Virus record (IMG/VR): IMGVR_UViG_3300048908_000031 | Source: a virus | Length of the DNA: 49,693 nt | Reading direction: 5' to 3' (one strand) | Shown: positions 1 through 49,693 of the stretch, piece by piece | How positions within the stretch are numbered: position 1 is the first letter of the stretch | Layout of the letters: each line of letters begins with the position of its first letter | Made by a program: the position numbers and the translations under genes | The notes under the pieces: generated by a model | Database searches by the model: none | Told to the model about the DNA's origin: nothing | Seen by the model: only the letters and a program-made list of their open reading frames with translations

Positions 1-127
1 CTTCGGGTTTGTTGAGGGCGGCGTTTATTTTCTTGCCGTGATCGCAGGCCGCATAAGCGCTCTTGCGCATCGGCTCTGATGTAAGCTGATCCTCTCGGCT
101 CAAGGTCAGGATAATTCCAGTAAGCAC
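1..127. repeat. Terminal duplication, copy 1 (identical to 49567..49693); closure overlap of a circular or circularly permuted genome
   Basis: Base-for-base identity of 1-127 with 49567-49693. A minus-strand reading frame is continuous across the junction. Confidence 0.95.
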
Positions 128-430
128 GCTATAGTGACCGCATGTCTCGCGCAGCAGATTGACCAGCACCGCATTCCGCCGCTCGGCGTCCGCAAGGCGC
201 TGCTGAAGGTCGTCGCCGTGATCAATCATGCGATCTAAGTGGCGACGGTCAATTGCGCAAGAATCCTGAAGGCCGGCCAGCTCTTCCCGCAAAGCAGCGA
301 GCTGGTCTGTGAGCCGCTTATCTCGGTTCGCAGCATCCGCCGCAAGAACCCAAGATCCATTCGGGTCTACGGAAAGATTTCCGGAGAAGTCGCGGCTGTA
401 TCTGGTTATTAATTTCTGAACTTCACTCAT
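1..430 (-). CDS. Hypothetical protein, N-terminal part (coiled-coil, Cys-rich C-terminus). The gene wraps the junction and ends at 49481, giving 171 aa in total.
   Basis: ATG at 428-430 is preceded by GAGGGAG. The frame stays open to the window edge and matches ORF 49481..49693 in phase: 430 + 86 unique nt = 516 nt. Confidence 0.7.
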   Translation of the reverse strand, partial: MSEVQKLITRYSRDFSGNLSVDPNGSWVLAADAANRDKRLTDQLAALREELAGLQDSCAIDRRHLDRMIDHGDDLQQRLADAERRNAVLVNLLRETCGHYSVLTGIILTLSREDQLTSEPMRKSAYAACDHGKKINAALNKPE

Positions 431-481
431 TCCAAAATCTCCCTCATTCGATAATCGACCCGGTGCCGGAGTGGCTGTGGG

Positions 482-643
482 TCACACCTGAGCAGCCATC
501 TTTACCCGCTGCGCCTTGTCCCAGCCCATCTGCCAGCGCTCCCGCGAAAACGGCGCTGCATCCTTGTCAAACGGATTCTGCTTGGCGGACAATCCCTTCA
601 GAAATGCCGCATACCCTTGCTCGAACGCCATCAGCTTTTGCAT
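482..643 (-). CDS. Rmf/CrpP-family small protein (ribosome modulation factor-like)
   Basis: The 53-aa product from the internal ATG (RBS AGGAGG) is MQKLMAFEQGYAAFLKGLSAKQNPFDKDAAPFSRERWQMGWDKA. This matches the RMF pattern GY.AG..G....P....W..GW..A. Confidence 0.6.
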   Translation of the reverse strand: MQKLMAFEQGYAAFLKGLSAKQNPFDKDAAPFSRERWQMGWDKAQRVKMAAQV

Positions 644-678
644 GGTCACCTCCTGGTGATCGTTGTGGGATTGATCGC

Positions 679-1284
679 TTATTGGCACGGCTCCCAGCCA
701 GGAACGCTAAGTCGAACCAAAGTTCTGGCTGTATCCATAGGCACTGGCAGTGATTCGTGAATCATCGTCACGTTGCCGGCATAGGCCACTCCAGCGAGCA
801 GGCGAACCTCGGAGAGCTGCGACAAATCCATCATCGAGCAGTCTCCACCCTCTCCTGGCATTTCATAGAACTCGCCGATCAATGCGCGGGATGCGCTGAC
901 ATCTGAAGCAAGAATCAAGGCTTCCGGCGCAGAAAAGTCGCACTGCGACCAGCCTGGGCTTGGATTCTGCCATTTTCCAGCATGGCCTCCACCTCCACCA
1001 TGTCGGCCTTTAGCAGCGATCCAATACCCGTCAATATGGGCGCCGGGGCGCCGGTGCGAAGCATTCGCCCTAACTACGCCTTGATCCACCATTAGATAGA
1101 TTGGGCCATCAGTATCCACGCCGACAAGCATCTGGTTGACAGTTTCCTGCCAGCGAGACAAGTCCGACGGCAGGCCTGTTTCAAGCCGGAATTCGCGCAT
1201 GTAGATGCGCTCCGCCAGGAACGACGGAAACTCAACCTTGCCAATTTCAGTAACGCGACTGACATTCTTGTTTGTGTAAGTCAT
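679..1284 (-). CDS. Putative Fe(II)/2-oxoglutarate dioxygenase-like protein
   Basis: 201 aa. HxD in AHIDG (res 83-85), a distal His in MIHES (res 176) and RxS in VRLSV (res 191-193). ATGA overlap with the recombinase stop. Confidence 0.4.
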   Translation of the reverse strand: MTYTNKNVSRVTEIGKVEFPSFLAERIYMREFRLETGLPSDLSRWQETVNQMLVGVDTDGPIYLMVDQGVVRANASHRRPGAHIDGYWIAAKGRHGGGGGHAGKWQNPSPGWSQCDFSAPEALILASDVSASRALIGEFYEMPGEGGDCSMMDLSQLSEVRLLAGVAYAGNVTMIHESLPVPMDTARTLVRLSVPGWEPCQ

Positions 1285-1901
1285 TTCGGATCCTCGTCAA
1301 TTTGTTTATCGCGAATCTTGGCTACTGTGGTCGGGCTGCACTCGGCCAATTCGGCCACCCGCTTCACCGATAGCGTCTTGTCGGTCATCAGCGCCTTCAC
1401 CCGTGCGTGCAGCAGCACGTCAACCGGCCTGCCCTTGTACTTCCCGGCCTTCTTGCTTTCTGCGATCCCTTGAGCCTGTCGGGTAGCTCGCGTCTCCCAG
1501 TCATCACGCGCCATCTGCATGGCAACCTTGAGCAGCATGTCCTGCACTGCATCGAGGATGATCCGGGCCATTCCGCCGGCCTGAATGTCGGACAGGTCGA
1601 CAATCCCCGGCACCACTAGCTTCGCCCCCTTCCCTTTGATCGCCGCAATGATCGCTTCTGCCTCTGGCAATGGCGCCCGCGTGATGCGATCCATCTTCTC
1701 TGCGATCACCACGTCACCCGGCTGCAAATCGGCAATCATCCGATTCAGTGCAGGCCGGTCAGCGCTGGTGCCGCTCATCTTGTCCTCGTAAATCCCCGCA
1801 ATGTAATAGCCTTCATCCATCGCCTTTCCTACCAATGCCCGCTGCCGCTCAAGATCCTGTTCGGCTGTGCTGACGCGCAGGTACACCCTGGCATTCTTCA
1901 T
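1281..1901 (-). CDS. Small serine recombinase (resolvase/invertase family) with C-terminal HTH
   Basis: The N-terminus VYLRVSTAEQDLERQ carries the catalytic Ser motif. Also present are the EKMDRITR motif and a C-terminal HTH, LSVKRVAELAECSPTTVAKI. 206 aa. Confidence 0.9.
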   Translation of the reverse strand: MKNARVYLRVSTAEQDLERQRALVGKAMDEGYYIAGIYEDKMSGTSADRPALNRMIADLQPGDVVIAEKMDRITRAPLPEAEAIIAAIKGKGAKLVVPGIVDLSDIQAGGMARIILDAVQDMLLKVAMQMARDDWETRATRQAQGIAESKKAGKYKGRPVDVLLHARVKALMTDKTLSVKRVAELAECSPTTVAKIRDKQIDEDPK

Positions 1902-1920
1902 AACCTGCTCACTCGTTGTT

Positions 1921-1990
1921 TTGAGTAGCCAGTAAATCAGAACACATTTAGGATCGTCAATATAAATATTTGCCTATTGGAAACATTGGG
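1921..1990. promoter_or_regulatory. AT-rich segment upstream of the recombinase gene; candidate promoter and/or recombination (att/res-like) site
   Basis: A sharp local AT-rich island (cgtcaatataaatatttgcctattgg, with palindrome AAATATTT) sits in an otherwise GC-rich genome. It lies between a hairpin (GCCTCggctGAGGC, 2000-2013) and the recombinase start. Confidence 0.35.
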
Positions 1991-2033
1991 CCGGGAATCG
2001 CCTCGGCTGAGGCGTACCCAAAGTGAGAGGGGC

Positions 2034-2222
2034 CTACAGCAACCCCGCAAAGTCTTCCAGTAGGCCATCGCGATCTTCCCGCAACCCATCCCGCTCCTTG
2101 CTCAGCGCCTCAAACTTGCGATGCACATAGCGCGCTGTCGTCTCACCCGGCAGCATGTCAGCAGGGATAGCGGCGCCTCTCAGCACGGCTTCCCATTCGT
2201 GGACGGTCAGTTGTTCGGTCAT
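2034..2222 (-). CDS. Hypothetical protein (62 aa)
   Basis: ORF in the operon orientation with coding-like composition; no recognisable motif. Confidence 0.5.
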   Translation of the reverse strand: MTEQLTVHEWEAVLRGAAIPADMLPGETTARYVHRKFEALSKERDGLREDRDGLLEDFAGLL

Positions 2223-2251
2223 GGTGATGCTCCGTGCTTTGGCGGTTGTGG

Positions 2252-2977
2252 TTAGATGGCCATTTCGGCCTGTGTTTCTCGCAGCCAGATGGGAGAGCTG
2301 TTGTGTGATTCGATCCTATCTGCGATCACATTGGCACGCTGGCCTGCCGTTGGCGGAACGTACATCCCGTAGCGCTTGATGCTGCCTCCGTTGACCGTTG
2401 CATTTGTAGAGTCAGCCGAAGTCAGCGGCAGGTGCTGGAAGATCTCCGGGTTAAGCATGCGCAAACCATGCAGTCGACAGATCGGCCGTCCGTGCTCATC
2501 GCAGATTTCATTCATCGCCGCGCCTATGCGCTTCCACCATGGCTTTGTGCCTGGCGATGACCACTGGCCCGAACTACCGATTGCAACTGTCGGCCATTCA
2601 GTGGCCAGACGCTGAAGACGCTCAAGCGATTCGTGCAAATGCCAGACCGGAACGCCGCGAAACTCCTTTGGCCACTCTGCCAACAGCGCGTCATTCGCCG
2701 CCTCGTTACCGTCGATCACGTCAGGGATAAGTGCCCAATCGAAGCCTGGATGCCTATGCCACTGTTCAACCCAGCGGGTATACCCGTCGACGTCCATTGG
2801 CACGCCCTTCGTCCAGGCCGAGAACGCACCGTTATCAAAAACAAATGACTGGCAGGCCTCGGCAACGATGCCCATGTCATCCTGGCGTGGGAACGGCACT
2901 AATGCATGGCGCCCCATGAGAAAGCTGGCCTTGCAGTTGAGCGTCCCACCGACTGGCGTACCGTGGTAATGGATCAT
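2252..2977 (-). CDS. TGT-superfamily TIM-barrel protein, DpdA-like putative DNA 7-deazaguanine transglycosylase
   Basis: 241 aa with alternating beta/alpha pattern. FVFDNGAFSAW resembles TGT LTDSGGFQ, LHGLRML resembles TGT LMGVG, and LTSADSTNA resembles the catalytic Asp strand. ATGA-coupled to the QueF-like gene. Confidence 0.45.
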   Translation of the reverse strand: MIHYHGTPVGGTLNCKASFLMGRHALVPFPRQDDMGIVAEACQSFVFDNGAFSAWTKGVPMDVDGYTRWVEQWHRHPGFDWALIPDVIDGNEAANDALLAEWPKEFRGVPVWHLHESLERLQRLATEWPTVAIGSSGQWSSPGTKPWWKRIGAAMNEICDEHGRPICRLHGLRMLNPEIFQHLPLTSADSTNATVNGGSIKRYGMYVPPTAGQRANVIADRIESHNSSPIWLRETQAEMAI

Positions 2978-3219
2978 GCCGCCAGCCTTACCGTTTCAAT
3001 CTCTACACCTTGGTGCGTGGCCGTTATCGTTTGATCTCCGCCCAGCGCCTCGGCCAGTCGATCAGCGATCTGCTCGTGCCATCCTTTCTTGATCAGTGCA
3101 GTGGCCGCCTTGATGTGCTCGACATGAATCATCGCCAGCGCCCTGATCTCAAGTCGATAGATGATCGCTTCTCCGTCGGACGGGCAGACAGCTGTAAAAG
3201 TGTGCCGGTAAGTATTCAT
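2974..3219 (-). CDS. Minimal QueF-like T-fold protein (81 aa)
   Basis: [20 protein letters not shown] resembles QueF [31 protein letters not shown] resembles VESKSLKLYL, and [12 protein letters not shown] resembles HEDCMNIIMNDL. The layout is beta-beta-alpha-alpha-beta-beta, and the N-terminal NADPH-binding part of QueF is absent. Confidence 0.45.
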   Translation of the reverse strand: [81 protein letters not shown]

Positions 3220-3258
3220 GGGAATTCCTTGCCCATAGCGGGCCGCTTGATTGATTGG

Positions 3259-3426
3259 TTATGCCGCAGGGGATCGCAGCCCATCCCGCTCAGCCCGCAC
3301 AATCGCATGGCGAATTCCTCGGCCAAGGTAGCGCTCGATCAGGTGCCAGGTGACGCCATCGGTGTGCAGCTCGTAGGCGAGCACGAGGGTTTCGCGGGTA
3401 TGCTTGAATTGGGCGCCGGGCTTCAT
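3259..3426 (-). CDS. Small hypothetical protein (55 aa), possible HTH
   Basis: The internal ATG forms an ATGA overlap with the upstream stop at 3423-3426. Product is MKPGAQFKHTRETLVLAYELHTDGVTWHLIERYLGRG... Confidence 0.45.
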   Translation of the reverse strand: MKPGAQFKHTRETLVLAYELHTDGVTWHLIERYLGRGIRHAIVRAERDGLRSPAA

Positions 3427-3968
3427 GGCTTCGTCTCGCCGGTATAGGTTCGCCACGGCATATTGCGGCCGCTGACCATGAAGCCCCAGTCGCCACGCCA
3501 CTTGCTGGTGATGAACAGAGTGAATGCGCCTTCTGGCTGCACGTAGTCGATGCGGTGGTACTCGCCGAACGTCAGTGTCGCGGTATCACCCGAACGGCGG
3601 ATGATTCGCACTCGTCGCGTTACCGACAGGATCGATCTGGTTCCTTGGCGAATGGCTGGCCGCTCTTCGGTGTACCCGCCGCGCAGGATGATGGTGCGCG
3701 CATTCCACGGGTGCGAGTGCAGGTCGCGGTCAGCATCCGGCCGCATGATGTGGTGAATTCGGATCGACCACGGGAACCACCAGAATTTCGCCTTGTGCGT
3801 CTCGCGGCTGTACGGGTTGAACAGCCACCAGCGGCCCATGTACATGTCGGAACCGTCGGCGGACATGATGTGCTGGTACGGGGTGCGCTGGGCTCGGGCG
3901 ATGAGCCAGTTGGCGATGGCTGGGCGGGCAAGCAGCTTGGCGAGCAGGCGCCAGAAGAGATTGATCAT
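3423..3968 (-). CDS. Cupin-fold metalloprotein-like hypothetical protein
   Basis: 181 aa from MINLFW. Cupin motif 1-like LHSHPWNARTIILRGGYTEE and motif 2-like GDTATLTFGEYHRID. ATGA overlaps at both ends. Confidence 0.5.
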   Translation of the reverse strand: MINLFWRLLAKLLARPAIANWLIARAQRTPYQHIMSADGSDMYMGRWWLFNPYSRETHKAKFWWFPWSIRIHHIMRPDADRDLHSHPWNARTIILRGGYTEERPAIRQGTRSILSVTRRVRIIRRSGDTATLTFGEYHRIDYVQPEGAFTLFITSKWRGDWGFMVSGRNMPWRTYTGETKP

Positions 3969-4324
3969 GATTTCACCAGTTCGGCAGGGACGCGCACGGT
4001 GTCGCCCAGCTTGTTGGCGACGATGGCGCGGCAGGCAGCAATGATCGGTGTTTCTGCATGCCATGCCGCCGTTGAATCTGTCCAAGCGCATGGGTTGCAG
4101 GCTTCATCGGAGTAGATGATGCTGACGCGATACCTAGCGATAAGCGGGCCGCACTGGTGCCAGTTGAACGATGGCATCCAAGGGGATTGCAGGCCAGGAC
4201 ACACGTTTATGCGCAACTCCTTGCCGAGAGAATCGTCAATCACGATTTCGCAGGCCAATGCCACTGCCCAATCCAGCGCCGGGCCAATCAGTTCAGCCGT
4301 CTTCACTTCGGTCGTCTTATCCAT
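3965..4324 (-). CDS. DUF2591 (NinX-like) family protein, paralogue 1
   Basis: TAELIGPALDWAVA at the N-terminus and CRAIVANKLGDTVRVPAELV at the C-terminus. The C-terminus is nearly identical to that of the 20321..20710 product. Confidence 0.7.
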   Translation of the reverse strand: MDKTTEVKTAELIGPALDWAVALACEIVIDDSLGKELRINVCPGLQSPWMPSFNWHQCGPLIARYRVSIIYSDEACNPCAWTDSTAAWHAETPIIAACRAIVANKLGDTVRVPAELVKS

Positions 4325-4500
4325 CACTCACCCTCCTTCTGTGCCGCCCGGTACGCCCGGACGATCTTGTAAATAGCCGCCTTGCTCAACTTGAATCGCT
4401 TGGCGGCCTCGTCGGCGCTGTACGTCTGGTAGCACTCGATAATCTTGGCGTTGCGTGCTGCGTTCTTTCCCGGTTTCGGCCCGGACTTGTGAGTTTTCAT
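4324..4500 (-). CDS. Small HTH DNA-binding protein (58 aa), not in the supplied ORF track
   Basis: Product is MKTHKSGPKPGKNAARNAKIIECYQTYSADEAAKRFKLSKAAIYKIVRAYRAAQKEGE. It starts directly after the pentapeptide gene stop and has a TGATG overlap with the next gene. Confidence 0.6.
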   Translation of the reverse strand: MKTHKSGPKPGKNAARNAKIIECYQTYSADEAAKRFKLSKAAIYKIVRAYRAAQKEGE

Positions 4501-5079
4501 TCAGTCGGCTCCTTTCTCGGGCGCCTCATAAGGAACGGCAGGCGATGCTTCGATGATGGTTTTCAGAATCGGTTTCCAGATCGACCACCAGGCTGATGCG
4601 CGCGAATCCATTTCCTGAATTTCTTCATCGCCGAACGCCCACCACTCAGTCAATGCATGGAACTGGCAACCGATCTGCATCTTGTCCGCTGTGTACGTCA
4701 CCGGCCAGAGATCGCACTGCACAGACTTGACCTGCGACAGGTTGCCGAAAGCGCCCCATATCGAAGCGGCGTAGCGCAGGTCGGCGTAGCGCAGGTCGGC
4801 GTAGCTCAGGTCGGCGGAGCTCAGGCTGGCGTAGCGCAGGTCGGCGTAGCGCAGGTCGGCGGAGCTCAGGTTGGCGGAGCGCAGGCTGGCGTAGCGCAGG
4901 TCGGCGTAGCGCAGGTCGGCGGAGCGCAGGCTGGCGTAGCGCAGGTCGGCGTAGCGCAGGTCGGCGGAGCTCAGGTTGGCGGAGCTCAGGTTGGCGCGTT
5001 CGCCGCCCTCTTCATCGTTTAGCCATGCGCGGTGCTTCCGAATGATCTCGTCAAGTTGTTCAGTGGTGAAAGTTCGCAT
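4501..5079 (-). CDS. Pentapeptide-repeat protein: about 15 A(D/N)L(R/S)(Y/S) repeats plus a unique ~90-aa C-terminal domain
   Basis: [30 protein letters not shown]... is a canonical pentapeptide periodicity. 192 aa with RBS GGAG. Confidence 0.9.
4766..4995. repeat. About 15 tandem copies of a 15-bp unit (gcgtagcgcaggtcg / gcggagctcaggttg variants) inside the pentapeptide gene
   Basis: Near-identical 15-bp units with higher-order 45-60 bp periodicity are directly visible at 4766-4995. Confidence 0.9.
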
Positions 5080-5107
5080 TGGTCTTACTCCATTGATTTA
5101 TGTTTGG

Positions 5108-5998
5108 TTAAAGTGCTGCGAGGGTCCGCTCATACAGGTCATCATGCTCGGCGGACATCGGTGATTTGGTGTTCTGGCGCTCGGCGACTAGCACGCCGCC
5201 CGACAGGAAGCCGGTGACGATCGGTGCGACGGTCTTGGCCTGCGTCACCAGAAACAGGTGGCCGTCGTTGATCACGTGCAGCTGCGAGCGCGGAATCAGG
5301 TTGGCCATCATGCGCATGTTGACCAGCGGAATCAGTGGGTCGTCATTGCCGGCCAGTACCAGCGTCGGCTGCTTGATCTTGTGCAGCCAGTGCGCTGAGG
5401 TCCATGCCCAAACCGCCATGGCTTGATAGTAATAACCGCGCCCGCTGGGCGATTTCATCTTGCTGGTGTGCGCGGTGGCCAGCGACTTGTCGTAACGGAA
5501 CGCGCCGCCGTAGATGTCCGGGGCGATGCGTGCACCGTGCTCGGGGTCGGTGTAGCGGCGTGGCGAGGCCATCAGGCTCAGCACCTTGAGTGATGGGGGC
5601 ACCATGGCGACCCCGCAGGAGGTGGCAGCAAGGATAAGTCGTCTGCACCGGTGCGGCTGGTCATAGGCGAACTGCTGGGCCAGAAAGCCTCCCCACGACA
5701 CGCCGATCACGTTGACTTGGTCATAGCCCATCACGTCCAGCATCGTGGCGACGGTCTTGGCCATGCCGCGAAAGGTGTACGGCAGCAGCGGAGCCGGCGA
5801 ACCTCCGACACCGGGCACGTCGAAAGCGATGATTTCTTGGTCAGGGTCCAGCTCATTGGTGAACGGGATGACCAAGTCCAGCGATGCGCCGATGCCGTTG
5901 AACACCACCAGCGGGGTCAGGTGCGATTTACCTGGGCGAACCGCCGTCCTGATTGACAGCCCATCCACTTGAACAGTGCGGAAAACAAAAGCCTTCAT
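5108..5998 (-). CDS. phaZ: Intracellular medium-chain-length polyhydroxyalkanoate depolymerase homologue (alpha/beta hydrolase)
   Basis: Colinear with Pseudomonas PhaZ as recalled: FRTVQVDGLSIRTAVRPGKSHLTPLVVFNGIGA, IAFDVPGVGGS, lipase box GVSWGG, MASPRRY, QPTLVLAGNDDPLIPL and DGHLFL. Start at MKAFVF with RBS GGAG. Confidence 0.85.
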   Translation of the reverse strand: MKAFVFRTVQVDGLSIRTAVRPGKSHLTPLVVFNGIGASLDLVIPFTNELDPDQEIIAFDVPGVGGSPAPLLPYTFRGMAKTVATMLDVMGYDQVNVIGVSWGGFLAQQFAYDQPHRCRRLILAATSCGVAMVPPSLKVLSLMASPRRYTDPEHGARIAPDIYGGAFRYDKSLATAHTSKMKSPSGRGYYYQAMAVWAWTSAHWLHKIKQPTLVLAGNDDPLIPLVNMRMMANLIPRSQLHVINDGHLFLVTQAKTVAPIVTGFLSGGVLVAERQNTKSPMSAEHDDLYERTLAAL

Positions 5999-6015
5999 TT
6001 CGTCGTGCTCCGGTT

Positions 6016-6033
6016 GGTCCTTATTGATGGACT
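6016..6033. promoter_or_regulatory. Operator-like inverted repeat, site G (minus strand reads AGTCCatcaataaGGACC)
   Basis: GGTCCttattgatGGACT lies immediately downstream of the putative -10 of the phaZ promoter. Confidence 0.55.
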
Positions 6034-6034
6034 C

Positions 6035-6063
6035 ACTATGCGCTGACAATCCGGTTAGGTCAA
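6035..6063 (-). promoter_or_regulatory. Candidate sigma70 promoter of the phaZ cassette (TTGACC-17-CATAGT)
   Basis: The minus strand reads TTGACC (6058-6063), a 17-nt spacer, then CATAGT (6035-6040). It sits between a terminator and the phaZ start. Confidence 0.45.
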
Positions 6064-6084
6064 CAAACAAGTCAACGATTTATG

Positions 6085-6110
6085 CAAAAAGAAACCCGGC
6101 GAACCGGGCG
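6085..6110 (-). terminator. Rho-independent terminator-like hairpin inside the early operon, upstream of the phaZ cassette
   Basis: Minus-strand RNA has a CCCGG-UUCG-CCGGG stem-loop followed by UUUCUUUUU. Confidence 0.5.
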
Positions 6111-6123
6111 ATGTTTGTAGTCG

Positions 6124-6420
6124 TCAGATCGAAAGAAGATCGGTCTTACGGTAGCACTCAGCCGGAAACCCGTACTCGGCACAGCTGCACGCCTCGCCGC
6201 AGCGCTCATCGCGCGATTCAATGCGCATCAAGCCATGCTTGACGGCCATGTCTTGGATGTCGCCGCCGTCAAAGCTGCCGCCCTCGAAGGCGGCGCTGAT
6301 CATTTCGTTGGCGAAGTCCTGTAACGCGTACAGACTGGCAGTTACTCGGTCGAAGTCTTCGGCGCGGACGCATTTGACACCGCGAGCATCATCCGAAAAG
6401 AATTTCTGAACATCACTCAT
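6124..6420 (-). CDS. Hypothetical protein (98 aa) with a Cys-rich C-terminus
   Basis: Start MSDVQKFF with RBS GAGGGA; ends ...ERCGEACSCAEYGFPAECYRK. Confidence 0.55.
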   Translation of the reverse strand: MSDVQKFFSDDARGVKCVRAEDFDRVTASLYALQDFANEMISAAFEGGSFDGGDIQDMAVKHGLMRIESRDERCGEACSCAEYGFPAECYRKTDLLSI

Positions 6421-6565
6421 CACTGATCCCTCTGGTATTTGGCCTGTCGCATCTTGGAGCAGGCCGAGTGGTTGCCGGATGCGCGGACCTTTCCGCACAC
6501 GTCACAGCAGTTTGATATGGCAAGGCGCGGCATGGGTGGGCGCTGGTTGCGGCGCCTGCGTGGGG

Positions 6566-8053
6566 TCATGCGACCTCCTGGTCTCCGATTTCTTTAAGCA
6601 GTCGTCGGCCAATCCAGCGAACTACGGGAACGGCTTTGCTATTTCCGATCGCCTTGTAGCGGGGGCCGTCCGGGCACTCGCTTGCTGGCTTGCCGCGCCA
6701 GGGGATGAGGGTGTAATCGTCGGCCATACCCTGTAGGCGTTCGCACTCGACTGGAGTGAGGCGGCGCACAGAGCTCGTATGCGACACAATGTTGGGGCCC
6801 AGAGCTGAGTCCGTGTTGTCGACCTGTTTGCCGTAGTTGCAGGTCAGCGTCTGGGCCACTTCTCGACATGCAACAATCGGCTGACCGCGCCCGGTGCCAT
6901 CCTCGCTGCCGTCGAAACCCTCAGCCTTCAGCGTGTGGGTGATTTCTCCAGTGATGCACACAGCTACCTGGCCGCCGGCGTTTGCATGGCTGCCTGAGTG
7001 ATTCATTGCCCGCAGAGTGGGTGCAATTACCCCGGCATCGGCGCCGTGATCCTTGCAGGAGAAAGCCAGCACTGCATTTTCCTGGCCGTTGTTTCTGCCC
7101 AGAGCGTGCGCTTGGTCAATGCTTACACAGGGGTCTTGCGTACCGTGTACTACAAAGGCTTCGCTTTCGAAGTCCATCCTTCCGCTGGCGCTGGCGCACG
7201 CATTGCGTGCTGGAGCCACCTCAATTGGGCCGCTGGTGTTGTTCCCCCCGAACACCAGAAGGGATTCTCTCGACTCATGGTCACCATATGGGTTGGTCGT
7301 TAAAGCTGCAGTTACGTGAGGGATGTCGTCGGTGCTGTATCCGCCGTTCTTTCGAGCGCCGCCAGTAAGGGTGCCGGCAACATCTTTCCCCTGGCCTCGG
7401 CGCGGCGCAGTATCCCGGCGCACGCCTTCGCGCTCAAAAAGTACCTCGGTGGGATCGAACCCGTCTCGAGCACTTGCGACAACGAACACACGACGGCGTC
7501 GTTGGGCCAGGCCGAAATATTGGGCGTCCAAGATCCGCCATGCGATTGTTCTTTGGGGTCCATACACACAACCAGCGTCCGGCCACCTTTTCCCTGAAGG
7601 CTGCAGTTCGCAGTCTTCCCCAGCAAGCGCGCCAAGAAAGCATCCGAAGGCGTTGCCTTTGTCGGAAAGGACGCCGGGGACGTTTTCCCAGACAACGACA
7701 GAGGCTGGCAGTCCTCGACTGGCTCGAACATAGTCATTTGCATCTGCAAGCTCCACGTATTTGATGGTGAGGGCGCCGCGGGGGTCGGCAAGTCCTTCGC
7801 GCATGCCGGCCACACTGAATGCCTGGCAGGGGGTTCCGCCGACCAGAACGTCCGGCGCCTCGATCTTCCCAGCAAGGACCATGGTCGCAAGCCGTGTCAT
7901 GTCGCCCAGGTTCGGCGTTTGCGGGTAGTGGTGCGCCAGTACGGCGCTGGGGAATGGATCGATTTCAGCGAACCATGCGGCCTTCATTCCGAGCGGGTGC
8001 CAAGCTACCGTAGCAGCCTCTATTCCACTGCAAATGCTTCCGTAGGTGATCAT
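6566..8053 (-). CDS. DNA (cytosine-5)-methyltransferase
   Basis: Motifs in order: I (YGSICSGIEA), IV (GGTPCQAFSVAG), VI (WENVPG), VIII (QRRRRVFVV), IX (RRLTPVECERLQG) and X (AIGNS). The variable region between VIII and IX is long. Confidence 0.95.
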   Translation of the reverse strand: MITYGSICSGIEAATVAWHPLGMKAAWFAEIDPFPSAVLAHHYPQTPNLGDMTRLATMVLAGKIEAPDVLVGGTPCQAFSVAGMREGLADPRGALTIKYVELADANDYVRASRGLPASVVVWENVPGVLSDKGNAFGCFLGALAGEDCELQPSGKRWPDAGCVYGPQRTIAWRILDAQYFGLAQRRRRVFVVASARDGFDPTEVLFEREGVRRDTAPRRGQGKDVAGTLTGGARKNGGYSTDDIPHVTAALTTNPYGDHESRESLLVFGGNNTSGPIEVAPARNACASASGRMDFESEAFVVHGTQDPCVSIDQAHALGRNNGQENAVLAFSCKDHGADAGVIAPTLRAMNHSGSHANAGGQVAVCITGEITHTLKAEGFDGSEDGTGRGQPIVACREVAQTLTCNYGKQVDNTDSALGPNIVSHTSSVRRLTPVECERLQGMADDYTLIPWRGKPASECPDGPRYKAIGNSKAVPVVRWIGRRLLKEIGDQEVA

Positions 8054-8076
8054 GGGGTCATCCAGTAAAAGAGGGG

Positions 8077-8412
8077 TTATTGCGACAGCGGCGCTAACTG
8101 CGAATCGCTCGGATTCTTCAGCAGCTCTCGGCGCGATTCGTTCTCGAAGCGACGCGCTACGGATTCGCTGATTCGTATTTTGTGGCGCGGCGGGCGAAGG
8201 AACTCAACCAGTTCGGCGTCGGTCATGGCGTCCATCTTGAGGATGGCCAGCTGGATGACTTCGCTGATCTCTGGTGTGCTCGACCGCTCACGGATTCGAT
8301 CCATTGCCGCCTCGATGCCTGGCCGTACCTTATGTCGAAGTTCCTTTTCTGCGAGCTTGCCACGCTTGGCTGCGGCCTTCTGGCTGCGCTGCTGGGTTGT
8401 CATTGCGGTCAT
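8077..8412 (-). CDS. Hypothetical protein (111 aa)
   Basis: ORF in the operon orientation; ATGA overlap with the upstream gene. Confidence 0.55.
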   Translation of the reverse strand: MTAMTTQQRSQKAAAKRGKLAEKELRHKVRPGIEAAMDRIRERSSTPEISEVIQLAILKMDAMTDAELVEFLRPPRHKIRISESVARRFENESRRELLKNPSDSQLAPLSQ

Positions 8413-8696
8413 TTCTTCTTCCTTTTCTTCGGGGTGCCACGGCCATGAGCCAGCCAGCCGGCGCCGATCACCTGGTCACCGACTTCCTTGATCAGTTCGT
8501 CCACGCGTTCATTGACGGCCGGCACCAGGTCGAACATCAGGGCGCTGGGTATCGTCATGGCGTGAACCGTCTTTTCACCGGATGGAAGGGTTAACCACAC
8601 GCTGACTTCCCAGCGAATGGGCTTCGAGGGTCGCGTACCCTTCGGCAGCGTGTGCCCGCCGTTCGGGCCGATGGTGTGCAGCACTGTCATCGTCAT
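8409..8696 (-). CDS. Hypothetical protein (~95 aa) with a Lys-rich C-terminus
   Basis: ORF with internal ATG start MTMTVLHT; the start position is uncertain (8690/8696/8750). Confidence 0.5.
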   Translation of the reverse strand: MTMTVLHTIGPNGGHTLPKGTRPSKPIRWEVSVWLTLPSGEKTVHAMTIPSALMFDLVPAVNERVDELIKEVGDQVIGAGWLAHGRGTPKKRKKK

Positions 8697-8768
8697 GGGA
8701 TAGCCCGCTCGGGGTGATGTTGATGTGGGATTGCCGGCGTCGTGCGGCAACCCTTGAACTGATGCGCT

Positions 8769-9254
8769 TCACTTCTTGAATTCGATCCCGTAGGTGGCGA
8801 TCAATCGTTTCGCCTTGTGATGGCCGATACCGATGTGGTTGGCGGCGAGGGTCTTTTTAATACCGACCCCGGCCAGCGCCTTGAGTCGTTCGGCCAGCTT
8901 GGCGTCCTCGACCGGATCGATAACGCAGGAGCCACGGCTTTTCTGGTTTTTACCGGTACCGGAAACGCACTTGATGCCATTGTCCCGGCAGGTCCGGTTG
9001 ATCCTGTCGAGCGACACGCCCAGACGCATGACCATCTGCGTCTTGCTCATCGTCTTGCCCATTTCGCGGACTTGCTCGACGAATGCGCGGCGATCGCGTT
9101 CTTCCTGCGAGATAAGCGGCTCGATGCGCGGCGGTTTGGGCTGGTCCTGGTACGCCTCGATTTCCTCGACCTTGCCGCCTGAGCGGAAAAATGCTGCCTG
9201 TGCGGCGGCCAGCGCTGATCTGTCGACCTGTCTGATGTCGTTGTATTGGTTCAT
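8769..9254 (-). CDS. Hypothetical protein with two HTH-like segments
   Basis: Start MNQYNDIRQ. The segments are MSKTQMVMRLGVSLDRINRTCRDNGI and GIKKTLAANHIGIGHHKAKRLIATYGI. Confidence 0.5.
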   Translation of the reverse strand: MNQYNDIRQVDRSALAAAQAAFFRSGGKVEEIEAYQDQPKPPRIEPLISQEERDRRAFVEQVREMGKTMSKTQMVMRLGVSLDRINRTCRDNGIKCVSGTGKNQKSRGSCVIDPVEDAKLAERLKALAGVGIKKTLAANHIGIGHHKAKRLIATYGIEFKK

Positions 9255-9308
9255 ATGGCACCCAAAAGAAAGGGCGCTCATTGGCGCCCAGTTGGTTTGA
9301 TTGGTTGG

Positions 9309-9989
9309 TTACTTCTTCAGCGCCTTGACCAGGTACGGGTCGACGTCAGCCTGGCGCAGCAGCCATAACTTGTAATCGGCAGGGATGTCGGCGATTTTCG
9401 ATCCGGCGTGCTTGCCGAAGCGGATCACAGTCGGAATTCGCGCCTCTTCTGAGATTTCCCACAACCTTTCCCAGCTTCCCACTTCCTGGCCAGGCTCAAA
9501 GATCAGACGATTGACGATCGCGATCAGCAGACGGCGGCAGTTGTGCACGTCGTCGAGTGCGGCGTGAGCGTTCTTTAGCAGCTCGCGCGCCTGGTCCCGG
9601 TAGTGCAGGTAGATCATCGCCGATTGGCTGTGCGAGTCGGCATCCGGCCAGAGCGAACGGCTCAGCGCCTGGGTGCAGATGCGTTTCACGTCAGGCTGAC
9701 CGATCACGCTCCAGTCATAGTCGACGTTGTGGCCGATGATGTAGGTGGTGCCGGCGGGAAGTGCGAACTCGGTGTGCGGCGGGCAGTCGACCAGATCTTC
9801 GTCGAGGATATGTGCGGTAGCCAGGGCGCTAAGCTCAATCGGCTTGTTTGGCTTGTAGCGCTGAAGGAATTGCTCAGCGACCGTCAGCGTCTGGATGCTT
9901 TCCAGTCGAAGCCATGCCGCCTCAGTTGGCTGCGGCTCTTTCAGGCCGGTTGTTTCGAAATCGAGAATAATTGCTGTCATGTAGGTCAT
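9309..9989 (-). CDS. DnaQ-like 3'-5' exonuclease with a DUF3820-like C-terminal domain
   Basis: Exo I ILDFETTGL, Exo II GHNVDYDWSV, Exo III HAALDDVHNC. C-terminal FGKHAGSKIADIPADYKLWLL. Confidence 0.85.
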   Translation of the reverse strand: MTYMTAIILDFETTGLKEPQPTEAAWLRLESIQTLTVAEQFLQRYKPNKPIELSALATAHILDEDLVDCPPHTEFALPAGTTYIIGHNVDYDWSVIGQPDVKRICTQALSRSLWPDADSHSQSAMIYLHYRDQARELLKNAHAALDDVHNCRRLLIAIVNRLIFEPGQEVGSWERLWEISEEARIPTVIRFGKHAGSKIADIPADYKLWLLRQADVDPYLVKALKK

Positions 9990-10058
9990 CCGTTTTCAGG
10001 TGTGGTGGGTTGCCGGCAGCTGGGGCGCTGCCGGGTATTGCTCGGGGCGGATTATCGA

Positions 10059-10703
10059 TCAATCAAATGGAATGTCATCGAAGTCCGGCGCGTCGTCCAT
10101 TGGGCCGGTCTGGTAGTTCGTCGACTGGACCTGTTGGTTGCGCAGCTTGCGTACCGGGTTCTTCGCAATGAACGCCATAAAGCCGCCGAGCGACGAAGGC
10201 TTGGTCTGTTTGGACAGGATTTCAGCGGCCATCAGTTCGGTGCTGTACTCGAACGGGGCGGCAATGATCATTCTCTCGCCGATTTCACCACTCTGCTTCT
10301 GGTATTCCTCCTGCTGGAGAACCAGGCCGAGCTTCTTTCCTTTCAGCTCAATGGCGCACTCTTTCTGCTTGGGCACCATGATCTTCTGGTCGTAGTCGTA
10401 AAGCTCGATGGTTTCCTGTTTCCAGTTCAGCGACTTTACCTTGGCGCAAGTCATCAGCGCATTGAGCTGCTTGTACCCGGCCAGGGTTTCCCCGCTGCCG
10501 TTGTGCGTGTACAGGTTGAGTGGCCCGCATTCCTGGCCGTTGTCACCGATAAACATCAGGTTCACGCTTTCGGTGCCTTTCGGGTTTTTCTCGTAGAACG
10601 CCGCAGTAACGGTGCCCATGTACTTGCCGGTTTCCGTGATGCGCTTGCCGCCAGTGTTCGCTTCTTTAGCTGCCTGGGTGTCAAGGTTGTATGCGCGTGC
10701 CAT
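10059..10703 (-). CDS. Phage ssDNA-binding protein (DUF669-like) with an acidic SSB-type tail
   Basis: The C-terminus is DDAPDFDDIPFD. The gene lies directly downstream of a Sak4-like ATPase. Confidence 0.7.
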   Translation of the reverse strand: MARAYNLDTQAAKEANTGGKRITETGKYMGTVTAAFYEKNPKGTESVNLMFIGDNGQECGPLNLYTHNGSGETLAGYKQLNALMTCAKVKSLNWKQETIELYDYDQKIMVPKQKECAIELKGKKLGLVLQQEEYQKQSGEIGERMIIAAPFEYSTELMAAEILSKQTKPSSLGGFMAFIAKNPVRKLRNQQVQSTNYQTGPMDDAPDFDDIPFD

Positions 10704-10784
10704 ATAGTGCCTCCAAGGGCCTTAGTTTCGGTTGTGTTGGTGCTGCTGGGTTGGCTCGACCCATTAACTGTGTCGGGCGGTGAC

Positions 10785-11435
10785 TCAGGCCTGAACAGTT
10801 AGGCCGTAAAACTCGCTTATCGCCTCATCGACCTTCGCCAGGTCATTGTCAATACTTCTGTCTTCGAACATGCCAATTGGGCTCTTGCAGCAGTCCTGGC
10901 CGTTCGTTTGCGTGCTGAACTGGTAATCGCCACTGGTGACCTCAGTCCTGAGTACGATCGTAAAGAACCCCTCAGGCACCAGCGTACTGTCGACGAGCTT
11001 GCCTACCGTTTTCATTCGGACATTCCCAAAGTCGTCGGTCTGCGTGTGGGCCAGGATGTAAACCCGGCGATGGTCTGCCAGGTCACCAGCTGCGTTGAAG
11101 ATGTTCCAAGCGTTTTTGCCGATGTCGGAGAACTTCGTGTAGCCAGTTTCACTGCTCCGGGTCATCAGCTCATTGACCATCACCGCTTGGTAGTCATCGA
11201 TCACGACCACATCATGGGGTGAGTTGCGCATGATCTTCTCAATCATGGCCGGGTTGTCGGTTCGGATGACGTTGCCCGCATCCTTCATGGTTGCTCGGAC
11301 CTTCCAGCCTGGCGCCTTGAACGGCAATGGCTTCTTGATGCACTGGATGACCAGGGTTTTCTTCGGATCAAGGTTCCGAAGGCTCGTTGATTTACCGCTG
11401 CCAGAGTTGCCTAAAATCAGAGTCGCGATGCTCAT
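10785..11435 (-). CDS. Sak4-like RecA-fold ATPase (single-strand annealing/recombination)
   Basis: Walker A LILGNSGSGKST and Walker B-like VVVIDDY. The context is DUF1351, then this ATPase, then DUF669 SSB, then the exonuclease. Confidence 0.75.
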   Translation of the reverse strand: MSIATLILGNSGSGKSTSLRNLDPKKTLVIQCIKKPLPFKAPGWKVRATMKDAGNVIRTDNPAMIEKIMRNSPHDVVVIDDYQAVMVNELMTRSSETGYTKFSDIGKNAWNIFNAAGDLADHRRVYILAHTQTDDFGNVRMKTVGKLVDSTLVPEGFFTIVLRTEVTSGDYQFSTQTNGQDCCKSPIGMFEDRSIDNDLAKVDEAISEFYGLTVQA

Positions 11436-11444
11436 TTGTCTGCC

Positions 11445-11588
11445 TCAGATTGGTTGCCTATCCCATTCCCGCTCAATGCGGGCGGCTTCGTCTTCATATT
11501 CCCGGCGCTGCTCACCCGTGAACTGCTCGGGCGAGAAGGCGCCGACCGTGGCCCAGTCGAGCTGGGCGGTCATGCGTGGCGAGTTCAT
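11445..11588 (-). CDS. Small hypothetical protein (42-47 aa), not in the ORF track
   Basis: Product is MNSPRMTAQLDWATVGAFSPEQFTGEQRREYEDEAARIEREWDRQPI. It fills the gap between two genes on the same strand. Confidence 0.35.
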   Translation of the reverse strand: MNSPRMTAQLDWATVGAFSPEQFTGEQRREYEDEAARIEREWDRQPI

Positions 11589-11596
11589 GCTGAGCC

Positions 11597-12706
11597 TCAG
11601 TAGGCGATGGTCACGCCGGGGATGACGCGGCTTGCGATCAGAACGACTGCCTGCTTTGCACAGGCCTCAGTCATACCGCCCTTGATGAATGCCTCCATGG
11701 CCTCCCGGTTGATCTTGCCCCGGTGGGCTTTGTCGGCTTCGCGCAGGTTCTGCTGGCGAATGATTTCGTCGGCTGCGGCCTGTTGGCGGTCCACTTCATC
11801 CTGTTTGGCCTTCTCAACTGCCGCTTTCTGGCTTTCGATAGCGGCCAGTCGGTCGCGCTCGGCCTTCTGCTCTGCCTCTACCTTTTCGCGCTTTGCCAGT
11901 TCGGCTTTTCGCTCGGATTCGGCGGCGACCAGCTTCAGGTCGTTCTCGCGCTTCTCGGCAGCAGCTTGCTCGTCCTTGACACGCTGAGCTTCTGCATCAC
12001 GTTCACGCTGAGCCTTTTCTTCAGCTTCACGGGTGGCGCGTTCGGCTGCCTCGCGGGCAATGCGGTCTTCGTGGTCCTTCTTGTCACGGTCTTCCTTCTC
12101 TTTGCGAAGGCGTGCCAGCTCCAGCTGCTCAGCTTCGTACTGCTGGCGCGTGGTCAATGCGGCGTTCAATGTTACCAGCGCTGATTCCTTGGCCAGCGCG
12201 GCGTCAACCTGGAACTCTGCCCACTTGTCCGCGATGATTACCCACTCAGCCGAAGCGATGCGGGATTCAAGTTCCGCAACCGTCAGCCCATCCAAGTCCG
12301 CGGCCAACGCTGCAATCTTGGCGATGTCGTCCTTGATGGACGCAATCCGTCGTTCTTCCGCCGCCTCCCAGTCGTCCAACGGCTTGCGAACTTCCTTCTG
12401 CCACAGCTCCAGGGTGTCCCACACGCGCTTACGCTCGGCGTCGATGCGCTTCGGCACTTCCTTCTGCTGGGCCGACAGCTCCTTGCCCACGGCATCCAGC
12501 GCCGTCTTCGACTTGGCGACCTTGTGGGCCATTGAGGCGTACAGGTCGCGACCCTTCTTGGTGGTCAGGTCCGGCAGCACCGACAGGAATTTGTCGACCT
12601 CGGCGCGGATCTGGCCCAGCCACGGGTCAAGCCCGTTCGCAGCGCTGTACACGGTCAGGGCGGTTTCTTTCGGCGGGACGGCCGCCAGTTCAGTAGTTGC
12701 AGACAT
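11597..12706 (-). CDS. DUF1351-like coiled-coil protein of the recombination module
   Basis: 369 aa with a long E/K/A/R-rich coiled-coil centre; lies upstream of the Sak4-like ATPase. Confidence 0.6.
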   Translation of the reverse strand: MSATTELAAVPPKETALTVYSAANGLDPWLGQIRAEVDKFLSVLPDLTTKKGRDLYASMAHKVAKSKTALDAVGKELSAQQKEVPKRIDAERKRVWDTLELWQKEVRKPLDDWEAAEERRIASIKDDIAKIAALAADLDGLTVAELESRIASAEWVIIADKWAEFQVDAALAKESALVTLNAALTTRQQYEAEQLELARLRKEKEDRDKKDHEDRIAREAAERATREAEEKAQRERDAEAQRVKDEQAAAEKRENDLKLVAAESERKAELAKREKVEAEQKAERDRLAAIESQKAAVEKAKQDEVDRQQAAADEIIRQQNLREADKAHRGKINREAMEAFIKGGMTEACAKQAVVLIASRVIPGVTIAY

Positions 12707-12767
12707 GCGTGTATCTCCCGCGCCATCCGGGACCGGGGCGCTGCTTGAGTTAGTTGGGTGGAGGGGG

Positions 12768-13025
12768 TTACTTGGCGGCTTTCTTGAGCGCTTGAGTCAG
12801 CATTCGGTAGTAGCGTGCGAACCGCTCCGGCTGTTCATCCTCGAATCGCCAGCCAGGATCTCGGCACCAACCACATTCTTCCTCTGAGCAATCGTGCGCA
12901 GGTTCGTCCCGGATATGCTTCTTGATGATCGCCCGTGCCTCGGCATTGATCGCTGCGGGCTTCGTGAGGAATCGCCGTCGAGCTGTAGGAGCGAAGTAGA
13001 CCTTCGCCTGCTGGGTGGCAATCAT
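12768..13025 (-). CDS. Hypothetical protein (~85 aa)
   Basis: ORF with RBS GGGGAG before MIATQQ. Confidence 0.5.
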   Translation of the reverse strand: MIATQQAKVYFAPTARRRFLTKPAAINAEARAIIKKHIRDEPAHDCSEEECGWCRDPGWRFEDEQPERFARYYRMLTQALKKAAK

Positions 13026-13027
13026 GG

Positions 13028-13183
13028 TCAGTCTCCCCAATATGACCAGTCTTCATGCAGAGCATCTTTCGGCGACCAGCCTGGGAATGTCTCATGAAGG
13101 CTTTCGACGTAAGACCAATTCGCCCAGCCCATGGTCTTGTGCATGTACAGGTAGCCTCGAAGGATCCAAATGAACTTGCTCAT
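13028..13183 (-). CDS. Small hypothetical protein (51 aa), Trp-rich, not in the ORF track
   Basis: Product is MSKFIWILRGYLYMHKTMGWANWSYVESLHETFPGWSPKDALHEDWSYWGD. It has an ATGA overlap upstream, and its stop is 2 nt before the next start. Confidence 0.45.
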   Translation of the reverse strand: MSKFIWILRGYLYMHKTMGWANWSYVESLHETFPGWSPKDALHEDWSYWGD

Positions 13184-13377
13184 ACCCGTCGCTCCCGCAC
13201 CGCAATTCTTCTGCCCTTCATGGTCGCCGCCAGTTGCACCGGCAGATCCGCGACCAGAAACCCGCGCTCCCGGCCAATCACTTCGTTGAACGGCAGGCCG
13301 AAGGCGATGATCGCCAGTCTTCTTTCGATGAGTTCAATCTCTTCGTCGATCAGGGACTTCACTGGGGAAGTGGTCAT
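13180..13377 (-). CDS. Hypothetical protein (65 aa)
   Basis: ORF with ATGA overlaps at both ends. Confidence 0.5.
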   Translation of the reverse strand: MTTSPVKSLIDEEIELIERRLAIIAFGLPFNEVIGRERGFLVADLPVQLAATMKGRRIAVRERRV

Positions 13378-13946
13378 TTGGCAGCCTCCTTGCGATAGCC
13401 AATGTCGTAGAGGTATTTGGCCATCTCGATGTCGCGGACGGCGATGTGCTGGTCATGTCCTGCGAGGATTCCGGCCAGCTCGACAGATGCCTTGTCGCGC
13501 TCATCCGCTGCGTTCTGCTCTAGCGTGCGGATTGGCCGGAATGAAATTTCACCCTCGCCATCACCAACAACGCCGGTCTGCTCGCCCTTGAGGTGTGGTG
13601 GGAACATTACGACTTCGACAGGACAGTCATGGTACGGGGTCGTGATGTAGCGAATTTCACATTCGAACCAAGGCCCTTGGCCAACGCGATACTCACAAAC
13701 CGTCCCGACTGGTGGAGGGCTGTAGCCGAACCATGACACTGGCCGCGCAATCATCCGACCCCGTACATCACTCAGAACAGTCGGTTTTTTGATGTTTTTC
13801 AGACGACCATCTTCCAGAACCGACCACGCCTCCGTGAATTTCCCGCCTTCCTCCCGCCAGAAAACTGCTAGCCATACGCCGCTGTCGTCGAGCGGGTGCG
13901 TGTAATGGGTCGCCCCTTCCGGCGCCTTACTCCAGTCGATAGTCAT
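13374..13946 (-). CDS. Hypothetical protein (190 aa)
   Basis: Internal start MTIDWSKAPEG forms an ATGA overlap with the upstream stop. The longer 274-aa form has a non-protein-like N-terminus. Confidence 0.55.
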   Translation of the reverse strand: MTIDWSKAPEGATHYTHPLDDSGVWLAVFWREEGGKFTEAWSVLEDGRLKNIKKPTVLSDVRGRMIARPVSWFGYSPPPVGTVCEYRVGQGPWFECEIRYITTPYHDCPVEVVMFPPHLKGEQTGVVGDGEGEISFRPIRTLEQNAADERDKASVELAGILAGHDQHIAVRDIEMAKYLYDIGYRKEAAK

Positions 13947-14164
13947 GCTGCCTTCCCCTTCAAAAGTTCGACATACCGCGTCATTTCCAGCCCGCGAATC
14001 GTTTTGGTGTAGGTGTCGCGCTCGGCGCCGGTGATCGCGTCCAGGCTGTGCGCCATGAACACCGCCATTCGCGCAACCGAGGCGGCCATGACCGGGAATT
14101 CGGTGCCGGGTATCGTCTCGATTTCCTTTTCGATCATGTGCACTGCAGTGTCGTGCGTGTTCAT
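13943..14164 (-). CDS. Hypothetical protein (73 aa)
   Basis: Internal start MNTHDTAVHMIEKE forms an ATGA overlap with the upstream stop. Confidence 0.5.
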   Translation of the reverse strand: MNTHDTAVHMIEKEIETIPGTEFPVMAASVARMAVFMAHSLDAITGAERDTYTKTIRGLEMTRYVELLKGKAA

Positions 14165-14397
14165 TCCTTGACTCCGTTGTATCCGAAGAAGTCGCCAATC
14201 TGCTCGACCGCAGCGCTGATCCGCAGAGCTGTAGCCTTGCGTTCCGCCCGAAGAATCTTCCTTCGTTCGTCGAGCTGCCGGGTCTGTTCCTCGTAGTCGT
14301 GGAACTGGTCGGCCTGTACCTTTTTCGGTCGCCCGTAGGCGTCGTAGCGCCGGTCCCACTCTCGGGCTTGGGCGCTGTCTGCGTAGCTTGTAGCCAT
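14161..14397 (-). CDS. Hypothetical protein (78 aa)
   Basis: ORF in the operon orientation. Confidence 0.5.
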   Translation of the reverse strand: MATSYADSAQAREWDRRYDAYGRPKKVQADQFHDYEEQTRQLDERRKILRAERKATALRISAAVEQIGDFFGYNGVKE

Positions 14398-14426
14398 GTG
14401 ATACCTCCTTTGAGTGGGCGTTGTGG

Positions 14427-14861
14427 TCAGTCGGTGTAGGCGATGTATTTGAAGCGGCCGTTTTCTTCGTCAAAGCGCTCAAACCGGCCGCCGAACGTTC
14501 CACGAACCTTTTTCTCAACTTCCTTGATATCGGTACCGACAGGGAAAACCCCTTCCTTGATCATCGAGCAGCTGCTGTGGAGCCTGTCCACCCAATCGAT
14601 TTTCGTCTGGTCTAGAACGCGCGGCCTAGTTTCGATGTATGGCACCGGGCCGCCCATGCTGATAGACGAGATTTCACGAACACACAGCGGATCATCAGCA
14701 GCGCGCCACCCGCAGTCATGGCAGTGCATGTCGGCGTTTTCGTGGCCCCAGCAGGGTGCGGATATGTGGCAGCTGCAATCCTTGGGAGGCTCGATCGCGA
14801 TTACGCCTTCGCAGGCATCGCGACCACATACTTCACCTTCGCAATATCCGAACTTCGACAT
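14427..14861 (-). CDS. Cys/His-rich hypothetical protein (144 aa), possible zinc-binding
   Basis: The N-terminal half has 11 Cys, including CEGEVCGRDAC, CSCH and CHDC. Confidence 0.55.
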   Translation of the reverse strand: MSKFGYCEGEVCGRDACEGVIAIEPPKDCSCHISAPCWGHENADMHCHDCGWRAADDPLCVREISSISMGGPVPYIETRPRVLDQTKIDWVDRLHSSCSMIKEGVFPVGTDIKEVEKKVRGTFGGRFERFDEENGRFKYIAYTD

Positions 14862-14874
14862 GACTTACTCCTTC

Positions 14875-15006
14875 TCAGGCGATGTACCCGCCCGGCATAG
14901 TGAAAACGATCCGTTGCGCAACCGGTGCATGCATCCGCCCCTTGGCGCAGTCGTGAAGATCGGGGCGAGCTTTCCTGACGGTCTTGCGTGGGGTAGTGGC
15001 TTGCAT
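14875..15006 (-). CDS. Small basic hypothetical protein (43 aa), not in the ORF track
   Basis: Product is MQATTPRKTVRKARPDLHDCAKGRMHAPVAQRIVFTMPGGYIA, preceded by a strong RBS GGAGGA. Confidence 0.45.
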   Translation of the reverse strand: MQATTPRKTVRKARPDLHDCAKGRMHAPVAQRIVFTMPGGYIA

Positions 15007-15106
15007 GATTCCTCCGGGATGCGTCTGTAATTAGTCCTTGCGGCTTGCGACAGCGGGTGTCCGTCGTCTCTCTAATGCGAGCGCTTTAGCTTCCATGTCT
15101 GACTCC

Positions 15107-15274
15107 CTACCAGGCGCCGAACCAAGCGCCAGTGCCGTGAACGATGGCCACCGGGAAGAACAATGCCCCAGCCACCAGAAAGCCCCAGCTCGCCGCCTTG
15201 AGGCAGACGATGACGTGGGTGAACCAGGCGGCGATCGCCCAGAGCAGGACAAACAAGCCGATGTGATGCTTCAT
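15107..15274 (-). CDS. Small two-TM membrane protein (55 aa), first gene of the leftward operon, not in the ORF track
   Basis: Product is MKHHIGLFVLLWAIAAWFTHVIVCLKAASWGFLVAGALFFPVAIVHGTGAWFGAW with RBS GGAG. It is preferred over the overlapping 73-aa ORF 15031..15252. Confidence 0.5.
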   Translation of the reverse strand: MKHHIGLFVLLWAIAAWFTHVIVCLKAASWGFLVAGALFFPVAIVHGTGAWFGAW

Positions 15275-15282
15275 GCGTGCTT

Positions 15283-15300
15283 ACTCCGTAATTACGGACC
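15283..15300. promoter_or_regulatory. Operator-like inverted repeat, site A (ACTCCgtaattacGGACC; core TCCGTAATTACGGA is a perfect 14-bp palindrome)
   Basis: Lies 9 bp upstream of the first leftward gene. An additional GGACC-N4-GGTCC hairpin (15296-15309) abuts it, and a TTGACC -35-like hexamer is on the minus strand at 15310-15315. Confidence 0.6.
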
Positions 15301-15369
15301 TGCGGGTCCGGTCAAGGTCGATTCTTTCCCGCTGCAGCCTTTCTCAAAGCCGCACTGGTGAAAGGTGTT

Positions 15370-15404
15370 CCCAGGCCCGCTACTGGCGACGGCCTGGGTT
15401 TATT
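15370..15404 (+). terminator. Stable hairpin (CCCAGGCC-N13-GGCCTGGG) followed by TTTATT on the plus strand. It also directly follows the stop of a possible minus-strand small ORF.
   Basis: An 8-bp GC stem is read directly. The T-tract occurs only in the plus orientation, so function and orientation are uncertain. Confidence 0.4.
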
Positions 15405-15522
15405 GCGTAAGCGGTGTTGGCCAGTTGCCCGCTGCTGATTGCAGGTCTGGCCAGTCGTCTTCGTGGTGGGCTTCGAGCTTCCTACTCATGGCGTCAATCA
15501 GCATCTGTTCGCCATGGATCAC
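15400..15522 (-). CDS. Possible small acidic protein (40 aa, GTG start; 34 or 29 aa from internal ATGs)
   Basis: SD AAGGA lies 4 nt before the GTG. Product is VIHGEQMLIDAMSRKLEAHHEDDWPDLQSAAGNWPTPLTQ. The stop is immediately followed by the 15370-15398 hairpin. Confidence 0.3.
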   Translation of the reverse strand: MIHGEQMLIDAMSRKLEAHHEDDWPDLQSAAGNWPTPLTQ

Positions 15523-15618
15523 AGGTCCTTACAACATGCACGCTACAGCTCTGAATGCCCGATTTAGTGGGGCAGGGTGCATGAGGTCCGGCGTTCCCAG
15601 CCGAGGCTATCGGGATCG

Positions 15619-15792
15619 CTAATTCAAATCTGTTCGCCGCAACCCGCTACTGGCGTCGGTCACTGGCTTGAATCTTCTGTCATTCCAGTCGCGGGCCTTT
15701 CGGCTTGTCTCCCACTGGATAACGGGTTTTGGTGCTTTACGCTGCGCACCCAGGTCCGTTGCCAACCCTCTGAACTGTTGAGGCCGGTTCAT
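15619..15792 (-). CDS. Possible small basic protein (57 aa; 69 aa from TTG at 15828) in the position where CI normally sits
   Basis: Product is MNRPQQFRGLATDLGAQRKAPKPVIQWETSRKARDWNDRRFKPV... with a weak HTH-like GLATDLGAQRKA segment. Operator site B lies just upstream. The ORF has three AGA codons and only moderate GC3. Confidence 0.3.
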   Translation of the reverse strand: MNRPQQFRGLATDLGAQRKAPKPVIQWETSRKARDWNDRRFKPVTDASSGLRRTDLN

Positions 15793-15844
15793 CGCTGCCT
15801 TGAAGCTGGGCCGGTGGTTATCCGGCAAGGTCTGTTGCTGTCGA

Positions 15845-15862
15845 AGTCCGTATGTCTGGACT
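15845..15862. promoter_or_regulatory. Operator-like inverted repeat, site B (AGTCCgtatgtctGGACT, exact arms)
   Basis: Read directly; intergenic, within the regulatory region. Confidence 0.6.
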
Positions 15863-15957
15863 CGATGGATGTAAAGTTACATGCAGGCAAAAGAATGCGC
15901 AAGGGGTATTTCAAACATTTTTCGTAGCGCGTGAAATGAACCGGGCGCCGATATGGT

Positions 15958-15975
15958 AGTCCATCAAAAAGGACG
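15958..15975. promoter_or_regulatory. Operator-like inverted repeat, site H (AGTCCatcaaaaaGGACG)
   Basis: Abuts the -35 of the candidate rightward promoter. Its spacer is nearly identical to that of site G. Confidence 0.55.
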
Positions 15976-16005
15976 TTGCGCCGAGGGTTGCTTAAGGGCA
16001 ATAAT
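15976..16005 (+). promoter_or_regulatory. Candidate rightward early promoter (TTGCGC-18-AATAAT)
   Basis: The hexamers are read directly, about 30 bp upstream of the cro-like start codon. Confidence 0.4.
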
Positions 16006-16033
16006 CAGCCACCGACCAGAAAGGACTTACACA

Positions 16034-16264
16034 ATGGCTATTCGACATAAAGGCCTTTTGGCCTGGCTGAAAACGGCAACGGACGAAGAGATCCAGGAAG
16101 CTGGAGTTACTCGCGACCATTTGAAATTGATCGGCTATGGTTACCGCAAGGCATCGCCTGAAGTAGCAGCGGTAGCCGAGGTGGTCACCAAAGGCGTCGT
16201 CACCCGCAAGGAGCTGTTCCCCGACACCTGGGAGCGGATCTGGCCCGAGCTGAAAGCAGCATGA
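16034..16264 (+). CDS. Cro/YdaS-like HTH transcriptional regulator
   Basis: 76 aa from MAIRHKGLLAWLK with RBS AAAGGA. The C-terminal ...KGVVTRKELFPDTWERIWPEL is typical of the YdaS/Cro-like family. Confidence 0.65.
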   Translation: MAIRHKGLLAWLKTATDEEIQEAGVTRDHLKLIGYGYRKASPEVAAVAEVVTKGVVTRKELFPDTWERIWPELKAA

Positions 16265-16316
16265 AACACGAACCCGGGTAAATTCCCGGAATAAACCCAC
16301 TGACTAGGTAACCCCT

Positions 16317-16523
16317 ATGGCATACGATGACAAAATCCACCGGCATGACCGGCAAGTGAAGATCATGCTCAACACGGGCATCTTCGATGACCTTCGCGAC
16401 GTGGCCGTGGCCAACGGCCTGCAGCACAGCGTCCTCGCTCGCGAAGTGATCGAAGCCTTCCTCAAGGCTGTGGAAGAAACCGGCAAACTCCCCCTGGGCC
16501 TGGATCAAAGAAAACGCGCCTGA
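16317..16523 (+). CDS. Ribbon-helix-helix (CopG/Arc-like) DNA-binding protein
   Basis: VKIMLNTGIFDDLRDVAVANGLQHSVLAREVIEAFL shows a beta-strand followed by two helices. Confidence 0.5.
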   Translation: MAYDDKIHRHDRQVKIMLNTGIFDDLRDVAVANGLQHSVLAREVIEAFLKAVEETGKLPLGLDQRKRA

Positions 16524-16548
16524 TCACGTAATTAAGGACTAATACAAG

Positions 16549-16806
16549 ATGCCCGGAAAAAATGCAGTTGTGATGGACTTCAGCGCTTCTTCTCAGCAGA
16601 GACTGGAGCGCATAGCGTCAATGTTGGGCATTACCGTGGATGATCTGGCCGACGCGGCTCTGACCATCGGCCTACCGGGCATCAAGCAGGCGCTGCAAAG
16701 CGCCTGTGATACCAGCCCCGTGGAAAAGGTTCAGGTGGGTGGCGTGATGGCCAATGTGGTGTGTTTGTGGAGCAAGCAGCCTCTCGCCAGGGAGGCCAGT
16801 GGCTGA
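16549..16806 (+). CDS. Hypothetical protein (85 aa)
   Basis: ORF with an SD overlapping a half-operator (ATCACgtaattaaGGACT at 16523-16540). Confidence 0.5.
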   Translation: MPGKNAVVMDFSASSQQRLERIASMLGITVDDLADAALTIGLPGIKQALQSACDTSPVEKVQVGGVMANVVCLWSKQPLAREASG

Positions 16807-16812
16807 CCGCGA

Positions 16813-16830
16813 AGTCCGTAATTCTGGACT
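16813..16830. promoter_or_regulatory. Operator-like inverted repeat, site C (AGTCCgtaattctGGACT, exact arms)
   Basis: Intergenic, between the 16806 stop and the terminator at 16871-16900. Confidence 0.6.
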
Positions 16831-16870
16831 GGTAGACCGGCTACAGGAAAGATGCAAGAATCACCAGACG

Positions 16871-16900
16871 AAAAAAAGCCACCCGGCAAGGTGGCTTCTC
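16871..16900. terminator. Hairpin AGCCACC-cggcaa-GGTGGCT flanked by A7 upstream and TTCTC downstream
   Basis: The U-tract is much better for a minus-strand transcript (TTTTTTT) than for the plus strand. Confidence 0.5.
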
Positions 16901-16922
16901 AATAACGCAGTACAAATAAGGT

Positions 16923-17660
16923 TTGAAGATAATGGCATACCCTCAATCCGTCTGCAACACGGACAGCAATAGCGCGCCACAAAATGCGACAAACGCAAAC
17001 GTAGCGCGCAACATTTCCATGAGTAGCCGAGAAATCGCAGAGCTTGTCGGGAAGGATCATAAGCACGTTATTCGCGATATCCGCGCAATGCTGGATACCC
17101 TGGAAAAAGATGGCTCAAATCTGGACCATCAATTCAGCGAGTCGAAAGACCGTCGCGGCTACACGACAAAGTTCGACCTTGATCGCGACCTGACCGAAAC
17201 CCTGATCACCGGCTACAGCGTCACCCTTCGCTACCGGGTGATCATGCGGCTGCGCGAGCTTGAGTCCGCCCTGGCCGAGATTGCAGAATCCAAGGCCTCC
17301 CGCAATCGTGCCCGCCTTGAAGCCCCGCACCTGACCAAAGCCATCAAAATTCAGCGCCTCGCCATCGGCAAGGATCTGGCCCCCTACGTATTCAGCAATG
17401 AATTCGACTTGATCAACCGCACTGTCCTCGGCATGTCCTCGAAGCAGTACCGGGCCGCTCATGGCCTGGCCGCCAACGAACCTATCCGCGACACCCTGAC
17501 ACCCTGCCAAATCTTCGCTATCGAGCACATGCAGCGCCTCAACGCCTCGCTAATCGATATCGGCCTGCCCTTTGATCAACGCAAAGGGAAGTTGTGCCAA
17601 GTGTTCGTGCTTCAGCACCAGCGCGCATTGATTAGCGAAACTTTGAGGATTGAAGCATGA
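16923..17660 (+). CDS. Rha-family phage regulatory protein (antirepressor-like)
   Basis: ISMSSREIAELVGKDHKHVIRDIRAMLDTL is the characteristic Rha N-terminal domain. The start is uncertain (16923 or 16932). Confidence 0.8.
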   Translation: MKIMAYPQSVCNTDSNSAPQNATNANVARNISMSSREIAELVGKDHKHVIRDIRAMLDTLEKDGSNLDHQFSESKDRRGYTTKFDLDRDLTETLITGYSVTLRYRVIMRLRELESALAEIAESKASRNRARLEAPHLTKAIKIQRLAIGKDLAPYVFSNEFDLINRTVLGMSSKQYRAAHGLAANEPIRDTLTPCQIFAIEHMQRLNASLIDIGLPFDQRKGKLCQVFVLQHQRALISETLRIEA

Positions 17661-17935
17661 GCACTCTGGAAAATATCGGCCTGCTGGCCATCGACTACAC
17701 CAAAAAACTCGCAGCGCTTCGGACCGCCAAGCACGCCATCGTGGATCGCATGCGCCTGTTCGATAAGACCTACAACGACTATGAGCGCGTAGAGCGCCAC
17801 CATCCCCTGCACGAACAGCTCATGGTCTTCTGCTTCGACCAGTTCCATGCAAAGGACAAAGCCCGACAGGATGCGAACAGTGCCAAGCGTCGGCTTATGA
17901 CAGCTGTGTCTAGGCATGCGGAGGTGTCGGCATGA
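17657..17935 (+). CDS. Hypothetical protein (92 aa)
   Basis: ORF with ATGA overlaps at both ends. Confidence 0.5.
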   Translation: MSTLENIGLLAIDYTKKLAALRTAKHAIVDRMRLFDKTYNDYERVERHHPLHEQLMVFCFDQFHAKDKARQDANSAKRRLMTAVSRHAEVSA

Positions 17936-18921
17936 GCTGGCTCCATAACAAGCGCCCGATCGTGATCAGTGCCGACCTGGCATTGCATGTCGGGCTGAAC
18001 GAGGCAATCGTTCTACAGCAGCTCAACTACTGGCTTGAGAGTACGGATTCTGGTGTCGATCACGAAGGTGCGCGCTGGGTTTACAACACCCATGAGCAAT
18101 GGCGTGATCAGTTTCCGTTCTGGTCTGTCGACACAGTGAAACGCACATTCACATCCCTCAAGAAGCAGGACTTGATCCTCATCGCCCAGCTGTCCAAGGA
18201 CAAGCACGACCGGACCAATTACTACACCGTCAACCATGCCAAACTGGATGAAATGTACGCTGCAGCCCGCAGTTTTCCTCATCAGTGCAAAATGCCCTCA
18301 TCCAAGAGTGCAAAATCAGCTGATGGAAAAGTGCAAACTGCACCGGTCCAAGAGTGCAGTTTGCCCTCATCGATCGGGGCAACTTGCCCTGATGTTCATA
18401 CAGAGATTACAACAGAGACTACACCAGAGAGTCTGGCCGAGGGTGCGGCTGCGCCGACCCAGGCCGTCGCGGTGATTGCTGAGCCATCGAGCGTCCCCCG
18501 CCGCCCACTCCCAGCCGACATGCCTGGCCCTAAAGACCCCGAGTGCAAAACCTTCAAGGCCTGGGCCAACTACGCCTGTGCCTACCGCAACCGCTATCAG
18601 GCGTGGCCAGTGTGGAATGCCAAGGCCGGCGGCCAGCTCGGTCAACTGATCGCCCGCTTGGGGATTGAGAGCGCCCACCACGTCGCAGCCTTCTACCTGA
18701 CCGTCAATGACGCCTTCCTGATCCGCAAGTGTCACGACCTGGCCAGCCTGGTGCGTGACGCTGAGTCGTTCCACACTCAATGGACCACTGGCCGCCAAGT
18801 GAATGGCCGTGTTGCCAAGCAGATCGAGGACCGCCAGGCCAATCTGGTCGCCGGTGAAGACGCGGCACGCCGCATCATGGAGCGCCGGACTCAGGGGGGT
18901 GAGCGCAATGAATTCCTTTGA
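17932..18921 (+). CDS. Replication initiator (O-like / replisome organiser with an N-terminal winged helix)
   Basis: The N-terminus is ISADLALHVGLNEAIVLQQLNYWL...WVYNTHEQWRDQFPFWSVDTVKRTFTSLKKQDLI. An iteron array lies inside the linker-coding region. Confidence 0.65.
   Translation: MSWLHNKRPIVISADLALHVGLNEAIVLQQLNYWLESTDSGVDHEGARWVYNTHEQWRDQFPFWSVDTVKRTFTSLKKQDLILIAQLSKDKHDRTNYYTVNHAKLDEMYAAARSFPHQCKMPSSKSAKSADGKVQTAPVQECSLPSSIGATCPDVHTEITTETTPESLAEGAAAPTQAVAVIAEPSSVPRRPLPADMPGPKDPECKTFKAWANYACAYRNRYQAWPVWNAKAGGQLGQLIARLGIESAHHVAAFYLTVNDAFLIRKCHDLASLVRDAESFHTQWTTGRQVNGRVAKQIEDRQANLVAGEDAARRIMERRTQGGERNEFL
18284..18364. repeat. Putative origin iterons: four AGTGCA(A/G)(A/T)(A/T)-type repeats at an exact 23-bp spacing (18284, 18307, 18330, 18353)
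   Basis: The repeats read AGTGCAAAA, AGTGCAAAA, AGTGCAAAC and AGTGCAGTT. In addition, GCAAACTGCAC and GTGCAGTTTGC form an 11-bp inverted repeat, and tgccctcatc is duplicated. Confidence 0.6.
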
Positions 18922-19711
18922 GCCGATGACTGATGCGCAAATCGCCCGACTGGCCATGGCCATCTGCGCCACCGCTGAGACGCTGGGGCAGACCATCACC
19001 GGGCCTGCCGCTGAGCTGATGGCTGAAGACCTGGCCGACTACCCAGCCTCGATGGTGAGCGAGGCGCTGAAGGCCTGCCGCCGCGAACTTCAAGGCAAGC
19101 TGACCCTGGCCGCTATCCTGCAACGCATACAGGCGCAGGACGGGCGACCGGGCAAGGACGAAGCGTGGGGTATCGCCATGTCGCTCAATGACGAATCCGA
19201 TACCGTCATGACCACCTGGGAGATATCGATCGCCCTAGAGGCTGCCAGGGCCATTCTCGACAATGGCGACAAGGTTGGCGCCCGGATGGCGTTCATCAGC
19301 GCCTACGAGCGAATCGTCCATGAGGCGCGCTGCGAGGCGAAGCCGGTGGCGTGGGAGTTGTCGCTGGGCTTTGATCCGAAGCGCCGGGCCGTGGCCGTGG
19401 AGAAAGCGGTGAAGCTGCAACGCATCACCCAGGAGCGGGCACAGCTGTACCTGGCTGACCTGTCGATTGCGCCGATCAAGGCCGACGGCCTGGCCATCGC
19501 TGGGCTGATCACCGGCAACGCCTACATGCCGACCGACAAGTCGCGGAAGCGGATCGAGCAGCTGCGCGCCGACATGAAGAAATACAGGCAGGCCAGTGTT
19601 GACGAAAAGCTGGCCATCAAGATCGCTGCGGCAAACGACCTGGCTGAGCGCCGAGCGCTGTTGATGCAGCAGGCCGAGCAGTTAACCCAGTCCGAAGGAG
19701 TGGCGCCATGA
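18908..19711 (+). CDS. Hypothetical protein in the helicase-loader (lambda P-like) position
   Basis: 267 aa with RBS GGGGGTGAG, immediately downstream of the initiator. There is no Walker motif, so the assignment is positional only. Confidence 0.35.
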   Translation: MNSFEPMTDAQIARLAMAICATAETLGQTITGPAAELMAEDLADYPASMVSEALKACRRELQGKLTLAAILQRIQAQDGRPGKDEAWGIAMSLNDESDTVMTTWEISIALEAARAILDNGDKVGARMAFISAYERIVHEARCEAKPVAWELSLGFDPKRRAVAVEKAVKLQRITQERAQLYLADLSIAPIKADGLAIAGLITGNAYMPTDKSRKRIEQLRADMKKYRQASVDEKLAIKIAAANDLAERRALLMQQAEQLTQSEGVAP

Positions 19712-20178
19712 CTACTGAAAAGATGCGCGAAGGGTTTATCGACTGGCTGGCCGACGTGCACGGCCTTGAAAGCGAATGGCAGGAAGAGCGGAACTGCTTC
19801 AAGGATTTCCCTGCGCACTTGGCATTTCAGGCTTGGCAGGCCTCCCGCGCGGAACTGGTGATTGAGCTGCCGAACTTCAAGCCGAAAGTAGTCCGTGGGC
19901 TCGGCGGCGGGAAAGTGCAGTTTGGCGCCACAGCTCAGGGAGCGCTCAACGAGTGCATCTGCGTGCTGGAAATGGCCGGCCTGACGGTTAGGGTAGCGCC
20001 AAGGGAGGACCGTATTTTTATCCGAACTCCCCTGATGCTGGAGTGGGCCACGGCCTGCATGAAAGACATGCAGATCCTGTGGCGGAGCGGATACCCGTCA
20101 GTTGTCACCAGCATCAATGGCGGCTATTGCGACCTGACCGAAGTTGTGTATGCCAAGCAATCGAAGGTGACCCCATGA
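19708..20178 (+). CDS. Hypothetical protein (156 aa)
   Basis: ORF, ATGA-coupled. Confidence 0.5.
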   Translation: MTTEKMREGFIDWLADVHGLESEWQEERNCFKDFPAHLAFQAWQASRAELVIELPNFKPKVVRGLGGGKVQFGATAQGALNECICVLEMAGLTVRVAPREDRIFIRTPLMLEWATACMKDMQILWRSGYPSVVTSINGGYCDLTEVVYAKQSKVTP

Positions 20179-20324
20179 ACCTCCTAGTCATGTCCAGCAC
20201 TGGCCGTATGCAGTCCTCTTGGCTGAAGGTCAACCTGATCCGTATCGGCTTGTGGCGCCCGCAGATCTGCGATGACGCTACGTCGGATGGTCCGCACTGC
20301 AAGATTCGTTGGGGGATGAAATGA
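20175..20324 (+). CDS. Small hypothetical protein (49 aa)
   Basis: ATGA overlaps at both ends. Product is MNLLVMSSTGRMQSSWLKVNLIRIGLWRPQICDDATSDGPHCKIRWGMK. Confidence 0.35.
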   Translation: MNLLVMSSTGRMQSSWLKVNLIRIGLWRPQICDDATSDGPHCKIRWGMK

Positions 20325-20710
20325 TGAGTCAGATGATCGAAGTGAATACCGCCGAACTAACCGGGCAGGCGCTGAATTTTGCCGTAGCAATCTCAGACGG
20401 CTGGTCGTGGGATGGCCAGAAAGGCTATGACGGCTATATGGCGGCAGCTTGGCTTTCCAAGGATGGCACGAGAGAGCAATTTCAGAATTTTCGGTATTCA
20501 TGCAGCTGGCACTTGGTCGGACAATTGATCGAGAAGTACCGCCTGGCATGGCAGTACCTTGAAGAGGATGAGATTGAGGCGTGGGTTTTGGGAAAGTCAA
20601 AATCAACCGGCATGATTGGCGGCACCCAGATCATTGCTTCATGCCGAGCAATCGTGAAGCTAAAGCTCGGCGACACCGTTAAAGTCCCTGCCGAACTGGT
20701 GACGCCATGA
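20321..20710 (+). CDS. DUF2591 (NinX-like) family protein, paralogue 2
   Basis: NTAELTGQALNFAVA at the N-terminus and CRAIVKLKLGDTVKVPAELV at the C-terminus. Confidence 0.7.
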   Translation: MMSQMIEVNTAELTGQALNFAVAISDGWSWDGQKGYDGYMAAAWLSKDGTREQFQNFRYSCSWHLVGQLIEKYRLAWQYLEEDEIEAWVLGKSKSTGMIGGTQIIASCRAIVKLKLGDTVKVPAELVTP

Positions 20711-20883
20711 CCCCTCCCCAAGCAATGCAGGTCGCCCGCCTCCAGTCCCAAGGCTTCGCGCTGACCCAGGAACTCAAGGACGCCGTCAGGATGGCTCGCG
20801 GCGCTGACATTCGGATCGTGATGAGCGACGGCACGACTAAGCGTGGTCACCATGAGAGCAGGCCGCACAAGGAGAAAGTGTGA
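20707..20883 (+). CDS. Small hypothetical protein (58 aa), not in the ORF track
   Basis: Product is MTPPQAMQVARLQSQGFALTQELKDAVRMARGADIRIVMSDGTTKRGHHESRPHKEKV. It has an ATGA overlap upstream and a TGATG overlap downstream. Confidence 0.45.
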   Translation: MTPPQAMQVARLQSQGFALTQELKDAVRMARGADIRIVMSDGTTKRGHHESRPHKEKV

Positions 20884-21683
20884 TGGAACACATAAATTTG
20901 ATGCATGGAGACTGCCTGGAACTGATGAAAGCGGTACCGGACTGCAGTGTCGACATGATCTGTGCGGATCTTCCCTATGGAACAACGCAGTGCGCATGGG
21001 ACGTGATCATCGCCTTCGAACCACTCTGGCGCGAATACCTGCGGATCGCCAAGCCCGAGGCGGCCATCGTGCTGTGCGCGGCTCAACCGTTCGCCTCGAT
21101 GGTAGTGGCGAGCAACCCGAAGCACTACCGGTACGAGTGGATTTGGGAGAAGGGAAACGCCACCGGATTCCTGAATGCCAAGAAGCAGCCGTTGCGAGCG
21201 CATGAGAGCGCGCAAGTGTTCTACCGCAAGCAGCCGGTCTTCAATCCGCAGATGTCCACAGGGCACGAACGGAAAACCAGCAAGCGCAAGACGGTGAACT
21301 CCGAGTGCTACGGCAAGGCCTTGTCGCTCACTGAATACGACTCGACAGAGCGGTACCCGCGCTCGGTCCAGTTCTTCTCGAGCGACAAGCAGTCGGGATC
21401 GTTCCATCCAACGCAAAAGCCAGTGGCGTGGATGGAGTTCCTGATCAATACCTACAGCAACCCTGGCCAGACGGTCATGGATAACTCCATGGGGAGCGGT
21501 ACCACGGGTGTGGCTTGCGTGAATCTTGGCCGTAAATTCATCGGAATTGAGAAAGACCTCGACGAGCACGGGAACTCTCTCGGGTATATGGAAATCGCGA
21601 AAAAACGAATTAGTGATGCGATCGCCATTCGCGATACTCCGGTACCGCAACTCGATATGTTCAAGGCGGTGGCTCATGGCTGA
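20883..21683 (+). CDS. Beta-class N6-adenine/N4-cytosine DNA methyltransferase
   Basis: Motif IV variant CADLPYG, then FHPTQKP and the AdoMet motif VMDNSMGSGTTGVACVNLGRKFIGIEKD. Confidence 0.9.
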   Translation: MEHINLMHGDCLELMKAVPDCSVDMICADLPYGTTQCAWDVIIAFEPLWREYLRIAKPEAAIVLCAAQPFASMVVASNPKHYRYEWIWEKGNATGFLNAKKQPLRAHESAQVFYRKQPVFNPQMSTGHERKTSKRKTVNSECYGKALSLTEYDSTERYPRSVQFFSSDKQSGSFHPTQKPVAWMEFLINTYSNPGQTVMDNSMGSGTTGVACVNLGRKFIGIEKDLDEHGNSLGYMEIAKKRISDAIAIRDTPVPQLDMFKAVAHG

Positions 21684-22074
21684 ATTCGCCCTTAAAAACG
21701 CTACAGACCTAAACCGGCTCTGCGGCATCCTGCATGCGACGGATCTGACGAAGCCCAAGGTCGTCACGATCAAGGACGAGAAGCGCGCCGACGTGGCCAA
21801 TCGCAAGATGTGGGCAATGCTGCGCGACGTGGCCAATCAGGTCGAGTGGTACGGCCAGAAGCTGTCGGATGAGGACTGGAAGCACATTTTCAGCGCGTCC
21901 GTGGAGAAGCAGAGGGCAGTGCCGGGGCTGGACGGCGGGTTCGTCGTCATGGGCATTTCAACCCGCAAGCAGTCGGCCAAATGGTTCAGCGATCTGTTCG
22001 AGGTGATGCACGCCTTCGGGGCTGAGCGGGGCGTGCGCTGGACTGAGCCAGACCGATGGGGAGGCAGGTACTAA
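21676..22074 (+). CDS. ninB: NinB/Orf-family recombination protein
   Basis: TKPKVVTIKDEKRADVANRKMWAMLRDVANQVEWYGQKLSDEDWKHIFSA and GAERGVRWTE are colinear with lambda NinB as recalled. Confidence 0.85.
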   Translation: MAEFALKNATDLNRLCGILHATDLTKPKVVTIKDEKRADVANRKMWAMLRDVANQVEWYGQKLSDEDWKHIFSASVEKQRAVPGLDGGFVVMGISTRKQSAKWFSDLFEVMHAFGAERGVRWTEPDRWGGRY

Positions 22075-22099
22075 AATAGTTACCAATCGGCAAAAAATA

Positions 22100-22117
22100 A
22101 GTCCCTAACCACGGACT
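22100..22117. promoter_or_regulatory. Operator-like inverted repeat, site E (AGTCCctaaccacGGACT, exact arms)
   Basis: Occupies the -35 position, 6 nt upstream of a perfect TATAAT. Confidence 0.6.
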
Positions 22118-22123
22118 ATGCGC

Positions 22124-22129
22124 TATAAT
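22124..22129 (+). promoter_or_regulatory. Perfect TATAAT -10 hexamer with no recognisable -35
   Basis: Read directly, 34 nt upstream of the proposed start of the Ref-like gene. Confidence 0.4.
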
Positions 22130-22162
22130 CGCCTGACGAAAACGGACGTGAGGCAGGCGGTT

Positions 22163-22561
22163 ATGAAGGGCAGAACCAGATCGGCAGCCGAGAAACACCT
22201 ACATGACCAGCTCGCGTCTATCGGCTGCATTGCCTGTCGCGCCGATGGCGTCCGCAACACCGTAGTTTCAATCCATCACATCGACGGTCGCACGAAGCCG
22301 GGAGCGCACGAGCGCGTCTTACCCTTGTGCGCCGGTCACCATCAAGACGGCACCGGAGCACCGGGCCTGATCGCTGTTCACCCATGGAAGCGCCGATTCG
22401 AGGCGAAGTACGGCAGCCAGCTCGCGCTGCTGGAAGACTGCATGGAAATTCTGGCTGAGCAGGATCTTTGGTGTCACGACTGCCGACAATTCCACCCTTG
22501 GCCGCTGAAGCCTGATCAGCGACCTTTGCATTCAGACCACAGAGATAAGCGGAGTAAGTGA
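22163..22561 (+). CDS. Ref-like HNH recombination-enhancement nuclease
   Basis: GCIACR...SIHHIDGRTKPG...PLCAGHHQ...AVHPWKRRFEAKYGSQLALL matches the pattern of P1 Ref-family HNH proteins. The start is uncertain (22118 or 22163). Confidence 0.6.
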   Translation: MKGRTRSAAEKHLHDQLASIGCIACRADGVRNTVVSIHHIDGRTKPGAHERVLPLCAGHHQDGTGAPGLIAVHPWKRRFEAKYGSQLALLEDCMEILAEQDLWCHDCRQFHPWPLKPDQRPLHSDHRDKRSK

Positions 22562-23016
22562 TGAAAGTAACAGATGCGGAAATTCTGAAAGCTATTTGGC
22601 GCGAACAAATCAAGAAAACAGCGCATGGGGTAATTGATAATTACATCGGCGGAACCAAGTCGGTTTCTTATGGCCAATTCCGCCAGGGGTATGCGCAAAA
22701 CCTCTACATGATAAGTCGTCAGCAGCTGGGCCTGCCGCTGAGTAAAGGTCATCTGGGTCGACGCCTGAAGGCTTTGATCAGTTCCGGTGGTCCATTGCAG
22801 TGGGATGGCAGGGAAGGTAATGCATACCACTTCAAGTGCAAGGCCAGTGATGATGTGTATGCCGCCGCCCGTGAGTGGTGGGCAGGTAAGGGCGTGCCGA
22901 CAGGGTTTGATGAAGAGAACAAACGCACACGTACGGCCCTCGTCGACGACTTCGACGGCAAGGTCGCGCAGCTTCAGCAGGACCTGCTGTCCAAGTTCGG
23001 GAGCATGCAGCCATGA
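22561..23016 (+). CDS. Hypothetical protein (151 aa)
   Basis: ORF with a TGATG overlap; locally lower GC. Confidence 0.5.
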   Translation: MKVTDAEILKAIWREQIKKTAHGVIDNYIGGTKSVSYGQFRQGYAQNLYMISRQQLGLPLSKGHLGRRLKALISSGGPLQWDGREGNAYHFKCKASDDVYAAAREWWAGKGVPTGFDEENKRTRTALVDDFDGKVAQLQQDLLSKFGSMQP

Positions 23017-23159
23017 TGGATACGACTGAGCTGAAGAAGGCCGCAGAGGCTGCAACACAAGGCGATTGGCACCACTATAAACATGGCGTCATCAAGGGCG
23101 GCCCGGTCGTCCAGTTCGTCAATGGCTTCGAGAGGGATTGCGCATGTCTTCAGGCGTAA
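23013..23159 (+). CDS. Small hypothetical protein (48 aa), Ea22-like N-terminal motif
   Basis: Product is MMDTTELKKAAEAATQGDWHHYKHG..., with an ATGA overlap. Confidence 0.3.
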   Translation: MMDTTELKKAAEAATQGDWHHYKHGVIKGGPVVQFVNGFERDCACLQA

Positions 23160-23572
23160 CCGCAAGGAAGCCCAAGGCGATCGCCCTGCCGGTGCCGACG
23201 GAGCATGTCGAACAGGTGAAAGTTGTGACGTGGTTTCGCCTGCAATACCCAGCGATCAAGGAGTTGCTGATTGCGATCCCGAATGGCGCACATCTGGCCG
23301 GGACGCCGATCCAGCGAGCCAAGAAGATTCAGCGCATGAAGGCCGAAGGGTTCACCACTGGGGTGGCGGACCTGTTCCTGATGAAGCCGTCTTTCGGGTA
23401 TTCCGGCCTATGGATCGAAATGAAGCGACTCAAGTATTCGCCATCCGACGTGAGCGACGACCAGAAGGCGTTCCAGGTGAGAGCGCTGGATAACGGGTAT
23501 CAGGCAGTGGTGTGCGGCGGCTTCGAGGCTGCGCGGGAAGCGATCAAGGCATATTTGCAGGGGGTGGTATGA
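23144..23572 (+). CDS. VRR-NUC domain nuclease
   Basis: TEHVEQVKVVTWF...IPNG...GVADLFL...GLWIEMKR shows a PD-(D/E)xK signature. Confidence 0.8.
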   Translation: MSSGVTARKPKAIALPVPTEHVEQVKVVTWFRLQYPAIKELLIAIPNGAHLAGTPIQRAKKIQRMKAEGFTTGVADLFLMKPSFGYSGLWIEMKRLKYSPSDVSDDQKAFQVRALDNGYQAVVCGGFEAAREAIKAYLQGVV

Positions 23573-23778
23573 GCAAGTGGGTGGCGCGGGTCCGCTGCAA
23601 ATGCGGTCATGCATATTCAGGGGAAATATTCAGTGCATCTGACTTTCGGATAATCCAAGTATGCCCAACCTGCGGGAGCAAGGAGGAATGGCGCGACACG
23701 GTAGAGCGCTGGGTATCAACCTCGAGGTGGAATAGTCCGCGCACATGGGGTACTGGCTATTGGGAGGTTAAGGCATGA
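23569..23778 (+). CDS. Zinc-ribbon small protein (69 aa)
   Basis: CKCGH ... CPTCG; ATGA overlaps. Confidence 0.5.
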   Translation: MSKWVARVRCKCGHAYSGEIFSASDFRIIQVCPTCGSKEEWRDTVERWVSTSRWNSPRTWGTGYWEVKA

Positions 23779-24314
23779 AATATCTAAACATCGTCACAGC
23801 AGTGGTCCGGGCACTATCGACCGACAACATGGGCGGCGGCATGAGCTTCGAGCCTCGGGTGCAGGATACGAAACTGAAGGGCGAGATCACCGGGAAGGAT
23901 GACCAGCTGCTGCACGACAGTATGATCCGGGCTCGCCTGCATGCCACACTGGCCCCGGAGCACTGGGAGATCCTGAAGGCCAAGTTCAGCCCAGACCTGG
24001 ACCACAAGCGCGAATCCATCCGGGCGGTGCGTACCAGGGTGAAGACTCCGGCTCCGGAACGGTTCCGTGATGCCGCGGTGCTGACCTGGGCGATGCCGAA
24101 GCTGCCAGGCAAGGACGGGAAGCGGTCGAACTCTACGCTGCCGGATCATTGGTATTCGATGGACTCATGGACTGATGATCCGGTGCCGGTCAGAACTCAG
24201 CAGCACTGGAGACGACAAATCACCAAGGGGCTGGAGGATGAAGTGAACAAGGCGCTGGCCATCGCTCAGGAGGCTCTGGAGCCGCTGGGTCTGTTCGCGG
24301 AGCGGGTGGCATGA
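23775..24314 (+). CDS. Hypothetical protein; positional candidate for the late-gene regulator (Q-like)
   Basis: It is the last gene before a strong promoter/terminator pair upstream of the lysis and structural genes. No motif was recognised. Confidence 0.3.
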   Translation: MKYLNIVTAVVRALSTDNMGGGMSFEPRVQDTKLKGEITGKDDQLLHDSMIRARLHATLAPEHWEILKAKFSPDLDHKRESIRAVRTRVKTPAPERFRDAAVLTWAMPKLPGKDGKRSNSTLPDHWYSMDSWTDDPVPVRTQQHWRRQITKGLEDEVNKALAIAQEALEPLGLFAERVA

Positions 24315-24332
24315 AATTATTTCTGATGGCCT

Positions 24333-24361
24333 ATTGTCATTCCTTGCGCACTTGCGTATAT
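24333..24361 (+). promoter_or_regulatory. Strong sigma70 promoter TTGTCA-17-TATATT (PR'-like late promoter)
   Basis: Hexamers and the 17-nt spacer are read directly, 19 nt after the stop of the Q-position gene. Confidence 0.6.
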
Positions 24362-24404
24362 TTTCCCCATCCTGTCGTTTCTGCGTTCAGGGCTTGAATA
24401 TATA

Positions 24405-24422
24405 GAGTCCTTAATCAGGGAC
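24405..24422. promoter_or_regulatory. Operator-like inverted repeat, site D (AGTCCttaatcagGGACT, exact arms)
   Basis: Lies about 40-55 nt downstream of the late promoter. Confidence 0.6.
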
Positions 24423-24674
24423 TTCAACAAAGCAGTAATCAGCGGCCAGAGTTGCCCGACTAGTTCCCTCCTTCGAGTCGGGGTATCTGGATACGGTTTA
24501 GCCGGTTCGTACCGTAACATCGCAAAACACCGGCAGCCTGCGAGCCCTACAAACGCTTACTCTGGGGGTTGTGCAGGCGGACTGATGGAAAGACATCAGG
24601 AATCAACCAACGCCAAGTGGCCGCAGACGCGGCAATCCTTTTTCCCGAAACAAACAACCTGAGAGGGATGTCAC

Positions 24675-24986
24675 ATGCGACGACTCACCACGTACCTCGG
24701 GCTTGCGTTCGCCGCATGCCTCGCCTGCTTCTCGATGACCGCAATGGCCGAGCCACTGCGAACCTTCGCGCACTACATGGTTGCAATGGATGAGCCGCAA
24801 GGCGTCTCCATGAAGCGACTGGAGCTGACTCTCGCCCAATGGCGAACGGGAAGCGAAGGCGATGACAAAGCTTTGAGTGCCAATCTGCGCGCATCCAGCA
24901 ATCACTTCGTGATGACCTCGACCAAGCCTGAAGCTACCGGCGTCGGTGCTGGCATTGGCATTGATGAGGTCCGAATGGACTGCTGA
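24675..24986 (+). CDS. Small secreted protein (103 aa precursor) - moron between the late promoter and the terminator
   Basis: RBS GAGGGA. Signal peptide MRRLTTYLGLAFAACLACFSMTAMA/EP. Followed by a strong terminator. Confidence 0.6.
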   Translation: MRRLTTYLGLAFAACLACFSMTAMAEPLRTFAHYMVAMDEPQGVSMKRLELTLAQWRTGSEGDDKALSANLRASSNHFVMTSTKPEATGVGAGIGIDEVRMDC

Positions 24987-25004
24987 AGCAACTCTGAAGA
25001 AATG

Positions 25005-25036
25005 AAAAAAGCCCGTACATGCTGCGGGCTTTTTTG
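25005..25036 (+). terminator. Rho-independent terminator (tR'-like)
   Basis: AAAAAAGCCCG-tacatgctg-CGGGCTTTTTTG. Confidence 0.75.
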
Positions 25037-25200
25037 TACCTCCGAGGAAAGCCGCTACCCAAGTGGACGCTTTCCCGGATGTATCTGATCCAATCATTTC
25101 GACACCCGCGCAACCGTCCTTGCCCCGAGCGGACGCGATATGCGCGGAGTGCCGGACCTATTTCCGCTCCGCTCATGGGGCATTCACCGGATGCTCAATC

Positions 25201-25515
25201 ATGCCAGACAGACCTGAGAGCTGGGCCAAGTTCTGGGATGCGTTGACCAATCCGCTCATCCAAGGCGCGATCATGGCGATTCTCATTTCCTTCCTTCGCG
25301 TCCTGTACGACTCCAAAGAAACCAACAAGTGTCGGATCTTCTCCGAGGCGATGATCTGCGGCGGCCTGAGTTTATCGGCCAGCAGCATTATCTCGTGGAT
25401 GGCCTGGCCGGAGAATCTGTCGGTCGCTGCCGGTGGGGCCATTGGCTTCCTCGGCGTGACCGCGATCCGCGAGATTCTGGTCAAGTTCCTTGGCAGAAAG
25501 GCGGACACCCTATGA
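25201..25515 (+). CDS. Holin (lambda S-like, three TM segments)
   Basis: 104 aa. QGAIMAILISFLRVLY, AMICGGLSLSASSIISW and AAGGAIGFLGVTAIREILVKFLGRKA are colinear with the lambda S layout. Confidence 0.7.
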   Translation: MPDRPESWAKFWDALTNPLIQGAIMAILISFLRVLYDSKETNKCRIFSEAMICGGLSLSASSIISWMAWPENLSVAAGGAIGFLGVTAIREILVKFLGRKADTL

Positions 25516-25886
25516 GAGCCTTCGTAGTCGCCGCCATCATCGCCCTGGTGGCCTGCCTACTCATCGGTATCCAGCAGTATCGCGTCGTCCTCCTGCGCGG
25601 TGAGATGCAGATCGAAACCAAGAGCAAGGAAGACGCCATCGCGGCGAACGCTGAAAGCCAGGCGACGATCACCACCCTGCAAGCCGAAGCCAAACGCAAC
25701 GCGGCCTACAGCGCCGACCTGGCCAAACGCATCAAGGCCAGCGAAGACAAAGCCAAAAAGGCGAGGAAAGACTTTGAAGAACTCAAGCGCAACAGCAAGC
25801 CTGTTCGTGATTGGGCTGCTCAGCCTCTGCCTGACGGCCTGCGCACCAAACCCAGTGGTGACCAAGGCCAGCGCAATACGAATTGA
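25512..25886 (+). CDS. Rz: i-spanin (Rz-like)
   Basis: N-terminal TM segment MRAFVVAAIIALVACLLIGI, then coiled coil, then VRDWAAQPLP. ATGA overlap with the holin gene. Confidence 0.75.
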   Translation: MRAFVVAAIIALVACLLIGIQQYRVVLLRGEMQIETKSKEDAIAANAESQATITTLQAEAKRNAAYSADLAKRIKASEDKAKKARKDFEELKRNSKPVRDWAAQPLPDGLRTKPSGDQGQRNTN

Positions 25887-26040
25887 AGCGCCCGAGCTGA
25901 TCCCTTGCGAACGGATAGGTGATGACACCGACCTGACCGACAACGGCTCACTGTGGGATCTGAAAGACCAAGCCATCAAGCTGCTCGATACCTGCGCCGA
26001 CCAAGTGGACGCCCAGATCTTGCGCAGCCAGAGCAAGTGA
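25774..26040 (+). CDS. Rz1: o-spanin lipoprotein (Rz1-like), overlapped architecture, TTG start
   Basis: RBS GAGGAAAG precedes TTG. The signal LFVIGLLSLCLTAC contains the LTAC lipobox. The gene starts inside Rz in the +1 frame and extends 154 nt beyond it. Confidence 0.65.
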   Translation: MKNSSATASLFVIGLLSLCLTACAPNPVVTKASAIRIEAPELIPCERIGDDTDLTDNGSLWDLKDQAIKLLDTCADQVDAQILRSQSK

Positions 26041-26050
26041 GGACCGCACC

Positions 26051-26266
26051 ATGCAACTGATCGACAACGCAAGCGGTTGGCACAAGCTCTGGTCTGTGCG
26101 CGTAGCTCTGGCCGGTTCGGTCCTGAATGCCATGGTCATTGGCTGGACCGTCTTCCAAGGCTCGGTAAACCCGTTGCTCTACGCCGCCATCAACATGGGA
26201 CTTGGTGTCTGCGTGGCGGTGGTGCGTGTGCTGCCTCAGGGCAAGCCTGATGACAGTGCACAGTGA
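26051..26266 (+). CDS. Two-TM small membrane protein (71 aa), lysis-associated position
   Basis: RBS GAGGAC; two hydrophobic spans. Confidence 0.5.
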   Translation: MQLIDNASGWHKLWSVRVALAGSVLNAMVIGWTVFQGSVNPLLYAAINMGLGVCVAVVRVLPQGKPDDSAQ

Positions 26267-26340
26267 GCCAACCTGCTGACCAATTATCCCGCGCAACGAA
26301 ATCAATCAAGCGTGAAACGTAGCGCGGAATAGGAAAGAAT

Positions 26341-27753
26341 ATGGCCGAGTCAAAACCGCGAATTCAAGTCCAAGATGGAAAGATTGTCTCGACTGATAGC
26401 CTGTCCAACCTGGTCGCCAACATCGGAACCGGTCGCGACAAGCGCACGCACAACAGCTTCGGTTATGAATACGTCAACCAGATGGAGCTGGAAGCGGCCT
26501 ATCAGTCCAACTGGATCGCCCGTCGCATCGTCGACAAGCCGAACGAAGACGCGCTGCGTGAATGGCGCACCTTCAACGGCAAGCAGGCCAAGCTGATCGA
26601 AACCGAAGAGCGCCGCCTCGGTGTGCAGCAACACTACCTCGACACCTGCTGCTGGGCCGACCTGTACGGTGGCGCGGCATTGCTGATGGTGACTGACCAG
26701 GATCTGGGCAAGCAGCTTGACCTGAAGAAGATCAAGAAGGGCAGCCTGAAGAACCTGGTGGTCCTCGATCGCTGGGACATCCAGCCGACCGACTTCAACC
26801 TGACCGACCCGCTCCAGCCGAACTGGATGCAGCCGAACTACTACATGATGGTCAACGGCACGCAGCCGATCCACTACAGCCACATCATCCGCCGCACCGG
26901 GGCTCGCCTGCCTCGGCGCATGCGCATGTTCGAACAGGGCTGGGGTGACAGTCGCCTACGCCGCTGCATGTCTGACCTGCGCGACGTGGTGGCCACCAAG
27001 GGCGGTATTGCCTCTCTGGTGCTGGAAGCCAACGTCGACACAATCGGCGTCAAGGGCCTGCAAGCGGCCCTGGCCAGTGCGCAGAGCAATCAGGTCACCG
27101 AGCGTTACCGCCTGTTCGGCATGCTCAAGTCGATCGTGAACCTCGGCCTGCTCGATCAGGATAACGAGAAATACGAACGCAACAGCATCAGCTTCAGCGG
27201 CCTCAGTCAGATCATGGAGCAGTTCATGGTGTGGACGGCGGGCGCTGCTGAAATGCCGGTTACCGAGTTGTGGGGCCAATCGGCTGCTGGGCTCAGTGCT
27301 ACCGGTGAAGGCGACCGCAAGACCTACGAGGGCACGATCAAGGGCAAGCAGGACGGCCAGATGCGTCTGGACCTCGAACTGCTGGACCAAGTATTGATCC
27401 GCTCGGCGCTGGGCACTTACCCGGAAGGCATTGAGTTCGAGTGGAATCCGCTGTCGCTGCCAACCGGTGTCGAGCAGGCCCAGGAAGGTCTGGCCGATGC
27501 GCAGGCTGATGGTATCTACCTCGAAACCGGGGTGATTCGCCCAAGCCATGCCATGCGCCGCGCTCAAGCGAAAGGCACCTACGCCATCACCGACGAGCAG
27601 ATCGCCGCCCAAGAGGCACTGGAGAAGGATCAGGACAATGCAGCCTTCGACAAAGACGACGGCGCCGACCTCCCCGGTTTCTCCCTCGGCGGCCCTGACG
27701 GCGATAAACCAGACGCTCCTGGCAAAACGAAAGAAGAAGCCGCGGGCGCCTAA
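26341..27753 (+). CDS. Portal protein (DUF1073-type)
   Basis: 470 aa with SLSNLVANIGTGRDKRTHNSFGY at the N-terminus and an acidic C-terminal tail. It is followed by a MuF-like gene. Confidence 0.75.
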   Translation: MAESKPRIQVQDGKIVSTDSLSNLVANIGTGRDKRTHNSFGYEYVNQMELEAAYQSNWIARRIVDKPNEDALREWRTFNGKQAKLIETEERRLGVQQHYLDTCCWADLYGGAALLMVTDQDLGKQLDLKKIKKGSLKNLVVLDRWDIQPTDFNLTDPLQPNWMQPNYYMMVNGTQPIHYSHIIRRTGARLPRRMRMFEQGWGDSRLRRCMSDLRDVVATKGGIASLVLEANVDTIGVKGLQAALASAQSNQVTERYRLFGMLKSIVNLGLLDQDNEKYERNSISFSGLSQIMEQFMVWTAGAAEMPVTELWGQSAAGLSATGEGDRKTYEGTIKGKQDGQMRLDLELLDQVLIRSALGTYPEGIEFEWNPLSLPTGVEQAQEGLADAQADGIYLETGVIRPSHAMRRAQAKGTYAITDEQIAAQEALEKDQDNAAFDKDDGADLPGFSLGGPDGDKPDAPGKTKEEAAGA

Positions 27754-27760
27754 GCCGGTG

Positions 27761-28609
27761 ATGCCCAGCAAGGAGGCTGAGCTGTACTACCACCGGCAGC
27801 TGCGGTCACTGGTGCAGGCGATGGCTTCCGAGCTGGCTGCCTCCATCGTGCCCGAGCTGAAGCGGCTGAAGCCTGACTACATCGCCGATGCAATGGTGAC
27901 ACTGGACGGCTGGACGGATCAGATCCTTGCCGCCATCCGCCGCGTGTCGCAGCGCTATACCTCGACCCTGTTCGACGTGCAGGCAGCCCGCGTGGCAGCT
28001 GGCACCATCAGTCGCGCCGAGGCCGACAACGCCGAAGATTTCCGCGACTCGATCAACAAGGCCGTGGGCATCGACTTCCAGCTGATTACCAAGCCCAAGG
28101 GCATGGTCGACTATCTGGAGGCCTCGACCGCCGAGAACGTCAACCTGATCAAGTCGATCCCGGCTGACTACTTCAAGCAGGTCGAGACGATCGTACTGGG
28201 CGGCATGAAGAGCGGTCTTGCCCCTACGGCCATCGCCAAGCAGATTCAGGAAGAGACGGGTGTCACCGCGCGAAGGGCCAAGCTGATTGCCCGCGACCAG
28301 GTGTCGAAGCTCAACTCCGACCTGACCCGCCAGCGCCAGACGGCAGCCGGGATCGAGTTCTATCAGGCCAAGGATGCAGGCGACGTGCGTGTATCGGGCA
28401 ACCCGGCCGGCAAGTATCCGAACGCCAAGATCAGCTGCTGGGATATCGCCCGCCAAGACATCGGTTACGGCCCTGGCGTGTACAAGGTCGCTGACGGTGC
28501 TAGCTGGAAAGGCGAAACCGGCCTCCATCCCGGGAAGCATCACGTGCTTTGCCGCTGCGTTGGAATCGCCATGATCCCCGGCGTGAACTACTTCCCCGAC
28601 AAGGGCTGA
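27761..28609 (+). CDS. Head morphogenesis protein (Mu F / SPP1 gp7-like)
   Basis: ARRAKLIARDQVSKLNSDLTRQRQTAAGIEFYQ...HHVLCRC. An alternative upstream start at 27638 (RBS GGAGAAGGA) would overlap the portal 3' end. Confidence 0.7.
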   Translation: MPSKEAELYYHRQLRSLVQAMASELAASIVPELKRLKPDYIADAMVTLDGWTDQILAAIRRVSQRYTSTLFDVQAARVAAGTISRAEADNAEDFRDSINKAVGIDFQLITKPKGMVDYLEASTAENVNLIKSIPADYFKQVETIVLGGMKSGLAPTAIAKQIQEETGVTARRAKLIARDQVSKLNSDLTRQRQTAAGIEFYQAKDAGDVRVSGNPAGKYPNAKISCWDIARQDIGYGPGVYKVADGASWKGETGLHPGKHHVLCRCVGIAMIPGVNYFPDKG

Positions 28610-28611
28610 CC

Positions 28612-29718
28612 ATGAAAAGAATGACCATCGACGAGGCCTTCAAGCCTACGTCGCGAACACTCACGCCCGAGGGATTCCTCTGCGTGAAAGGGGTTGCAGC
28701 GCGCACCGGGGTTTATCAGTACCTGTCGAGCGAGCTGGACCTCGACGGCCCCGAGCGGATCGTCAACGTCTACCGACCGCCCGCCCAGGTGTTCGACCCC
28801 GAGTCGATGGCGACCTTCGCCGACAAGGATGTGACCAACGACCACCCGGACGATCTGGTCGACTCAACCACCTTCAAGGAGGTGTCAGTCGGCCATGTGC
28901 GCGGCGTCGAGCAGGACGGCGACAACCTGGTGGTGGACCTGATCATCAAGGACCAGACGGCCATCGACGACATCGACTCCGGCAAGGCCGAACTCTCCCC
29001 CGGCTACCTGGCCGAGTACGTCGAAGCCCCCGGCATCGCCCCCGACGGCACCGCCTACGAATACGAGCAGCGTGACATCCAGATCAACCACGTCGCCGTT
29101 GTAGAAGCAGCGCGAGGCGGCAAGGTCGCCCGCATTTTTGACCACAAACCGAAAGGTGTACCAATGGCACAACGGAAAGTCTTTTTAGACTCCAAGAAAA
29201 GCCGCTCCATCATTCTCGACGAAGAGGCAGCTTCGGTAGTCGAAGACGCCGTTGCAGCGCTTCAGAAGTTCGCGGATGAAGAGTCGGATCGCGCAGACAA
29301 GGCCGAAGCCACCAAGGACGAAGCCGAAGAGAAACTGGAAGAGGCCAAGAAGGAAACTTCTGACGCCGCGATCGGCGCCAAAGTCAAAGCCACCCTCGAC
29401 ACCATCGCCCTCGCCTCCAAGGTTGTGAAAGCCTTCGACGCCAAAGGCCTGGTCTCCCCGCTCGAAATCAAGCGTGCCGCCATGGCGCAGCTGAAGCCGA
29501 CCCGCGACTGGGCTGGCAAGTCCGAAGCTTACGTGCTGGCTGCCTTCGACGCCGCTGCTGATGAGGCGAAGGAAACCGAGGACGAGGATGACGACGAGGA
29601 CAAGTCGAAAACCAACGACAGCCTGGCGCGCTTCGCCGCAGACGCCGCCAAGCGTGGCCTGAAGCCGACCACTGACGGTTCGGACGCCTACAACACATTC
29701 CTGCGAGGTGGCAAGTAA
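28612..29718 (+). CDS. DUF2213-like prohead protease/scaffolding fusion
   Basis: TPEGFLCVKGVAARTGVYQY...ELSPGY...INHVAVV, then an E/K/A/D-rich scaffold-like C-terminal half. Confidence 0.6.
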   Translation: MKRMTIDEAFKPTSRTLTPEGFLCVKGVAARTGVYQYLSSELDLDGPERIVNVYRPPAQVFDPESMATFADKDVTNDHPDDLVDSTTFKEVSVGHVRGVEQDGDNLVVDLIIKDQTAIDDIDSGKAELSPGYLAEYVEAPGIAPDGTAYEYEQRDIQINHVAVVEAARGGKVARIFDHKPKGVPMAQRKVFLDSKKSRSIILDEEAASVVEDAVAALQKFADEESDRADKAEATKDEAEEKLEEAKKETSDAAIGAKVKATLDTIALASKVVKAFDAKGLVSPLEIKRAAMAQLKPTRDWAGKSEAYVLAAFDAAADEAKETEDEDDDEDKSKTNDSLARFAADAAKRGLKPTTDGSDAYNTFLRGGK

Positions 29719-30227
29719 TGGGTACTGCAGTCGATACCTTTGGCCAGTACGCTGGCAAGGCCTACGAAGGTCAGGTCAATGACCTGTCGATGGCCGACAT
29801 CACCACCGCCGTGGTAACGCTCGCTGTTCCGTTCGGTCGCGCCGTGGTGTCCGACACTGCGGATCGCTCGGGCAAGCTGCCTGCCGCCGGTGCCGGTTTC
29901 TTCCTCGGCGTCTCGGCCCGCAACGTGGTCGGTGTCAGTGGCACCTACCAGACCGGTCAGTCCTCGGACAATGGCAACGTGGTCGGCGGCTACCGCTCCG
30001 GTCAAGAAGCCAGCCTGGTCGCACACGGTCGCATCTGGGTCAAAACCCTGGGCGGTGCCGTCAAGGGTGCGCAGGTCTACGCCCTGCCAACCACTGGCGA
30101 GATCACCAACGCTGCGACCGCCGGCAACCACGTTCTGGCCGGCTGCACGTTCCTGACCGCCGCTGCCGCTGGTGAATTGGTGCTGGTACAGATCAAAGCC
30201 ATCGCGCCTACCACCATCGCCGCATAA
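29718..30227 (+). CDS. Capsid decoration/cement-like protein
   Basis: 169 aa, Gly/Ala/Val-rich, directly upstream of the major capsid gene. Confidence 0.45.
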   Translation: MGTAVDTFGQYAGKAYEGQVNDLSMADITTAVVTLAVPFGRAVVSDTADRSGKLPAAGAGFFLGVSARNVVGVSGTYQTGQSSDNGNVVGGYRSGQEASLVAHGRIWVKTLGGAVKGAQVYALPTTGEITNAATAGNHVLAGCTFLTAAAAGELVLVQIKAIAPTTIAA

Positions 30228-30237
30228 GGACTGACCA

Positions 30238-31215
30238 ATGCGAACTTTTGACGCAGCTGCCCAGGCTCAACTGGGCTTCCTCATTGGTCAATTGACCTAT
30301 GTCGAGCAGGAGGTATTGCGCCAGCCGTACCCCGAAATCAAATACCCGTCGATCCTGACGGTGGACACCTCGGCCCCGGATTACACCGAGTCGATCGCCT
30401 TCAAGGTGCTCGACTACAAGGGTGAGCCGGCGCCAATCGGCGACACCTCCCACGACTTCCCGTTGGCCGAGATTGCCGCCAAGATGGGTGGCGTGGACGT
30501 GGTGCAGGCTGGTCTGGGCTATGCCTACAGCCAGATCGAAGTCGGCAAGGCCATGGAAATGGCGAACGCGCAAGGCTTCGGTGGTGCAATCAACTACCTG
30601 GCCGAGAAGCCGATCGCCGTCCGTACCCTGACCGAACAGTGGTTGGATCGTGTGGCAATGGTCGGTGATGCACGCTGGCCTTCGCTGGCCACCGGTGGCC
30701 TGCTGAAGTATCCAGGTGTTCCTGTGCTGGCTACCGGCACCTTGCTCGGCGGTTCGAACAAGACCTTCGCGCAGATCTTGGCGCAAGCACCGGACACCGC
30801 TGCCAGCGACATGCTGACCCTGTTGAACAACTTCATCCTTCAGGTCTACTCGGTACAGACCAACAGCATCTTCCGCCCAACGCACATCCTGCTGCCGCTG
30901 ACTCAGTACGGCCAGTTGATCACCTTCCGCATCCCGAACACTGCGGAAACCTTGATCGGCTACCTGCAGCGCGTGCTGAACGTCATCTTCGAGCCGATTC
31001 TTCAGCTCAAGGGTGCGGGTGCTGGCAGCACTGACCGGATGATGGCTTACACCAAGAACGTTCAGTTCGCCAAGTTTCACCTTCCATTGCCGTTCAATTT
31101 GAACGCACCGATCCCGTCGCACGGCGGCCTGAAGTTCGAGGCTGCTGGTGTTGTGCGCACTGCTGGTACCGAGCTGCGCGTTCCGCAAAGTCACGCGTAC
31201 TGCGACGGCATCTAA
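30238..31215 (+). CDS. Major capsid protein (DUF2184-type)
   Basis: The N-terminus is MRTFDAAAQAQLGFLIGQLTYVEQEVLRQPYPEIKYPSIL. 325 aa, in the expected position. Confidence 0.7.
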   Translation: MRTFDAAAQAQLGFLIGQLTYVEQEVLRQPYPEIKYPSILTVDTSAPDYTESIAFKVLDYKGEPAPIGDTSHDFPLAEIAAKMGGVDVVQAGLGYAYSQIEVGKAMEMANAQGFGGAINYLAEKPIAVRTLTEQWLDRVAMVGDARWPSLATGGLLKYPGVPVLATGTLLGGSNKTFAQILAQAPDTAASDMLTLLNNFILQVYSVQTNSIFRPTHILLPLTQYGQLITFRIPNTAETLIGYLQRVLNVIFEPILQLKGAGAGSTDRMMAYTKNVQFAKFHLPLPFNLNAPIPSHGGLKFEAAGVVRTAGTELRVPQSHAYCDGI

Positions 31216-31224
31216 GGGGGTCAC

Positions 31225-31569
31225 ATGGCTCGCAAACAAGGCAAGGCAGACGAGGCCGCTTCGGCGGACCTCATTGTCTGGACCAACGTCAGCCGGAACC
31301 CAGTAGTCCTGGATGATGGCAGCACGGTGAATCCAGGCGAAAGCACCACTCCCGAGCAGGCCGAGTTCGCTGAAGGCTCGTTCTGGGAAGAGCACGGCGT
31401 GTTGGTGTCCGGCTCGCCGGTGCTGACCGACGACGGCGCTGGCCAGATCGAAGCGCTGCGTGCCGAGATCGAAGGCCTGCGCGACCAGCTGGTCGTCGCG
31501 AGTGGCGAGAAAGATGCGCTGCTGGCTGAGATCGAAGCGCTGAAGAAACAGATCCCTCCGAAAGAGTGA
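31225..31569 (+). CDS. Hypothetical head-associated protein with a C-terminal coiled coil
   Basis: ORF followed by a terminator. Confidence 0.5.
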   Translation: MARKQGKADEAASADLIVWTNVSRNPVVLDDGSTVNPGESTTPEQAEFAEGSFWEEHGVLVSGSPVLTDDGAGQIEALRAEIEGLRDQLVVASGEKDALLAEIEALKKQIPPKE

Positions 31570-31587
31570 TCTGAGCAAAACCAAAAT

Positions 31588-31620
31588 AGCCCCTCCTAAC
31601 CCGAGGGGCTGTTTCATTCT
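31588..31620 (+). terminator. Rho-independent terminator/attenuator after the capsid genes
   Basis: AGCCCCTC-ctaaccc-GAGGGGCT followed by GTTTCATTCT. Confidence 0.6.
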
Positions 31621-31632
31621 GGAGTCTGACCC

Positions 31633-32067
31633 GTGGCTGAACTGACCATTGAAGTGACGCCGGCGATCATTACCGACTTCCGAGCGTTCTACGAAGAATT
31701 TTCCGACAGTGCCGCCTGGTCCGATGCTCGCATCACCAAGGCGCTGTATATCGCACGCGGCGAGCTTGATGCCTGCCGCTGGGGCGACTACAAGCCCTAC
31801 TCGTTCCTGCAGCGTGGCTGGTTCGCCTTGGCAGCGCACTACCTGACCTGGAACAAGGCGACGACCGACGCCACTACGGCAGACGGCAGCGCCTCGACAC
31901 CCTTCGCGCAGGCCAGCAAGTCCGTGCGTGACGAATCGGTGTCCTACGCCATCCCGGCCGCCATGGCCAACCTGACGACGTGGGAATCGGCTCTGGCCCT
32001 GACCCCCTACGGCAACGAATACCTGCACCTGCGTGATCGGGCCGGCATGGGCGCGGTCTGCGTATGA
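31633..32067 (+). CDS. Head-tail connector protein (DUF4054-like), GTG start
   Basis: RBS GGAG; 144 aa; in the expected position. Confidence 0.5.
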   Translation: MAELTIEVTPAIITDFRAFYEEFSDSAAWSDARITKALYIARGELDACRWGDYKPYSFLQRGWFALAAHYLTWNKATTDATTADGSASTPFAQASKSVRDESVSYAIPAAMANLTTWESALALTPYGNEYLHLRDRAGMGAVCV

Positions 32068-32567
32068 TCGAGCCGACGCTCAGCCTGATCGGCAAGCAGC
32101 AGGTCGAGGAAGCGCTGAAGGATCTGGCCAAGAAGCTGGAAGGCGAAACCCGCGTGCTCGTTGGCGTGCCTGTGGGCGCTGGCTCAAACGACGGATTGAC
32201 CATCGCCACCTATGCGGCGGTCAACGAATTCGGCTCGGCTGACGGCCATATCCCGGCTCGTCCGTTCCTGCGGCCCGGCGTCGAGAATGGAACTCTCTTG
32301 TATCTGAAGACTGCCGAGCTAGGCATTCCCAAGGTGCTGAGCGGCCAGATGACCATGCGAATGGTACTGGAACAGATTGGCAACATGGCCCAAGTCAGCG
32401 TCCAAACGGCCATCCACGACAAGACAGACCCGCCCAACGCCGCATCAACCATTGCTGCCAAGGGTTCATCCCATCCGCTCATCGATCACGGCAACCAAGG
32501 TGGCTTGCTGGGCGCGATCCGCTACGTCATCGACGACAACAACGAACCAATCGAAGAGGGGTTGTGA
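32064..32567 (+). CDS. HK97 gp10-like head-tail adaptor
   Basis: NEFGSADGHIPARPFLRPG motif. Confidence 0.55.
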   Translation: MIEPTLSLIGKQQVEEALKDLAKKLEGETRVLVGVPVGAGSNDGLTIATYAAVNEFGSADGHIPARPFLRPGVENGTLLYLKTAELGIPKVLSGQMTMRMVLEQIGNMAQVSVQTAIHDKTDPPNAASTIAAKGSSHPLIDHGNQGGLLGAIRYVIDDNNEPIEEGL

Positions 32568-33061
32568 TGGGCCTGAACATGCGCGGCCACGTCAGCGGCC
32601 CCTTCGTCACGCACAAGGGTGTGATCCTCAATCGCTACACATCCGAGGTCGTCGACTTCGAGCCGGCCCTGACGCTGAGCTACACCGACAGCTTCGATGC
32701 CAATGTGCAGCCGGTCAGTGACAAGGAGATTGAGTTTCTACAGATCGGCGCCGAGCGCATCAACGACGTGCGGGTGATTCACCGTAACGACGGCAAATGC
32801 ATCGAGGTTTCGACCCCCGGCAAGCTGGCCGACATCCTGGTGTTCGCCGAGACGCCTGACAAGGAGCCGACCTGGTGGAAGTCCATCGCGACCGACTTCA
32901 GACCCTGGCACAACTTCTGCCGCGCCGTGGTGGCCAAGCTGGACCAGTCCGAGATTGACCGACTGGATCTGAATATTCTGGTCACTGCCATCGAGCCGGT
33001 CGCCCAAGACACCTACGACTACGCCAACACCACACTGCCCGAGGACGTAGGACATGCTTGA
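32567..33061 (+). CDS. Hypothetical virion protein
   Basis: ORF with a TGATG overlap. Confidence 0.5.
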   Translation: MGLNMRGHVSGPFVTHKGVILNRYTSEVVDFEPALTLSYTDSFDANVQPVSDKEIEFLQIGAERINDVRVIHRNDGKCIEVSTPGKLADILVFAETPDKEPTWWKSIATDFRPWHNFCRAVVAKLDQSEIDRLDLNILVTAIEPVAQDTYDYANTTLPEDVGHA

Positions 33062-33611
33062 CGACCTCGAAATGACCAAGGCCGTGTGCAGGATCGTCGT
33101 AGCGGCCACTGGACTGCCGGCGAACAAGGTCATCATTGGCGACCCCGGCACCTCCGCTCCCACAGACAGTTACTGCGCTGTGCGCCTGGACAATCCATCC
33201 CAGTACGGCCAGGCGCTCAACTCGCAGACCAACGTCGTCGCGACGGATGACCCGCAATACGAGGACATCCTCGCCAAGGTCGCCACCCAGTTCACCCTGG
33301 GCTTCAGCCTCAACTTCTACCGAGCGGGCGCCAAGCGTTACGCCGCCGCGATCTGCGAGGCGAACAAGCGCGAGCCGATTGCGGCCATCCTGCGCGCCGC
33401 CAAGCTCGGCTGGTCCCGTGTGTCACCGATCAACAACCTGACCGGCCTCTACCAGGCGGCCATGGAAGAACGCGCACAACTCACCCTGTACCTGTATGGC
33501 GAATCGATCGCCGAAGACCGCGTTCAGCGGATCTATCGCGCGGAATTCTCCGTGCAAACCGAACAATCTGGCGCCATTGCGCAAGGGGAAGTAAATGGCT
33601 TATCAGGCTGA
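33054..33611 (+). CDS. Hypothetical tail-completion-position protein
   Basis: ORF between the connector genes and the major tail gene. Confidence 0.45.
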   Translation: MLDDLEMTKAVCRIVVAATGLPANKVIIGDPGTSAPTDSYCAVRLDNPSQYGQALNSQTNVVATDDPQYEDILAKVATQFTLGFSLNFYRAGAKRYAAAICEANKREPIAAILRAAKLGWSRVSPINNLTGLYQAAMEERAQLTLYLYGESIAEDRVQRIYRAEFSVQTEQSGAIAQGEVNGLSG

Positions 33612-34725
33612 AGAAATTATCAACATCACCACGCTGATCAACTCGGCCGGGCTGGGCACTTCCAACTTTGGCGCAGGCATGTTCTTTGCTGACTTCGATT
33701 CGTCGAGTGATGTGACCTTTGTGACTGGCACCTACCGCGACTATGGCTCCCTTTCTCAGGTGGCGGCCAACTTCAACATCGCCTCCGACCCCTACGCAGC
33801 TGCACTGGCGTGGTTCTCGGCCGTGCCGAAGCCGAAGAGCCTGCGCATCTACCTGCGCATCGAAGAAGACACTCCAGTCGATTCGCATAACGATGCGATC
33901 AACAAAGGGATCTGGTTCTACTGGTTCGATTTCGAGACTTCCATTCGCGCCGTTGACGCTGACGTGCTGGCCCTGGCCGCAGCCGCCGATGCTGCTGGCA
34001 AGTTCTTCGCCTACACCTCGAACCAGGCGACCATCCGCGATCCGGCCGTCACGACCGACATTGTGACAAAGGCCGTGACTCAGGGATCGCGCCGTATGTT
34101 CGTGGCTAGCCATGCGACCGAACTGTATGAAGGCTTCGAGATTGCCGCGGTGTTCAGTCGTGTCAACTTCGACGCAGCGAACAGCACCATCACCGGTGAA
34201 TACAAGAAGCTGCCGGGCATCGACGCTGAAAGCCTGACCCCGACCGCTTACGGCGCGATGAAGTCGAAAGGCGCGGTGTTCTACACCGTCGTGGAAACCG
34301 GTGGCGAGAAGGACAGCGGCCGAATCATCAACTCGAAGACCACGTCGACCTTCGGAGAGTACATCGACGATGTATTCAACCTGGACGCCTTCGTCAACTT
34401 CATGACGGTCGCCCTGTACAACGCGCTGACTAAAGTGCCGACCAAGCTGCGGCAGACCCCGGCCGGTCAGCAAGTCCTGATCGATGCGGCTGCACAGGTC
34501 GGCGAGAAGTTCATCGGCAACGGCTACCTGGGCGAGCGCCTGTACACCGACGACCAGACCGGCGAAGAGAAGACCAGCCGCGGCTACGAGATCCTGACCA
34601 AAGCCGAAGATATTCTGTTGATCTCCGACGCCGAGCGTGCTGCCCGTGGCTCCGCTCCGATCCGCATGCGCATCTTCCGTGCAGGCGCCATCCACACCGT
34701 CGACCTGACGGCCAACGTAGAATAA
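33595..34725 (+). CDS. Major tail / sheath-like protein (DUF3383-like)
   Basis: 376 aa, followed by a tube-like DUF3277-type gene. Confidence 0.5.
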   Translation: MAYQAEEIINITTLINSAGLGTSNFGAGMFFADFDSSSDVTFVTGTYRDYGSLSQVAANFNIASDPYAAALAWFSAVPKPKSLRIYLRIEEDTPVDSHNDAINKGIWFYWFDFETSIRAVDADVLALAAAADAAGKFFAYTSNQATIRDPAVTTDIVTKAVTQGSRRMFVASHATELYEGFEIAAVFSRVNFDAANSTITGEYKKLPGIDAESLTPTAYGAMKSKGAVFYTVVETGGEKDSGRIINSKTTSTFGEYIDDVFNLDAFVNFMTVALYNALTKVPTKLRQTPAGQQVLIDAAAQVGEKFIGNGYLGERLYTDDQTGEEKTSRGYEILTKAEDILLISDAERAARGSAPIRMRIFRAGAIHTVDLTANVE

Positions 34726-34738
34726 GGGGCGCTGACTC

Positions 34739-35143
34739 ATGTCTTTAGCTGATCTTTCTGTAGAAAACACCATCATCGTGATCACCGGCGTCGGCCAGAT
34801 CAATGACTGGGGCAAGACCGACCCACCCTTCACCATTGAGCCGATCGACGACAAGTCGACGCTGATTCGTGGCCTGGGTGGTCGCGCCGTCAAGTTCACC
34901 CGGATCAACCCGGGCCAGCGCCTCACCCTGAACCTGCTGGCCGGCAGTCCTCAGGCCGTCGGCTTGCAGGCACTGATCAATGCAGGCACCGAAGTGTCCG
35001 GCTCCTACGCCTCGATCGCCGGCCTTGAAGGCGCGATCTTCTCGGAAGGCGTCGGCACCAAGGGTAAATCCATGGCGCGCGGCGGCCCCGGCATGAACGA
35101 CGCAACCTTCATCTTTGAATTCAACGCAGGTATCGCGCAATGA
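34739..35143 (+). CDS. Tail tube-like protein (DUF3277-like)
   Basis: 134 aa, in the expected position. Confidence 0.45.
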   Translation: MSLADLSVENTIIVITGVGQINDWGKTDPPFTIEPIDDKSTLIRGLGGRAVKFTRINPGQRLTLNLLAGSPQAVGLQALINAGTEVSGSYASIAGLEGAIFSEGVGTKGKSMARGGPGMNDATFIFEFNAGIAQ

Positions 35144-35625
35144 GTTTGGCCGAAGCCTACATTCGCACCATTGAGCATGACGGCGTGACCTACCGCTTCG
35201 GCATGCCTTCTGCCGAGAAGCAGCGGGCCGTGCTGTTCCGCCTCGGCAAGTACGGGGTCGAGCCGATGATTCGCGGCCTGGCCCTGGCCGAGCTTGGGCA
35301 GGCATCTGAATTCATGGTTGCGGGCGGCATCGTCGGCACCATGCTCGCGCGCATGCCAGAAGACGACTTCAACTTCGTCTGCGACTCCATGCTGGGCAAG
35401 CTGTTCAAGGAAGGCTCGACCACTCCGCTGACCATGGAAGACTTCTCGGGCCGCCTGAAGACCTACTTCACGCTGGTGGTGATGGCCCTCGGCAGCGTAT
35501 TCGAGGATTTTTCGCAACTCCTGACCCTCTTCCAGAAATCTACCGATTCAGCAAAGGCGGCGGATTCGAGTCAGGAGAACGCCTCAACCCAGCCGTCGAC
35601 TGGGAGCTCTGGAGACCCTGCGTAG
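35140..35625 (+). CDS. Tail assembly chaperone (G-like)
   Basis: Lies directly upstream of the tape measure gene. A startless coding-like extension exists in the -1 frame. Confidence 0.55.
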   Translation: MSLAEAYIRTIEHDGVTYRFGMPSAEKQRAVLFRLGKYGVEPMIRGLALAELGQASEFMVAGGIVGTMLARMPEDDFNFVCDSMLGKLFKEGSTTPLTMEDFSGRLKTYFTLVVMALGSVFEDFSQLLTLFQKSTDSAKAADSSQENASTQPSTGSSGDPA

Positions 35626-35771
35626 GGATTCCGGGCCTGTGCCCGCCCCTGTGCACCTACAAAGACCTTACGGACGGCACCTATTCTCTCGGCTGGGTCA
35701 AGCGGGCGAACCTGGTCATGGATGAAATGATCTACGCCCGACATCTGGCCGAGGCCAATCGCCCTAAATAG
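35622..35771 (+). CDS. Probable -1 frameshift extension of the tail chaperone (GT-like)
   Basis: The -1 frame is open through the chaperone 3' end and encodes GIPGLCPPLCTYKDLTDGTYSLGWVKRANLVMDEMIYARHLAEANRPK. It has no start codon of its own. The slippery site was not identified. Confidence 0.4.
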   Translation, partial: VGIPGLCPPLCTYKDLTDGTYSLGWVKRANLVMDEMIYARHLAEANRPK

Positions 35772-35812
35772 CCCTGCACTTTCGGGGCTTTTTGTTTTCA
35801 AGGAGCCGGCCT

Positions 35813-37432
35813 GTGAAGGTGCTCGAAAGTTTCATGATCGCCCTCGGGCTCAAGGTCGACAAAAAATCCTTCGAGTCGGGCGAGGCGGCATTCAGCGGCC
35901 TGACCAAAACTGCGCTGCAACTGGGCGCGGTACTGGCCAGCAAATTGGCCATCGACAAGGTGGTGGGCGATTTTAAAAGCGCCGGCACCGAACTGAACAA
36001 CTTCAACAAACTGACCGGGCTCAGCACGCAGAACGTGCAGGCTCTCGGTCAGGCGATCAAAGCGCAGGGCGGCGATGCAGCGGCAGCCTTCTCCGACCTG
36101 AAGAAGATTCAAGACCTGATGGCCTCCCCGATCACCGGCAACACCGGCTGGTTCGGCGATGTGGCCAAGCTCGGGCTGAACCCGAACGCGATCATCGGCG
36201 CCAAGGACACCGCTGACGCGCTGGTCAACATCGCTGCTGAGTTCGAGCACATGACTCCGCTCAATCAGCGCCTGGCTGGTCAAGCGCTGGGCCTGGATGA
36301 TTCGACCGTGCGGCTACTGATGCGCGGACGCGATGAGGTCGAGAAGCAACTCGACTCGCGCGGCAAGCTCGCCATCATGACGGGCAAGCAGATCGAAGAC
36401 TCTGCGCGACTAACCAAGGCGACCAGCGAACTGGATCAGGTCTTCACCAGCATGGGCAACACCATCGCTGGCAAGCTTACCCCGGCCTTCACCGAAATGG
36501 CCGAAGACTTCGTGAAGTTCTACCGCAACAACAAGGATCTGATCGACTCAGGCCTTGGAAAGTTCTTTGGTGGTGTGGCCGACAACATCCAGCTAGTGGC
36601 GGCTGCGATGGCTCTCATGGGTGGCTCTGCCACGCTTAAAGGCTTGGCATCACTGAGGGCCATTATTGGCTTGGGTGGAGCAGCTGGAGTTGCTGGGTTG
36701 ACCGCCGAGCAAGCTGCTGCTGTAGCCGCTGCACAGCGCGCAGCGGGTATGTCTGGCGCGGCCATTTTGCGAACTGGTGGTGTCGGTGCGGCCGCCCTGC
36801 TGTACTCCAGCAACCTCAACGAAGGCGAAGATACCGAATTGCTGAACAGCCGCCTGAAGCGCGGCGGTGGCGAAGCGGTCGGCGCGACGGTCGACTTCTT
36901 CATGAAGAAAGGCTGGACTCGCGAACAGGCAGAGGGCATTGCGGCGAATCTGGAGCAGGAAAGCGGCTTTAACGCTGGCGCCGAGGGTGATGGCGGAAAT
37001 GCATACGGGTTGGCCCAGTGGCACAAAGACCGGCAGGACGATTTTGCCAAGCGGTACGGCAAGGACATCCGTAAGTCGACCGCTGCCGAGCAGCTTGAGT
37101 TTGTCAACCATGAGCTGACCAGCGGCAATGAGAAAGCTGCCGGCAATAGTCTGAGCACCGCAAACAGCGCCTATGACGCCGCCGGGATAGTTTCCAGGCA
37201 GTACGAGCGTCCAGGCCTTGACGACATGGCGAAGGATCGCGAGGCCGCCAGCCGCGGTGATCGCGCCGACGGCTATAGCGCGCAAGGCGGCAACTCCGGC
37301 CCCTCCTACACCGACAACCGCCAGTTCCACATCCACGGTGCCGACACCGACAAGGTCAAGCAGGTGCTCAACGAGCAAATGAGCGGGCTGACAGAAAAGA
37401 CCATGCAGGATTTTCGGAGCCCTGAAAAATGA
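35813..37432 (+). CDS. Tape measure protein with a C-terminal lysozyme-like (tail lysozyme) domain
   Basis: GTG start after AAGGAG. There is a Gly/Ala-rich hydrophobic centre. The C-terminal domain reads GWTREQAEGIAANLEQESGFNAGAEGDGGNAYGLAQWHKDR. Confidence 0.75.
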   Translation: MKVLESFMIALGLKVDKKSFESGEAAFSGLTKTALQLGAVLASKLAIDKVVGDFKSAGTELNNFNKLTGLSTQNVQALGQAIKAQGGDAAAAFSDLKKIQDLMASPITGNTGWFGDVAKLGLNPNAIIGAKDTADALVNIAAEFEHMTPLNQRLAGQALGLDDSTVRLLMRGRDEVEKQLDSRGKLAIMTGKQIEDSARLTKATSELDQVFTSMGNTIAGKLTPAFTEMAEDFVKFYRNNKDLIDSGLGKFFGGVADNIQLVAAAMALMGGSATLKGLASLRAIIGLGGAAGVAGLTAEQAAAVAAAQRAAGMSGAAILRTGGVGAAALLYSSNLNEGEDTELLNSRLKRGGGEAVGATVDFFMKKGWTREQAEGIAANLEQESGFNAGAEGDGGNAYGLAQWHKDRQDDFAKRYGKDIRKSTAAEQLEFVNHELTSGNEKAAGNSLSTANSAYDAAGIVSRQYERPGLDDMAKDREAASRGDRADGYSAQGGNSGPSYTDNRQFHIHGADTDKVKQVLNEQMSGLTEKTMQDFRSPEK

Positions 37433-38049
37433 GCACCATGAGCATCTTTGCCAAGACTCTGCCGAAGATTGGCCCGTTGGAATTCGACGCCAAACTGGAA
37501 GGCTCGACCAACAAAAGCGTCTACCTCACCCAGTTCCCGGTCGAGTTCGGCGCCAACACGAACGACCACGCCATCCTTCTGCCGAATCGTTACCTGCTGA
37601 CCGGGGCTGTGTCGAATAGCCCGCTCGGCCTGGACCTGAGCGACATCGGCATGATGGGCGTGGGTGCGGTGGCAACGGCTGTCGGTGGTGTCGGCGGGGC
37701 GGCGATCAGCGCTGTCTCGGCCTATCTGCTGTCCGGCAGCGACAAAACCCGTGCCGCCACGGCCTGGGCCTCACTGACCGCCATTCTGGAAGCGCGCGCC
37801 AAGTTCGATCTGGACACCGGCATGGAAATCATGCGCGACATGATGCTGGTTCGCCTGGATCAGCGTACCCGTCCAGAGGGCGAAGACGGCTTGATATTCA
37901 TCGCCGAGTTGCAGCAGGTGCGCATCGTCAAGTCGAAGGTCGGCAAGGGTGTTACCTCGGCGGACCAGTTGATGAAGAACGATACCGTCACCACGCAAGG
38001 GGCGCCCATGGTCGATAACGGTGACACGTCGGTCGAGGTGATCCAATGA
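37429..38049 (+). CDS. Tail/baseplate protein (hypothetical)
   Basis: ORF, ATGA-coupled to the tape measure gene. Confidence 0.5.
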   Translation: MSTMSIFAKTLPKIGPLEFDAKLEGSTNKSVYLTQFPVEFGANTNDHAILLPNRYLLTGAVSNSPLGLDLSDIGMMGVGAVATAVGGVGGAAISAVSAYLLSGSDKTRAATAWASLTAILEARAKFDLDTGMEIMRDMMLVRLDQRTRPEGEDGLIFIAELQQVRIVKSKVGKGVTSADQLMKNDTVTTQGAPMVDNGDTSVEVIQ

Positions 38050-38348
38050 GCCGCTACAAGGTCGCCATGCAGGCCCTGCCCGCGCAGACGTTCAGCGCGC
38101 GACTGGGCAAGAATACCGTGACCATTCAGCTGCAATGGATGGCTCGGCTGGAAGTGTTCCGCGTCAACATCCTGACTTCGGCCGGGGCGATCCTGACCGC
38201 TGGACGCTTCCTGCAGCCTGGCTCCGACCTGCTCGCCGGCCTCTACCCGCCACCGAAGAACACCTATGGCTCCCTGATTCTGGAGGGCGAACAACCAACC
38301 CCGGACAACCTGGGGGTCACCAACCTGCTGGTATGGTCCGATGAGTGA
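38046..38348 (+). CDS. Tail/baseplate protein (hypothetical)
   Basis: ORF, ATGA-coupled. Confidence 0.5.
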   Translation: MSRYKVAMQALPAQTFSARLGKNTVTIQLQWMARLEVFRVNILTSAGAILTAGRFLQPGSDLLAGLYPPPKNTYGSLILEGEQPTPDNLGVTNLLVWSDE

Positions 38349-39294
38349 TGAACTGTTCCTGCGCAGCTACCGGCTGAAACTGGGTCGCGGCAGCGGATCG
38401 AAGATCTACCAGATGCGCGTGGGCGAGATCATTCCCGGCGACAACGACGGTCTGCGCATCACCTTCCAGGCCACCCACTTCGCCGGCGGCGCGTTCAGCG
38501 TGGCCGAGATCACCATCTTCAATGTGTCGCAGGGCAGCACCAACCAGATGCTCGGTGACGGCTACGAGAAGCGGTACGAGTTCATTTCGTTGGAAGCGGG
38601 TTACGCCGACCTGTTCGGTGCGGTGTTCGTCGGGCAGATCACCAACGTGCAGCGTGTACTGGAGGACGGTGGCGCCACCAAGGGTATTCGCTTCTTCTGC
38701 AAGTCGTCGGCCAAGGAGCGCGACGAGAACCTGATCAACCTGACCCTGTCACCGGAGACCGATCCGGTGCAGATCATCGAGGCCTGCGCTGAGCCATTTG
38801 GTGCAGAGATCCAGTTCTACGGCGACTTCTCTGGCCTCCAGCGGCGCTCGCGCGGCACCGTTCTGCAAGGCAGCCCCACCGCCTGCATGAACGAACTGAG
38901 TGAGACATTCCAGTTTGACTGGATGGTCGAGAACGGCGCAATCAAGATTATCAAAAGAGATTCCGCTCTGGACAATTCTGTCTACGTGATAAGCGCCAGC
39001 ACCGGGATGATCGGCTCGCCCGTGGTCACGGATACCGAAGTCGGCATTCGCTACACCCTCAACCCCAAGATCAAGTTGGGCGACACCATCAAGCTGGAAT
39101 CGATGGCGCCGCGCTTCGAGTTCTCCGGGGCGTTCTTCTACGACATCCCGCGCACGATTGGCGAGGGTTATTACAAGGTCAACTCACGGGTGTTTGCCGG
39201 GGATTCCCACGGCGACCAGTGGGAGGTCCAACTCAGCTGCCTGCGTCTAAGCGCAGCGGCACAGGCCGGCATTTCCGACAGGGCAACCCGATGA
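38341..39294 (+). CDS. Baseplate hub-like protein
   Basis: 317 aa; lies upstream of the spike-like gene. Confidence 0.45.
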   Translation: MSDELFLRSYRLKLGRGSGSKIYQMRVGEIIPGDNDGLRITFQATHFAGGAFSVAEITIFNVSQGSTNQMLGDGYEKRYEFISLEAGYADLFGAVFVGQITNVQRVLEDGGATKGIRFFCKSSAKERDENLINLTLSPETDPVQIIEACAEPFGAEIQFYGDFSGLQRRSRGTVLQGSPTACMNELSETFQFDWMVENGAIKIIKRDSALDNSVYVISASTGMIGSPVVTDTEVGIRYTLNPKIKLGDTIKLESMAPRFEFSGAFFYDIPRTIGEGYYKVNSRVFAGDSHGDQWEVQLSCLRLSAAAQAGISDRATR

Positions 39295-39968
39295 GTAGTG
39301 ATCCGCTTGCCTCGCGTACCCAGGCCCAGTTTTCCAAAATGCTGCGCGATGCGTTCGGCGAATACCTCAAAAGCAACATGCGCACCAGCGTGCCCGGCCA
39401 CGTCCTGAGCTTTGACTCGTCAAGCCAGCAGGCCGAAGTGCAGATTGGGTTGATGCTTGAGGACCGTCAAGGCAATCAGGCTGAGCGCCGGCCGATCATC
39501 TGCGTCCCTGTGCAGTTTTGGGGCGCCTCGGGCGGAACCCTTGAATGTCGCGTGGGAGCGGGCACTGAGGGCGTGTTGTTCTTCAGCCAGGAATGCATTG
39601 ACTCCTGGGTCGACCAGGGCGGCGTGGCGGTCAAATCCGAGCCGCGGCGCTTCTCGATCAACGACGCCTACTTCGTCCCCGGCATTCGCTCCAAGCCTGG
39701 CGCGATCACCGACTTTGCCAACGACGGCCTTCGCCTGCGCAGCAATGACGGCTCGGCCTACTTCTGGATTCACGACGACAAGACGCTTGAGATTGGCGGG
39801 GTGTCGCTCGACGTCAAGTGTCCGGCCAATTTTGAGCAGCCGGTCAACTTTGAACTGGCCGTGACCACCGAGACGACCATCACTAATCACGGCGTGAGCA
39901 TCGGCTTCGAGCACACCCACAACGGCGTGCAGTCGGGCAGCGGCAATTCTGGAGTGGTCAACCCATGA
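39291..39968 (+). CDS. Baseplate central spike-like protein (gpV/Gp138-like OB fold)
   Basis: VPGHVLSFDSSSQQAEVQIGL...PIICVPVQFWGASGG...GTEGVLFFSQ. Confidence 0.5.
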   Translation: MSSDPLASRTQAQFSKMLRDAFGEYLKSNMRTSVPGHVLSFDSSSQQAEVQIGLMLEDRQGNQAERRPIICVPVQFWGASGGTLECRVGAGTEGVLFFSQECIDSWVDQGGVAVKSEPRRFSINDAYFVPGIRSKPGAITDFANDGLRLRSNDGSAYFWIHDDKTLEIGGVSLDVKCPANFEQPVNFELAVTTETTITNHGVSIGFEHTHNGVQSGSGNSGVVNP

Positions 39969-40330
39969 CGGTACGAAAACTGGACGCTGACGGCGATCTG
40001 GCGCTGGGCAAGGAAGAATTCCTGACCGGCTACAGCGCCGAAGAGGTTGCGCAAAACGTCGTGACCCGCCTCAAGTTCTTCTTGGGTGAATGGTTCCTAA
40101 ACACCACCGACGGCACCGACTGGTTCGGCAGCGTGCTCGGCAAGGGCTCGGCCCTGGCCTCCCGCGAGTCGGTGATCCGTCGCCGCATCCTGCTGACGCC
40201 TGGCTGCGCCGGCATGACCGCCTTCAGCGTGACCTCGGATGCTCTAACCCGAGAATTGACGGTCAGCGCCTCCATTGTCAGCACCTCCGGCGAAACCGCC
40301 GACATCAATTTTGTCCAGGCGATCATCTAA
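39965..40330 (+). CDS. Baseplate wedge small subunit-like protein
   Basis: 121 aa, directly upstream of the baseplate J-like gene. Confidence 0.45.
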   Translation: MTVRKLDADGDLALGKEEFLTGYSAEEVAQNVVTRLKFFLGEWFLNTTDGTDWFGSVLGKGSALASRESVIRRRILLTPGCAGMTAFSVTSDALTRELTVSASIVSTSGETADINFVQAII

Positions 40331-41589
40331 TGGCTGAAATCACCGAACAAGGAATTACCGGGCGCTCGCTCAACGAGTACCTGAGCGATATCGAAACACG
40401 GACGCTGGCGATCGATCCTGACTGGAACATCGACGCCGACTCTCCGGACGGTCAACGCATCGGTATCGACTCCGAGCTGCTGGCCAACCTGGACGAGGCA
40501 GTAGTCGCCGTCTACCGCAGCAAAGATCCAGACAGCGCCACCGGTGAAGCCTTGCGCGATATCGGCAAGATTTCCGGCGTACCGATCCGCGAGGCGACCT
40601 ACTCCATTGCACCAATCACTGTGGTCGGCGCGGCTGGAACAGCCATACCGGCGAACTCGCAAGTGCGCAGTCGCATCGACAACAGTGTCTGGCTGACCAC
40701 CGCCATTATCGTCATCGGCCTCAGCGAGACGGCCACCGGTTTCGCTACCTGCGCCACTCCGGGCCGTGTGCTGGCCTCGGCCGGTGAGCTGACCGTCATC
40801 GGCACGCCCTACCCTGGCTGGGCAACGGTCACCAATGGCGAGGCGGCTGCTGGCGAAAACGCGGAAACCGATACCGATTTCCGCAAGCGCCGCAATGAAT
40901 CCGTGGCTCGCGCAGGCAGCAACATGCGCGACAACATGGTGGCCAACCTCGCCAGCGTGCCTGGCGTGACCGATGTCAAGGTGTTGGAGAACAGCAGCGA
41001 CGACCCGTTCGATGTCGACGGCGTTCCCTATTGCGGCATCGCCATCATCGTTAACGGTGGCAGCGATGCGGACGTGGGGCTGGCGATCTACCAGAAGCAC
41101 AACCCAGGCACACCAATGCTGCCACGGTACAGCGCCAAGACTGACACCTGGATCGATCCGCAAGGGGCGAATGGCGTCAAGGTCGAAGTGACCTCACCCG
41201 TCACCGGCAACAAGGACACCGTGACCTTCCAGCGCGCCACCGGCCTGCCGATCTTCGTGCACGTCACCTACCAAAAGGAAGGCGACCTGCCGAGCGACAT
41301 CGACACGCAGCTCAAGAACGCCATCGTCGCCGACTCGACCCGCCAGCTGTTCGACGGCGAAACCACCACCGGTTTCAACAAGGGCGGTTATGACATCGGC
41401 GAGAAGGTTGTGCCGGGTCGCCTGTACACGCCGGTGAACAAGGTGCTAGGTAAGTACGGCGACAGCTACGTCACCGCGCTGACCATCGGCCTTAACGCTA
41501 TCAGTCAAGGCCTGACCCCGATCCAGCCGACCATCGCCCAGATCGCCACCTTTGACGCCGACAACATCGCGGTTACGGTGATCCCATGA
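40330..41589 (+). CDS. Baseplate J-like protein
   Basis: 419 aa from MAEITEQGITGRSLNEYLSDIE..., with the EALRDIGKISGVPIREATYS pattern. Confidence 0.65.
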   Translation: MAEITEQGITGRSLNEYLSDIETRTLAIDPDWNIDADSPDGQRIGIDSELLANLDEAVVAVYRSKDPDSATGEALRDIGKISGVPIREATYSIAPITVVGAAGTAIPANSQVRSRIDNSVWLTTAIIVIGLSETATGFATCATPGRVLASAGELTVIGTPYPGWATVTNGEAAAGENAETDTDFRKRRNESVARAGSNMRDNMVANLASVPGVTDVKVLENSSDDPFDVDGVPYCGIAIIVNGGSDADVGLAIYQKHNPGTPMLPRYSAKTDTWIDPQGANGVKVEVTSPVTGNKDTVTFQRATGLPIFVHVTYQKEGDLPSDIDTQLKNAIVADSTRQLFDGETTTGFNKGGYDIGEKVVPGRLYTPVNKVLGKYGDSYVTALTIGLNAISQGLTPIQPTIAQIATFDADNIAVTVIP

Positions 41590-42245
41590 TTATGGACCAC
41601 GTCGCGCGCGCCAAGTCGCGCATCATCAACAAATACCGCGACAAGCAGCGCATGATGCGCTGGCTGACCATTACGCCCGAGATTGCCAATCAGTATCTGG
41701 AAGCGCCGCTGGATACGCTCTATGGCAGCTACGACGTCGACACCGTGACCGGCGACATGCTGGACATCATCGGCATCATCGTCGGGGTGCGCCGGCCAAT
41801 CCTGCGCGGTACGGCGTTCGACGTCTTCGGCTATGCGGGTAACGACAGCTACACCAACTACAACATCGCGCCCTACATCGGTGAGGGCGGCATCATTGAT
41901 GCGCCGCTGAACAACGACCTGTATCGCAAGATGATCAAGGCGAAGATCGCCCGCAACATCAGCGACGGCACGGCCGACAGCATCATCCAGCTGGTGGAAA
42001 TCATCATCGGCGTGAAGGTCACGGCGCTGATCTGCAACGGCGACAAGTCCTTCGACATCGGTATCGCCTCGGAACTGGACAACACCACGCTGTACCTGAT
42101 CGAGAATTTCGACCTGATCCCGCGCCCGCAAGGCACGCGCATTGGCGAGATTTTCATCCTGCCGCCGAACATCACCGACATCGAATCGTCGTCGGAGCAC
42201 ATCTACGACTACGCCAACGTAACCCTTCCCGGAGATATAGCCTGA
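41586..42245 (+). CDS. DUF2612-like baseplate/tail protein
   Basis: AKSRIINKYRDKQRMMRWL...GDMLDIIGIIVGVRRP. Confidence 0.5.
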   Translation: MIMDHVARAKSRIINKYRDKQRMMRWLTITPEIANQYLEAPLDTLYGSYDVDTVTGDMLDIIGIIVGVRRPILRGTAFDVFGYAGNDSYTNYNIAPYIGEGGIIDAPLNNDLYRKMIKAKIARNISDGTADSIIQLVEIIIGVKVTALICNGDKSFDIGIASELDNTTLYLIENFDLIPRPQGTRIGEIFILPPNITDIESSSEHIYDYANVTLPGDIA

Positions 42246-43084
42246 TGGCACGACAGCCTTTTAATACGCGCTGGGCTCAGGGCGTGGAAACCGAGGACAA
42301 CCTGAACAGCTTCAAGCTTCCCGGGGATGTGCGTATTTCCACCGGCTGGGAAGGTGGACAGGACAAGGATGCCCCTCCGGCCGGGCAGGAAAACTGGTGG
42401 CATAACCGGGTCGACACGGCGCTGCAGGACATCGAGCGTCAAGGGGTGATGACCTGGCACGCCCAGGCGATTTACGGCCTTGGCGCGCCCTGCTACGCCA
42501 CTGACGGTTATTACTACGAGTCGCTGACCACCGCCAACACCAACAACAACCCGCTGACCAGCCCACTCTACTGGCGGCAGATCGGCCAGACGCTGTACGC
42601 GAGTTTCAGCATTGCCGAATACAAGGACGTGGCACACAACGGCGCTCCCGATAATGGCTGGCTGAAGTGCGTTGGCGCCGTCCTGCTGCGAGCGTCCTAT
42701 CCGAAGCTGTTTGCCGTCATCGGCACGACCTACAACACCGGTGGCGAGCTGAGCACGCAATTCCGCCTGCCGGATTGGCGCGGTGTATTCCCTCGTTTTC
42801 TGGACGATGGTCGCGGCATCAACACCGGTCGAACCCTCAGCAACATCATCGAGCCCAGCCAGAACCTGGCACACGGCCACGGCGTGAATGACCCAAGCCA
42901 CACGCACGGGTACGGCTCGGCCACGTTTGGTACGGAAATGATGGGTGGCGGCAGTAACAACTACGCCAAACCGGTCTTCGGCCAGACTAGCAACGCCACT
43001 ACAGGCATCAGCATCCAGTCTGCCGGTGGCGCTGAAGCTCGCCCCTCCAACCTCGCGCAAGTTCGTTGGATTCGATACCTATGA
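42245..43084 (+). CDS. Tail fibre protein with a tail-collar domain
   Basis: LLRASYPKLFAVIGTTYNTGGELSTQFRLPDWRGVFPR...HGHGVNDPSHTH. Confidence 0.75.
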   Translation: MARQPFNTRWAQGVETEDNLNSFKLPGDVRISTGWEGGQDKDAPPAGQENWWHNRVDTALQDIERQGVMTWHAQAIYGLGAPCYATDGYYYESLTTANTNNNPLTSPLYWRQIGQTLYASFSIAEYKDVAHNGAPDNGWLKCVGAVLLRASYPKLFAVIGTTYNTGGELSTQFRLPDWRGVFPRFLDDGRGINTGRTLSNIIEPSQNLAHGHGVNDPSHTHGYGSATFGTEMMGGGSNNYAKPVFGQTSNATTGISIQSAGGAEARPSNLAQVRWIRYL

Positions 43085-43278
43085 GCCAGAAGACCGTTTA
43101 CCAATACGACGCCAACGGCTGGTACGTGGGCGAAACGCTGGCCGATGCCGATCCGGTCGTGATCGGTAGTTGGCTGATCCCGGCCGGCTGCGTCGACGTC
43201 AAACCACCACTCTTTACCGCCGGCAAGATCCCCAAATGGGTCGGCTATAAGTGGAAACTCATAACCCCGCAGGTGTGA
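43081..43278 (+). CDS. Tail fibre assembly/chaperone-like small protein
   Basis: MSQKTVYQYDANGWYVGETLADADP...LIPAGCVDVKPP resembles Tfa N-termini. Confidence 0.45.
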   Translation: MSQKTVYQYDANGWYVGETLADADPVVIGSWLIPAGCVDVKPPLFTAGKIPKWVGYKWKLITPQV

Positions 43279-43280
43279 AT

Positions 43281-43730
43281 ATGGAAAGGCCGAGAAAGCG
43301 TCGTTTCACCGACAAGATGGAGGCGTTCTGCCTCGCCTACATCGAAACCAACAACGCTTCCGAGGCCTACCGTCGCACCTACAACGTCGCCAACATGGCC
43401 GAAAAGACCATGCAGCGCGAGGGCTGGAACCTGTTTCAGCGGCCGCAGGTGCAGGAGCGGCTGGCTGAGCTAAGGGAAAAGGTCATGGACAGGCATAACA
43501 TCACCGTCGATACGCTGCTGGCCGAACTGGAAGAGGCACGCCAGAAGGCCATGAATGCCGAGACACCTCAAGCCTCGGCCGCCGTCTCGGCCACCATGGG
43601 CAAGGCCAAGCTGCTAGGCCTGGACAAGAAGATTGTCGAAATCACCGGCAAGAACGGCGGCGACATCAAGACCAGTTCCACCGTGACCGTGTCCGAGAAG
43701 GTCATGAACTCCATCATTGATCGCCTATGA
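43281..43730 (+). CDS. terS: Terminase small subunit
   Basis: FTDKMEAFCLAYIETNNASEAYRRTYNV...GWNLFQRPQVQERLAELRE. Confidence 0.75.
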   Translation: MERPRKRRFTDKMEAFCLAYIETNNASEAYRRTYNVANMAEKTMQREGWNLFQRPQVQERLAELREKVMDRHNITVDTLLAELEEARQKAMNAETPQASAAVSATMGKAKLLGLDKKIVEITGKNGGDIKTSSTVTVSEKVMNSIIDRL

Positions 43731-45337
43731 GCGCCCTGCTCGATTGGGACTCAATGGATGACGCGGAAAAGCAGGCGGTCAAGATTATTGGCGAGCATTC
43801 GCCGCTGTCCTTCATGCGCGTCTTTTTCCAGTTGAACCAGGGCATGAAGATGCTCTGCAACTGGCACCACCGCTACATGGATCACACCGCGCTCAAGGTA
43901 TTGTCGGGCGAGCTGAAGAACGTCGTGTTCAACATGCCGCCGGGCGGTACCAAGACCGAATACTGGTCGATTCACCTGCCCGCCTACGCCATGACCGTGC
44001 TCGACCGCACGCGTACGCTCAACGTCTCCTATTCGAAATCCCTGGTCGAAGAGAACTCGAACCGCATCAAGTCGATTATCACCAGCGACGAATATCAAGG
44101 CCTATGGCCGTGTGCGCTGGGCAAGGCTGATGTGGCCAACTGGGTCGTTACCGATGATCGCGGGCGCAACAAACACCAGATCTTCAGCCGCTCCACGGGC
44201 GGGCAGATCACCGGTGTGCGTGGCGGCTATATCTCCGAGGGCTTCACCGGGTTCATCAACCTGGACGACCCGGAGAAGGCCGACAGCGCGTTCAGCGCGA
44301 CCATGCGGGCCAAGGCACAGCGAATCGTCACCAACACCCTGCGTAGCCGTAGGGCGTCTCCGGATACACCGGTCATCTGCACCCAGCAGCGCCTGCACAC
44401 GGATGACGTGTCGGGCTTTCTGCTCAAGGGTGGCATGGGTCTGGACTTCACGCACATCAAGGTGCCGGCGTTGGTCACGCGCGAGTACATCGCCAGCCTT
44501 CCGGATGAGATCCGCGAACACGCCGAGCGGGACGTTTTTAGCAGTCCATCAATCGTCCGTGGCGGTGTCGAATACTGGTCCTACTGGCCCGCCAAGGAAA
44601 CCGTTGCCGACCTGATGGCGCTGTGGGATCGCGACCCGTACACGATGGTTAGCCAGTACCAGCAGGAGCCTGTAGCCCTGAGCGGCGGCATGATCGATGC
44701 CGACTGGTTCAAGACCTATCAGCAACTGCCTTTTCTGGTTTGGCGCGGCGTTTACGTCGACACCGCGCAGAAGACCGGCGAGCAGCACGACTACTCGGTC
44801 TTCAGTCATTGCGGCCTGGGCGTCGACGGCAACCTGTACATCATCGAGATCCATCGCGGCAAGTACGACGCTGGCGACCTTGAGACGACCGCCCTGCGCC
44901 TATGGCAGCAATGGAAGACCTGGGACCAATACCGCCCGGCCGCGCTGCGCTACATGCGCGTCGAGGACAAGTCGAGCGGCACCGGCCTGATTCAGACCAT
45001 CAGCAAAAAGGGTTCGATTCCGATCGAGGCGCAACCGCGCGGCCCGGCCGCCAACAAGGTCACGCGCTGCATGGACGCCGTGCCATGGCTCAAGTCGGGC
45101 CGGGTATTCGTGCCGGCGATCTACGACGATCAAGGCCGCAAGCTTGAGCACGTCAAGGATCACCGCGGCGAGATCGTCGCCTCGACGGACTGGGTGACGC
45201 CCTTCCTCACCGAAGCCTCGGCCTTCACCGCCGACGACAGCCACGACTTCGACGATCAGGTCGACACCATCTTCGACGCGGTGGCCGACATGCTGATCAG
45301 CAATAACGGCGAATTCTTCTCCGGCAACTGGCTGTAA
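43727..45337 (+). CDS. terL: Terminase large subunit
   Basis: 536 aa, ATGA-coupled to terS. Walker A-like NMPPGGTKTE and Walker B-like GFINLDDPEK. The C-terminal nuclease half has conserved acidic residues. Confidence 0.8.
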   Translation: MSALLDWDSMDDAEKQAVKIIGEHSPLSFMRVFFQLNQGMKMLCNWHHRYMDHTALKVLSGELKNVVFNMPPGGTKTEYWSIHLPAYAMTVLDRTRTLNVSYSKSLVEENSNRIKSIITSDEYQGLWPCALGKADVANWVVTDDRGRNKHQIFSRSTGGQITGVRGGYISEGFTGFINLDDPEKADSAFSATMRAKAQRIVTNTLRSRRASPDTPVICTQQRLHTDDVSGFLLKGGMGLDFTHIKVPALVTREYIASLPDEIREHAERDVFSSPSIVRGGVEYWSYWPAKETVADLMALWDRDPYTMVSQYQQEPVALSGGMIDADWFKTYQQLPFLVWRGVYVDTAQKTGEQHDYSVFSHCGLGVDGNLYIIEIHRGKYDAGDLETTALRLWQQWKTWDQYRPAALRYMRVEDKSSGTGLIQTISKKGSIPIEAQPRGPAANKVTRCMDAVPWLKSGRVFVPAIYDDQGRKLEHVKDHRGEIVASTDWVTPFLTEASAFTADDSHDFDDQVDTIFDAVADMLISNNGEFFSGNWL

Positions 45338-45390
45338 CCCTACCGACCTTCTCGGGTCGCACTCATTAAATTCGCCCCAAGGAAATACGC

Positions 45391-47856
45391 ATGGCCAACC
45401 AGACCCAGCGGCTTGAACTCGCCACGGTTAACGCAGAACTCGGCAGCCACATTCTTTTCCGGTTCGCCAATGACGCCGTTGGCGCCGCCCTGATTCCGAC
45501 CGACTCGGGCGACATCAAGAACCTGAAGCAGGTCGTCGTCGACATCCAGGCAGACGGTGCGGAAAAGATCAGCTTCGCCACCACGATCTATCCGACCACG
45601 GCGGCGGGCATTGCGGCGACCACGGATGGTGCGATCTTTCTGGTGAAGTCGTCCGATCCAGACGAGATCTATGCCGTCTACAGCAATACGGCTGGCGTGG
45701 CGGTGGACACCGGGAAGCGGGCGCTGTCAGCGACAGCCATTCAGGCGGCAATGGATGCGGCGAATGCGTCGGCTGATGCCGCCGAGTCCTCTGCCGATGA
45801 CGCCGCCCTGCGTGTCGCGCCGTTCCTTGGAACCTTCGCTACTGCTCCTACTCTACGCAATGATGGCTCTGCACTGCAGATCGGAGACCGCTACTTCAAT
45901 AGTGGCGACGACACTGAATACCTCTACAGGTCGGCAGGCTGGGAGCCGAGCAATGTCGACTGGGATGATCTAGCGACCGCCACTGGGCTCGTTTCCGTGT
46001 CGGCCATGCGCGCCATCAGCACCATTTTTTTCACTCGCGCCGAGACGCTGGGGTATACCAGCGCCGGGGACGGCGGCCACGGAAAGTATTATTTTATTCT
46101 TGATGCAACCCCGCCAACCGATAACGGCCTTACAGTCATCCACTCTGACGACGGTCGCGGCTATTGGGTGCTAATCCATAGCGGAACAATCGACGTTAAG
46201 CAGGCTGGCGCACGGGCAGGGATTGATTGCTCGACGGCTTTTTCCAAGGTTGCCGCCGCTGTTGTTGCGAGCAACGGCGCGATTGCGCGTGTAGTGTTCT
46301 CAGCTGTGAGCGGCGGACAATACACCGTCGGCAGCCAGGTGCTGCTCAACTGCAGCCAGGTGACTTACGAGTTCCATGCAGATGTGGTCAATACATCCAC
46401 TGCATACACCACACCGCTGGTCTTTGCGCACGACATCAATGCTCAGCCGCTGGCGGCGCTGTCCAACGTAACCATTGTCGGTAACGGTTATAAATGGGAC
46501 GGAAACGGCGCGGCTATTCTGGCGGTAATGGGGCTAGGGGCGGGGGTTCTGCCATCTACCTTTCCGGCACCGATGTTTAACTACATCGACAACCTCAAGA
46601 TTCATGAGGTCGACTTTGCTAACGGCGTGTATGACAGCCTCAATCTAAGGCAATGCCGTAACCACAAGATCAGCAAGTGCATTTTTCGTGATGCTACGCA
46701 GTACCTGGCCAACGGCCTGAACATCACCACTAACTGGGCGACGTATATTCGTGGAGATTACCGCACCTACAGTCACGGAGTGGTTGAAGATTGCGTGGCT
46801 TACAATAACTCATCGATGGGGATGACCTATTACCACTGTAGCGGTGGTACATTCAGAGGGTGTATTGCGCATAATAATGGCCTTAACAATGGGTCCGGCG
46901 GGTCAGGAAGCGGCTTCAGCTACGAGTCACCATCGGGCTCGGTATCGATAAAATATGCAGATGGCCGATTTGAAAACTGCCACGCTAACAATAACGGAAT
47001 CAATGGATACTACATCAACACGCCGGGGGTGACAGTCGATGCAGACTGCACTTCGATGGGTAACGGCGTACTAGGCCTAACCAACGATGTCAGCGGCTTG
47101 CAGATGTGCGGGGTAGTGGTTTCTGGCGCCGATCAGGTCACCGTACTCGGAATCCATACGCTCAACGCGCGTCATGGGGTTTCCTTCCTCGGCGCGACCG
47201 GCTTGCTCCCAACCTGGAACTGCGGCGGCGAGTACAGCGACAATGCCGGCTGCGGTATCGCGATCCAGAGCATTCATCGCGGCGGCATAAACCCAGGGAC
47301 CAAGCTTTTCAGGAACGGTCGAACCCTTATTGGTGGGCAGAACCTACCAGCGCTCAGCGTGTCGAACTCGGCCTACAACAACATGGGCGGCTCATTCACG
47401 GCGGTTGGCCTGGAGTTTGACAGCAACGGCGCCCGAGATATCAACGTCGCGAACGTGCGCACGGTTGAGGTCGGCAACTGCAAATCTTTCAACACCAATG
47501 ATGTGCGCGGTTCTACTGGCGGCACAGGGTACAACTTCGGCGCGATCACAGCGCTGTTATTGCACGATAACTTCCTGGATGTATCCGGCAATGGATGGAC
47601 TACGAACGGCTATATCGTCAACAATGACGTTTCCGTTTGCTACCAGAAGAGTAACAAGTCCAATCAGGCGTCCGGAACGGTCATGACCAATAATGCCAGC
47701 ACTAAGTTCGGCATTTCTAACGCCGCACGAATGACGACAAGCACTCATACAACCCTTACATCCCTTCCCGCAACCTCTTCAGCAACTCTCGCTAACGTTG
47801 CAGATTCCTTGGCTACGCTGATTGAATCACTGAAGGATGGCGTTATGCAGGGTTGA
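45391..47856 (+). CDS. Tailspike / depolymerase-like protein (right-handed beta-helix)
   Basis: 821 aa. Contains LGYTSAGDGGHGKYYF, a pectate-lyase-like entry. The central and C-terminal parts carry many N/G/T/V-rich beta-helix-like repeats. Confidence 0.7.
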   Translation: MANQTQRLELATVNAELGSHILFRFANDAVGAALIPTDSGDIKNLKQVVVDIQADGAEKISFATTIYPTTAAGIAATTDGAIFLVKSSDPDEIYAVYSNTAGVAVDTGKRALSATAIQAAMDAANASADAAESSADDAALRVAPFLGTFATAPTLRNDGSALQIGDRYFNSGDDTEYLYRSAGWEPSNVDWDDLATATGLVSVSAMRAISTIFFTRAETLGYTSAGDGGHGKYYFILDATPPTDNGLTVIHSDDGRGYWVLIHSGTIDVKQAGARAGIDCSTAFSKVAAAVVASNGAIARVVFSAVSGGQYTVGSQVLLNCSQVTYEFHADVVNTSTAYTTPLVFAHDINAQPLAALSNVTIVGNGYKWDGNGAAILAVMGLGAGVLPSTFPAPMFNYIDNLKIHEVDFANGVYDSLNLRQCRNHKISKCIFRDATQYLANGLNITTNWATYIRGDYRTYSHGVVEDCVAYNNSSMGMTYYHCSGGTFRGCIAHNNGLNNGSGGSGSGFSYESPSGSVSIKYADGRFENCHANNNGINGYYINTPGVTVDADCTSMGNGVLGLTNDVSGLQMCGVVVSGADQVTVLGIHTLNARHGVSFLGATGLLPTWNCGGEYSDNAGCGIAIQSIHRGGINPGTKLFRNGRTLIGGQNLPALSVSNSAYNNMGGSFTAVGLEFDSNGARDINVANVRTVEVGNCKSFNTNDVRGSTGGTGYNFGAITALLLHDNFLDVSGNGWTTNGYIVNNDVSVCYQKSNKSNQASGTVMTNNASTKFGISNAARMTTSTHTTLTSLPATSSATLANVADSLATLIESLKDGVMQG

Positions 47857-47917
47857 CGCATCATCAACAAAATATCGCCCGCCCCAGTGCGGGCCATCTT
47901 TCCACCGGGAGAACCCT

Positions 47918-48529
47918 ATGCCCATCACCCCGCAGCAACTGCTGCAGATCCTCCCGAGCGCCGGCCCAGTTGCCGGCGTTTTTGCGACTGCGCTGAATGA
48001 GGCGATGGCGCGCTTCAAGATTGATACGCCATTGCGTGTGGCAGCGTTCATCGCCCAAGTCGGCCATGAGTCCGGCCAGTTGCGCACGCTGGTCGAAAAC
48101 CTGAACTACAGCGCTGAGGCCTTGCTCCGCACCTGGCCGAAGCGCTTCACTCCGCAGACGGCTTCCGCAGTCGCGCGCAAGCCTGAGCAGATCGCCAACA
48201 TTGTCTATGCCTCGCGCATGGGTAACGGGCCTGCGGTTACTGGTGACGGCTGGAAGTATCGTGGGCGTGGACTGATCCAGGTCACTGGCTGGGTGAATTA
48301 TCAGGCCTGTGGTCAGGCCCTGAGCCTCGACCTGCTGACCAGGCCTGAACTGCTGGAGCAGCCCGTCTATGCCGCCCTGTCCGCTGCATGGTTCTGGTCG
48401 AGCAATGGCCTAAATGAACTTGCGGATGCTGAGCGGTTTTCAGCAATTACTCAGCGCATCAATGGCGGCCAAAACGGCGCAGCTGATCGACTGGAGATCT
48501 ATCAGCGCGCCCTGAAGGTGCTGGCATAG
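47918..48529 (+). CDS. Endolysin, glycoside hydrolase family 19 (chitinase-like)
   Basis: AAFIAQVGHESGQLRTLVENLNYS...YRGRGLIQVTGWVNY...AAWFW; RBS GGGAGA. Confidence 0.85.
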   Translation: MPITPQQLLQILPSAGPVAGVFATALNEAMARFKIDTPLRVAAFIAQVGHESGQLRTLVENLNYSAEALLRTWPKRFTPQTASAVARKPEQIANIVYASRMGNGPAVTGDGWKYRGRGLIQVTGWVNYQACGQALSLDLLTRPELLEQPVYAALSAAWFWSSNGLNELADAERFSAITQRINGGQNGAADRLEIYQRALKVLA

Positions 48530-48531
48530 GG

Positions 48532-48924
48532 TTATTGATTCAGCTCCTTGACCTTGTCGATGGCATTATTCCATCCTTCTGCGTAGGCAACTTCATCAAT
48601 GTTCGTGTTGTATAACTCAGTTTCCGGAACATGCTCGCGCTCTGGCAGCACCACCGATACCGGCGCTGGCGGTGAGGTGTACGAAAGAGATTTCAATTCA
48701 TACCCTGAGCCTTCGCCGGCCCATGATGGCTTCCCGTAAAACAGTCCGGGCTTGACGCCATTACCCGAAACTTCCCAAGCTACCACTTGGCGCTCGACGA
48801 CCTTCCCCGCTTCCTGAGCTAGAGCGGCGCGGAGATCAGCATAAAGCTGCGAAGGCTGCGGTTCATCGTTGGCCTTGATGCAACGCTCCAGAAGCTCCCG
48901 CTTCACCAGCAAATATTCGCTCAT
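48532..48924 (-). CDS. Hypothetical protein (130 aa), last gene of the leftward operon
   Basis: ORF with an ATGA overlap to the upstream gene. Its stop is 2 nt from the convergent endolysin stop. Confidence 0.55.
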   Translation of the reverse strand: MSEYLLVKRELLERCIKANDEPQPSQLYADLRAALAQEAGKVVERQVVAWEVSGNGVKPGLFYGKPSWAGEGSGYELKSLSYTSPPAPVSVVLPEREHVPETELYNTNIDEVAYAEGWNNAIDKVKELNQ

Positions 48925-49484
48925 TTCCTCGATACTCCTTCGTCTAGGCGCAGCTCGCTACCGACGCGAATTGAGACTTCGTTGAATTTTGCTGCGACTG
49001 CCAAGCCAAGATCGATACCGAATCGAGCGGCTAGAAGGTCGGCATATGTGACGACGTCGGCCAGCTCTTTTGCCAAGGCCGCTACACGCTCATCAGTGAG
49101 GCCGTCGCGGTCGATCTTTTTCACGACGTTGCAAGCTTCGCCACACTCGCCTGCCATGGCGTTACCCCACCATGGCCCATCCTTGGATTCGAGCGGGAAG
49201 AAAGCGCCGTTGCAGCGCTCAATGTTTTTTGCTCGTAGTTCTTTGAAAGAAAGCTGCGAGCGCTTCGGACCATAGCGCATGTCTTGCTGCCGTTGCTGGT
49301 CTTGCCAGATGGCCAGGTCTTCACAGTCCGGAACATAAAACGGCTCGCAGATTAACGTACTGCCGCCCATACACTGATCGCCGTACCAGCCGCCCGCGTG
49401 ACGCCCGGTAAGCTTCGCAAGTGCTGTAGAGCCGCCACCGTAACGGACGATATCACCTACTTTAGGATCGCTGAGGGTTCTCAT
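48921..49484 (-). CDS. MazG-like nucleotide pyrophosphohydrolase with a unique ~75-aa N-terminal domain
   Basis: WWGNAMAGECGEACNVVKKIDRDG...LAKELADVVTYADLLAARFGIDLGLAVAAKFNEVSIR. ATGA overlap at 49481-49484. Confidence 0.7.
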   Translation of the reverse strand: MRTLSDPKVGDIVRYGGGSTALAKLTGRHAGGWYGDQCMGGSTLICEPFYVPDCEDLAIWQDQQRQQDMRYGPKRSQLSFKELRAKNIERCNGAFFPLESKDGPWWGNAMAGECGEACNVVKKIDRDGLTDERVAALAKELADVVTYADLLAARFGIDLGLAVAAKFNEVSIRVGSELRLDEGVSRK

Positions 49485-49693
49485 GACTTGGCCTCTTCGG
49501 GTTTGTTGTGTGGGCATTCAGCGCAGTGACCGCCAAGGCCGCATATTCCGCCGTCTGACTTGCAGGCTTCGGGTTTGTTGAGGGCGGCGTTTATTTTCTT
49601 GCCGTGATCGCAGGCCGCATAAGCGCTCTTGCGCATCGGCTCTGATGTAAGCTGATCCTCTCGGCTCAAGGTCAGGATAATTCCAGTAAGCAC
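49481..49693 (-). CDS. C-terminal part of the junction-spanning hypothetical protein (same gene as 1..430)
   Basis: In phase with 1..430 once the 127-bp duplication is collapsed. Confidence 0.7.
   Translation of the reverse strand: MLTGIILTLSREDQLTSEPMRKSAYAACDHGKKINAALNKPEACKSDGGICGLGGHCAECPHNKPEEAKS
49567..49693. repeat. Terminal duplication, copy 2 (identical to 1..127)
   Basis: Base-for-base identity. Confidence 0.95.

Follow-up and report, generated by a model that had tools for sequence, protein, structure and literature searches.

Modifications of DNA with 7-deazaguanines protect phage genomes against restriction enzymes and Cas9, and are in turn targeted by newly found defence systems. 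Some phages carry DpdA, the 7-deazaguanine DNA transglycosylase, without any genes for synthesis of the preQ0 base, and the close homologues of the enzyme considered here, those of BTP1, SPN3UB, SfI and Athena1, belong to such 'DpdA-only' phages (Hutinet et al. 2019, Supplementary Data 1). Many DpdA-only phages are prophages of pathogens, and the questions they raise are which base is put into the DNA and by what route enough precursor is obtained. Three aspartates have been assigned roles in the bacterial enzyme (bDpdA), where D95 acts together with F99 as general acid/base, D130 serves in base recognition and D256 is the nucleophile. A second described system of relevance is QueF-L, which forms a thioimide with preQ0 and acts on nucleic-acid-bound preQ0 using NH4+ (PMC5485725). 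No phage QueF sequence has aligned with QueF-L (Cui et al. 2023).

The window analysed here is the whole stretch of viral DNA, 49,693 nucleotides in length. It carries a gene for a 241-aa DpdA-family protein and, immediately upstream, a gene for an 81-aa protein that we call T81 (Table 1). We propose that T81 is a tiny, previously undescribed relative of QueF-L and QueF that is coupled to a known enzyme type, DpdA, and that probably helps to turn a host precursor into a protective DNA modification. The T81 stop codon and the DpdA start codon share an ATGA (...gcg gcA TGA tcc...), which indicates translational coupling, and the sequence thereby bears out both the reading frames and the coupling given in a preliminary description of this DNA. 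We found neither a sigma-70-like promoter nor a terminator between positions 1900 and 4600, a result consistent with co-transcription of the pair with the upstream genes.

Table 1. Positions of the T81 and DpdA genes and of neighbouring features in the window.
Feature	Position	Strand	Basis
DpdA-family gene (241 aa)	2252..2977	-	Open reading frame; phrog_887 match
T81 gene (81 aa)	2974..3219	-	Open reading frame; phrog_37496 match
Spacer with AAGGA ribosome-binding site 8 nt 5' of the T81 ATG	3220..3258	-	Direct sequence reading
Cupin-like gene	3423..3968	-	phrog_4786 'cysteine dioxygenase', E 6.7e-44; likely start 3968

Other features of the window help to define the extent of the unit. The preliminary description had placed a cupin beside the pair. 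This gene is real, and its product has no Pfam match; we rejected it as a third component of the module because only some 8 of the 80 related T81-DpdA loci contain it, on either side and at variable positions. The 80-aa reading frame at 3259-3501 is absent from related loci; a 55-aa version of it, ATGA-coupled to the cupin gene, is possible. DNA methyltransferase genes lie near the pair. The virion genes include those for baseplate J and a DUF3383 protein, and these do not support the resemblance once suggested to siphophages that carry dG+ or dPreQ0. As had been noted, folE, queD, queE and queC are missing, and tblastn together with local HMMs gave no FolE, QueD, QueE, QueC, QueF or YhhQ anywhere in the window.

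Judged by its sequence, the 241-aa protein is a phage DpdA-family TIM barrel, a predicted 7-deazaguanine DNA transglycosylase of the 'DpdA-only' clade. The DpdA clade comprises roughly 7,400 proteins. It matches phrog_887 ('queuine tRNA-ribosyltransferase') with an E value of 1.5e-70, and tblastn relates it to BTP1 and SPN3UB (48.9% identity), Salmonella phage 7-11 (36%, E 1e-22), and the DpdAs of phages 9g (24.6%, E 2e-4) and Iggy (24.5%, E 6e-4); identity to BcepGomr is 22.5% over 227 aa. The TGT-like landmarks recognized earlier in this protein fall at conserved family positions, and D48-N49-G50-A51-F52, H170/R173 and D189-S190 show little or no variation across the DpdA family. Three aspartates, D48 (with F52), D86 and D189, show either no variation or conservation of 90% or more, and by order and the D-x3-F motif only they can be matched to D95 (with F99), D130 and D256 of bDpdA. 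The protein lacks the Zn-binding CxCxxC motif. Sequence searches gave no match in Pfam, NCBIfam, PADLOC or the PDB, and a PDB profile search seeded with the DpdA alignment returned neither a TGT nor a DpdA.

The AF2 model of the 241-aa protein (pLDDT 87.8) has the alternating strands and helices of a beta/alpha barrel. When this model was put through the Foldseek comparison that had been proposed for both proteins, Cap10 (9NTN; TGT family) ranked first, followed by bacterial and then archaeal TGTs (E 3e-4 to 5e-3). This support for a TGT fold is modest, with a best E value of 3e-4, TMq values of 0.5-0.65 and generic TIM barrels close behind. Given that Cap10 precedes the TGTs in this ranking, and that the literature searched offers no assayed member of this exact DpdA clade, it is conceivable that the enzyme does not modify DNA at all, and that its target is tRNA, as for TGT, or protein, as for the CBASS enzyme Cap10, with T81 serving that pathway. 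We consider this improbable. Neither Cap9/QueC nor a CD-NTase nor a tRNA-binding PUA domain was found, the protein resembles in sequence DpdAs whose activity on DNA is proven, namely those of 9g, Iggy and the dADG-containing phage 7-11, and in several phages the genes around DpdA are those of DNA methyltransferases and of replication.

The identity of T81 is less readily established by sequence. It matches phrog_37496, a family annotated as of unknown function, with an E value of 1.7e-41, but searches of Pfam, NCBIfam, PADLOC and the PDB (phmmer/hmmsearch) and with a QueF-family HMM returned nothing, and none of the 82 members examined matches a Pfam family, QueF models included. The family is widespread: grouping at 50% identity gives at least 302 clusters, and its members occur in phages that infect Pseudomonas, rhizobia and cyanobacteria. 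Its AF2 model (pLDDT 97.9) has a beta-beta-alpha-alpha-beta-beta T-fold layout, with strands at residues 2-11, 18-27, 62-69 and 72-78 and helices at 33-41 and 48-59. The top 13 PDB matches found by Foldseek are all QueF-L chains (5K0P/5JYX; TMq 0.68-0.79), with the thioimide complex 5JYX among the best, and the earlier suggestion of a QueF-like T-fold reminiscent of QueF-L has therefore held. This first rank could partly reflect size, since no T-fold in the PDB is smaller than QueF-L. Profile comparison with hhalign aligned T81 with a joint QueF and QueF-L alignment (probability 89.6%, P 1.9e-6) and with QueF (P 2.2e-5), whereas a PTPS-like control reached 3.5% probability; the QueF-L sequence was taken from the supplement of PMC5485725 and checked against PDB 5JYX. 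The connection is thus drawn only from profile-profile comparison and predicted structure, by which T81 is a T-fold protein with QueF-L as its closest solved relative, but not a plain member of QueF or QueF-L.

Conservation was counted over 82 diverse homologues. Cys12 is kept in 81 of the 82 and the following Pro13 in 80, and in both hhalign runs Cys12 falls on the thioimide cysteine of QueF and QueF-L (Bs C55 / Pc C21). Glu49 is present in all 82, preceded by His (70/82) or Gln (12/82) at position 48, and this pair at the start of helix 2 aligns in both runs on the substrate-anchoring His-Glu (Bs H96-E97). E34 is retained in 80-82 of the 82, and the family has an invariant set of its own in N2, Y4, Y21, H69 (82/82) and R78. 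The alignment to the QueF catalytic core that had been made by eye is therefore upheld for the thioimide Cys and the His-Glu pair. The general acid/base Asp of QueF and QueF-L (Bs D62 / Pc D28), which lies seven residues after the Cys, is replaced in T81 by residue 19, an Ile in 67, a Val in 14 and a Leu in 1 of the 82 homologues. It is this missing Asp that sets T81 apart from plain members of either family.

Shared fold alone might account for the likeness to QueF-L, in which case T81 would serve DpdA as a T-fold subunit or regulator without catalysis of its own, such as a specificity or assembly factor, or would act on some other pterin or purine ligand. The lack of any QueF link in HMM-to-sequence searches, the lack of the catalytic Asp and the presence of GTP cyclohydrolase I and PTPS among the fold matches could all be read in this way, and translational coupling and strict adjacency suit a protein-protein partnership. 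However, the Cys-Pro and His-Glu of T81 align exactly with catalytic and anchoring residues of QueF and QueF-L (P about 2e-6) where the PTPS control fails, and the Glu that opens helix 2, which serves T-folds as the ligand anchor, is invariant in T81. Near-identical DpdAs that have no T81 also show that it is not an obligatory subunit, and on balance we think such a role unlikely.

A second possibility is that T81 is a miniature true QueF, a nitrile reductase making preQ1 that is then inserted as dPreQ1. Phage QueF proteins encoded beside DpdA are known and make preQ1 (PMC10516641), and T81 has the QueF Cys and His-Glu residues. Against this, the NADPH-binding QueF motif, E(S/L)K(S/A)hK(L/Y)(Y/F/W), is absent from T81 in the hhalign alignments; the aligned segment reads I-H-V-E-H-I-K-A-A, and the position of the motif Lys is occupied by a conserved Glu, as in QueF-L. 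The QueF-type N-terminal extension is also absent, as is Asp62, and the existence of DpdAs 95% identical to T81-linked ones but without T81 argues against a switch of the inserted base. We regard this explanation as highly improbable.

The genomic association of the two proteins is strict in one direction. The co-occurrence check that had been suggested shows a DpdA beside T81 in every T81 locus, namely 144 of 144 viral contigs (80/80 close and 64/64 distant loci, with T81 directly upstream of DpdA) and three distinct phage genomes. The related viral loci were found with a 10-sequence T81 subset and with the T81 fusion protein P0353 as queries; a viral-contig search with P0348 gave no matches. 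Among 50,697 phage records, the only tblastn matches to T81 are Epa33 (two records), RHph_X2_30 and Microcystis phage Mae-JY30. T81 lies upstream of DpdA in the first two of these phages and the order is flipped in Mae-JY30, and in Epa33 DNA methyltransferase genes stand on both sides of the pair. Two other genes were compared as candidate homologues and rejected, namely BcepGomr gp32, which at 91 aa precedes the DpdA gene of that phage, and DMCA gp033. In the other direction, about half of the related DpdAs have no T81, and in one locus (L185) a YhhQ/Vut_1 transporter fills the T81 slot, next to a DpdA that shares 96% identity with a T81-linked enzyme.

The same transporter adjoins T81-DpdA in RHph_X2_30, QueD/PTPS lies upstream of DpdA, where it takes the place of T81, in phage DMCA and two further loci (L220 and L234), and in some elements T81 is fused, in either order, to a QueD/PTPS-like T-fold, each time followed by DpdA. 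These neighbours bring in the main rival to a tailoring enzyme, which is that T81 is a supply factor. It would capture preQ0 that is free in the host, either as a covalent adduct of Cys12 or by non-covalent binding, shield it from reduction to preQ1 by host QueF and hand it to DpdA, so that the DNA would contain plain dPreQ0 at a level above that reached by DpdA alone. Since the genes that accompany or replace T81 serve precursor supply, this role fits the gene neighbourhood at least as well as tailoring does, and a fusion to a PTPS-like protein, a T-fold for small molecules, suggests a small-molecule ligand. Moreover, QueF-L and free preQ0 form a thioimide that is both stable and unreactive (PMC5485725), and a reservoir function is thus conceivable for a QueF-like protein that lacks both cofactor and Asp. 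The average charge of T81 is mildly acidic, with nothing that obviously suggests DNA binding, which also speaks for supply and against tailoring. Net charge was separately considered as a pointer to DNA binding by T81 and was uninformative.

Several considerations weigh on the other side. A stoichiometric sponge would be an unusual solution, the near-invariant Cys-Pro, His69, Tyr4 and Tyr21 resemble a catalytic site more than a mere binding site, and the closest structural relative of T81, QueF-L, acts on nucleic acid. Tailoring enzymes also adjoin DpdA in phage 7-deazaguanine clusters, so the sharing of a gene slot does not decide between the two roles. We view supply as a real but rather doubtful possibility and, as our best reading, T81 as an optional DpdA accessory that would use Cys chemistry on host-derived preQ0, most likely to tailor dPreQ0 in DNA.

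In this tailoring scheme, DpdA, as its family membership suggests, would exchange guanine in the phage DNA for preQ0 made by the host, using the general acid/base and nucleophile pair of Asp residues conserved in TGT and DpdA enzymes. The T81 step is suggested by fold, conserved residues and linkage. T81 would form a T-fold oligomer in which Glu49 and His48 hold the 2-amino-4-oxo-pyrimidine face of preQ0 while Cys12 attacks the nitrile to form a thioimide, as occurs in QueF and QueF-L. Without an NADPH site, T81 should not be able to reduce this adduct; ammonia or water would resolve it, converting dPreQ0 in DNA to its amidine (dG+) or amide (dADG) derivative, in parallel with the action of QueF-L on preQ0 in tRNA. 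The fold ranking and the absence of the NADPH motif are the only features that point to G+ formation of the QueF-L type. The loss of the general acid/base Asp counts against tailoring, and its place is probably taken by the invariant His69 together with Asp/Asn15 on the same sheet edge, a suggestion that is speculative. Because near-identical DpdAs occur without it, T81 would be an optional add-on that upgrades or boosts the modification and is not a precondition for it.

Our preferred interpretation, which we hold tentatively, is that the pair represents, in a tailed Pseudomonas phage or prophage, a two-gene unit for 7-deazaguanine modification of DNA that depends on the host for the base, with T81 as an optional tailoring enzyme acting on dPreQ0. 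A bolder proposal, for which our confidence is lower, is that T81 founds a new and widespread family of DpdA-coupled T-fold enzymes in which the Cys and a partner other than Asp, perhaps His69, convert host preQ0, most likely after its insertion, to dG+, dADG or an undescribed derivative. If this were true, temperate phages would own a two-gene hypermodification kit of less than 1 kb, and T81 would be the first phage enzyme of the QueF-L type and the first shown to act on DNA. The link between T81 and DpdA may reflect either a new route for tailoring dPreQ0 or a new diversion of a host metabolite, and with T81 the T-fold/QueF family gains a minimal member of 81 aa whose catalytic set is altered. 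Furthermore, T81, a mini-PTPS, YhhQ and an unknown 80-aa protein appear to form a small network of interchangeable DpdA partners, which could help in annotating the thousands of prophage genes that are at present called hypothetical.

Among known systems, QueF-L of Pyrobaculum calidifontis (archaeosine synthase QueF-Like; 5K0P/5JYX) offers the closest parallel. Both it and T81 are single-module T-folds, QueF-L being about 100 aa in length, with Cys-Pro at the end of strand 1 (Cys21 in QueF-L) and His-Glu at the start of helix 2. Neither has the NADPH motif, and Glu46 of QueF-L aligns with the T81 Glu where QueF has the motif Lys. Each is partnered with a guanine transglycosylase that inserts, or for T81 would insert, preQ0 into nucleic acid. 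However, the two share 16-18% identity, T81 is about 20 residues shorter at its N-terminus, and it has Ile/Val in place of Asp28 as well as invariant residues specific to itself. T81 occurs in phages of bacteria beside DpdA, a DNA enzyme, whereas QueF-L occurs in Crenarchaeota alongside arcTGT, a tRNA enzyme. With QueF (B. subtilis 4F8B, V. cholerae 3BP1/4IQI, and phages Dp-1, phiSM and VH7D), T81 shares its T-fold, a CPxxG loop that follows the catalytic Cys, and the motif (F/Y/W)HE, and phage QueF genes likewise adjoin dpdA; the differences in cofactor motif, extension and Asp62 given above make it very unlikely that T81 is a reductase.

The window DpdA is 36-49% identical to those of the DpdA-only phages SfI, HK106, SPN3UB, BTP1, Athena1 and 7-11 (Hutinet et al. 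2019), which, like the window, have no preQ0 synthesis genes and presumably obtain the base from the host. The preliminary description had called the pair undescribed; a DpdA without preQ0 genes was in fact known from that work, but a T81 partner is not mentioned in the literature searched, and the listed DpdA-only phages have no T81 homologue detectable by tblastn. Two described routes to dG+, DpdA with Gat-QueC in phage 9g and DpdA2 with ArcS in phage nt-1, combine a transglycosylase with one tailoring enzyme acting on the preQ0 nitrile, which is the division of labour that we propose here. The amidotransferases of 9g and nt-1 have folds unrelated to T81, and both phages carry all the genes of the preQ0 pathway, whereas the window has a T-fold of 81 aa as its accessory and would borrow the pathway from the host. 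The bacterial Dpd system differs further, in that the window has neither the DpdB ATPase nor DpdC, no PADLOC Dpd match was obtained, and the phage DpdA, at 241 aa, is far shorter than the bacterial enzyme, whose insertions it does not have. Even so, bacterial DpdA inserts preQ0 and DpdC then turns dPreQ0 into dADG within the DNA, and this is the same two-step logic that we propose for DpdA and T81.

The 241-aa protein encoded in the window is DpdA, a new member of an already described clade. Although it has no match in Pfam, NCBIfam, PADLOC or PDB sequences, its assignment as a DpdA-like TIM barrel in the preliminary description is upheld by phrog_887 ('queuine tRNA-ribosyltransferase', E 1.5e-70) and by tblastn similarity to Pseudomonas phage Epa33 (73% identity), BTP1/SPN3UB (49%), Vibrio phage Athena1 (47%) and SfI (43%), and, less strongly but still significantly, to the DpdAs of three phages with measured DNA modification: Salmonella phage 7-11 (36%, E 1e-22), phage 9g (24.6%, E 2e-4) and Iggy (24.5%, E 6e-4). 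The DpdA of BcepGomr is similar too. An AlphaFold2 model from 128 sequences (pLDDT 87.8) forms a beta/alpha barrel for which Cap10, bacterial TGT and archaeal TGT rank first in the PDB, with generic TIM barrels close behind; the solved Salmonella DpdA is absent from the best 50. Cap10, which in type IV CBASS is the TGT-family enzyme and acts on a conjugate of 7-deazaguanine and protein, outranks the tRNA TGTs. (Near-)invariant in the family are D48-N49-G50-A51-F52, P85-D86 and S187-x-D189-S190, and D48 (with F52), D86 and D189 can tentatively be mapped by order and D-x3-F spacing to D95 (with F99), D130 and D256 of bDpdA. None of the three bDpdA aspartates varies across bacterial DpdA and TGT, and activity in vitro depends on two of them (PMC10164549).

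Neither tblastn queries taken from BcepGomr, E. coli and B. subtilis nor local HMMs detected FolE, QueD, QueE, QueC, QueF or YhhQ in the window. That folE, queD, queE and queC are missing, as reported earlier, is therefore real, but such a situation has already been described. SfI, HK106, SPN3UB, BTP1, Athena1 and 7-11 all encode DpdA without other 7-deazaguanine pathway genes (Hutinet et al. 2019, Supplementary Data 1), and bacteria infected by phages of this sort mostly possess a complete queuosine pathway (Hutinet et al. 2019).

The 81-aa product of the gene preceding DpdA, here called T81, matches only phrog_37496, which is of unknown function. Its family is large, with 270 clusters at 90% identity and at least 302 representatives at 50%, and 82 diverse members yielded no Pfam match. 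An AlphaFold2 model from 82 sequences (pLDDT 97.9) shows the tunnelling-fold order beta-beta-alpha-alpha-beta-beta, and its top 13 PDB matches are all chains of QueF-L (E 5e-4 to 2e-3, TMq 0.68-0.79), from 5K0P and 5JYX, the apo archaeosine synthase and its thioimide complex. Next in rank come GTP cyclohydrolase I, V. cholerae QueF and a PTPS. In profile comparisons (hhalign), T81 aligns with QueF (B. subtilis QueF, identical to PDB 4F8B, plus phage QueFs from GenBank) at P 2.2e-5, and with QueF plus QueF-L at P 1.9e-6 (89.6% probability, 73 columns), whereas the control against PTPS-like mini-domains gave 3.5%. The QueF-L sequence came from the PMC5485725 supplement and was checked against 5JYX. 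As modelled, then, T81 is a QueF/QueF-L-like T-fold, in keeping with the first proposal of a QueF-L-like domain without the NADPH-binding N-terminal part. Among the top BFVD matches is A0A8S5S4R5 (TMq 0.68), a metagenomic protein of 111 aa from an uncultured siphovirus, named 'Archeaosine synthase' by its depositors; longer QueF-L-like proteins therefore also occur in viral metagenomes.

The by-eye alignment to the QueF core likewise holds at the level of individual residues. T81 C12 (81 of 82 sequences) and P13 (80/82) align to the Cys that forms the thioimide (C55 in B. subtilis, C21 in P. calidifontis), and H48 (70/82) and E49 (82/82) to the His-Glu pair that anchors preQ0, the 7-deazaguanine precursor presumed here to come from the host. 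E34 (80/82) aligns to Glu46 of QueF-L, where QueF has its NADPH-motif lysine; T81 has neither the NADPH motif nor an N-terminal extension. Seven residues past the cysteine, all 82 sequences carry Ile, Val or Leu, whereas QueF and QueF-L have Asp, their common general acid/base (PMC5485725). T81 also has a conserved set of its own, namely Y4 and H69 (82/82), N2 and Y21 (81), R78 (78) and D/N15 (75). Located in the turn between strands 3 and 4, on the same sheet edge as C12, H69 is a candidate substitute for the missing Asp. No basic surface is present.

Our phage collection contains T81 in four records representing three distinct phages, each time beside a DpdA homologue: between a Dam-like methylase and DpdA, with a C5 methylase after it, in Epa33 (two records); after a Vut_1/YhhQ-type transporter and an 81-aa unknown protein, and before DpdA, in Rhizobium phage RHph_X2_30; and in Microcystis phage Mae-JY30 in the opposite order, DpdA then T81. 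In IMG/VR, DpdA lies directly downstream, mostly overlapping, in 80/80 loci with close T81 homologues and directly downstream in 64/64 with distant ones, while the other neighbours differ. The cupin that had been included in the module is found in only about 8 of the 80 close loci, on either side, and therefore falls outside the unit. Pseudomonas genomes and prophages are overwhelmingly the source of close homologues of both proteins.

The expected co-occurrence holds in one direction only. Among 80 loci from a DpdA-profile search, T81 is present in 35, an upstream QueD/PTPS in 3 and neither in 38, and DpdAs without T81 can be 93-96% identical to T81-linked ones. Thus, T81 is an optional but DpdA-specific accessory, and the interchangeable partner set to which it belongs points throughout to 7-deazaguanine or pterin chemistry. 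Recombination seems to have a hot spot just upstream of DpdA: at one locus (L185) a Vut_1/YhhQ transporter fills the T81 slot and overlaps the DpdA start, and at another (L186) a chimeric ORF retains no more of T81 than its last ~30 residues.

Positions of the features in the window and at related loci
Feature	Position	Strand	Remark
Serine recombinase/invertase, then 201-aa phrog_8970 protein	679-1901	-	Resolvase domain, E 8e-24; phrog_8970 function unknown; directly downstream of DpdA operon
DpdA, 241 aa	2252-2977	-	ORF reading
T81, 81 aa	2974-3219	-	ORF reading
Possible ORF, 55 aa (MKPGAQFKHTRETLVLAYELHTDGVTWHLIERYLGRGIRHAIVRAERDGLRSPAA)	3259-3426	-	Start overlaps cupin stop (ATGA)
Cupin-like gene	3423-3968	-	phrog_4786
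Pentapeptide-repeat protein	4501-5079	-	ADLRY/ANLSS repeats; same gene run as DpdA
Alpha/beta-hydrolase-like protein	5108-6070	-	Same gene run
C5 cytosine DNA methyltransferase, 495 aa	6566-8053	-	Same gene run
Tail module: DUF3383 protein, baseplate J protein	33595-34725, 40090-41589	+	
Vut_1/YhhQ transporter	L185 564-1043		
Chimeric ORF	L186 2576-3004		C-terminal T81 remnant
Mini PTPS/QueD-like protein	L092 5705-6001		Upstream of DpdA
Mini PTPS/QueD-like protein	L095 5965-6294		Upstream of DpdA
hypB	L092 6723-6977		Caulobacter phage DMCA
hypB	L003 4748-4993		Rhizobium phage RHph_X2_30
hypB	L095 6284-6526		

In the window, the T81 stop codon overlaps the DpdA ATG (...GCG GCA TGA TCC...), AAGG(A) ribosome-binding sites precede both genes, and no promoter-like or terminator-like site was found at 1900-4600. 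The minus-strand run to which they belong occupies the left end and continues upstream of the cupin with NinX, an HTH protein, the pentapeptide-repeat protein, the hydrolase and the C5 methyltransferase. A second DNA modification is probable in this phage. The possible 55-aa ORF is not conserved among related loci. Elsewhere in the window there are genes for portal, Mu-F-like, DUF2213, major capsid (PF09950), DUF3383, tail lysozyme, baseplate J and terminase proteins, which mark it as a tailed phage or prophage. The virion module had been likened to that of siphophages, but baseplate J suggests a baseplate-bearing, myovirus-like tail.

T-folds of another kind also adjoin DpdA. Mini PTPS/QueD-like proteins (98-109 aa) occur upstream of DpdA and as halves fused to the N terminus (P0353, P0358) or C terminus (P0348) of T81. 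The P0353 and P0348 fusions are called genes with DpdA directly after them, and no DpdA was seen on the short P0358 contig. These proteins keep the H...HGH zinc motif but have no Cys where the QueD signature 'CxxxHGH' has one, and so may not be true QueD enzymes. A second small family (hypB, 80-84 aa; GGLE.RFI.ER.DG.PI...RYS.VLDFSGADPHA) adjoins DpdA-clade genes in alphaproteobacterial phages, accompanying either mini-PTPS or both T81 and YhhQ; no Pfam family matches it, and the window does not contain it. Four T81 proteins bear long N-terminal extensions, either fusions or gene-calling run-ons and without Pfam matches, of which P0260 and P0253 share one domain (...DDLDD.AR.IQ.AI.Q.DGGLAG.FF...) and P0333 and P0361 another.

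We propose that DpdA would exchange guanine in phage DNA for host preQ0, which T81 would bind via E49/H48 and whose nitrile C12 would attack. Reduction to preQ1 is very unlikely because T81 has no NADPH site. T81 may work on dPreQ0 in DNA, the thioimide being resolved by ammonia (giving dG+) or water (dADG), much as QueF-L acts on tRNA and in line with the two-step DpdA/DpdC logic of bacteria. Alternatively, T81 may sequester free preQ0 from host QueF for DpdA; the QueF-L-preQ0 adduct is stable and unreactive (PMC5485725), and the slot is shared with the supply-type genes YhhQ and QueD. Near-identical DpdAs with and without T81 argue against an alteration of the free base that DpdA must accept, and fit both action on DNA and sequestration. 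We place action on DNA slightly ahead, because the T81 site looks catalytic, because its nearest structure, QueF-L, is to our knowledge the only T-fold enzyme that acts on nucleic acid, and because other phage tailoring enzymes are likewise distributed as optional single-gene upgrades. Confidence is limited, since the Asp is lost and a basic surface is missing.

The central idea of a DpdA paired with a minimal QueF-L-like T-fold and using host preQ0 is thus largely borne out, apart from the cupin, the virion argument and part of the claimed novelty. Full-text searches on DpdA with prophage or preQ0, QueF-L with phage and recent 7-deazaguanine work returned no description of a T81-type DpdA partner. 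Phage QueFs all keep the NADPH motif and none aligned with QueF-L (Cui et al. 2023). T81 is not a member of QueF, since it lacks that motif, nor a plain QueF-L, since it lacks the Asp and is only 16-18% identical; in fold, size and retained residues, it comes nearest to QueF-L.

Follow-up and report, generated by a model that had tools for sequence, protein, structure and literature searches.

A 49,693-nucleotide stretch of viral DNA (IMG/VR record IMGVR_UViG_3300048908_000031; the window) encodes a short pentapeptide-repeat protein whose gene is directly followed by a tiny gene for a probable helix-turn-helix (HTH) protein. What does such a pair do for the phage? A preliminary description of the DNA proposed that the repeat protein mimics B-DNA in the manner of Qnr and MfpA and could thereby act as a decoy for defence proteins, and that the small gene encodes its Aca-type autoregulator, as in acr-aca pairs. 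Both halves of this proposal can be judged from the layout of the locus, the predicted structure of the repeat protein and the distribution of its relatives.

Gene organization of the locus

Both reading frames are present as originally described. The repeat gene (4501..5079, minus strand) encodes 192 amino acids and the small gene (4324..4500, minus strand) 58; the start codon of the latter abuts the stop codon of the former with zero gap (GAC-TGA-ATG-AAA), again in agreement with the first account. Three further minus-strand genes follow, all gapless or coupled: a NinX-like gene (3965..4324, 119 aa; PF10765, 3.7e-12), whose ATG shares one nucleotide with the HTH stop codon (TGATG); a gene for a 181-aa phrog_4786 protein (3423..3968), whose start overlaps the NinX stop codon (ATGA); and a 55-aa ORF (3259..3426), which closes the coupled string and is joined to it by another ATGA overlap. 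On the other side of the repeat gene lies a phaZ-like poly(3-hydroxyalkanoate) depolymerase gene (5108..5998, minus strand; 296 aa from the ATG at 5998, with GGAG upstream). Its earlier identification as phaZ is confirmed by the TIGR02240 score (410.3 bits against a cut-off of 250.6), and Abhydrolase_1 matches at 6e-34. At 28 nt, ribosome-binding site included, the spacing between phaZ and the repeat gene is too short to hold a promoter or operator.

The repeat gene belongs to an early leftward operon, flanked by a C5 DNA methyltransferase and a DpdA-like gene, with Sak4, SSB and exonuclease genes upstream; its relatives are positioned upstream of ERF/RecT and YqaJ genes. Among 80 IMG/VR loci the repeat gene has no conserved neighbour, and its downstream genes are heterogeneous. 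PADLOC returned no significant match for the eight proteins scanned between 2252 and 6498 (best: mad1 for the HTH protein, a marginal E of 0.0015) and so gives no support for a known defence system at the locus.

The upstream edge of the phaZ block is marked by a terminator-like hairpin with a T-run (6094..6109, minus strand; CGCCCGGTTCGCCGGG then TTTCTTTTTG), which follows a 124-aa ORF and is kept in three relatives (L004, L086 and L087), including where another gene lies upstream of it. Between the hairpin and phaZ lies a sigma-70-like promoter candidate (6035..6063, minus strand; TTGACC-17-CATAGT, with a second TTGACT ahead). It has 9 of 12 consensus matches, and such sites occur in the region at chance frequency; its sequence is nearly invariant across the relatives, and a search for inverted repeats around it found none. 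The phaZ cassette had been described as delimited by terminator and promoter. This is borne out at the upstream edge, but no terminator follows the HTH gene.

The repeat protein is a predicted beta-helix with a charge-neutral solenoid

Pfam assigns the protein to the Pentapeptide family (PF00805) with 75.2 bits against a cut-off of 20.2 (E 2.7e-21). The alignment and an AlphaFold2 model (pLDDT 93.4) divide it into three parts. An N-terminal cap (residues 1-28; 4996..5079, minus strand) contains a helix at residues 6-20 and the conserved residues H16, W19, L20 and G26. The solenoid (4765..4995, minus strand) comprises 15 canonical 15-bp units and part of a degenerate 16th. It is followed by an alpha/beta domain of 87 aa with seven Trp (the C-domain; 4501..4764, minus strand, stop codon included), modelled as four strands and three helices. 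The count of about 15 canonical pentapeptides in some four coils thus holds: we find 15 canonical units, among them ANLSS (three), ADLRY (eight) and ASLRS (two), plus the degenerate AASIW. Tandem Repeats Finder reports a 15-bp unit repeated 15.3 times. All copies of any given pentapeptide use identical codons, and the units vary only at outward-facing positions.

Structure prediction had been suggested as a check for a beta-helix with a negative surface. The helix is there, right-handed and quadrilateral in the AlphaFold2 model, and a Foldseek search with the model matched pentapeptide solenoids only; a negative surface is not what residue counts indicate. The solenoid has 9 acidic (D/E) and 10 basic (K/R) residues, a net charge of +1, with Asp and Arg balanced on every face. 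The acidity of the whole protein is mild (net charge -7, pI 4.9; 14.6% acidic and 10.9% basic residues).

These properties leave little chance that the solenoid acts as a Qnr/MfpA-type B-DNA mimic and draws off defence proteins that bind DNA (restriction, gyrase-type or other), with the HTH protein as Aca-type autoregulator. The right-handed quadrilateral beta-helix is indeed shared with MfpA and Qnr, the complete protein is on the acidic side, and a few members of its family have strongly acidic solenoids (P0104, for example, at -16). Across the family, however, solenoid charge ranges from +6 to -16, and the window solenoid pairs Asp with Arg on each face. Length is unconstrained as well, with members spanning 1-3 to 26 repeats; fewer than four repeats amount to less than one coil, so such members cannot imitate duplex DNA. 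The NCBIfam models penta_rpt_Qnr (22.7 bits, cut-off 240) and MfpA (23.8 bits, cut-off 360) score roughly ten times below their cut-offs, and the tract lacks Qnr-type loops. Moreover, McbG and QnrB, which are bona fide DNA-mimic-like pentapeptide proteins, had no inhibitory effect on BREX (PMC7261183). On this evidence the Qnr/MfpA comparison does not support the mechanism.

The C-domain defines a large phage family

The C-terminal domain had been called unique and Trp-rich. Trp-rich it is; far from being unique, it is a widespread conserved domain. The repeat protein has 3748 homologues, and an exhaustive phmmer search with the C-domain alone gave 1385 clusters at 50% identity from phages and prophages. 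The exhaustive search was required, since a word-indexed homologue search with the same domain returned merely 14 proteins, mostly truncated. The C-domain nearly always stands behind a pentapeptide solenoid (1-26 units across the family) and occasionally behind a non-pentapeptide N-terminus, as in P0214. In the alignment the C-domain is invariant and the solenoid variable. Eleven C-domain residues are invariant (G112, Y129, T130, G137, C138, W146, F149, I154, M157, A161 and W165), within the motif YT...IGCQxH...EWW.F...I..MD..A..WW..WKP; in its IGCQxH segment Cys138 is invariant and His141 nearly so. The C-domain has no Pfam match and no relative in the PDB by fold (best E 1.9) or by sequence; its BFVD matches are phage pentapeptide proteins only. 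The models of the whole protein and of the domain are both confident.

We define the family as the phage pentapeptide-plus-C-domain proteins, which include PHROGs 7713 and 31567 and gp60 of Vibrio phage 24. The window protein carries its hallmarks (the conserved C-domain, a solenoid directly N-terminal to it and a tandem repeat in the DNA that encodes the solenoid). It is an unexceptional representative of this very large group of phage and prophage proteins, which are built from a cap, a solenoid of free length and a conserved C-domain of ~75-87 aa. The family occurs in virulent-type and temperate phages, including some that give no indication of lysogeny, such as phage 24 and the 80-kb Barba phages.

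Near-identical genomes carry 13, 15, 16, 21 or 22 repeats. In one of them (L086) all flanking segments are 100% identical to the window, and the tract has 21 repeats against 15. These differences may reflect real hypervariability or an assembly artefact: the metagenome assemblies behind them were made from short reads, and tracts of this kind often cause such assemblies to break or collapse.

The HTH gene is confined to one lineage

For the 58-aa protein, which has a basic tail, the Pfam models HTH_28, HTH_23 and Mor all score just under their cut-offs, and phrog_532 ('late transcriptional activator') matches at 3.8e-5. These scores make the HTH assignment probable but do not prove it; against the PDB the protein has no meaningful relative (best E 0.48, a mitoribosomal protein). 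A collection of 5.8 billion proteins yielded five matches, the window's own included. The other four come from one phage lineage and share the same context except for L096, where the HTH gene is present without the repeat gene. Seen from the repeat gene, an HTH homologue follows at 3 of 82 related loci, all of a single lineage, and about five to eight of the 71 other downstream genes encode an HTH of any kind, by inspection. In Ralstonia phage DU_RP_II the gene that comes after the repeat gene looks similar by eye; it was rejected as a homologue (BLASTP E 3.5).

That the HTH gene abuts the stop codon of the repeat gene had been taken as the architecture of an acr-aca pair. This comparison does not hold up: the pairing is rare, no promoter or operator stands before the repeat gene, and the HTH gene lies in the middle of the string. 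The evidence does not support a reading of the HTH protein as an Aca-type autoregulator that serves the repeat gene in particular.

A homologue with a reported counter-defence phenotype

A C-domain-only HMM searched against the six-frame ORFs of Vibrio phage 24 had one match, gp60 (SBVc24_0060, KJ572844.2 12900-13322; 33.4 bits, E 7.6e-10), which is also found by BLASTP (5e-15) and comes after two methyltransferase genes. According to the gp60 passage of a preprint (bioRxiv 10.1101/2024.07.02.601686), deletion of gp60 makes phage 24 sensitive to the Sucellos abortive-infection system and Sucellos escape mutants map to gp60. The deletion mutant was obtained and propagated, and showed a large plating defect with Sucellos present. 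The same passage describes the repeat tract as repetitive in DNA and difficult to assemble. We infer that the escape positions it reports, N110, Y112 and N115, match GenBank gp60 only after a shift of 14 repeats, which would make them outward-facing repeat residues; the GenBank copy appears to be 14 repeats short. This passage was all that a literature search found on the pentapeptide-plus-C-domain family.

The C-domain match, combined with the Sucellos phenotype reported in that passage, makes a counter-defence role plausible for the window protein by analogy. The broader notion, that an early phage gene is directed against host defence, gains from gp60; the proposed B-DNA-mimic mechanism does not. 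The functional data come from one distant homologue in one preprint, whose gp60 passage gives no mechanism, and the relationship has its own limits in the Tyr that gp60 has at His141 and in the partial HMM match (positions 16-60 of 78).

Proposed function and alternatives

The account we tentatively favour, at somewhat less than an even chance, is that the repeat protein is expressed early and acts in counter-defence or host interaction by binding a host protein, not as a DNA mimic, and that the HTH protein is lineage-specific and not of Aca type. A constant function, say oligomerization or effector contact, would come from the conserved C-domain together with the cap, and solenoid length and outward-facing residues would form an adjustable binding surface, reshaped through gain, loss and exchange of 15-bp units. 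The 58-aa protein would be a lineage-specific small DNA-binding protein and one link of a five-gene, translationally coupled string, the transcription of which would start upstream of phaZ. A bolder extension, which we consider unlikely though worth stating, is that the whole family is a widespread class of phage counter-defence proteins in which slippage and exchange of identical 15-bp units would alter the length and the outward-facing residues of the solenoid inside a phage population and so tune it, as at a contingency-type locus, to track the sensors of abortive-infection systems such as Sucellos, with the constant function coming from the structurally novel C-domain.

A host partner need not be a defence protein. 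There is a minor but real chance that the repeat protein is a host-takeover factor that binds and modulates a housekeeping protein (of replication, recombination or division, for example) to the benefit of phage replication and without relation to defence. An early operon with adjoining recombination and replication genes would suit such a factor, as would the occurrence of the family in virulent-type as well as temperate phages and the lack of a fixed partner gene. The sole homologue tested points elsewhere, since its reported phenotype, the large plating defect, depends on the presence of Sucellos in the gp60 passage, and the rapid change of its surface residues is easier to reconcile with an arms race than with a housekeeping target that stays conserved. 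We give a small chance to a lysogen-expressed moron, in which phaZ, the repeat gene and the later genes would be transcribed from their own promoter in the prophage and benefit the lysogen, be it by superinfection exclusion, by defence or by use of a carbon store. The hairpin and the promoter-like site ahead of phaZ, conserved and placed precisely at a mosaic junction, would also fit a moron, and phaZ resembles a host-derived metabolic gene. The promoter match is weak, however, and of a kind that the region contains at chance rate, none of the eight proteins scanned (2252-6498) gave PADLOC a significant match, and the family is found in phages that show no sign of lysogeny.

The invariant Cys138 raises yet another alternative, for it could mean an enzyme where we propose a binder: the C-domain might be a small enzyme using this residue, and the solenoid merely a spacer or targeting rod. 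Near-invariant His141 in the same IGCQxH motif and the occurrence of the C-domain behind non-pentapeptide N-termini (P0214) are compatible with this. At only ~75 aa, with no known enzyme related to it in fold or sequence, with Tyr replacing His141 in gp60 and with the escape mutations reported in the gp60 passage appearing in the repeats and not in the C-domain, an enzyme has a slim chance of being the right answer.

Should the family prove to act in counter-defence throughout, a function would be gained for thousands of genes in phages and prophages that are now annotated only as 'pentapeptide repeat-containing protein', the new ~80-aa domain would serve as a searchable marker, and variation in repeat number and surface would be a simple route of phage adaptation to host immunity. 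Its diversity is probably under-recorded, because short-read assemblies break at these genes and gp60 as deposited in GenBank apparently lacks 14 repeats. The locus also carries two lessons for annotation: a beta-helical pentapeptide fold alone is no warrant for DNA mimicry, and a small HTH gene alongside should be read as aca only after a check for conserved pairing.

Comparison with known systems

With acr-aca pairs the locus has in common a small same-strand HTH gene directly downstream of a candidate counter-defence gene. It differs in that the 28-nt gap before the repeat gene holds no promoter or inverted-repeat operator, and in that the HTH gene is not terminal, three coupled genes coming after it. 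Aca families are widespread beside varied upstream genes, whereas the HTH family of the window is tiny, restricted to one lineage and able to occur without the repeat gene (L096). Ocr and ArdA are likewise early phage or plasmid proteins that are proposed to disable host defence by binding, but their folds are unrelated to that of the window protein. Both are extremely acidic. Closer in fold are Qnr, MfpA, McbG and AlbG, topoisomerase-protecting proteins and proposed DNA mimics, which form the same right-handed quadrilateral beta-helix from A(D/N)LXX units. Unlike Qnr and MfpA as published descriptions present them (PMC10886550, PMC7261183), the window solenoid is charge-neutral; the window protein also has an 87-aa alpha/beta C-domain in place of a short dimerization helix, lacks Qnr-type loops, belongs to a family of unconstrained length and is phage-borne.

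The nearest counterpart with a reported phenotype is gp60. It comes from another phage type and host, is ~32% identical to the window protein over the aligned part and has Tyr in place of the near-invariant His141; its last helix diverges, so that the HMM match is limited to positions 16-60. Across this distance the two proteins share the cap, the pentapeptide solenoid and a C-domain with the core GCQ..EEW.F...I..MD..A, and both are encoded in an early region near DNA methyltransferases.

A conserved C-terminal domain marks a large phage family

Both ORFs stand as initially called: 4501–5079(−) encodes 192 residues and 4324–4500(−) encodes 58, with the junction GAC-TGA-ATG. The 192-residue repeat protein scores 75 bits (E 2.7e-21) against Pfam Pentapeptide and carries 15 canonical units (including ANLSS three times, ADLRY eight times and ASLRS twice) plus a degenerate AASIW. 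At the DNA level the tract is a 15-bp unit repeated 15.3 times with 88% matches (Tandem Repeats Finder). An AlphaFold2 model built from 42 homologs is confident (pLDDT 93.4, pTM 0.83); in it a cap with a helix at residues 6–20 is followed by the pentapeptide solenoid and then by a C-terminal domain with four strands and three helices. Seven Trp residues lie within the last 87. Foldseek matches in the PDB were pentapeptide solenoids only (synthetic beta1, Np275/276, HetL, MfpA, Qnr).

A collection of 5.8 billion proteins holds 3748 homologs of the repeat protein, many of them on 35–50-kb contigs or from genomes of Pseudomonas, Azotobacter and Achromobacter. The family alignment has three parts: a conserved cap (H16, W19, L20, G26), a variable solenoid of 3.4 to 23.4 units and a strongly conserved C-terminal domain (C-domain), in which G112, Y129, T130, G137, C138, W146, F149, I154, M157, A161 and W165 are invariant and H141 nearly so. 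The preliminary description had called this domain unique; it is common to 1385 clusters (E ≤ 1e-3) among 1.84 billion representatives searched with the C-domain alone. It lies at or near the C-terminus in all of the 150 best of these matches, preceded nearly without exception by a tract of 1–26 units. Rare exceptions are P0214 (a Cys-rich Zn-ribbon N-terminus and no repeats), P0272 (solenoid and C-domain tandemly duplicated as a unit) and P0050 (a Lar-like N-terminal extension, sub-threshold for PF14354). Cys-pair or such sub-threshold Lar-like extensions occur in P0050 and P0145.

Modelled alone, the C-domain reached a pLDDT of 86. The model matched no PDB fold (best E 1.9), the sequence matched neither a PDB entry nor a Pfam family, and the viral structure library returned only phage ‘pentapeptide’ proteins. 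Among cultured phages the domain is found, for example, in the Rheinheimera Barba phages, Ralstonia DU_RP_II, Caulobacter RapA and Pseudomonas tabernarius, as well as in Acinetobacter and Yersinia phages. What defines the family is thus its conserved, previously undescribed C-domain. This phage family is very large and hardly studied, and the repeat protein is unexceptional within it. The one studied member is gp60 of Vibrio phage 24, known from a passage in a single preprint.

A relative in Vibrio phage 24 reportedly acts against Sucellos

According to that preprint, Sucellos is an integron-borne abortive-infection defence comprising SclA and the pore-forming SclB; phage 24 escapers are mutated in 24_60 (gp60), a ‘pentapeptide repeats containing-protein’, deletion of 24_60 renders the phage far more Sucellos-sensitive, and its repeated region was difficult to assemble (bioRxiv 10.1101/2024.07.02.601686). 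The deposited gp60 (KJ572844.2, our locus L097, 12900–13322; 140 aa) has a cap, eight repeats and a C-terminal part (...RAGCQSYTIEEWFKFTKSDIENMDGYKAL...). An HMM of the C-domain alone, built on 241 family members with the repeats left out, found gp60 as its sole match among 706 six-frame ORFs of phage 24 (33.4 bits, E 7.6e-10). Because of this match and a BLASTP hit of the whole repeat protein to gp60 (5e-15), we class gp60, on sequence grounds, as a divergent member of the family.

The published escape positions (N110, Y112R, N115D) fit the GenBank sequence at one offset only, +70 residues or 14 repeats, which places them in ‘ANLYG ANLRG’, on residues of the repeats that point outward. We therefore consider the deposited gene to be probably collapsed in its repeat tract by 14 pentapeptides, since the residue numbers fit only with that many more, and we infer that the escape mutations lie on outward-facing repeat residues. 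If the offset is right, the solenoid surface would matter for the anti-Sucellos activity of gp60.

Assembled repeat number differs between close relatives

On contigs from a related metagenome series the HTH protein is identical, and the repeat proteins have 182, 192, 197, 222 and 227 residues, corresponding to 13, 15, 16, 21 and 22 units, in frame throughout. Compared with the window, one close relative (L086) shows 100% identity in all tested flanking segments from the methyltransferase to the recombinase, including cap and C-domain, yet has 21 units versus 15. Within the window, the eight ADLRY units are identical at all 15 nucleotides, copies are likewise identical for ANLSS (3/3) and ASLRS (2/2), and differences among units are confined to codons of outward-facing residues. 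Such identical codons and surface-only differences are what recent gain, loss and exchange of units leave behind. The tracts (230–320 nt, built from 15-bp units) are, however, longer than short reads, and in many contigs the break falls within them; the length differences could therefore be assembly artefacts, in part or altogether. The 192- and 222-residue forms were each seen repeatedly in independent samples, which argues mildly for real length variation.

Many short-read contigs (L091, L092, L094, L095) and several deposited Barba phage genomes start or end inside the pentapeptide tract. Genes with such tracts systematically interrupt assemblies, and the family has many truncated database entries.

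The repeat gene belongs to a mosaic early operon

The window derives from a temperate, Pseudomonas-like phage (~60% GC) whose early genes run leftward on the minus strand from ~15 kb, with plus-strand genes from ~16 kb on. The leftward operon starts with a recombination module (9309–12706(−); phrog_1376 of 369 aa, a Sak4-like annealing protein, SSB and a DnaQ-type exonuclease) and small ORFs. It continues with a 495-aa C5 DNA-cytosine methyltransferase (6566–8053(−)) just upstream of the phaZ cassette, a 124-aa ORF, a hairpin/promoter-like site, phaZ, the repeat gene and the HTH gene. NinX-like, phrog_4786, 55-aa, 81-aa and DpdA-like (phrog_887) genes follow, and at the far end a small serine recombinase/invertase (206 aa, phrog_125) overlaps a 201-aa phrog_8970 gene (679–1901(−)). 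No tyrosine integrase was seen within the part of the window examined. Other phages with the repeat-protein family have ERF/RecT and YqaJ instead of this recombination module.

Between the repeat gene and the 55-aa ORF all junctions abut or overlap (TGA-ATG, TGATG, ATGA, ATGA), and the gap between phaZ and the repeat gene measures only 28 nt and contains a GGAG. The repeat gene and HTH gene, described as a pair, are therefore two members of a translationally coupled run of five genes, predicted to be transcribed from upstream of phaZ or beyond. Of the proposed terminator/promoter-delimited phaZ cassette, the upstream edge holds: a hairpin with a T-run (6109–6094(−)) and a candidate promoter-like site (TTGACC-17-CATAGT, 6063–6035(−)) precede phaZ. 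Together with the leader they are nearly invariant among relatives, even with a different gene upstream of the hairpin, and this edge therefore acts as a module boundary. The downstream edge was not borne out, as no terminator was found after the HTH gene. The leader (5999–6123(−)), nearly invariant where the relatives' coding regions differ by 2–24%, includes a direct repeat, TTGACT-N6-TTGACC, and may be a regulatory site.

phaZ itself (5108–5998(−), from the ATG at 5998) is a true poly(3-hydroxyalkanoate) depolymerase gene, as first described (TIGR02240, 410 bits versus a cut-off of 250.6). Its clear homologs among 50,697 phage records are confined to the Ralstonia jumbo phages RP12 and RP31 (48% identity), and it may be an auxiliary metabolic gene mobilising host carbon stores. 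The DpdA-like gene (2252–3219(−); phrog_887 ‘queuine tRNA-ribosyltransferase’, 1.5e-70) and the 81-aa ORF (phrog_37496) share an ATGA overlap and suggest a 7-deazaguanine-type DNA modification module. This module and the 55-aa ORF are missing in the close relatives L087 and L004; a 111-aa gene takes the module's place in the annotated relatives L087, L088 and L091. L087 and L088 have unrelated genes where the window has the methyltransferase, and the region is therefore a mosaic of swappable accessory modules.

The HTH gene is a lineage-specific neighbour

The 58-aa product of 4324–4500(−), which abuts the repeat-gene stop, matches HTH_28, HTH_23 and the C-terminal part of Mor, each just below the Pfam cut-off, and phrog_532 ‘late transcriptional activator’ (3.8e-5); it is probably an HTH protein. 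No PDB relative was found, and 5.8 billion proteins yielded five matches, its own included. A homolog lies downstream of the repeat gene in 3 of 82 loci with a family member, all of the window's own lineage. Downstream genes in 71 other loci are heterogeneous (any HTH signature in ~5–8 by inspection), and no conserved neighbour gene family was found beside the repeat gene in related loci. The ORF 3′ of the repeat gene in DU_RP_II looks alike, but at E 3.5 has no detectable homology. On the 21 contigs with the HTH gene the order is invariably repeat gene, HTH, NinX, phrog_4786; P0279, 88% identical to the HTH protein, directly follows a phaZ-type gene with no repeat gene. No inverted repeat was found near the sole promoter candidate (6063–6035). 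The rarity of the pairing, the few matches, P0279 and the lack of an inverted repeat speak against an acr-aca architecture, and the most fitting reading of the 58-aa product is a small DNA-binding protein specific to this lineage.

Proposed function and comparison with Qnr and MfpA

The repeat gene sits in an early operon among DNA-modification (methyltransferase, DpdA-like) and recombination genes, with no fixed partner gene. Tentatively, we favour a counter-defence or host-interaction protein. It would act through protein–protein binding, against defence or on the host; the conserved C-domain and cap would supply the constant function, and the solenoid, in surface and length, would be the adaptable part. 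A host-takeover factor with no role in defence is compatible with the early position and is unlikely beside the tie to gp60. We give still less weight to a moron expressed in the lysogen together with phaZ. Slightly less probable again is a small Cys-dependent enzyme on a spacer, a reading to which the invariant C138 lends itself and in which the escape positions, if on the solenoid, would have no obvious place. What merits attention in the repeat protein is its undescribed conserved C-domain, its family tie to gp60 and a possible contingency-type repeat tract.

The original appeal of the locus lay in DNA mimicry combined with an acr-aca architecture, and neither is supported; a DNA mimic with an Aca-type partner is the least probable of these readings. 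The likeness in its favour is to the Qnr and MfpA solenoids, but their NCBIfam models score far below threshold on the repeat protein, at 22.7 bits (cut-off 240) and 23.8 bits (cut-off 360). The solenoid (residues 29–105) carries a net charge of +1 (9 acidic, 10 basic residues), and its outward residues balance D and R on each face and form a Tyr ladder, one face reading DRY DRY DRY DRY; the whole protein's net charge of −7 is located in cap and C-domain. Solenoid charges of 41 relatives lie between +6 and −16 (median −1), and full-length members with two or three repeats (P0238, P0265, P0269) have less than one coil. DNA mimicry is thus unlikely, both as a mechanism common to the family and for the repeat protein, though some members may use it. 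In the one test that we found, the pentapeptide proteins McbG and QnrB gave no relief of BREX (PMC7261183). Compared with Qnr, the tract of the repeat protein is unbroken and free of Qnr-type loops.

What the first reader, a model, noticed from the sequence alone, without database searches (positions are those of the whole stretch)
5108..6110. Phage-borne PhaZ (mcl-PHA depolymerase) homologue in its own terminator-promoter-operator cassette
The 5108..5998 product is colinear over essentially its full length with Pseudomonas intracellular PHA depolymerase. It has the GVSWG lipase box, DDPLIP Asp and DGHLFL His, plus a ~30-aa C-terminal extension.

It is insulated from the upstream early genes by a hairpin plus U-tract (6085-6110, minus strand). 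It has its own TTGACC-17-CATAGT promoter, and a copy of the genome-wide AGTCC-N8-GGAC operator overlaps the predicted transcription start.

This looks like an auxiliary metabolic gene. It could liquidate the host's PHA carbon store to fuel replication, or alter granule-associated physiology in a lysogen. I am not aware of this being a described phage function.
Basis: partly seen in the sequence, partly recalled or inferred. Interest (0 to 1): 0.7.

Follow-up and report, generated by a model that had tools for sequence, protein, structure and literature searches.

The report
Phage-encoded PHA storage-polymer depolymerase
A Pseudomonas phage carries an intact copy of the enzyme its host uses to break down its bioplastic (PHA) carbon store, and it belongs to a large, previously unstudied lineage of such genes kept under selection in many unrelated phages, which suggests phages tap this store during infection.

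Summary
ORF 5108..5998 (minus strand, 296 aa) is a full-length member of the intracellular mcl-PHA depolymerase family. It scores 410 bits on TIGR02240 (cutoff 250.6) and is 62% identical to P. putida PhaZ, with the Ser101/Asp220/His247 triad, FNGIG loop and lid present. The hairpin, TTGACC-17-CATAGT and AGTCC-N8-GGAC motif are where stated. The motif is enriched: 10 strand matches at 6 sites, 0.41 expected.

Corrections:
- No terminator follows the gene; a pentapeptide-repeat gene starts 28 nt after its stop.
- The net C-terminal extension is about 11-13 aa, not 30.
- It is not a recent host capture.

The window is a complete Pseudomonas myovirus genome. Its PhaZ belongs to a phage lineage:
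- 44 IMG/VR contigs (5-307 kb, about 15 gene neighbourhoods) carry relatives, none next to phaC.
- All 80 best cellular relatives (63-67% identity) are phaC-flanked and form a separate clade (98-100% bootstrap).
- Phage copies keep the triad (100/101), show dN/dS of 0.02-0.18, and match each phage's GC content.

Most likely it is an auxiliary gene that mobilises host PHA during lytic growth; this is untested. Only Ralstonia phages RP12/RP31 have a published annotation, without study. Interest is moderate to high.

The parts
5108..5998 (-). phaZ-like CDS, 296 aa: an intracellular mcl-PHA depolymerase homologue. Ser101 lies in GVSWG, Asp220 in DDPLIP and His247 in DGHLFL. The lid spans about residues 133-197. 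The C-terminal tail runs 266-296, with a predicted helix at 283-295.
   Evidence: TIGR02240 410 bits, cutoff 250.6. Pfam Abhydrolase_1 4.9e-34. 62% identity to P. putida PhaZ. Alignments A1 and A2. AF2 model with pLDDT 88.
6008..6011 (-). Shine-Dalgarno-like GGAG, 9 nt upstream of the ATG
   Evidence: Read directly from the sequence.
6017..6033 (-). AGTCCATCAATAAGGAC: one copy of the enriched AGTCC-N8-GGAC(T) dyad. It starts 1 nt after the -10-like hexamer and so overlaps the predicted transcription start.
   Evidence: Motif enrichment, 10 matches against 0.41 expected. 16 of 17 bases identical to the site at 15958. Identical in relatives L008 and L009.
6035..6063 (-). Sigma-70-like promoter candidate: TTGACC (6063-6058), 17-nt spacer, CATAGT (6040-6035)
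   Evidence: Consensus scan, 9 of 12. Hexamers unchanged in L008 and L009. Not statistically distinguishable from chance on its own.
6085..6110 (-). Intrinsic-terminator-like hairpin (stem 6109-6094) followed by TTCTTTTT, directly after the stop codon of the upstream ORF (6124-6498)
   Evidence: Scan. Fold of -10.9 kcal/mol, z = -1.3. The homology block shared with relative L008 begins here, at window 6120.
4501..5079 (-). Pentapeptide-repeat protein gene. It starts 28 nt after the phaZ stop with no terminator between, so it is probably co-transcribed.
   Evidence: Pfam Pentapeptide 2.7e-21. Sequence. The same arrangement occurs in L001, L008 and L009.
3423..6120 (-). Mosaic block shared at 88.5% nucleotide identity with the related 48-kb IMG/VR phage contig (L008). 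It holds the hairpin, promoter, phaZ, the pentapeptide gene, a 58-aa HTH/Mor-like ORF, a NinX-like ORF and a phrog_4786 ORF.
   Evidence: blastn of the window against L008. Pfam and PHROG hits.
15845..15862 (.). Perfect AGTCC-N8-GGACT dyad in the regulatory region
15958..15974 (+). AGTCCATCAAAAAGGAC: nearly identical to the phaZ copy. It lies directly after TATGGT, upstream of a Cro/CI-type HTH ORF (16031-16264).
16813..16830 (.). Perfect dyad upstream of the Rha/anti-repressor-like regulator gene (16923-17660)
22100..22117 (.). Perfect dyad, 6 nt upstream of a perfect TATAAT (22124-22129)
24406..24423 (.). Perfect dyad in the gap between the early-right genes and the lysis/late genes

Best explanation
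The gene encodes a catalytically competent, cytoplasmic mcl-PHA depolymerase of a lineage that has lived in phages for a long time. It is the first gene of a transferable accessory block in the leftward early region of a Pseudomonas myovirus.

Proposed course of events:
1. The block is transcribed from its own promoter. That promoter carries the same operator-like dyad as the promoter of the phage's Cro/CI-type regulator gene.
2. The enzyme is therefore made early after infection or induction, independently of the host's PhaD-controlled phaC1-Z-C2 operon.
3. It hydrolyses the host's PHA granules to (R)-3-hydroxyalkanoic acids.
4. Host acyl-CoA synthetase and beta-oxidation convert these to acetyl-CoA and reducing power. 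This supports phage replication in the nutrient-limited, PHA-loaded cells that are typical of soil Pseudomonas.

Shown here: family membership, intact triad and lid, purifying selection, phage residence, and enrichment of the motif. Inferred: the substrate in vivo, the timing of expression, and the benefit to the phage.
For: **Family and structure.** TIGR02240 equivalog, 410 bits against a cutoff of 250.6. 62% identity to P. putida PhaZ across the fold. Ser101, Asp220 and His247 correspond to Ser102, Asp221 and His248 of PhaZKT (PMC12504323) and are invariant in A1 and A2. The FNGIG loop with its Asn is retained, as is Ser183 (= Ser184 of PhaZKT). The AF2 model is an alpha/beta hydrolase with lid helices at 137-197, pLDDT 88.

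**Phage genome and host.** Portal, protease, sheath, tape measure, baseplate, spanin, SSB, Sak4 and exonuclease are all present. The genome is circularly complete. The host genus is Pseudomonas: portal homologues at 81-86% identity lie in Pseudomonas chromosomes.

**Phage lineage.**
- 44 IMG/VR contigs carry relatives, in about 15 neighbourhood groups whose checked neighbours are phage genes.
- 0 of 51 phage or metagenome loci have a phaC neighbour, against 80 of 80 cellular loci.
- The cellular clade excludes all phage copies, with 98-100% bootstrap.
- A context prediction from the tree was confirmed for P0067, which is cellular.

**Selection and residence.** The triad is kept in 100 of 101 phage-side sequences. 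dN/dS is 0.02-0.18. The gene's GC content follows each phage's GC, 0.42-0.62.

**Host matching.** The Ralstonia phage RP12 copy groups with Burkholderiaceae PhaZ.

**Regulation.** The motif is enriched and is 16 of 17 bases identical to the copy at the Cro/CI-type gene.
Against: - No activity, expression or PHA measurement exists for any phage PhaZ.
- The promoter and the terminator are each no better than chance matches by the scans.
- What binds the dyad, and whether it represses or activates, is unknown.
- Five residues separate the phage copies from the cellular ones: S39/N, F105/A, P135/G, M181/V and V196/G. Three of them lie at the lid boundaries. A single lid-hinge substitution in PhaZKT (S184F) abolished depolymerase activity while raising esterase activity (PMC12504323). 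Altered specificity therefore cannot be excluded.
- Monophyly of the main phage clade is weakly supported (34% bootstrap).
- The genome scan stopped at 600 pattern matches, so prophage-borne copies in isolate genomes could have been missed.
Confidence: 0.6

Rival explanations
1. Lysogenic-conversion moron. The gene is expressed from the resident prophage and changes PHA turnover of the lysogen, for example faster mobilisation of reserves in starvation or stress. It would benefit the host and so the prophage, rather than fuelling lytic growth.
For: There is a terminator-like hairpin upstream and a separate promoter candidate, the classic moron layout. The block is exchanged as a unit between related phages. 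Relatives of the structural genes reside in Pseudomonas chromosomes, so the phage group includes prophages. In L029 the gene is flanked by hairpins on both sides.
Against: The same lineage is carried by large and jumbo phages that look strictly lytic. These include 86-116 kb contigs with replication and nucleotide-metabolism genes, 284-307 kb contigs, and the phiKZ-related RP12/RP31. Selection must therefore act in lytic infection in those phages. The operator-like dyad at the transcription start is shared with the promoter of the Cro/CI-type gene. This fits repression in the lysogen at least as well as expression. No integrase was found among the ORFs scanned.
Confidence: 0.15
2. Repurposed esterase. 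The phage lineage has drifted from PHA to another ester substrate, such as a lipid, an acyl-homoserine lactone, a 3-hydroxy-fatty-acid conjugate, or a small molecule involved in host defence or signalling. The PhaZ name would then be misleading.
For: Clade-specific substitutions lie next to the nucleophile elbow (F105, A in cells) and at the lid boundaries (P135, M181, V196). The hinge YYWQLF of PhaZKT reads YYYQAM here. The S184F precedent shows that lid changes can switch PhaZKT from depolymerase to esterase. The nearest solved structures are generic esterases, including an AHL-degrading one, at about 22-28% identity. The conserved cellular tail ERQRAVMHP is missing from most phage copies and is only partly kept (ERQ) in this one.
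Against: The score is far above the equivalog cutoff, and the next family scores 113 bits. The lid is full length, and Ser183 and the FNGIG Asn are retained. Phage copies are matched to their host lineage: Pseudomonas-type in Pseudomonas-like phages and Burkholderiaceae-type in a Ralstonia phage. This is expected if the target is a host-specific structure such as the PHA granule.
Confidence: 0.15
3. Neutral passenger or artefact. Either a host fragment was picked up by chance and is decaying, or host DNA was mis-binned into viral contigs.
For: Several IMG/VR contigs are short, 5-15 kb.
Against: The ORF is intact, with dN/dS of 0.02-0.18. The triad is kept in 100 of 101 sequences. No phaC or other pha gene lies nearby or anywhere in the window. 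The gene sits inside a circularly closed phage genome between phage genes. Its GC content is ameliorated to each phage. No cellular copy is closer than 67% identity.
Confidence: 0.03

Closest known systems
PhaZ of Pseudomonas putida KT2440/KT2442 (PhaZKT), the model intracellular mcl-PHA depolymerase; family TIGR02240
   Same: 62% identity and colinear over 276 residues. It has the same alpha/beta-hydrolase core with a lid. The triad is the same (Ser102/Asp221/His248 there, Ser101/Asp220/His247 here), as are the FNGIG loop and its essential Asn. There is no signal peptide.
   Different: - It is encoded by a phage, not between phaC1 and phaC2.
- It falls outside the Pseudomonadaceae cellular clade.
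- It has clade-specific residues at F105, P135, M181, V196 and S39.
- The hinge reads YYYQAM instead of YYWQLF.
- The C-terminal tail differs and is 11-13 aa longer, with a predicted helix.
- It is presumably under phage control rather than PhaD control.
Poly(3-hydroxyalkanoate) depolymerase ORF269 / ORF266 of Ralstonia jumbo phages RP12 / RP31 (Matsui et al. 2017, PMC5468394)
   Same: It is the only phage PhaZ homologue found in the GenBank phage collection. It is named in a paper's gene list. It is a phage-borne member of the same family.
   Different: It is only 48% identical. It groups with Burkholderiaceae PhaZ, not with the Pseudomonas or phage lineage, so it is an independent acquisition. 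It sits in a phiKZ-related lytic jumbo phage. It was never analysed functionally, and GenBank labels it 'hypothetical protein' or 'esterase/lipase'.
Phage auxiliary metabolic genes for carbon and energy supply. Examples: PHA-synthesis-side genes such as phaC reported in phages of PHA-producing mixed cultures (PMC12013262), and a PHB-depolymerase candidate in a Gloeobacter prophage (preprint PMC13317609).
   Same: It is a host-derived metabolic enzyme kept in phage genomes, and it would redirect host carbon during infection.
   Different: Those reports are metagenomic annotations. The first concerns synthesis genes. The second concerns a short-chain PHB depolymerase in one prophage. Neither describes a phage-specific lineage of the mcl-type intracellular enzyme.
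Morons of lambdoid phages: accessory genes carrying their own promoter and terminator (general concept, from my own knowledge)
   Same: It is an accessory gene block that begins at a terminator-like hairpin plus a promoter candidate. It is exchanged as a unit between related phages.
   Different: There is no terminator directly after the gene, and the block holds several genes. It lies in the early-left operon, and its promoter carries a phage operator-like dyad. This suggests phage-controlled rather than constitutive expression.

Membership tests
Intracellular mcl-PHA depolymerase PhaZ (NCBIfam TIGR02240, PHA_depoly_arom) | Whole-protein HMM score above the curated equivalog cutoff | tested here: met
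   410.3 bits against a cutoff of 250.6, covering model positions 2-264 of 276. The next family scores 113 bits.
Intracellular mcl-PHA depolymerase PhaZ (NCBIfam TIGR02240, PHA_depoly_arom) | Catalytic triad Ser (in G-x-S-x-G) / Asp / His at the positions of PhaZKT Ser102/Asp221/His248 | tested here: met
   Ser101 (GVSWG), Asp220 and His247 are invariant in A1 and A2. They are present in 100 of 101 phage-side and 129 of 129 cellular sequences. Residue numbers of PhaZKT are taken from PMC12504323.
Intracellular mcl-PHA depolymerase PhaZ (NCBIfam TIGR02240, PHA_depoly_arom) | Alpha/beta-hydrolase core with an intact lid domain (about residues 133-192 of PhaZKT) and the FNGIG loop | tested here: met
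   AF2 model with pLDDT 88 and pTM 0.86, with lid helices at 137-197. The fold matches esterases and hydrolases at TM 0.7-0.78. FNGIG is at residues 33-37, with the Asn invariant. The hinge sequence differs: YYYQAM here against YYWQLF.
Intracellular mcl-PHA depolymerase PhaZ (NCBIfam TIGR02240, PHA_depoly_arom) | Cytoplasmic enzyme: no signal peptide and no separate substrate-binding domain | tested here: met
   The N-terminus MKAFVFRTVQVDG aligns residue for residue with the cellular N-termini. The protein is a single domain. No dedicated signal-peptide predictor was run.
Intracellular mcl-PHA depolymerase PhaZ (NCBIfam TIGR02240, PHA_depoly_arom) | Gene located in the pha cluster between phaC1 and phaC2 (typical context, not part of the HMM definition) | tested here: not met
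   There is no PhaC or other pha-cluster homologue in the window or in any of the 51 phage or metagenome loci. All 80 cellular loci have a phaC neighbour.
Intracellular mcl-PHA depolymerase PhaZ (NCBIfam TIGR02240, PHA_depoly_arom) | Hydrolysis of mcl-PHA granules to 3-hydroxyalkanoic acids | not testable with these tools
   This needs an enzyme assay.
Phage auxiliary metabolic gene / moron | Encoded on a bona fide phage genome, flanked by phage genes | tested here: met
   Structural, lysis and replication genes were identified. A relative's contig bridges the window ends, so the genome is complete.
Phage auxiliary metabolic gene / moron | Homologue of a host metabolic enzyme, maintained by selection in phages | tested here: met
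   dN/dS of 0.02-0.18. 44 viral contigs in about 15 contexts. GC content ameliorated to each phage.
Phage auxiliary metabolic gene / moron | Own promoter and own terminator bracketing the gene | tested here: inconclusive
   An upstream hairpin and a promoter candidate are present and conserved in close relatives. Each is individually weak. There is no terminator downstream, and the next gene follows after 28 nt.
Phage auxiliary metabolic gene / moron | Expression during infection and a measurable effect on host metabolism or phage fitness | not testable with these tools
   This needs RNA-seq, PHA quantification and burst-size assays.

The most novel reading that the evidence does not exclude
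Phage-borne PhaZ is a distinct and old enzyme lineage. It has spread among many unrelated Pseudomonas phages (temperate-type 48-50 kb, 86-116 kb and jumbo), and it arose independently in a Ralstonia jumbo phage. Its lid-hinge substitutions and divergent C-terminal tail would make it a deregulated, always-active depolymerase. The enzyme would liquidate the host's PHA store on infection. Raiding storage polymers would then be a general phage strategy in soil and rhizosphere bacteria, and host PHA status would be a determinant of phage productivity.
Probability: 0.4. Interest if true: 0.75.

Novelty: new member of a known kind. Interest (0 to 1): 0.6.

Why it matters
PHA can make up a large share of the dry mass of starved Pseudomonas and is their main mobilisable carbon and energy reserve. 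If phages bring their own depolymerase, productive infection of slow-growing, nutrient-limited cells would have an explanation. That is the normal state of soil bacteria, in which phage replication is usually energy-limited.

It would also add storage-polymer mobilisation to the known classes of auxiliary metabolic genes. It would bear on phage effects on soil carbon turnover and on phage contamination of industrial PHA fermentations.

The phage lineage is also a ready-made panel of natural PhaZ variants, differing at the lid hinges and the C-terminal tail. Recent engineering of PhaZKT found these regions to control activity and specificity (PMC12504323). The panel is therefore relevant to enzymatic recycling of mcl-PHA.

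The hypothesis is directly testable in the well-developed P. putida system.

Tried and rejected
- **Recent capture from the host: rejected.** The best cellular identity is 67% among species-representative genomes. Cellular copies form their own clade.
- **Host DNA contaminating a viral contig: rejected.**
- **Near-identical phage in GenBank: none found.** Only short 76-87% matches to methyltransferase and exonuclease genes came back, plus an unannotated faecal 'Bacteriophage sp.' contig matching the structural half at 78%.
- **Conserved partner gene next to phage phaZ** (phasin, acyl-CoA synthetase, PhaC): none found. The recurrent neighbours belong to single phage families.
- **Known RNA element in 4000-7000:** no Rfam match at E <= 1.
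- **Rooting the tree to show that phage PhaZ is one clade:** unresolved. With a Burkholderiaceae outgroup, the cellular Pseudomonadaceae clade has 98% support. The main phage clade has only 34%, and phage plus cellular together 78%.
- **Solved structure of a close relative:** none. The best are esterases at 27-28% identity.
- **Literature linking PHA and phage burst size:** nothing found.
- **Invertible tail-fibre segment next to the serine recombinase:** no perfect inverted repeat of 14 bp or more.
- **Extended similarity among the six dyad sites beyond the dyad itself:** none seen in the alignment.
Full report
**1. The observation**

The minus-strand ORF 5108..5998 is real. The mechanical ORF list extends it to a TTG at 6070.

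The product is 62% identical to P. putida PhaZ over 276 residues with a single 5-residue gap.

It scores as follows against the family libraries:
- NCBIfam TIGR02240 (poly(3-hydroxyalkanoate) depolymerase, equivalog): 410.3 bits against a cutoff of 250.6. The next family scores 113 bits.
- Pfam: only the generic Abhydrolase_1.
- PHROGs: 'esterase/lipase'.

**2. The regulatory features**

All of them are at the stated places:
- The hairpin GCCCGG-TTCG-CCGGGT (6109-6094) followed by TTCTTTTT.
- TTGACC (6063-6058), a 17-nt spacer, then CATAGT (6040-6035).
- AGTCCATCAATAAGGAC (6033-6017), starting one base after the -10-like hexamer.

Their weight differs. Promoter-like and terminator-like matches in 1-17000 are no more frequent than in shuffles: 5 found against 6.2 expected, and 19 against 17.1. 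The hairpin is modest at -10.9 kcal/mol, z = -1.3. Their credibility therefore comes from position and from conservation in close relatives.

The dyad motif is different. It gives 10 strand matches at 6 sites against 0.41 expected, and no shuffle reached that number. All six sites are intergenic, and four are perfect AGTCC-N8-GGACT palindromes.

The phaZ copy is 16 of 17 bases identical to the copy at 15958-15974. That copy also lies directly after a -10-like TATGGT, upstream of a Cro/CI-type HTH ORF at 16031-16264 (phrog_35). From this I infer that the phaZ promoter belongs to the same regulatory class as an early promoter of the phage and is controlled by the same, still unidentified, DNA-binding protein.

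- There is no terminator after the gene. A pentapeptide-repeat gene (4501-5079) starts 28 nt after the stop, so phaZ heads a multi-gene unit rather than a single-gene cassette.
- The net C-terminal extension is about 11-13 residues, not 30. The tail beyond the conserved fold is 30 residues, but cellular PhaZ has an 18-residue disordered tail of its own (PMC12504323). AF2 predicts a helix at 283-295 in the extension. The ending YER..AL is shared only with the nearest subgroup.

**3. The genome around it**

The window is a phage genome. I identified:
- Structural and lysis genes: portal, head protease, tail sheath, tape measure, baseplate and Rz-like spanin.
- Replication and recombination genes: SSB, Sak4-like annealing protein and exonuclease.
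- Modification genes: two DNA methyltransferases and a DpdA-like transglycosylase.
- Regulators: Rha/anti-repressor-like and Cro/CI-type.

A related 48-kb IMG/VR contig (L008) runs uninterrupted across the window's two ends. The window is therefore a complete, circularly permuted genome.

Portal homologues at 81-86% identity lie in megabase-scale contigs of P. jessenii, P. brassicacearum, P. putida and others. The host is therefore a fluorescent Pseudomonas, and the phage group includes prophages. I found no integrase among the ORFs I scanned.

The homology block shared with L008 (window 6120..3423, 88.5% identity) begins exactly at the hairpin, and the gene upstream of it differs. phaZ is thus the first gene of a mosaic accessory block.

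**4. Relatives: a phage lineage, not a recent capture**

The closest proteins in 5.8 billion sequences are one at 98% identity, from a soil metagenome contig with ERF and SSB genes. After that comes a series at 62-74% from metagenomes. Named Pseudomonas PhaZs appear only at 60-65%.

Scanning IMG/VR found 44 viral contigs (5-307 kb) encoding relatives at 38-99% identity. Scanning one genome per bacterial species found at least 580 cellular relatives. The best 80 are all Pseudomonas at 63-67% identity. That scan stopped at 600 pattern matches, so it is not exhaustive.

A tblastn search with PhaC1 and PhaC2 separates the two sets cleanly. All 80 cellular loci have a phaC neighbour, and none of the 51 phage or metagenome loci has one. 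The window contains no other pha-cluster gene.

The trees give the same split:
- In neighbour-joining trees, the split between phaC-linked cellular copies and all others has 100% bootstrap support.
- With 120 database proteins added, every named Pseudomonas, Halopseudomonas and Zestomonas protein falls in the cellular clade. The window falls with 34 viral loci and 57 proteins of unknown context.
- I tested this prediction by looking up contexts. All seven phage-side proteins I looked up (P0006, P0007, P0009, P0017, P0035, P0045, P0093) lie among phage or phage-like genes. One cellular-side protein (P0067) lies between phaC and phaD with phasins.
- With Burkholderiaceae PhaZ as outgroup, the Pseudomonadaceae cellular clade keeps 98% support. 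Monophyly of the main phage clade is weak at 34%. The number of capture events is therefore open.

**5. The gene is at home in phages**

- The 45 phage loci fall into about 15 unrelated neighbourhood groups. These include a 19-member family of roughly 48-kb phages where the gene sits among head genes. There are also 86-116 kb phages, two contigs of 284 and 307 kb, and the isolated jumbo phage RP12. Neighbours that I checked are phage genes.
- The triad is kept in 100 of 101 phage-side sequences.
- dN/dS between close phage pairs is 0.02-0.18.
- The gene's GC content follows each phage's own GC content, from 0.42 to 0.62, rather than the cellular 0.58-0.69.
- The RP12 copy groups with Burkholderiaceae PhaZ at 56-62% identity. 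This is an independent acquisition matched to its host lineage.

**6. How it most likely works**

PhaZKT is a cytoplasmic, lid-bearing alpha/beta hydrolase that is highly specific for mcl-PHA. Its triad is Ser102/Asp221/His248, its lid spans 133-192, and its FNGIG loop is essential (PMC12504323). The phage protein retains all of these.

The simplest reading is that it does the same chemistry on the host's granules, under phage rather than PhaD control. The released 3-hydroxyalkanoic acids would feed beta-oxidation while the phage replicates. This last step is inferred from established knowledge of the PHA cycle and was not tested here.

The presence of the gene in apparently lytic large phages argues that the benefit is realised in lytic growth. 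The shared operator-like dyad fits early, phage-controlled expression.

The main rivals are:
- A lysogenic-conversion role, suggested by the moron-like layout and the prophage relatives.
- A shift of substrate. Five positions separate phage copies from cellular ones: S39/N, F105/A, P135/G, M181/V and V196/G. Three of them lie at the lid boundaries. In PhaZKT, a single lid-hinge change (S184F) converts the enzyme to an esterase that no longer degrades PHA.

**7. Comparison with what is known, and novelty**

As a protein, this is a member of a known family. All sequence and structure criteria are met. Only the usual phaC1-Z-C2 context is not.

Records of a phage PhaZ are scarce:
- Matsui et al. 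2017 list 'a poly(3-hydroxyalkanoate) depolymerase' among notable genes of RP12 and RP31, without analysis.
- A 2026 preprint mentions a PHB-depolymerase candidate in a Gloeobacter prophage.
- A 2025 study reports phage phaC and other synthesis-side genes, but no phaZ.
- I found no functional study of a phage PhaZ and no work linking PHA to phage productivity.

I therefore class the gene as a new member of a known kind. The added finding of a wide, selected, phage-resident PhaZ lineage does not appear to have been described.

**8. Verdict**

- The physiological role remains to be tested. The needed experiments are ordinary ones in P. putida.
- Interest: 0.6.

Noticed in passing
window 6017-6033, 15845-15862, 15958-15974, 16813-16830, 22100-22117, 24406-24423: An AGTCC-N8-GGAC(T) dyad occurs at six intergenic sites (10 strand matches, 0.41 expected). 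Two sites lie directly after -10-like hexamers, and one lies 6 nt upstream of a perfect TATAAT. It is probably the binding site of one phage regulator, whose identity and sign of action are unknown. As RNA, it could also form a 4-5 bp hairpin at transcript 5' ends.
   Followed up: partly
window 1281-1901 (-) and 45391-49693: A small serine recombinase or invertase (Resolvase domain, phrog_125) lies next to the tail-fibre genes across the circular junction. Short reverse-oriented ORFs lie at 49121-49693. This is reminiscent of Gin/Cin tail-fibre inversion systems. No perfect inverted repeat of 14 bp or more was found in 44001..2500.
   Followed up: partly
window 2252-2977 (-), 6566-8053 (-), 20880-21683 (+): A DpdA-like queuine tRNA-ribosyltransferase homologue (phrog_887) and two DNA methyltransferases are present. 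The phage probably modifies its DNA. The C5-methyltransferase at 6566-8053 is absent from the close relative L008.
   Followed up: no
window 4501-5079 (-): A pentapeptide-repeat protein with internally repeated DNA (about 4767-4996) lies immediately downstream of phaZ, in the same mosaic block. The pairing is conserved in L001, L008 and L009. Its function is unknown.
   Followed up: no
window 4324-4500 (-): A 58-aa HTH ORF with weak Mor-family and HTH_28 hits lies in the same block as phaZ. It is a candidate regulator.
   Followed up: no
L010 about 6055-6099, and the 45 nt upstream of phaZ in L011, L012 and L016: A conserved leader of about 45 nt, CGCGCTGAACGCCCTGGCGGGATTTCGGCTGCACGGAGCAATCGA, precedes phaZ in four phage contigs whose upstream genes differ. 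The gene travels with its own 5' region there too.
   Followed up: no
L029 7900-8000 and 8870-8900: In this 86-kb phage contig, phaZ is bracketed on both sides by GC-rich hairpins followed by T-runs, giving a complete moron-type cassette.
   Followed up: no
L132 (NCBI GCA_040384045.1 contig, 52 kb) and L005/L017 (116 kb): A large phage group carries phaZ alongside other metabolic or host-takeover genes: PhoH, NAPRTase with PRPP synthetase, a Band_7 protein, a Ro60/TROVE-like protein and RNase T.
   Followed up: no
L050 (Ralstonia phage RP12) 7887-8783: The RP12 PhaZ homologue is closest to Cupriavidus and Paraburkholderia 'poly(3-hydroxyalkanoate) depolymerase' (56-62% identity). This is a second, independent phage acquisition matched to its host lineage. 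GenBank labels it a hypothetical protein or esterase/lipase.
   Followed up: partly
window 26341-27753 (+): Some homologues of the portal protein are longer, 576-610 aa against 470 here. They carry an extra PF23474 domain, and sources name them 'anti-CBASS protein Acb1-like'. The window's portal lacks that extension.
   Followed up: no

What the first reader, a model, noticed from the sequence alone, without database searches (positions are those of the whole stretch)
6016..24422. AGTCC-N8-GGACT inverted repeat recurs at least 7 times, only in intergenic promoter-proximal positions: a phage-wide operator regulon without an obvious repressor
Sites found:
- Exact arms: 15845-15862 (gtatgtct spacer), 16813-16830 (gtaattct), 22100-22117 (ctaaccac) and 24405-24422 (ttaatcag).
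- One-mismatch copies: 15283-15300 (ACTCC..GGACC; core TCCGTAATTACGGA is a perfect palindrome), 15958-15975 (..GGACG) and 6016-6033 (GGTCC..GGACT).
- Half-site: 16523-16540.

For a 10-specified-base palindrome in about 49.6 kb, roughly 0.05 exact hits are expected with equal base frequencies, and four are seen. My scan of every AGTCC in the coding sequence found no partner arm at N8.

Every copy is next to a control point:
- 9 bp before the first leftward gene;
- upstream of the CI-position ORF;
- abutting the -35 of the cro-like promoter;
- just before the terminator that precedes rha;
- replacing the -35 of a TATAAT promoter in the nin region;
- about 40 nt downstream of the late promoter;
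- over the phaZ promoter start.

Conserved arms with variable spacers argue for a dimeric DNA-binding protein rather than an RNA hairpin. Even so, a nut/boxB-like RNA role cannot be excluded, since sites lie just after promoters and before terminators.
Basis: seen in the sequence. Interest (0 to 1): 0.8.

Follow-up and report, generated by a model that had tools for sequence, protein, structure and literature searches.

The report
Phage-wide operator for a small RHH regulator
A complete Pseudomonas phage genome that lacks the usual CI repressor carries seven conserved copies of an 18-bp palindrome at its main promoters and leaders, most likely read by a small Mnt-like ribbon-helix-helix protein encoded next to two of them, which suggests an unusual way of wiring a phage's master switch.

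Summary
AGTCC-N8-GGACT occurs 4 times exactly (0.04 expected). A weight matrix finds 7 strong sites, all in the 8.3% of the genome that is non-coding. The "spacer" is the degenerate centre of an 18-bp palindrome, about AGTCCCTAATTAGGGACT.

All positions are conserved in mosaic relatives. The GTCC/GGAC boxes stay invariant while the centres drift.

The motif tracks a 68-aa protein (16317-16523) with weak ribbon-helix-helix and Mnt-like signals:
- Strong sites: 19 in 60 kb of close relatives, 78 in 728 kb of distant loci with this protein, 0 in 668 kb of related loci without it.
- Other subtypes of the protein family carry different palindromes after the same cassette.
- P22's Mnt operator has the same GTCC/GGAC boxes.

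Best reading (about 0.5): duplex-DNA operators for this protein, spread genome-wide in a lineage with no CI.

Main rival (about 0.2): a nut-like RNA hairpin. It is supported by the leader and pre-terminator layout, boxA in relatives, and an imperfect copy in a phage lacking the protein.

Binding has not been shown. The finding is a new variant of a known kind.

The parts
6016..6033 (.). Site 1, GGTCCTTATTGATGGACT. It lies 1 nt downstream of the -10 of the leftward esterase-gene promoter, so it spans the predicted transcription start.
   Evidence: PWM 20.8. The promoter TTGACC-17-CATAGT at 6063..6035 on the minus strand was found by the scan. The position is conserved in L003 and L006.
15283..15300 (.). 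Site 2, ACTCCGTAATTACGGACC. It lies 8 nt upstream of the ATG of the first leftward gene (55 aa, 15274..15107).
   Evidence: PWM 16.7. Orthologous copies occur in L003, L006 and L060.
15845..15862 (.). Site 3, AGTCCGTATGTCTGGACT, the PL-side site. It lies 11 nt downstream of a predicted leftward promoter: TTGCGC at 15902..15897, a 17-nt spacer, TAACTT at 15879..15874.
   Evidence: Exact match. Conserved in all relatives, with the adjacent CGATGGA..AAAGTTAC block. The promoter was read by eye, is weak, and was not called by the scan.
15958..15975 (.). Site 4, AGTCCATCAAAAAGGACG, the PR-side site. It abuts the predicted PR -35: TTGCGC at 15976-15981, an 18-nt spacer, AATAAT at 16000-16005.
   Evidence: PWM 19.2. 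The right arm is GGACG in every relative, while the centre differs between them.
16813..16830 (.). Site 5, AGTCCGTAATTCTGGACT. It lies 7 nt after the stop codon of the second small gene and 40 nt before the terminator.
   Evidence: Exact match. This is the one position shared with about 40 distant loci, where it is usually a tandem pair.
22100..22117 (.). Site 6, AGTCCCTAACCACGGACT, in the nin region. It is preceded by an A-tract and followed 6 nt later by TATAAT (22124-22129), so it occupies the -35/spacer position.
   Evidence: Exact match. The arrangement of site, 6-8 nt, then TATAAT/TATACT/TATATT/TATGAT is conserved in L003, L006, L060 and L059.
24406..24423 (.). Site 7, AGTCCTTAATCAGGGACT, in the late leader. 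The order is: promoter at 24334-24362, conserved GAATATATAG, the site, Proteo-phage-1 RNA at 24440-24538, a terminator at about 24620-24643, then the lysis genes.
   Evidence: Exact match. Promoter and terminator come from the scan and the RNA from Rfam. The layout is conserved in L003, L006, L058 and L060 although the upstream genes differ.
16317..16523 (+). RHH1, 68 aa (phrog_4113). This is the candidate reader of the palindrome, and its N-terminal segment MAYDDKIHRHDRQVKIML is nearly invariant.
   Evidence: Co-occurrence. Family members hit RHH-type Pfam families. hhalign against Arc/Mnt gives P=0.004, in register. N-terminal conservation is shown.
16549..16806 (+). Second small gene of the cassette, 85 aa, RHH-like by pattern only. 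It is poorly conserved.
   Evidence: Identity to the window is 51-95%, and it is undetectable in L060 and L063, which carry the same sites.
16034..16264 (+). Cro-like HTH protein, 76 aa, the first gene of the rightward operon.
   Evidence: Hits phrog_35 and, weakly, YdaS. It is absent from most distant loci that keep the motif.
16870..16899 (.). Bidirectional terminator-like hairpin: an A7 run, GCCACC-CGGCAA-GGTGGC, then TTCTC. It lies between the cassette and rha, and the stronger T-run is on the minus strand.
   Evidence: Read from the sequence. Conserved in relatives and in the distant group.
15358..15653 (-). Element X, a conserved non-coding core in the PL leader between sites 3 and 2. 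It is probably a structured RNA.
   Evidence: Present in 53 IMG/VR contigs and 3 deposited phages. Not coding. Compensatory pairs on the leftward strand. No Rfam hit.

Best explanation
The element is a duplex-DNA operator, an 18-bp palindrome close to AGTCCCTAATTAGGGACT. It has two inverted GTCC boxes around an A/T-rich centre.

Its reader is the phage's own 68-aa protein at 16317-16523 (RHH1). RHH1 is probably a ribbon-helix-helix protein of the Arc/Mnt type, binding as a dimer of dimers with one beta-ribbon per box.

The ancestral unit is a cassette found right after cro in many Pseudomonas prophages: RHH1, a second small gene, one or two operators, a terminator, then an Rha/Bro/ANT-type or replication gene.

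The window's lineage is a complete genome with no CI-type repressor and no tyrosine integrase. In that lineage the operator has been copied to seven or eight control points:
- both sides of the divergent early promoters;
- the leader of the first leftward gene;
- the cassette end;
- a nin-region promoter;
- the late leader;
- an accessory esterase promoter.

RHH1 is made from the rightward early operon. It would then feed back on its own operon and mostly repress, by promoter occlusion or roadblock. This is how Mnt works at Pant in P22, where the operator lies 6 nt after the -10.

**Shown:** the motif, its placement, its conservation, and its co-occurrence with RHH1.

**Inferred:** the fold, the binding, the stoichiometry, and the sign of regulation at each site.
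For: **The motif is real and specific.**
- Counts far exceed shuffles, only the N8 spacing occurs, and 7 of 7 sites are non-coding.

**Positional conservation in mosaic relatives.**
- L003, L005, L006, L060, L063 and L010 keep the sites with invariant GTCC/GGAC boxes, while the centre differs at almost every orthologous site.

**Features that fit duplex DNA, not a stem.**
- T7/A12 are conserved (78%).
- The adjacent positions 6/13 are often non-complementary: A/A, C/C, T/T, G/A.

**Some sites cannot be a complete hairpin in the local transcript, if the predicted promoters are right.**
- Site 4 lies upstream of the PR -35.
- Site 1 starts 1 nt after a -10 that the scan called.
- Site 6 is followed 6-8 nt later by a conserved -10.

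**Association with RHH1.** Strong sites (PWM at least 17):
- 19 in 60 kb of window-group loci;
- 78 in 728 kb of distant RHH1a loci;
- 0 in 668 kb made up of 53 related loci chosen without reference to RHH1, other subtypes, and the complete PfDIW6 genome.

**Other candidate proteins are eliminated.**
- The Cro-like protein is absent from the distant group.
- The second small gene is undetectable in L060 and L063.
- Rha is present in control loci without sites.
- The Q-position protein is uncorrelated with the late site.
- The resolvase is absent from the distant group.

**RHH1 itself.**
- It is the most conserved of the three early proteins (73-100%).
- Its N-terminal 18 residues are nearly identical in homologues that are only about 50% identical overall.

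**Lineage-specific palindromes.** Other subtypes with different N-terminal segments carry different palindromes at the same place:
- AGGCC-N7-GGCCT;
- GGCTC-N6-GAGCC;
- GCCC-N6-GGGC;
- AGTCCC-NGA-GGGACT.

**Fold evidence.**
- Family members hit NikA-like (best E 4.6e-5), DUF6290, RHH_3 and BrnA.
- hhalign against Arc/Mnt gives P=0.004, with the beta-strand and helix A in register.

**Precedents.**
- P22 Omnt, AGGTCCACGGTGGACCT, has the same GTCC/GGAC boxes and lies 6 nt after the -10 of Pant.
- RHH ribbons read 4-bp boxes separated by AT-rich spacers at a fixed centre-to-centre distance (PMC3413123).
- ArtA is an RHH master regulator with many promoter targets on a plasmid (PMC2777438).
Against: - No binding data exist.
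- The fold assignment is weak:
  - Pfam finds nothing for the window protein itself.
  - The hhalign probability is only 8%.
  - The AlphaFold monomer model is uninformative, with pLDDT 57.
  - There is no sequence match in the PDB.
- The cassette operator is physically linked to RHH1, so co-occurrence there is partly linkage. The dispersed copies occur in only one lineage, and every member of that lineage also has the Cro-like protein.
- An imperfect PL-leader copy (AGTCCCTGTTGGGTGACT, PWM 14.3) occurs in PfDIW6, L073 and L105, which have no RHH1-family protein.
- The b2 subtype has a different N-terminal segment yet keeps the same arms with a centre 3 bp shorter. A hairpin tolerates that more easily than a fixed dimer-of-dimers geometry does.
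- The tandem cassette sites are 26 bp apart, about 2.5 helical turns, and the PL-PR pair is spaced 112-146 bp in different relatives. Neither suggests face-of-helix cooperativity.
- A repressor site in the late leader of a phage that must lyse needs an extra assumption about how repression is relieved.
- The PL and PR promoter assignments were made by eye and were not called by the scan.
Confidence: 0.5

Rival explanations
1. The palindrome works as an RNA hairpin in nascent leader transcripts. It would be a boxB-like part of nut-type antitermination or processing signals, read by an unidentified phage or host factor, that lets RNA polymerase pass the terminators that follow.
For: - Three positions are conserved between the window group and a deeply diverged CI-containing group:
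  - just downstream of PL/OL;
  - just before the first rightward terminator;
  - in the late leader before a terminator.

  This is the lambda nutL/nutR/qut layout.
- An exact boxA-like GCTCTTTAACA lies on the leftward strand 14-25 nt past the PL-side copy in L005, L007, L063, L015 and PfDIW6.
- The PL copy is followed by a conserved structured leader, element X.
- The late copy neighbours the Proteo-phage-1 RNA.
- An imperfect PL copy exists in phages without RHH1.
- The b2 variant keeps the arms but shortens the loop.
- Across subtypes both arms change together.
- The hairpins would fold at -5.3 to -9.2 kcal/mol, with z scores of -2.2 to -3.5.
Against: - Among about 60 distinct a-type sites the arms never show compensatory substitutions, and the loops are not conserved. 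This is the reverse of boxB.
- T7/A12 are conserved while positions 6/13 are frequently unpaired.
- By the predicted promoters, sites 4, 1 and 6 lie outside or across the start of the local transcript.
- The window itself has no boxA, and PseuP_222 has boxA without the palindrome.
- No arginine-rich N-like protein was found. The first leftward gene encodes a 55-aa membrane-type protein.
- Mismatches in the imperfect copies show no G-U bias on the transcript strand.
Confidence: 0.2
2. The palindrome is a duplex-DNA operator, but in the window's lineage it is read by a different phage protein. That could be the Cro-like HTH protein (16034-16264), or the second small protein (16549-16806), alone or as a hetero-complex with RHH1.
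For: - Every window-group genome with dispersed sites also encodes the Cro-like protein, and sites 3 and 4 flank its promoter region.
- The second small gene always accompanies RHH1, and the cassette operator starts 7 nt after its stop codon.
Against: - The Cro-like protein is missing from the distant loci that keep strong sites, and it is only 50-64% identical in L063 and L060, which have identical boxes.
- The second small protein is undetectable by tblastn in L060, L063 and the distant group, and its putative beta-strand is not conserved.
- Other conserved blocks lie between sites 3 and 4 and could be the Cro operators.
Confidence: 0.12
3. The palindrome is bound by a host Pseudomonas protein, a global regulator or nucleoid protein, that these phages exploit.
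For: - An imperfect copy persists in phages without RHH1.
- The boxes are invariant across phages that appear to come from different Pseudomonas species.
Against: - The arms change with the subtype of the adjacent phage protein.
- There are no strong sites in 668 kb of related Pseudomonas phage DNA lacking RHH1a.
- I know of no Pseudomonas regulator with this site (from my own knowledge, not tested).
- Host genomes could not be scanned here.
Confidence: 0.07

Closest known systems
P22 immI: the Mnt (and Arc) ribbon-helix-helix repressors, the operator Omnt at Pant, and the antirepressor gene ant
   Same: - Small N-terminally determined RHH-type regulators are encoded next to an antirepressor-type gene (Rha, Bro or ANT here).
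- The operator is a palindrome with the same GTCC/GGAC boxes. Omnt is AGGTCCACGGTGGACCT in X01916 at 337-353.
- Omnt lies just downstream of a -10, as sites 1, 3 and 7 do here.
- RHH1 residues 9-42 align with Mnt residues 3-37.
- The b2 subtype's palindrome has Omnt's 5-nt centre.
   Different: - The centre is 8 nt instead of 5.
- The genes lie in the early rightward operon right after cro, not in a separate immI region.
- The cassette operator lies downstream of the regulator genes, not at their promoter.
- There are seven or eight dispersed operators instead of one.
- The genome has no CI/C2 repressor.
- Homology to Mnt is only weakly supported.
ArtA of the Staphylococcus plasmid pSK41 (PMC2777438); also viral RHH regulators such as SSV1 F55 and SIRV1 SvtR (these two from my own knowledge)
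   Same: A small RHH protein with an N-terminal extension acts as the master regulator of a mobile element through operators at many promoters.
   Different: - The host, operator sequence and family are unrelated.
- ArtA binds a 10-bp site, mostly as a single dimer.
- Binding has been shown for ArtA but not here.
Lambda nut sites (boxA plus the boxB hairpin) with N, and HK022 put RNAs
   Same: - The placement matches: just after PL, before the first rightward terminator, and in a leader.
- boxA follows the PL copy in several relatives.
- The arms form a short hairpin.
   Different: - The loop is not conserved and the stem sequence is invariant.
- There is no boxA in the window, and none at the rightward or late copies.
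- No N-like protein was found.
- Several copies sit at or upstream of promoters.
Lambda CI/Cro operators (OL, OR) and CII-activated promoters
   Same: - The sites flank divergent early promoters.
- The RHH1 family occupies the cII position right after cro.
- A few dispersed sites stand where a -35 would be; site 6 is an example.
   Different: - There is no tripartite operator array, no HTH repressor gene between the promoters, and only single sites.
- CII sites are direct TTGC repeats (from my own knowledge), not palindromes.
- RHH1 is not homologous to CII.

Membership tests
Arc/MetJ-type (ribbon-helix-helix) repressor-operator systems, such as P22 Mnt-Omnt | The reader protein has the ribbon-helix-helix fold: an N-terminal beta-strand followed by two helices, forming an obligate dimer. 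| tested here: inconclusive
   - Family members hit NikA-like (3 members, best E 4.6e-5), DUF6290 (3), RHH_3 and BrnA.
- hhalign against Arc/Mnt gives P=0.004 in register, but the probability is only 8%.
- The window protein alone gives no Pfam or PDB hit.
- The AlphaFold monomer model has pLDDT 57.
Arc/MetJ-type (ribbon-helix-helix) repressor-operator systems, such as P22 Mnt-Omnt | The operator is made of short (about 4-bp) boxes, direct or inverted, at a fixed centre-to-centre distance of about one helical turn, with AT-rich DNA between them. | tested here: met
   - The GTCC and GGAC boxes are invariant and the centre is A/T-rich.
- The 7-bp half-sites AGTCCCT and AGGGACT are centred 11 bp apart.
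- The geometry follows the description in PMC3413123.
Arc/MetJ-type (ribbon-helix-helix) repressor-operator systems, such as P22 Mnt-Omnt | Specificity resides in the N-terminal residues, so protein and operator should co-vary. | tested here: inconclusive
   - The a-type N-terminus and the boxes are conserved together across about 50% overall divergence.
- Subtypes e, f and g have different N-termini and different palindromes.
- Subtype b2 has a different N-terminus but the same arms.
Arc/MetJ-type (ribbon-helix-helix) repressor-operator systems, such as P22 Mnt-Omnt | The protein binds the operator specifically and represses the overlapping promoter. | not testable with these tools
   This needs EMSA or footprinting and reporter assays.
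Lambda-type nut site (N-dependent antitermination) | A boxB hairpin with a conserved loop, read by an arginine-rich N protein. | tested here: not met
   - The loops differ at nearly every orthologous site while the stems are invariant.
- No N-like ORF was found.
Lambda-type nut site (N-dependent antitermination) | A boxA element lies next to the hairpin. | tested here: not met
   - The window has no boxA-like sequence within 2 mismatches near any site.
- Some relatives have one, but only at the PL-side copy.
Lambda-type nut site (N-dependent antitermination) | The site lies in transcribed leaders, downstream of early promoters and upstream of terminators. | tested here: inconclusive
   - This holds for sites 3, 5 and 7 and for the distant group.
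- By the predicted promoters it does not hold for sites 1, 4 and 6.
Lambdoid CI/Cro immunity operators | Arrays of adjacent operators overlap the divergent PL/PR/PRM promoters, with an HTH repressor gene between them. | tested here: not met
   - No CI-type or S24 protein was found in the ORFs scanned across the complete genome.
- The gap between the promoters holds a non-coding element.
- There is a single site on each side.
- The distant phages have their own CI operators in addition to the palindrome.

The most novel reading that the evidence does not exclude
The palindrome could be the loading site of a single, unified antitermination system. A small RHH-type protein would act from DNA sites, or from the hairpins they encode, in the PL leader, before the first rightward terminator, and in the late leader. 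It would then make RNA polymerase resistant to termination on all three operons, replacing both N and Q.

The layout is conserved between the CI-less and the CI-containing groups. It is tied to boxA, to the structured leader element X, and to the Proteo-phage-1 RNA. -10-like hexamers sit directly next to several copies: TATATA-g-site, CATAGT-g-site, and site-6nt-TATAAT. These are compatible with loading at sigma-dependent pauses.
Probability: 0.12. Interest if true: 0.85.

Novelty: new variant of a known kind. Interest (0 to 1): 0.55.

Why it matters
If RHH1 reads these sites, this phage lineage runs its early, nin, late and accessory promoters from one Mnt-like ribbon-helix-helix protein instead of the CI/Cro pair. 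That would be a differently wired master switch in an otherwise lambdoid genome.

It would also show how a one-operator cassette, widespread after cro in Pseudomonas prophages and currently annotated only as hypothetical, can expand into a genome-wide regulon.

The work yields concrete material for follow-up:
- an 18-bp site and a 68-aa protein for a simple binding test;
- a natural series of protein subtypes with different palindromes, useful for studying the RHH recognition code;
- two conserved leader RNAs that may tie the system to antitermination: element X, which is not in Rfam, and Proteo-phage-1.

Tried and rejected
**Dead ends**
- Scanning genome contigs with the Cro-like protein found nothing.
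- No deposited phage is a close relative.
- A literature search for 'Proteo-phage-1' found no paper.
- The AlphaFold monomer model of RHH1 was too poor to use for a fold search.
- phmmer and profile searches against PDB sequences gave only chance-level hits.
- L119, picked up with a 20-mer from the Proteo-phage-1 RNA, is a chance coding match.

**Element X as a gene**
- I considered X as a hidden CI or N-like gene and rejected that.
- No frame is consistent on either strand.
- Indels are not multiples of three, and the translations are implausible.

- The Q-position 179-aa protein: L006 and L060 have the late site without it, and L059 has the protein without a late site.
- Rha: present in control loci without sites, and replaced by Bro/KilAC-type genes in distant loci that keep the sites.
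- The small serine recombinase: absent from the distant group, and promoter-proximal sites make no sense as crossover sites.

**Other ideas rejected or unresolved**
- The palindrome as a fixed 5' extension of the Proteo-phage-1 RNA. In L027 the order is RNA, tRNA, then palindrome.
- The 17-codon ORF across the terminator after site 5. Its frame is not conserved in L005 (read by eye).
- I looked for a leftward PRE-like promoter next to the cassette site and found no convincing -10.
- DNA looping between sites 3 and 4. Their spacing is 112-146 bp in relatives, with no constant helical phase.

Full report
**1. The observation**

AGTCC-N8-GGACT matches exactly at 15845, 16813, 22100 and 24406-24423. 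That is four matches against a mean of 0.04 in shuffles. Allowing one mismatch adds 6016, 15958 and a chance-level coding hit at 32880.

The spacing is strikingly specific. Every AGTCC...GGACT pair within 30 nt has N8. GTCC-Nx-GGAC gives six hits at x=8 and none or one at every other spacing.

It separates seven sites (scores 16.7-23.8) from everything else (11.4 or lower).

The window is a complete circular-type assembly with a 127-bp terminal overlap. All seven sites lie in the 8.3% of it that is non-coding (P about 3e-8).

The spacer is not free. The symmetrised profile reads AGTCCcTaa|ttAgGGACT, with T7/A12 at 78%. The element is an 18-bp palindrome whose centre is degenerate in the window.

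**2. The genome**

This is a Pseudomonas (fluorescens/protegens-group) lambdoid phage with no close deposited relative.

The leftward arm (about 680-15274) carries:
- Sak4, SSB and an exonuclease;
- two DNA methyltransferases;
- a DpdA-like transglycosylase;
- an esterase;
- a small serine recombinase.

The rightward arm runs as follows:
- It starts with a Cro-like HTH protein (16034-16264), a 68-aa protein (16317-16523, called RHH1 here) and an 85-aa protein (16549-16806).
- A terminator-like hairpin follows.
- Then come Rha, an O-like initiator, a methyltransferase, NinB, a RecA-dependent nuclease and a RusA-like resolvase.
- A 179-aa protein sits in the Q position.
- It ends with the late promoter, an Rfam Proteo-phage-1 RNA (24440-24538), a terminator and the lysis genes.

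No CI-type repressor and no tyrosine integrase were found.

**3. Where the sites sit**

| Site | Position |
|---|---|
| 1 | Starts 1 nt after the -10 of the scan-called esterase promoter TTGACC-17-CATAGT |
| 2 | 8 nt upstream of the first leftward gene |
| 3 | 11 nt downstream of a weak, by-eye leftward promoter |
| 4 | Abuts the -35 of the by-eye PR (TTGCGC-18-AATAAT) |
| 5 | Between the cassette and the terminator |
| 6 | Preceded by an A-tract and followed 6 nt later by TATAAT |
| 7 | Follows the conserved GAATATATAG, about 40 nt after the late promoter |

Sources.

**4. Conservation**

Relatives were found through the Cro-like protein and RHH1: L003/L004, L005, L006, L007-L011 and L060-L063. 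They are mosaic, with different replication, nin and Q-position genes.

They keep all the site positions. L006 has all seven, and L060 has eight. The GTCC/GGAC boxes are invariant, while the centre differs at almost every orthologous site.

**5. A distant group and the cassette**

About 40 IMG/VR loci encode an RHH1 homologue that is only about 50% identical overall. Its N-terminal segment is nearly identical: MAYDDKAHRHDHQVKVRL against MAYDDKIHRHDRQVKIML.

These phages have a normal CI (S24 type) and Cro. After cro they carry the same cassette:
- RHH1;
- a second small gene;
- then, usually, two strong palindromes 26 bp apart (for example GATCCCTAATTAGGGACC and AGTCCCTCATAAGGGACG);
- a terminator;
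- an Rha or Bro/KilAC gene.

They also have an imperfect copy immediately downstream of PL/OL. Some have a further copy in the late leader, between a tRNA and a terminator, ahead of the holin gene.

**6. Which protein?**

| Group | Strong sites (PWM at least 17) |
|---|---|
| Window-group loci | 19 in 60 kb |
| Distant RHH1a loci | 78 in 728 kb |
| Controls | 0 in 668 kb |

The controls are 53 related loci selected by a 28-mer of the PL-leader element (so independently of RHH1), six loci of other subtypes, and the complete PfDIW6 genome.

Other candidate proteins do not fit:
- The Cro-like protein is absent from the distant group and only 50-64% identical in L063 and L060.
- The 85-aa protein is undetectable in L060, L063 and the distant group.
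- Rha occurs in control loci without sites.
- The Q-position protein is uncorrelated with the late site.
- The resolvase is absent from the distant group.

RHH1 is the most conserved of the early proteins, at 73-100%.

**7. What RHH1 is**

The window protein alone gives no Pfam or PDB match. Members of a 15-sequence family alignment hit NikA-like (three members, best E 4.6e-5), DUF6290 (three), RHH_3 and BrnA. To my knowledge these are all ribbon-helix-helix families.

Profile-profile comparison with P22 Arc/Mnt and the PfDIW6 Arc-family proteins aligns RHH1 residues 9-42 with Mnt residues 3-37, in register. P is 0.004 but the probability is only 8%. The AlphaFold monomer model is uninformative.

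The family is widespread in Pseudomonas prophages. It always sits right after cro, and some members are labelled 'predicted DNA-binding protein'.

**8. Subtypes and their palindromes**

Subtypes with different N-terminal segments carry different palindromes right after the second small gene:

| Subtype | Palindrome |
|---|---|
| e | AGGCC-N7-GGCCT |
| f | GGCTC-TCAAGG-GAGCC |
| g | GCCC-GAATAA-GGGC |
| b2 | AGTCCC-(C/T)GA-GGGACT |

Each is essentially a single copy per locus.

The genome-wide spread is particular to the window's CI-less lineage.

**9. Comparison with P22**

The P22 immI record shows Omnt, AGGTCCACGGTGGACCT, 6 nt after the -10 of Pant. It has the same GTCC/GGAC boxes with a 5-nt centre, which is the spacing of the b2 variant.

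RHH ribbons are reported to read 4-bp boxes, direct or inverted, separated by AT-rich spacers at a fixed centre-to-centre distance (PMC3413123). ArtA of pSK41 is an RHH master regulator with many promoter targets (PMC2777438).

**10. The RNA rival**

Evidence in its favour:
- The leader and pre-terminator layout resembles nutL/nutR/qut.
- An exact boxA-like GCTCTTTAACA follows the PL-side copy in several relatives, including PfDIW6.
- PfDIW6, L073 and L105 carry that imperfect PL copy without any RHH1-family protein.
- The b2 variant shortens the centre by 3 nt.
- The hairpins would fold at -5.3 to -9.2 kcal/mol.

Evidence against:
- The arms never show compensatory change within the a-type set.
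- The loops are not conserved.
- T7/A12 are conserved while positions 6/13 are often unpaired.
- By the predicted promoters, sites 1, 4 and 6 are not complete hairpins in the local transcript.
- The window has no boxA.
- No N-like protein is present.

**11. Verdict**

A nut-like RNA role is the main rival (about 0.2). Nothing here shows binding or the sign of regulation. I file it as a new variant of a known kind: an Mnt/Arc-type repressor-operator pair, multiplied into a genome-wide regulon in a CI-less lambdoid phage.

Noticed in passing
window 15358-15653, minus strand: Element X is a conserved non-coding core of about 200-280 nt in the PL leader.
- It is shared with 53 IMG/VR contigs and with phages PseuP_222, UFJF_PfDIW6 and MT835699.
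- It is not coding.
- RNAalifold on 52 sequences gives 49 pairs, 8 of them with compensatory changes, plus many G-U pairs on the leftward strand.
- It is absent from Rfam 15.

It is a candidate new structured leader RNA.
   Followed up: partly
L005 4389, L007 443, L063 137, L015 6717, L117 (PfDIW6) 33549, L001 (PseuP_222) 3475; none in the window: An exact boxA-like GCTCTTTAACA lies on the leftward strand between the PL-side palindrome and element X in many relatives. This suggests rrn- or N-type antitermination of the early-left operon. PseuP_222 has it without the palindrome.
   Followed up: partly
window 24440-24538, plus strand: An Rfam Proteo-phage-1 RNA (RF03044, 55.9 bits) lies in the late leader between the late promoter and a terminator.
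- It is also found in L006, L060 and L027.
- In L027 two terminators precede it and a tRNA follows it.
- The block CCATCCTGTC after the late promoter is conserved between the two groups.

Its function is unknown, and no paper in the library names it.
   Followed up: partly
window 16870-16899 and 16972-17009: The terminator between the cassette and rha has its strong T-run on the minus strand.

A second inverted repeat, CGCGCCAC-N20-22-GTGGCGCG, sits inside the 5' end of the rha/bro/ant genes. The window copy has one mismatch. The repeat is conserved across lineages even though the encoded proteins differ after about 30 residues.

Together with weak minus-strand Rfam hits (RNAI and isrD, E 0.7-1), this hints at a sar-like antisense RNA or at another operator.
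   Followed up: partly
window 1-127 and 49567-49693: A 127-bp direct terminal overlap shows that the window is a complete circular-type assembly of about 49.6 kb. It has no CI-type repressor and no tyrosine integrase, only a 206-aa resolvase-family serine recombinase at 1281-1901. The lifestyle (temperate, plasmid-like or lytic) is unclear.
   Followed up: partly
window 2252-2977 (minus), 6566-8053 (minus), 20880-21683 (plus): A queuine tRNA-ribosyltransferase/DpdA-like protein and two DNA methyltransferases suggest that the phage modifies its DNA, possibly with 7-deazaguanine.
   Followed up: no
window 12751-12834, plus strand: A tRNA-Arg (anticodon TCT) is embedded, on the opposite strand, among the leftward early genes.
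   Followed up: no
L015 9499-9708 and 10001-10207; L016-L055 about 9550-9740; L123-L129: The RHH1 family has at least seven subtypes, and up to two paralogues occur per phage. They always sit right after cro, which is the cII position of lambda. The family is widespread in Pseudomonas prophages and annotated only as hypothetical or 'Prophage PSSB64-02'.
   Followed up: partly
L117 (PfDIW6) 22660-24150: PfDIW6 carries a classic P22-type immI region with Mnt-like and Arc-like proteins and an antirepressor. Its operators are unrelated to the palindrome studied here.
   Followed up: no
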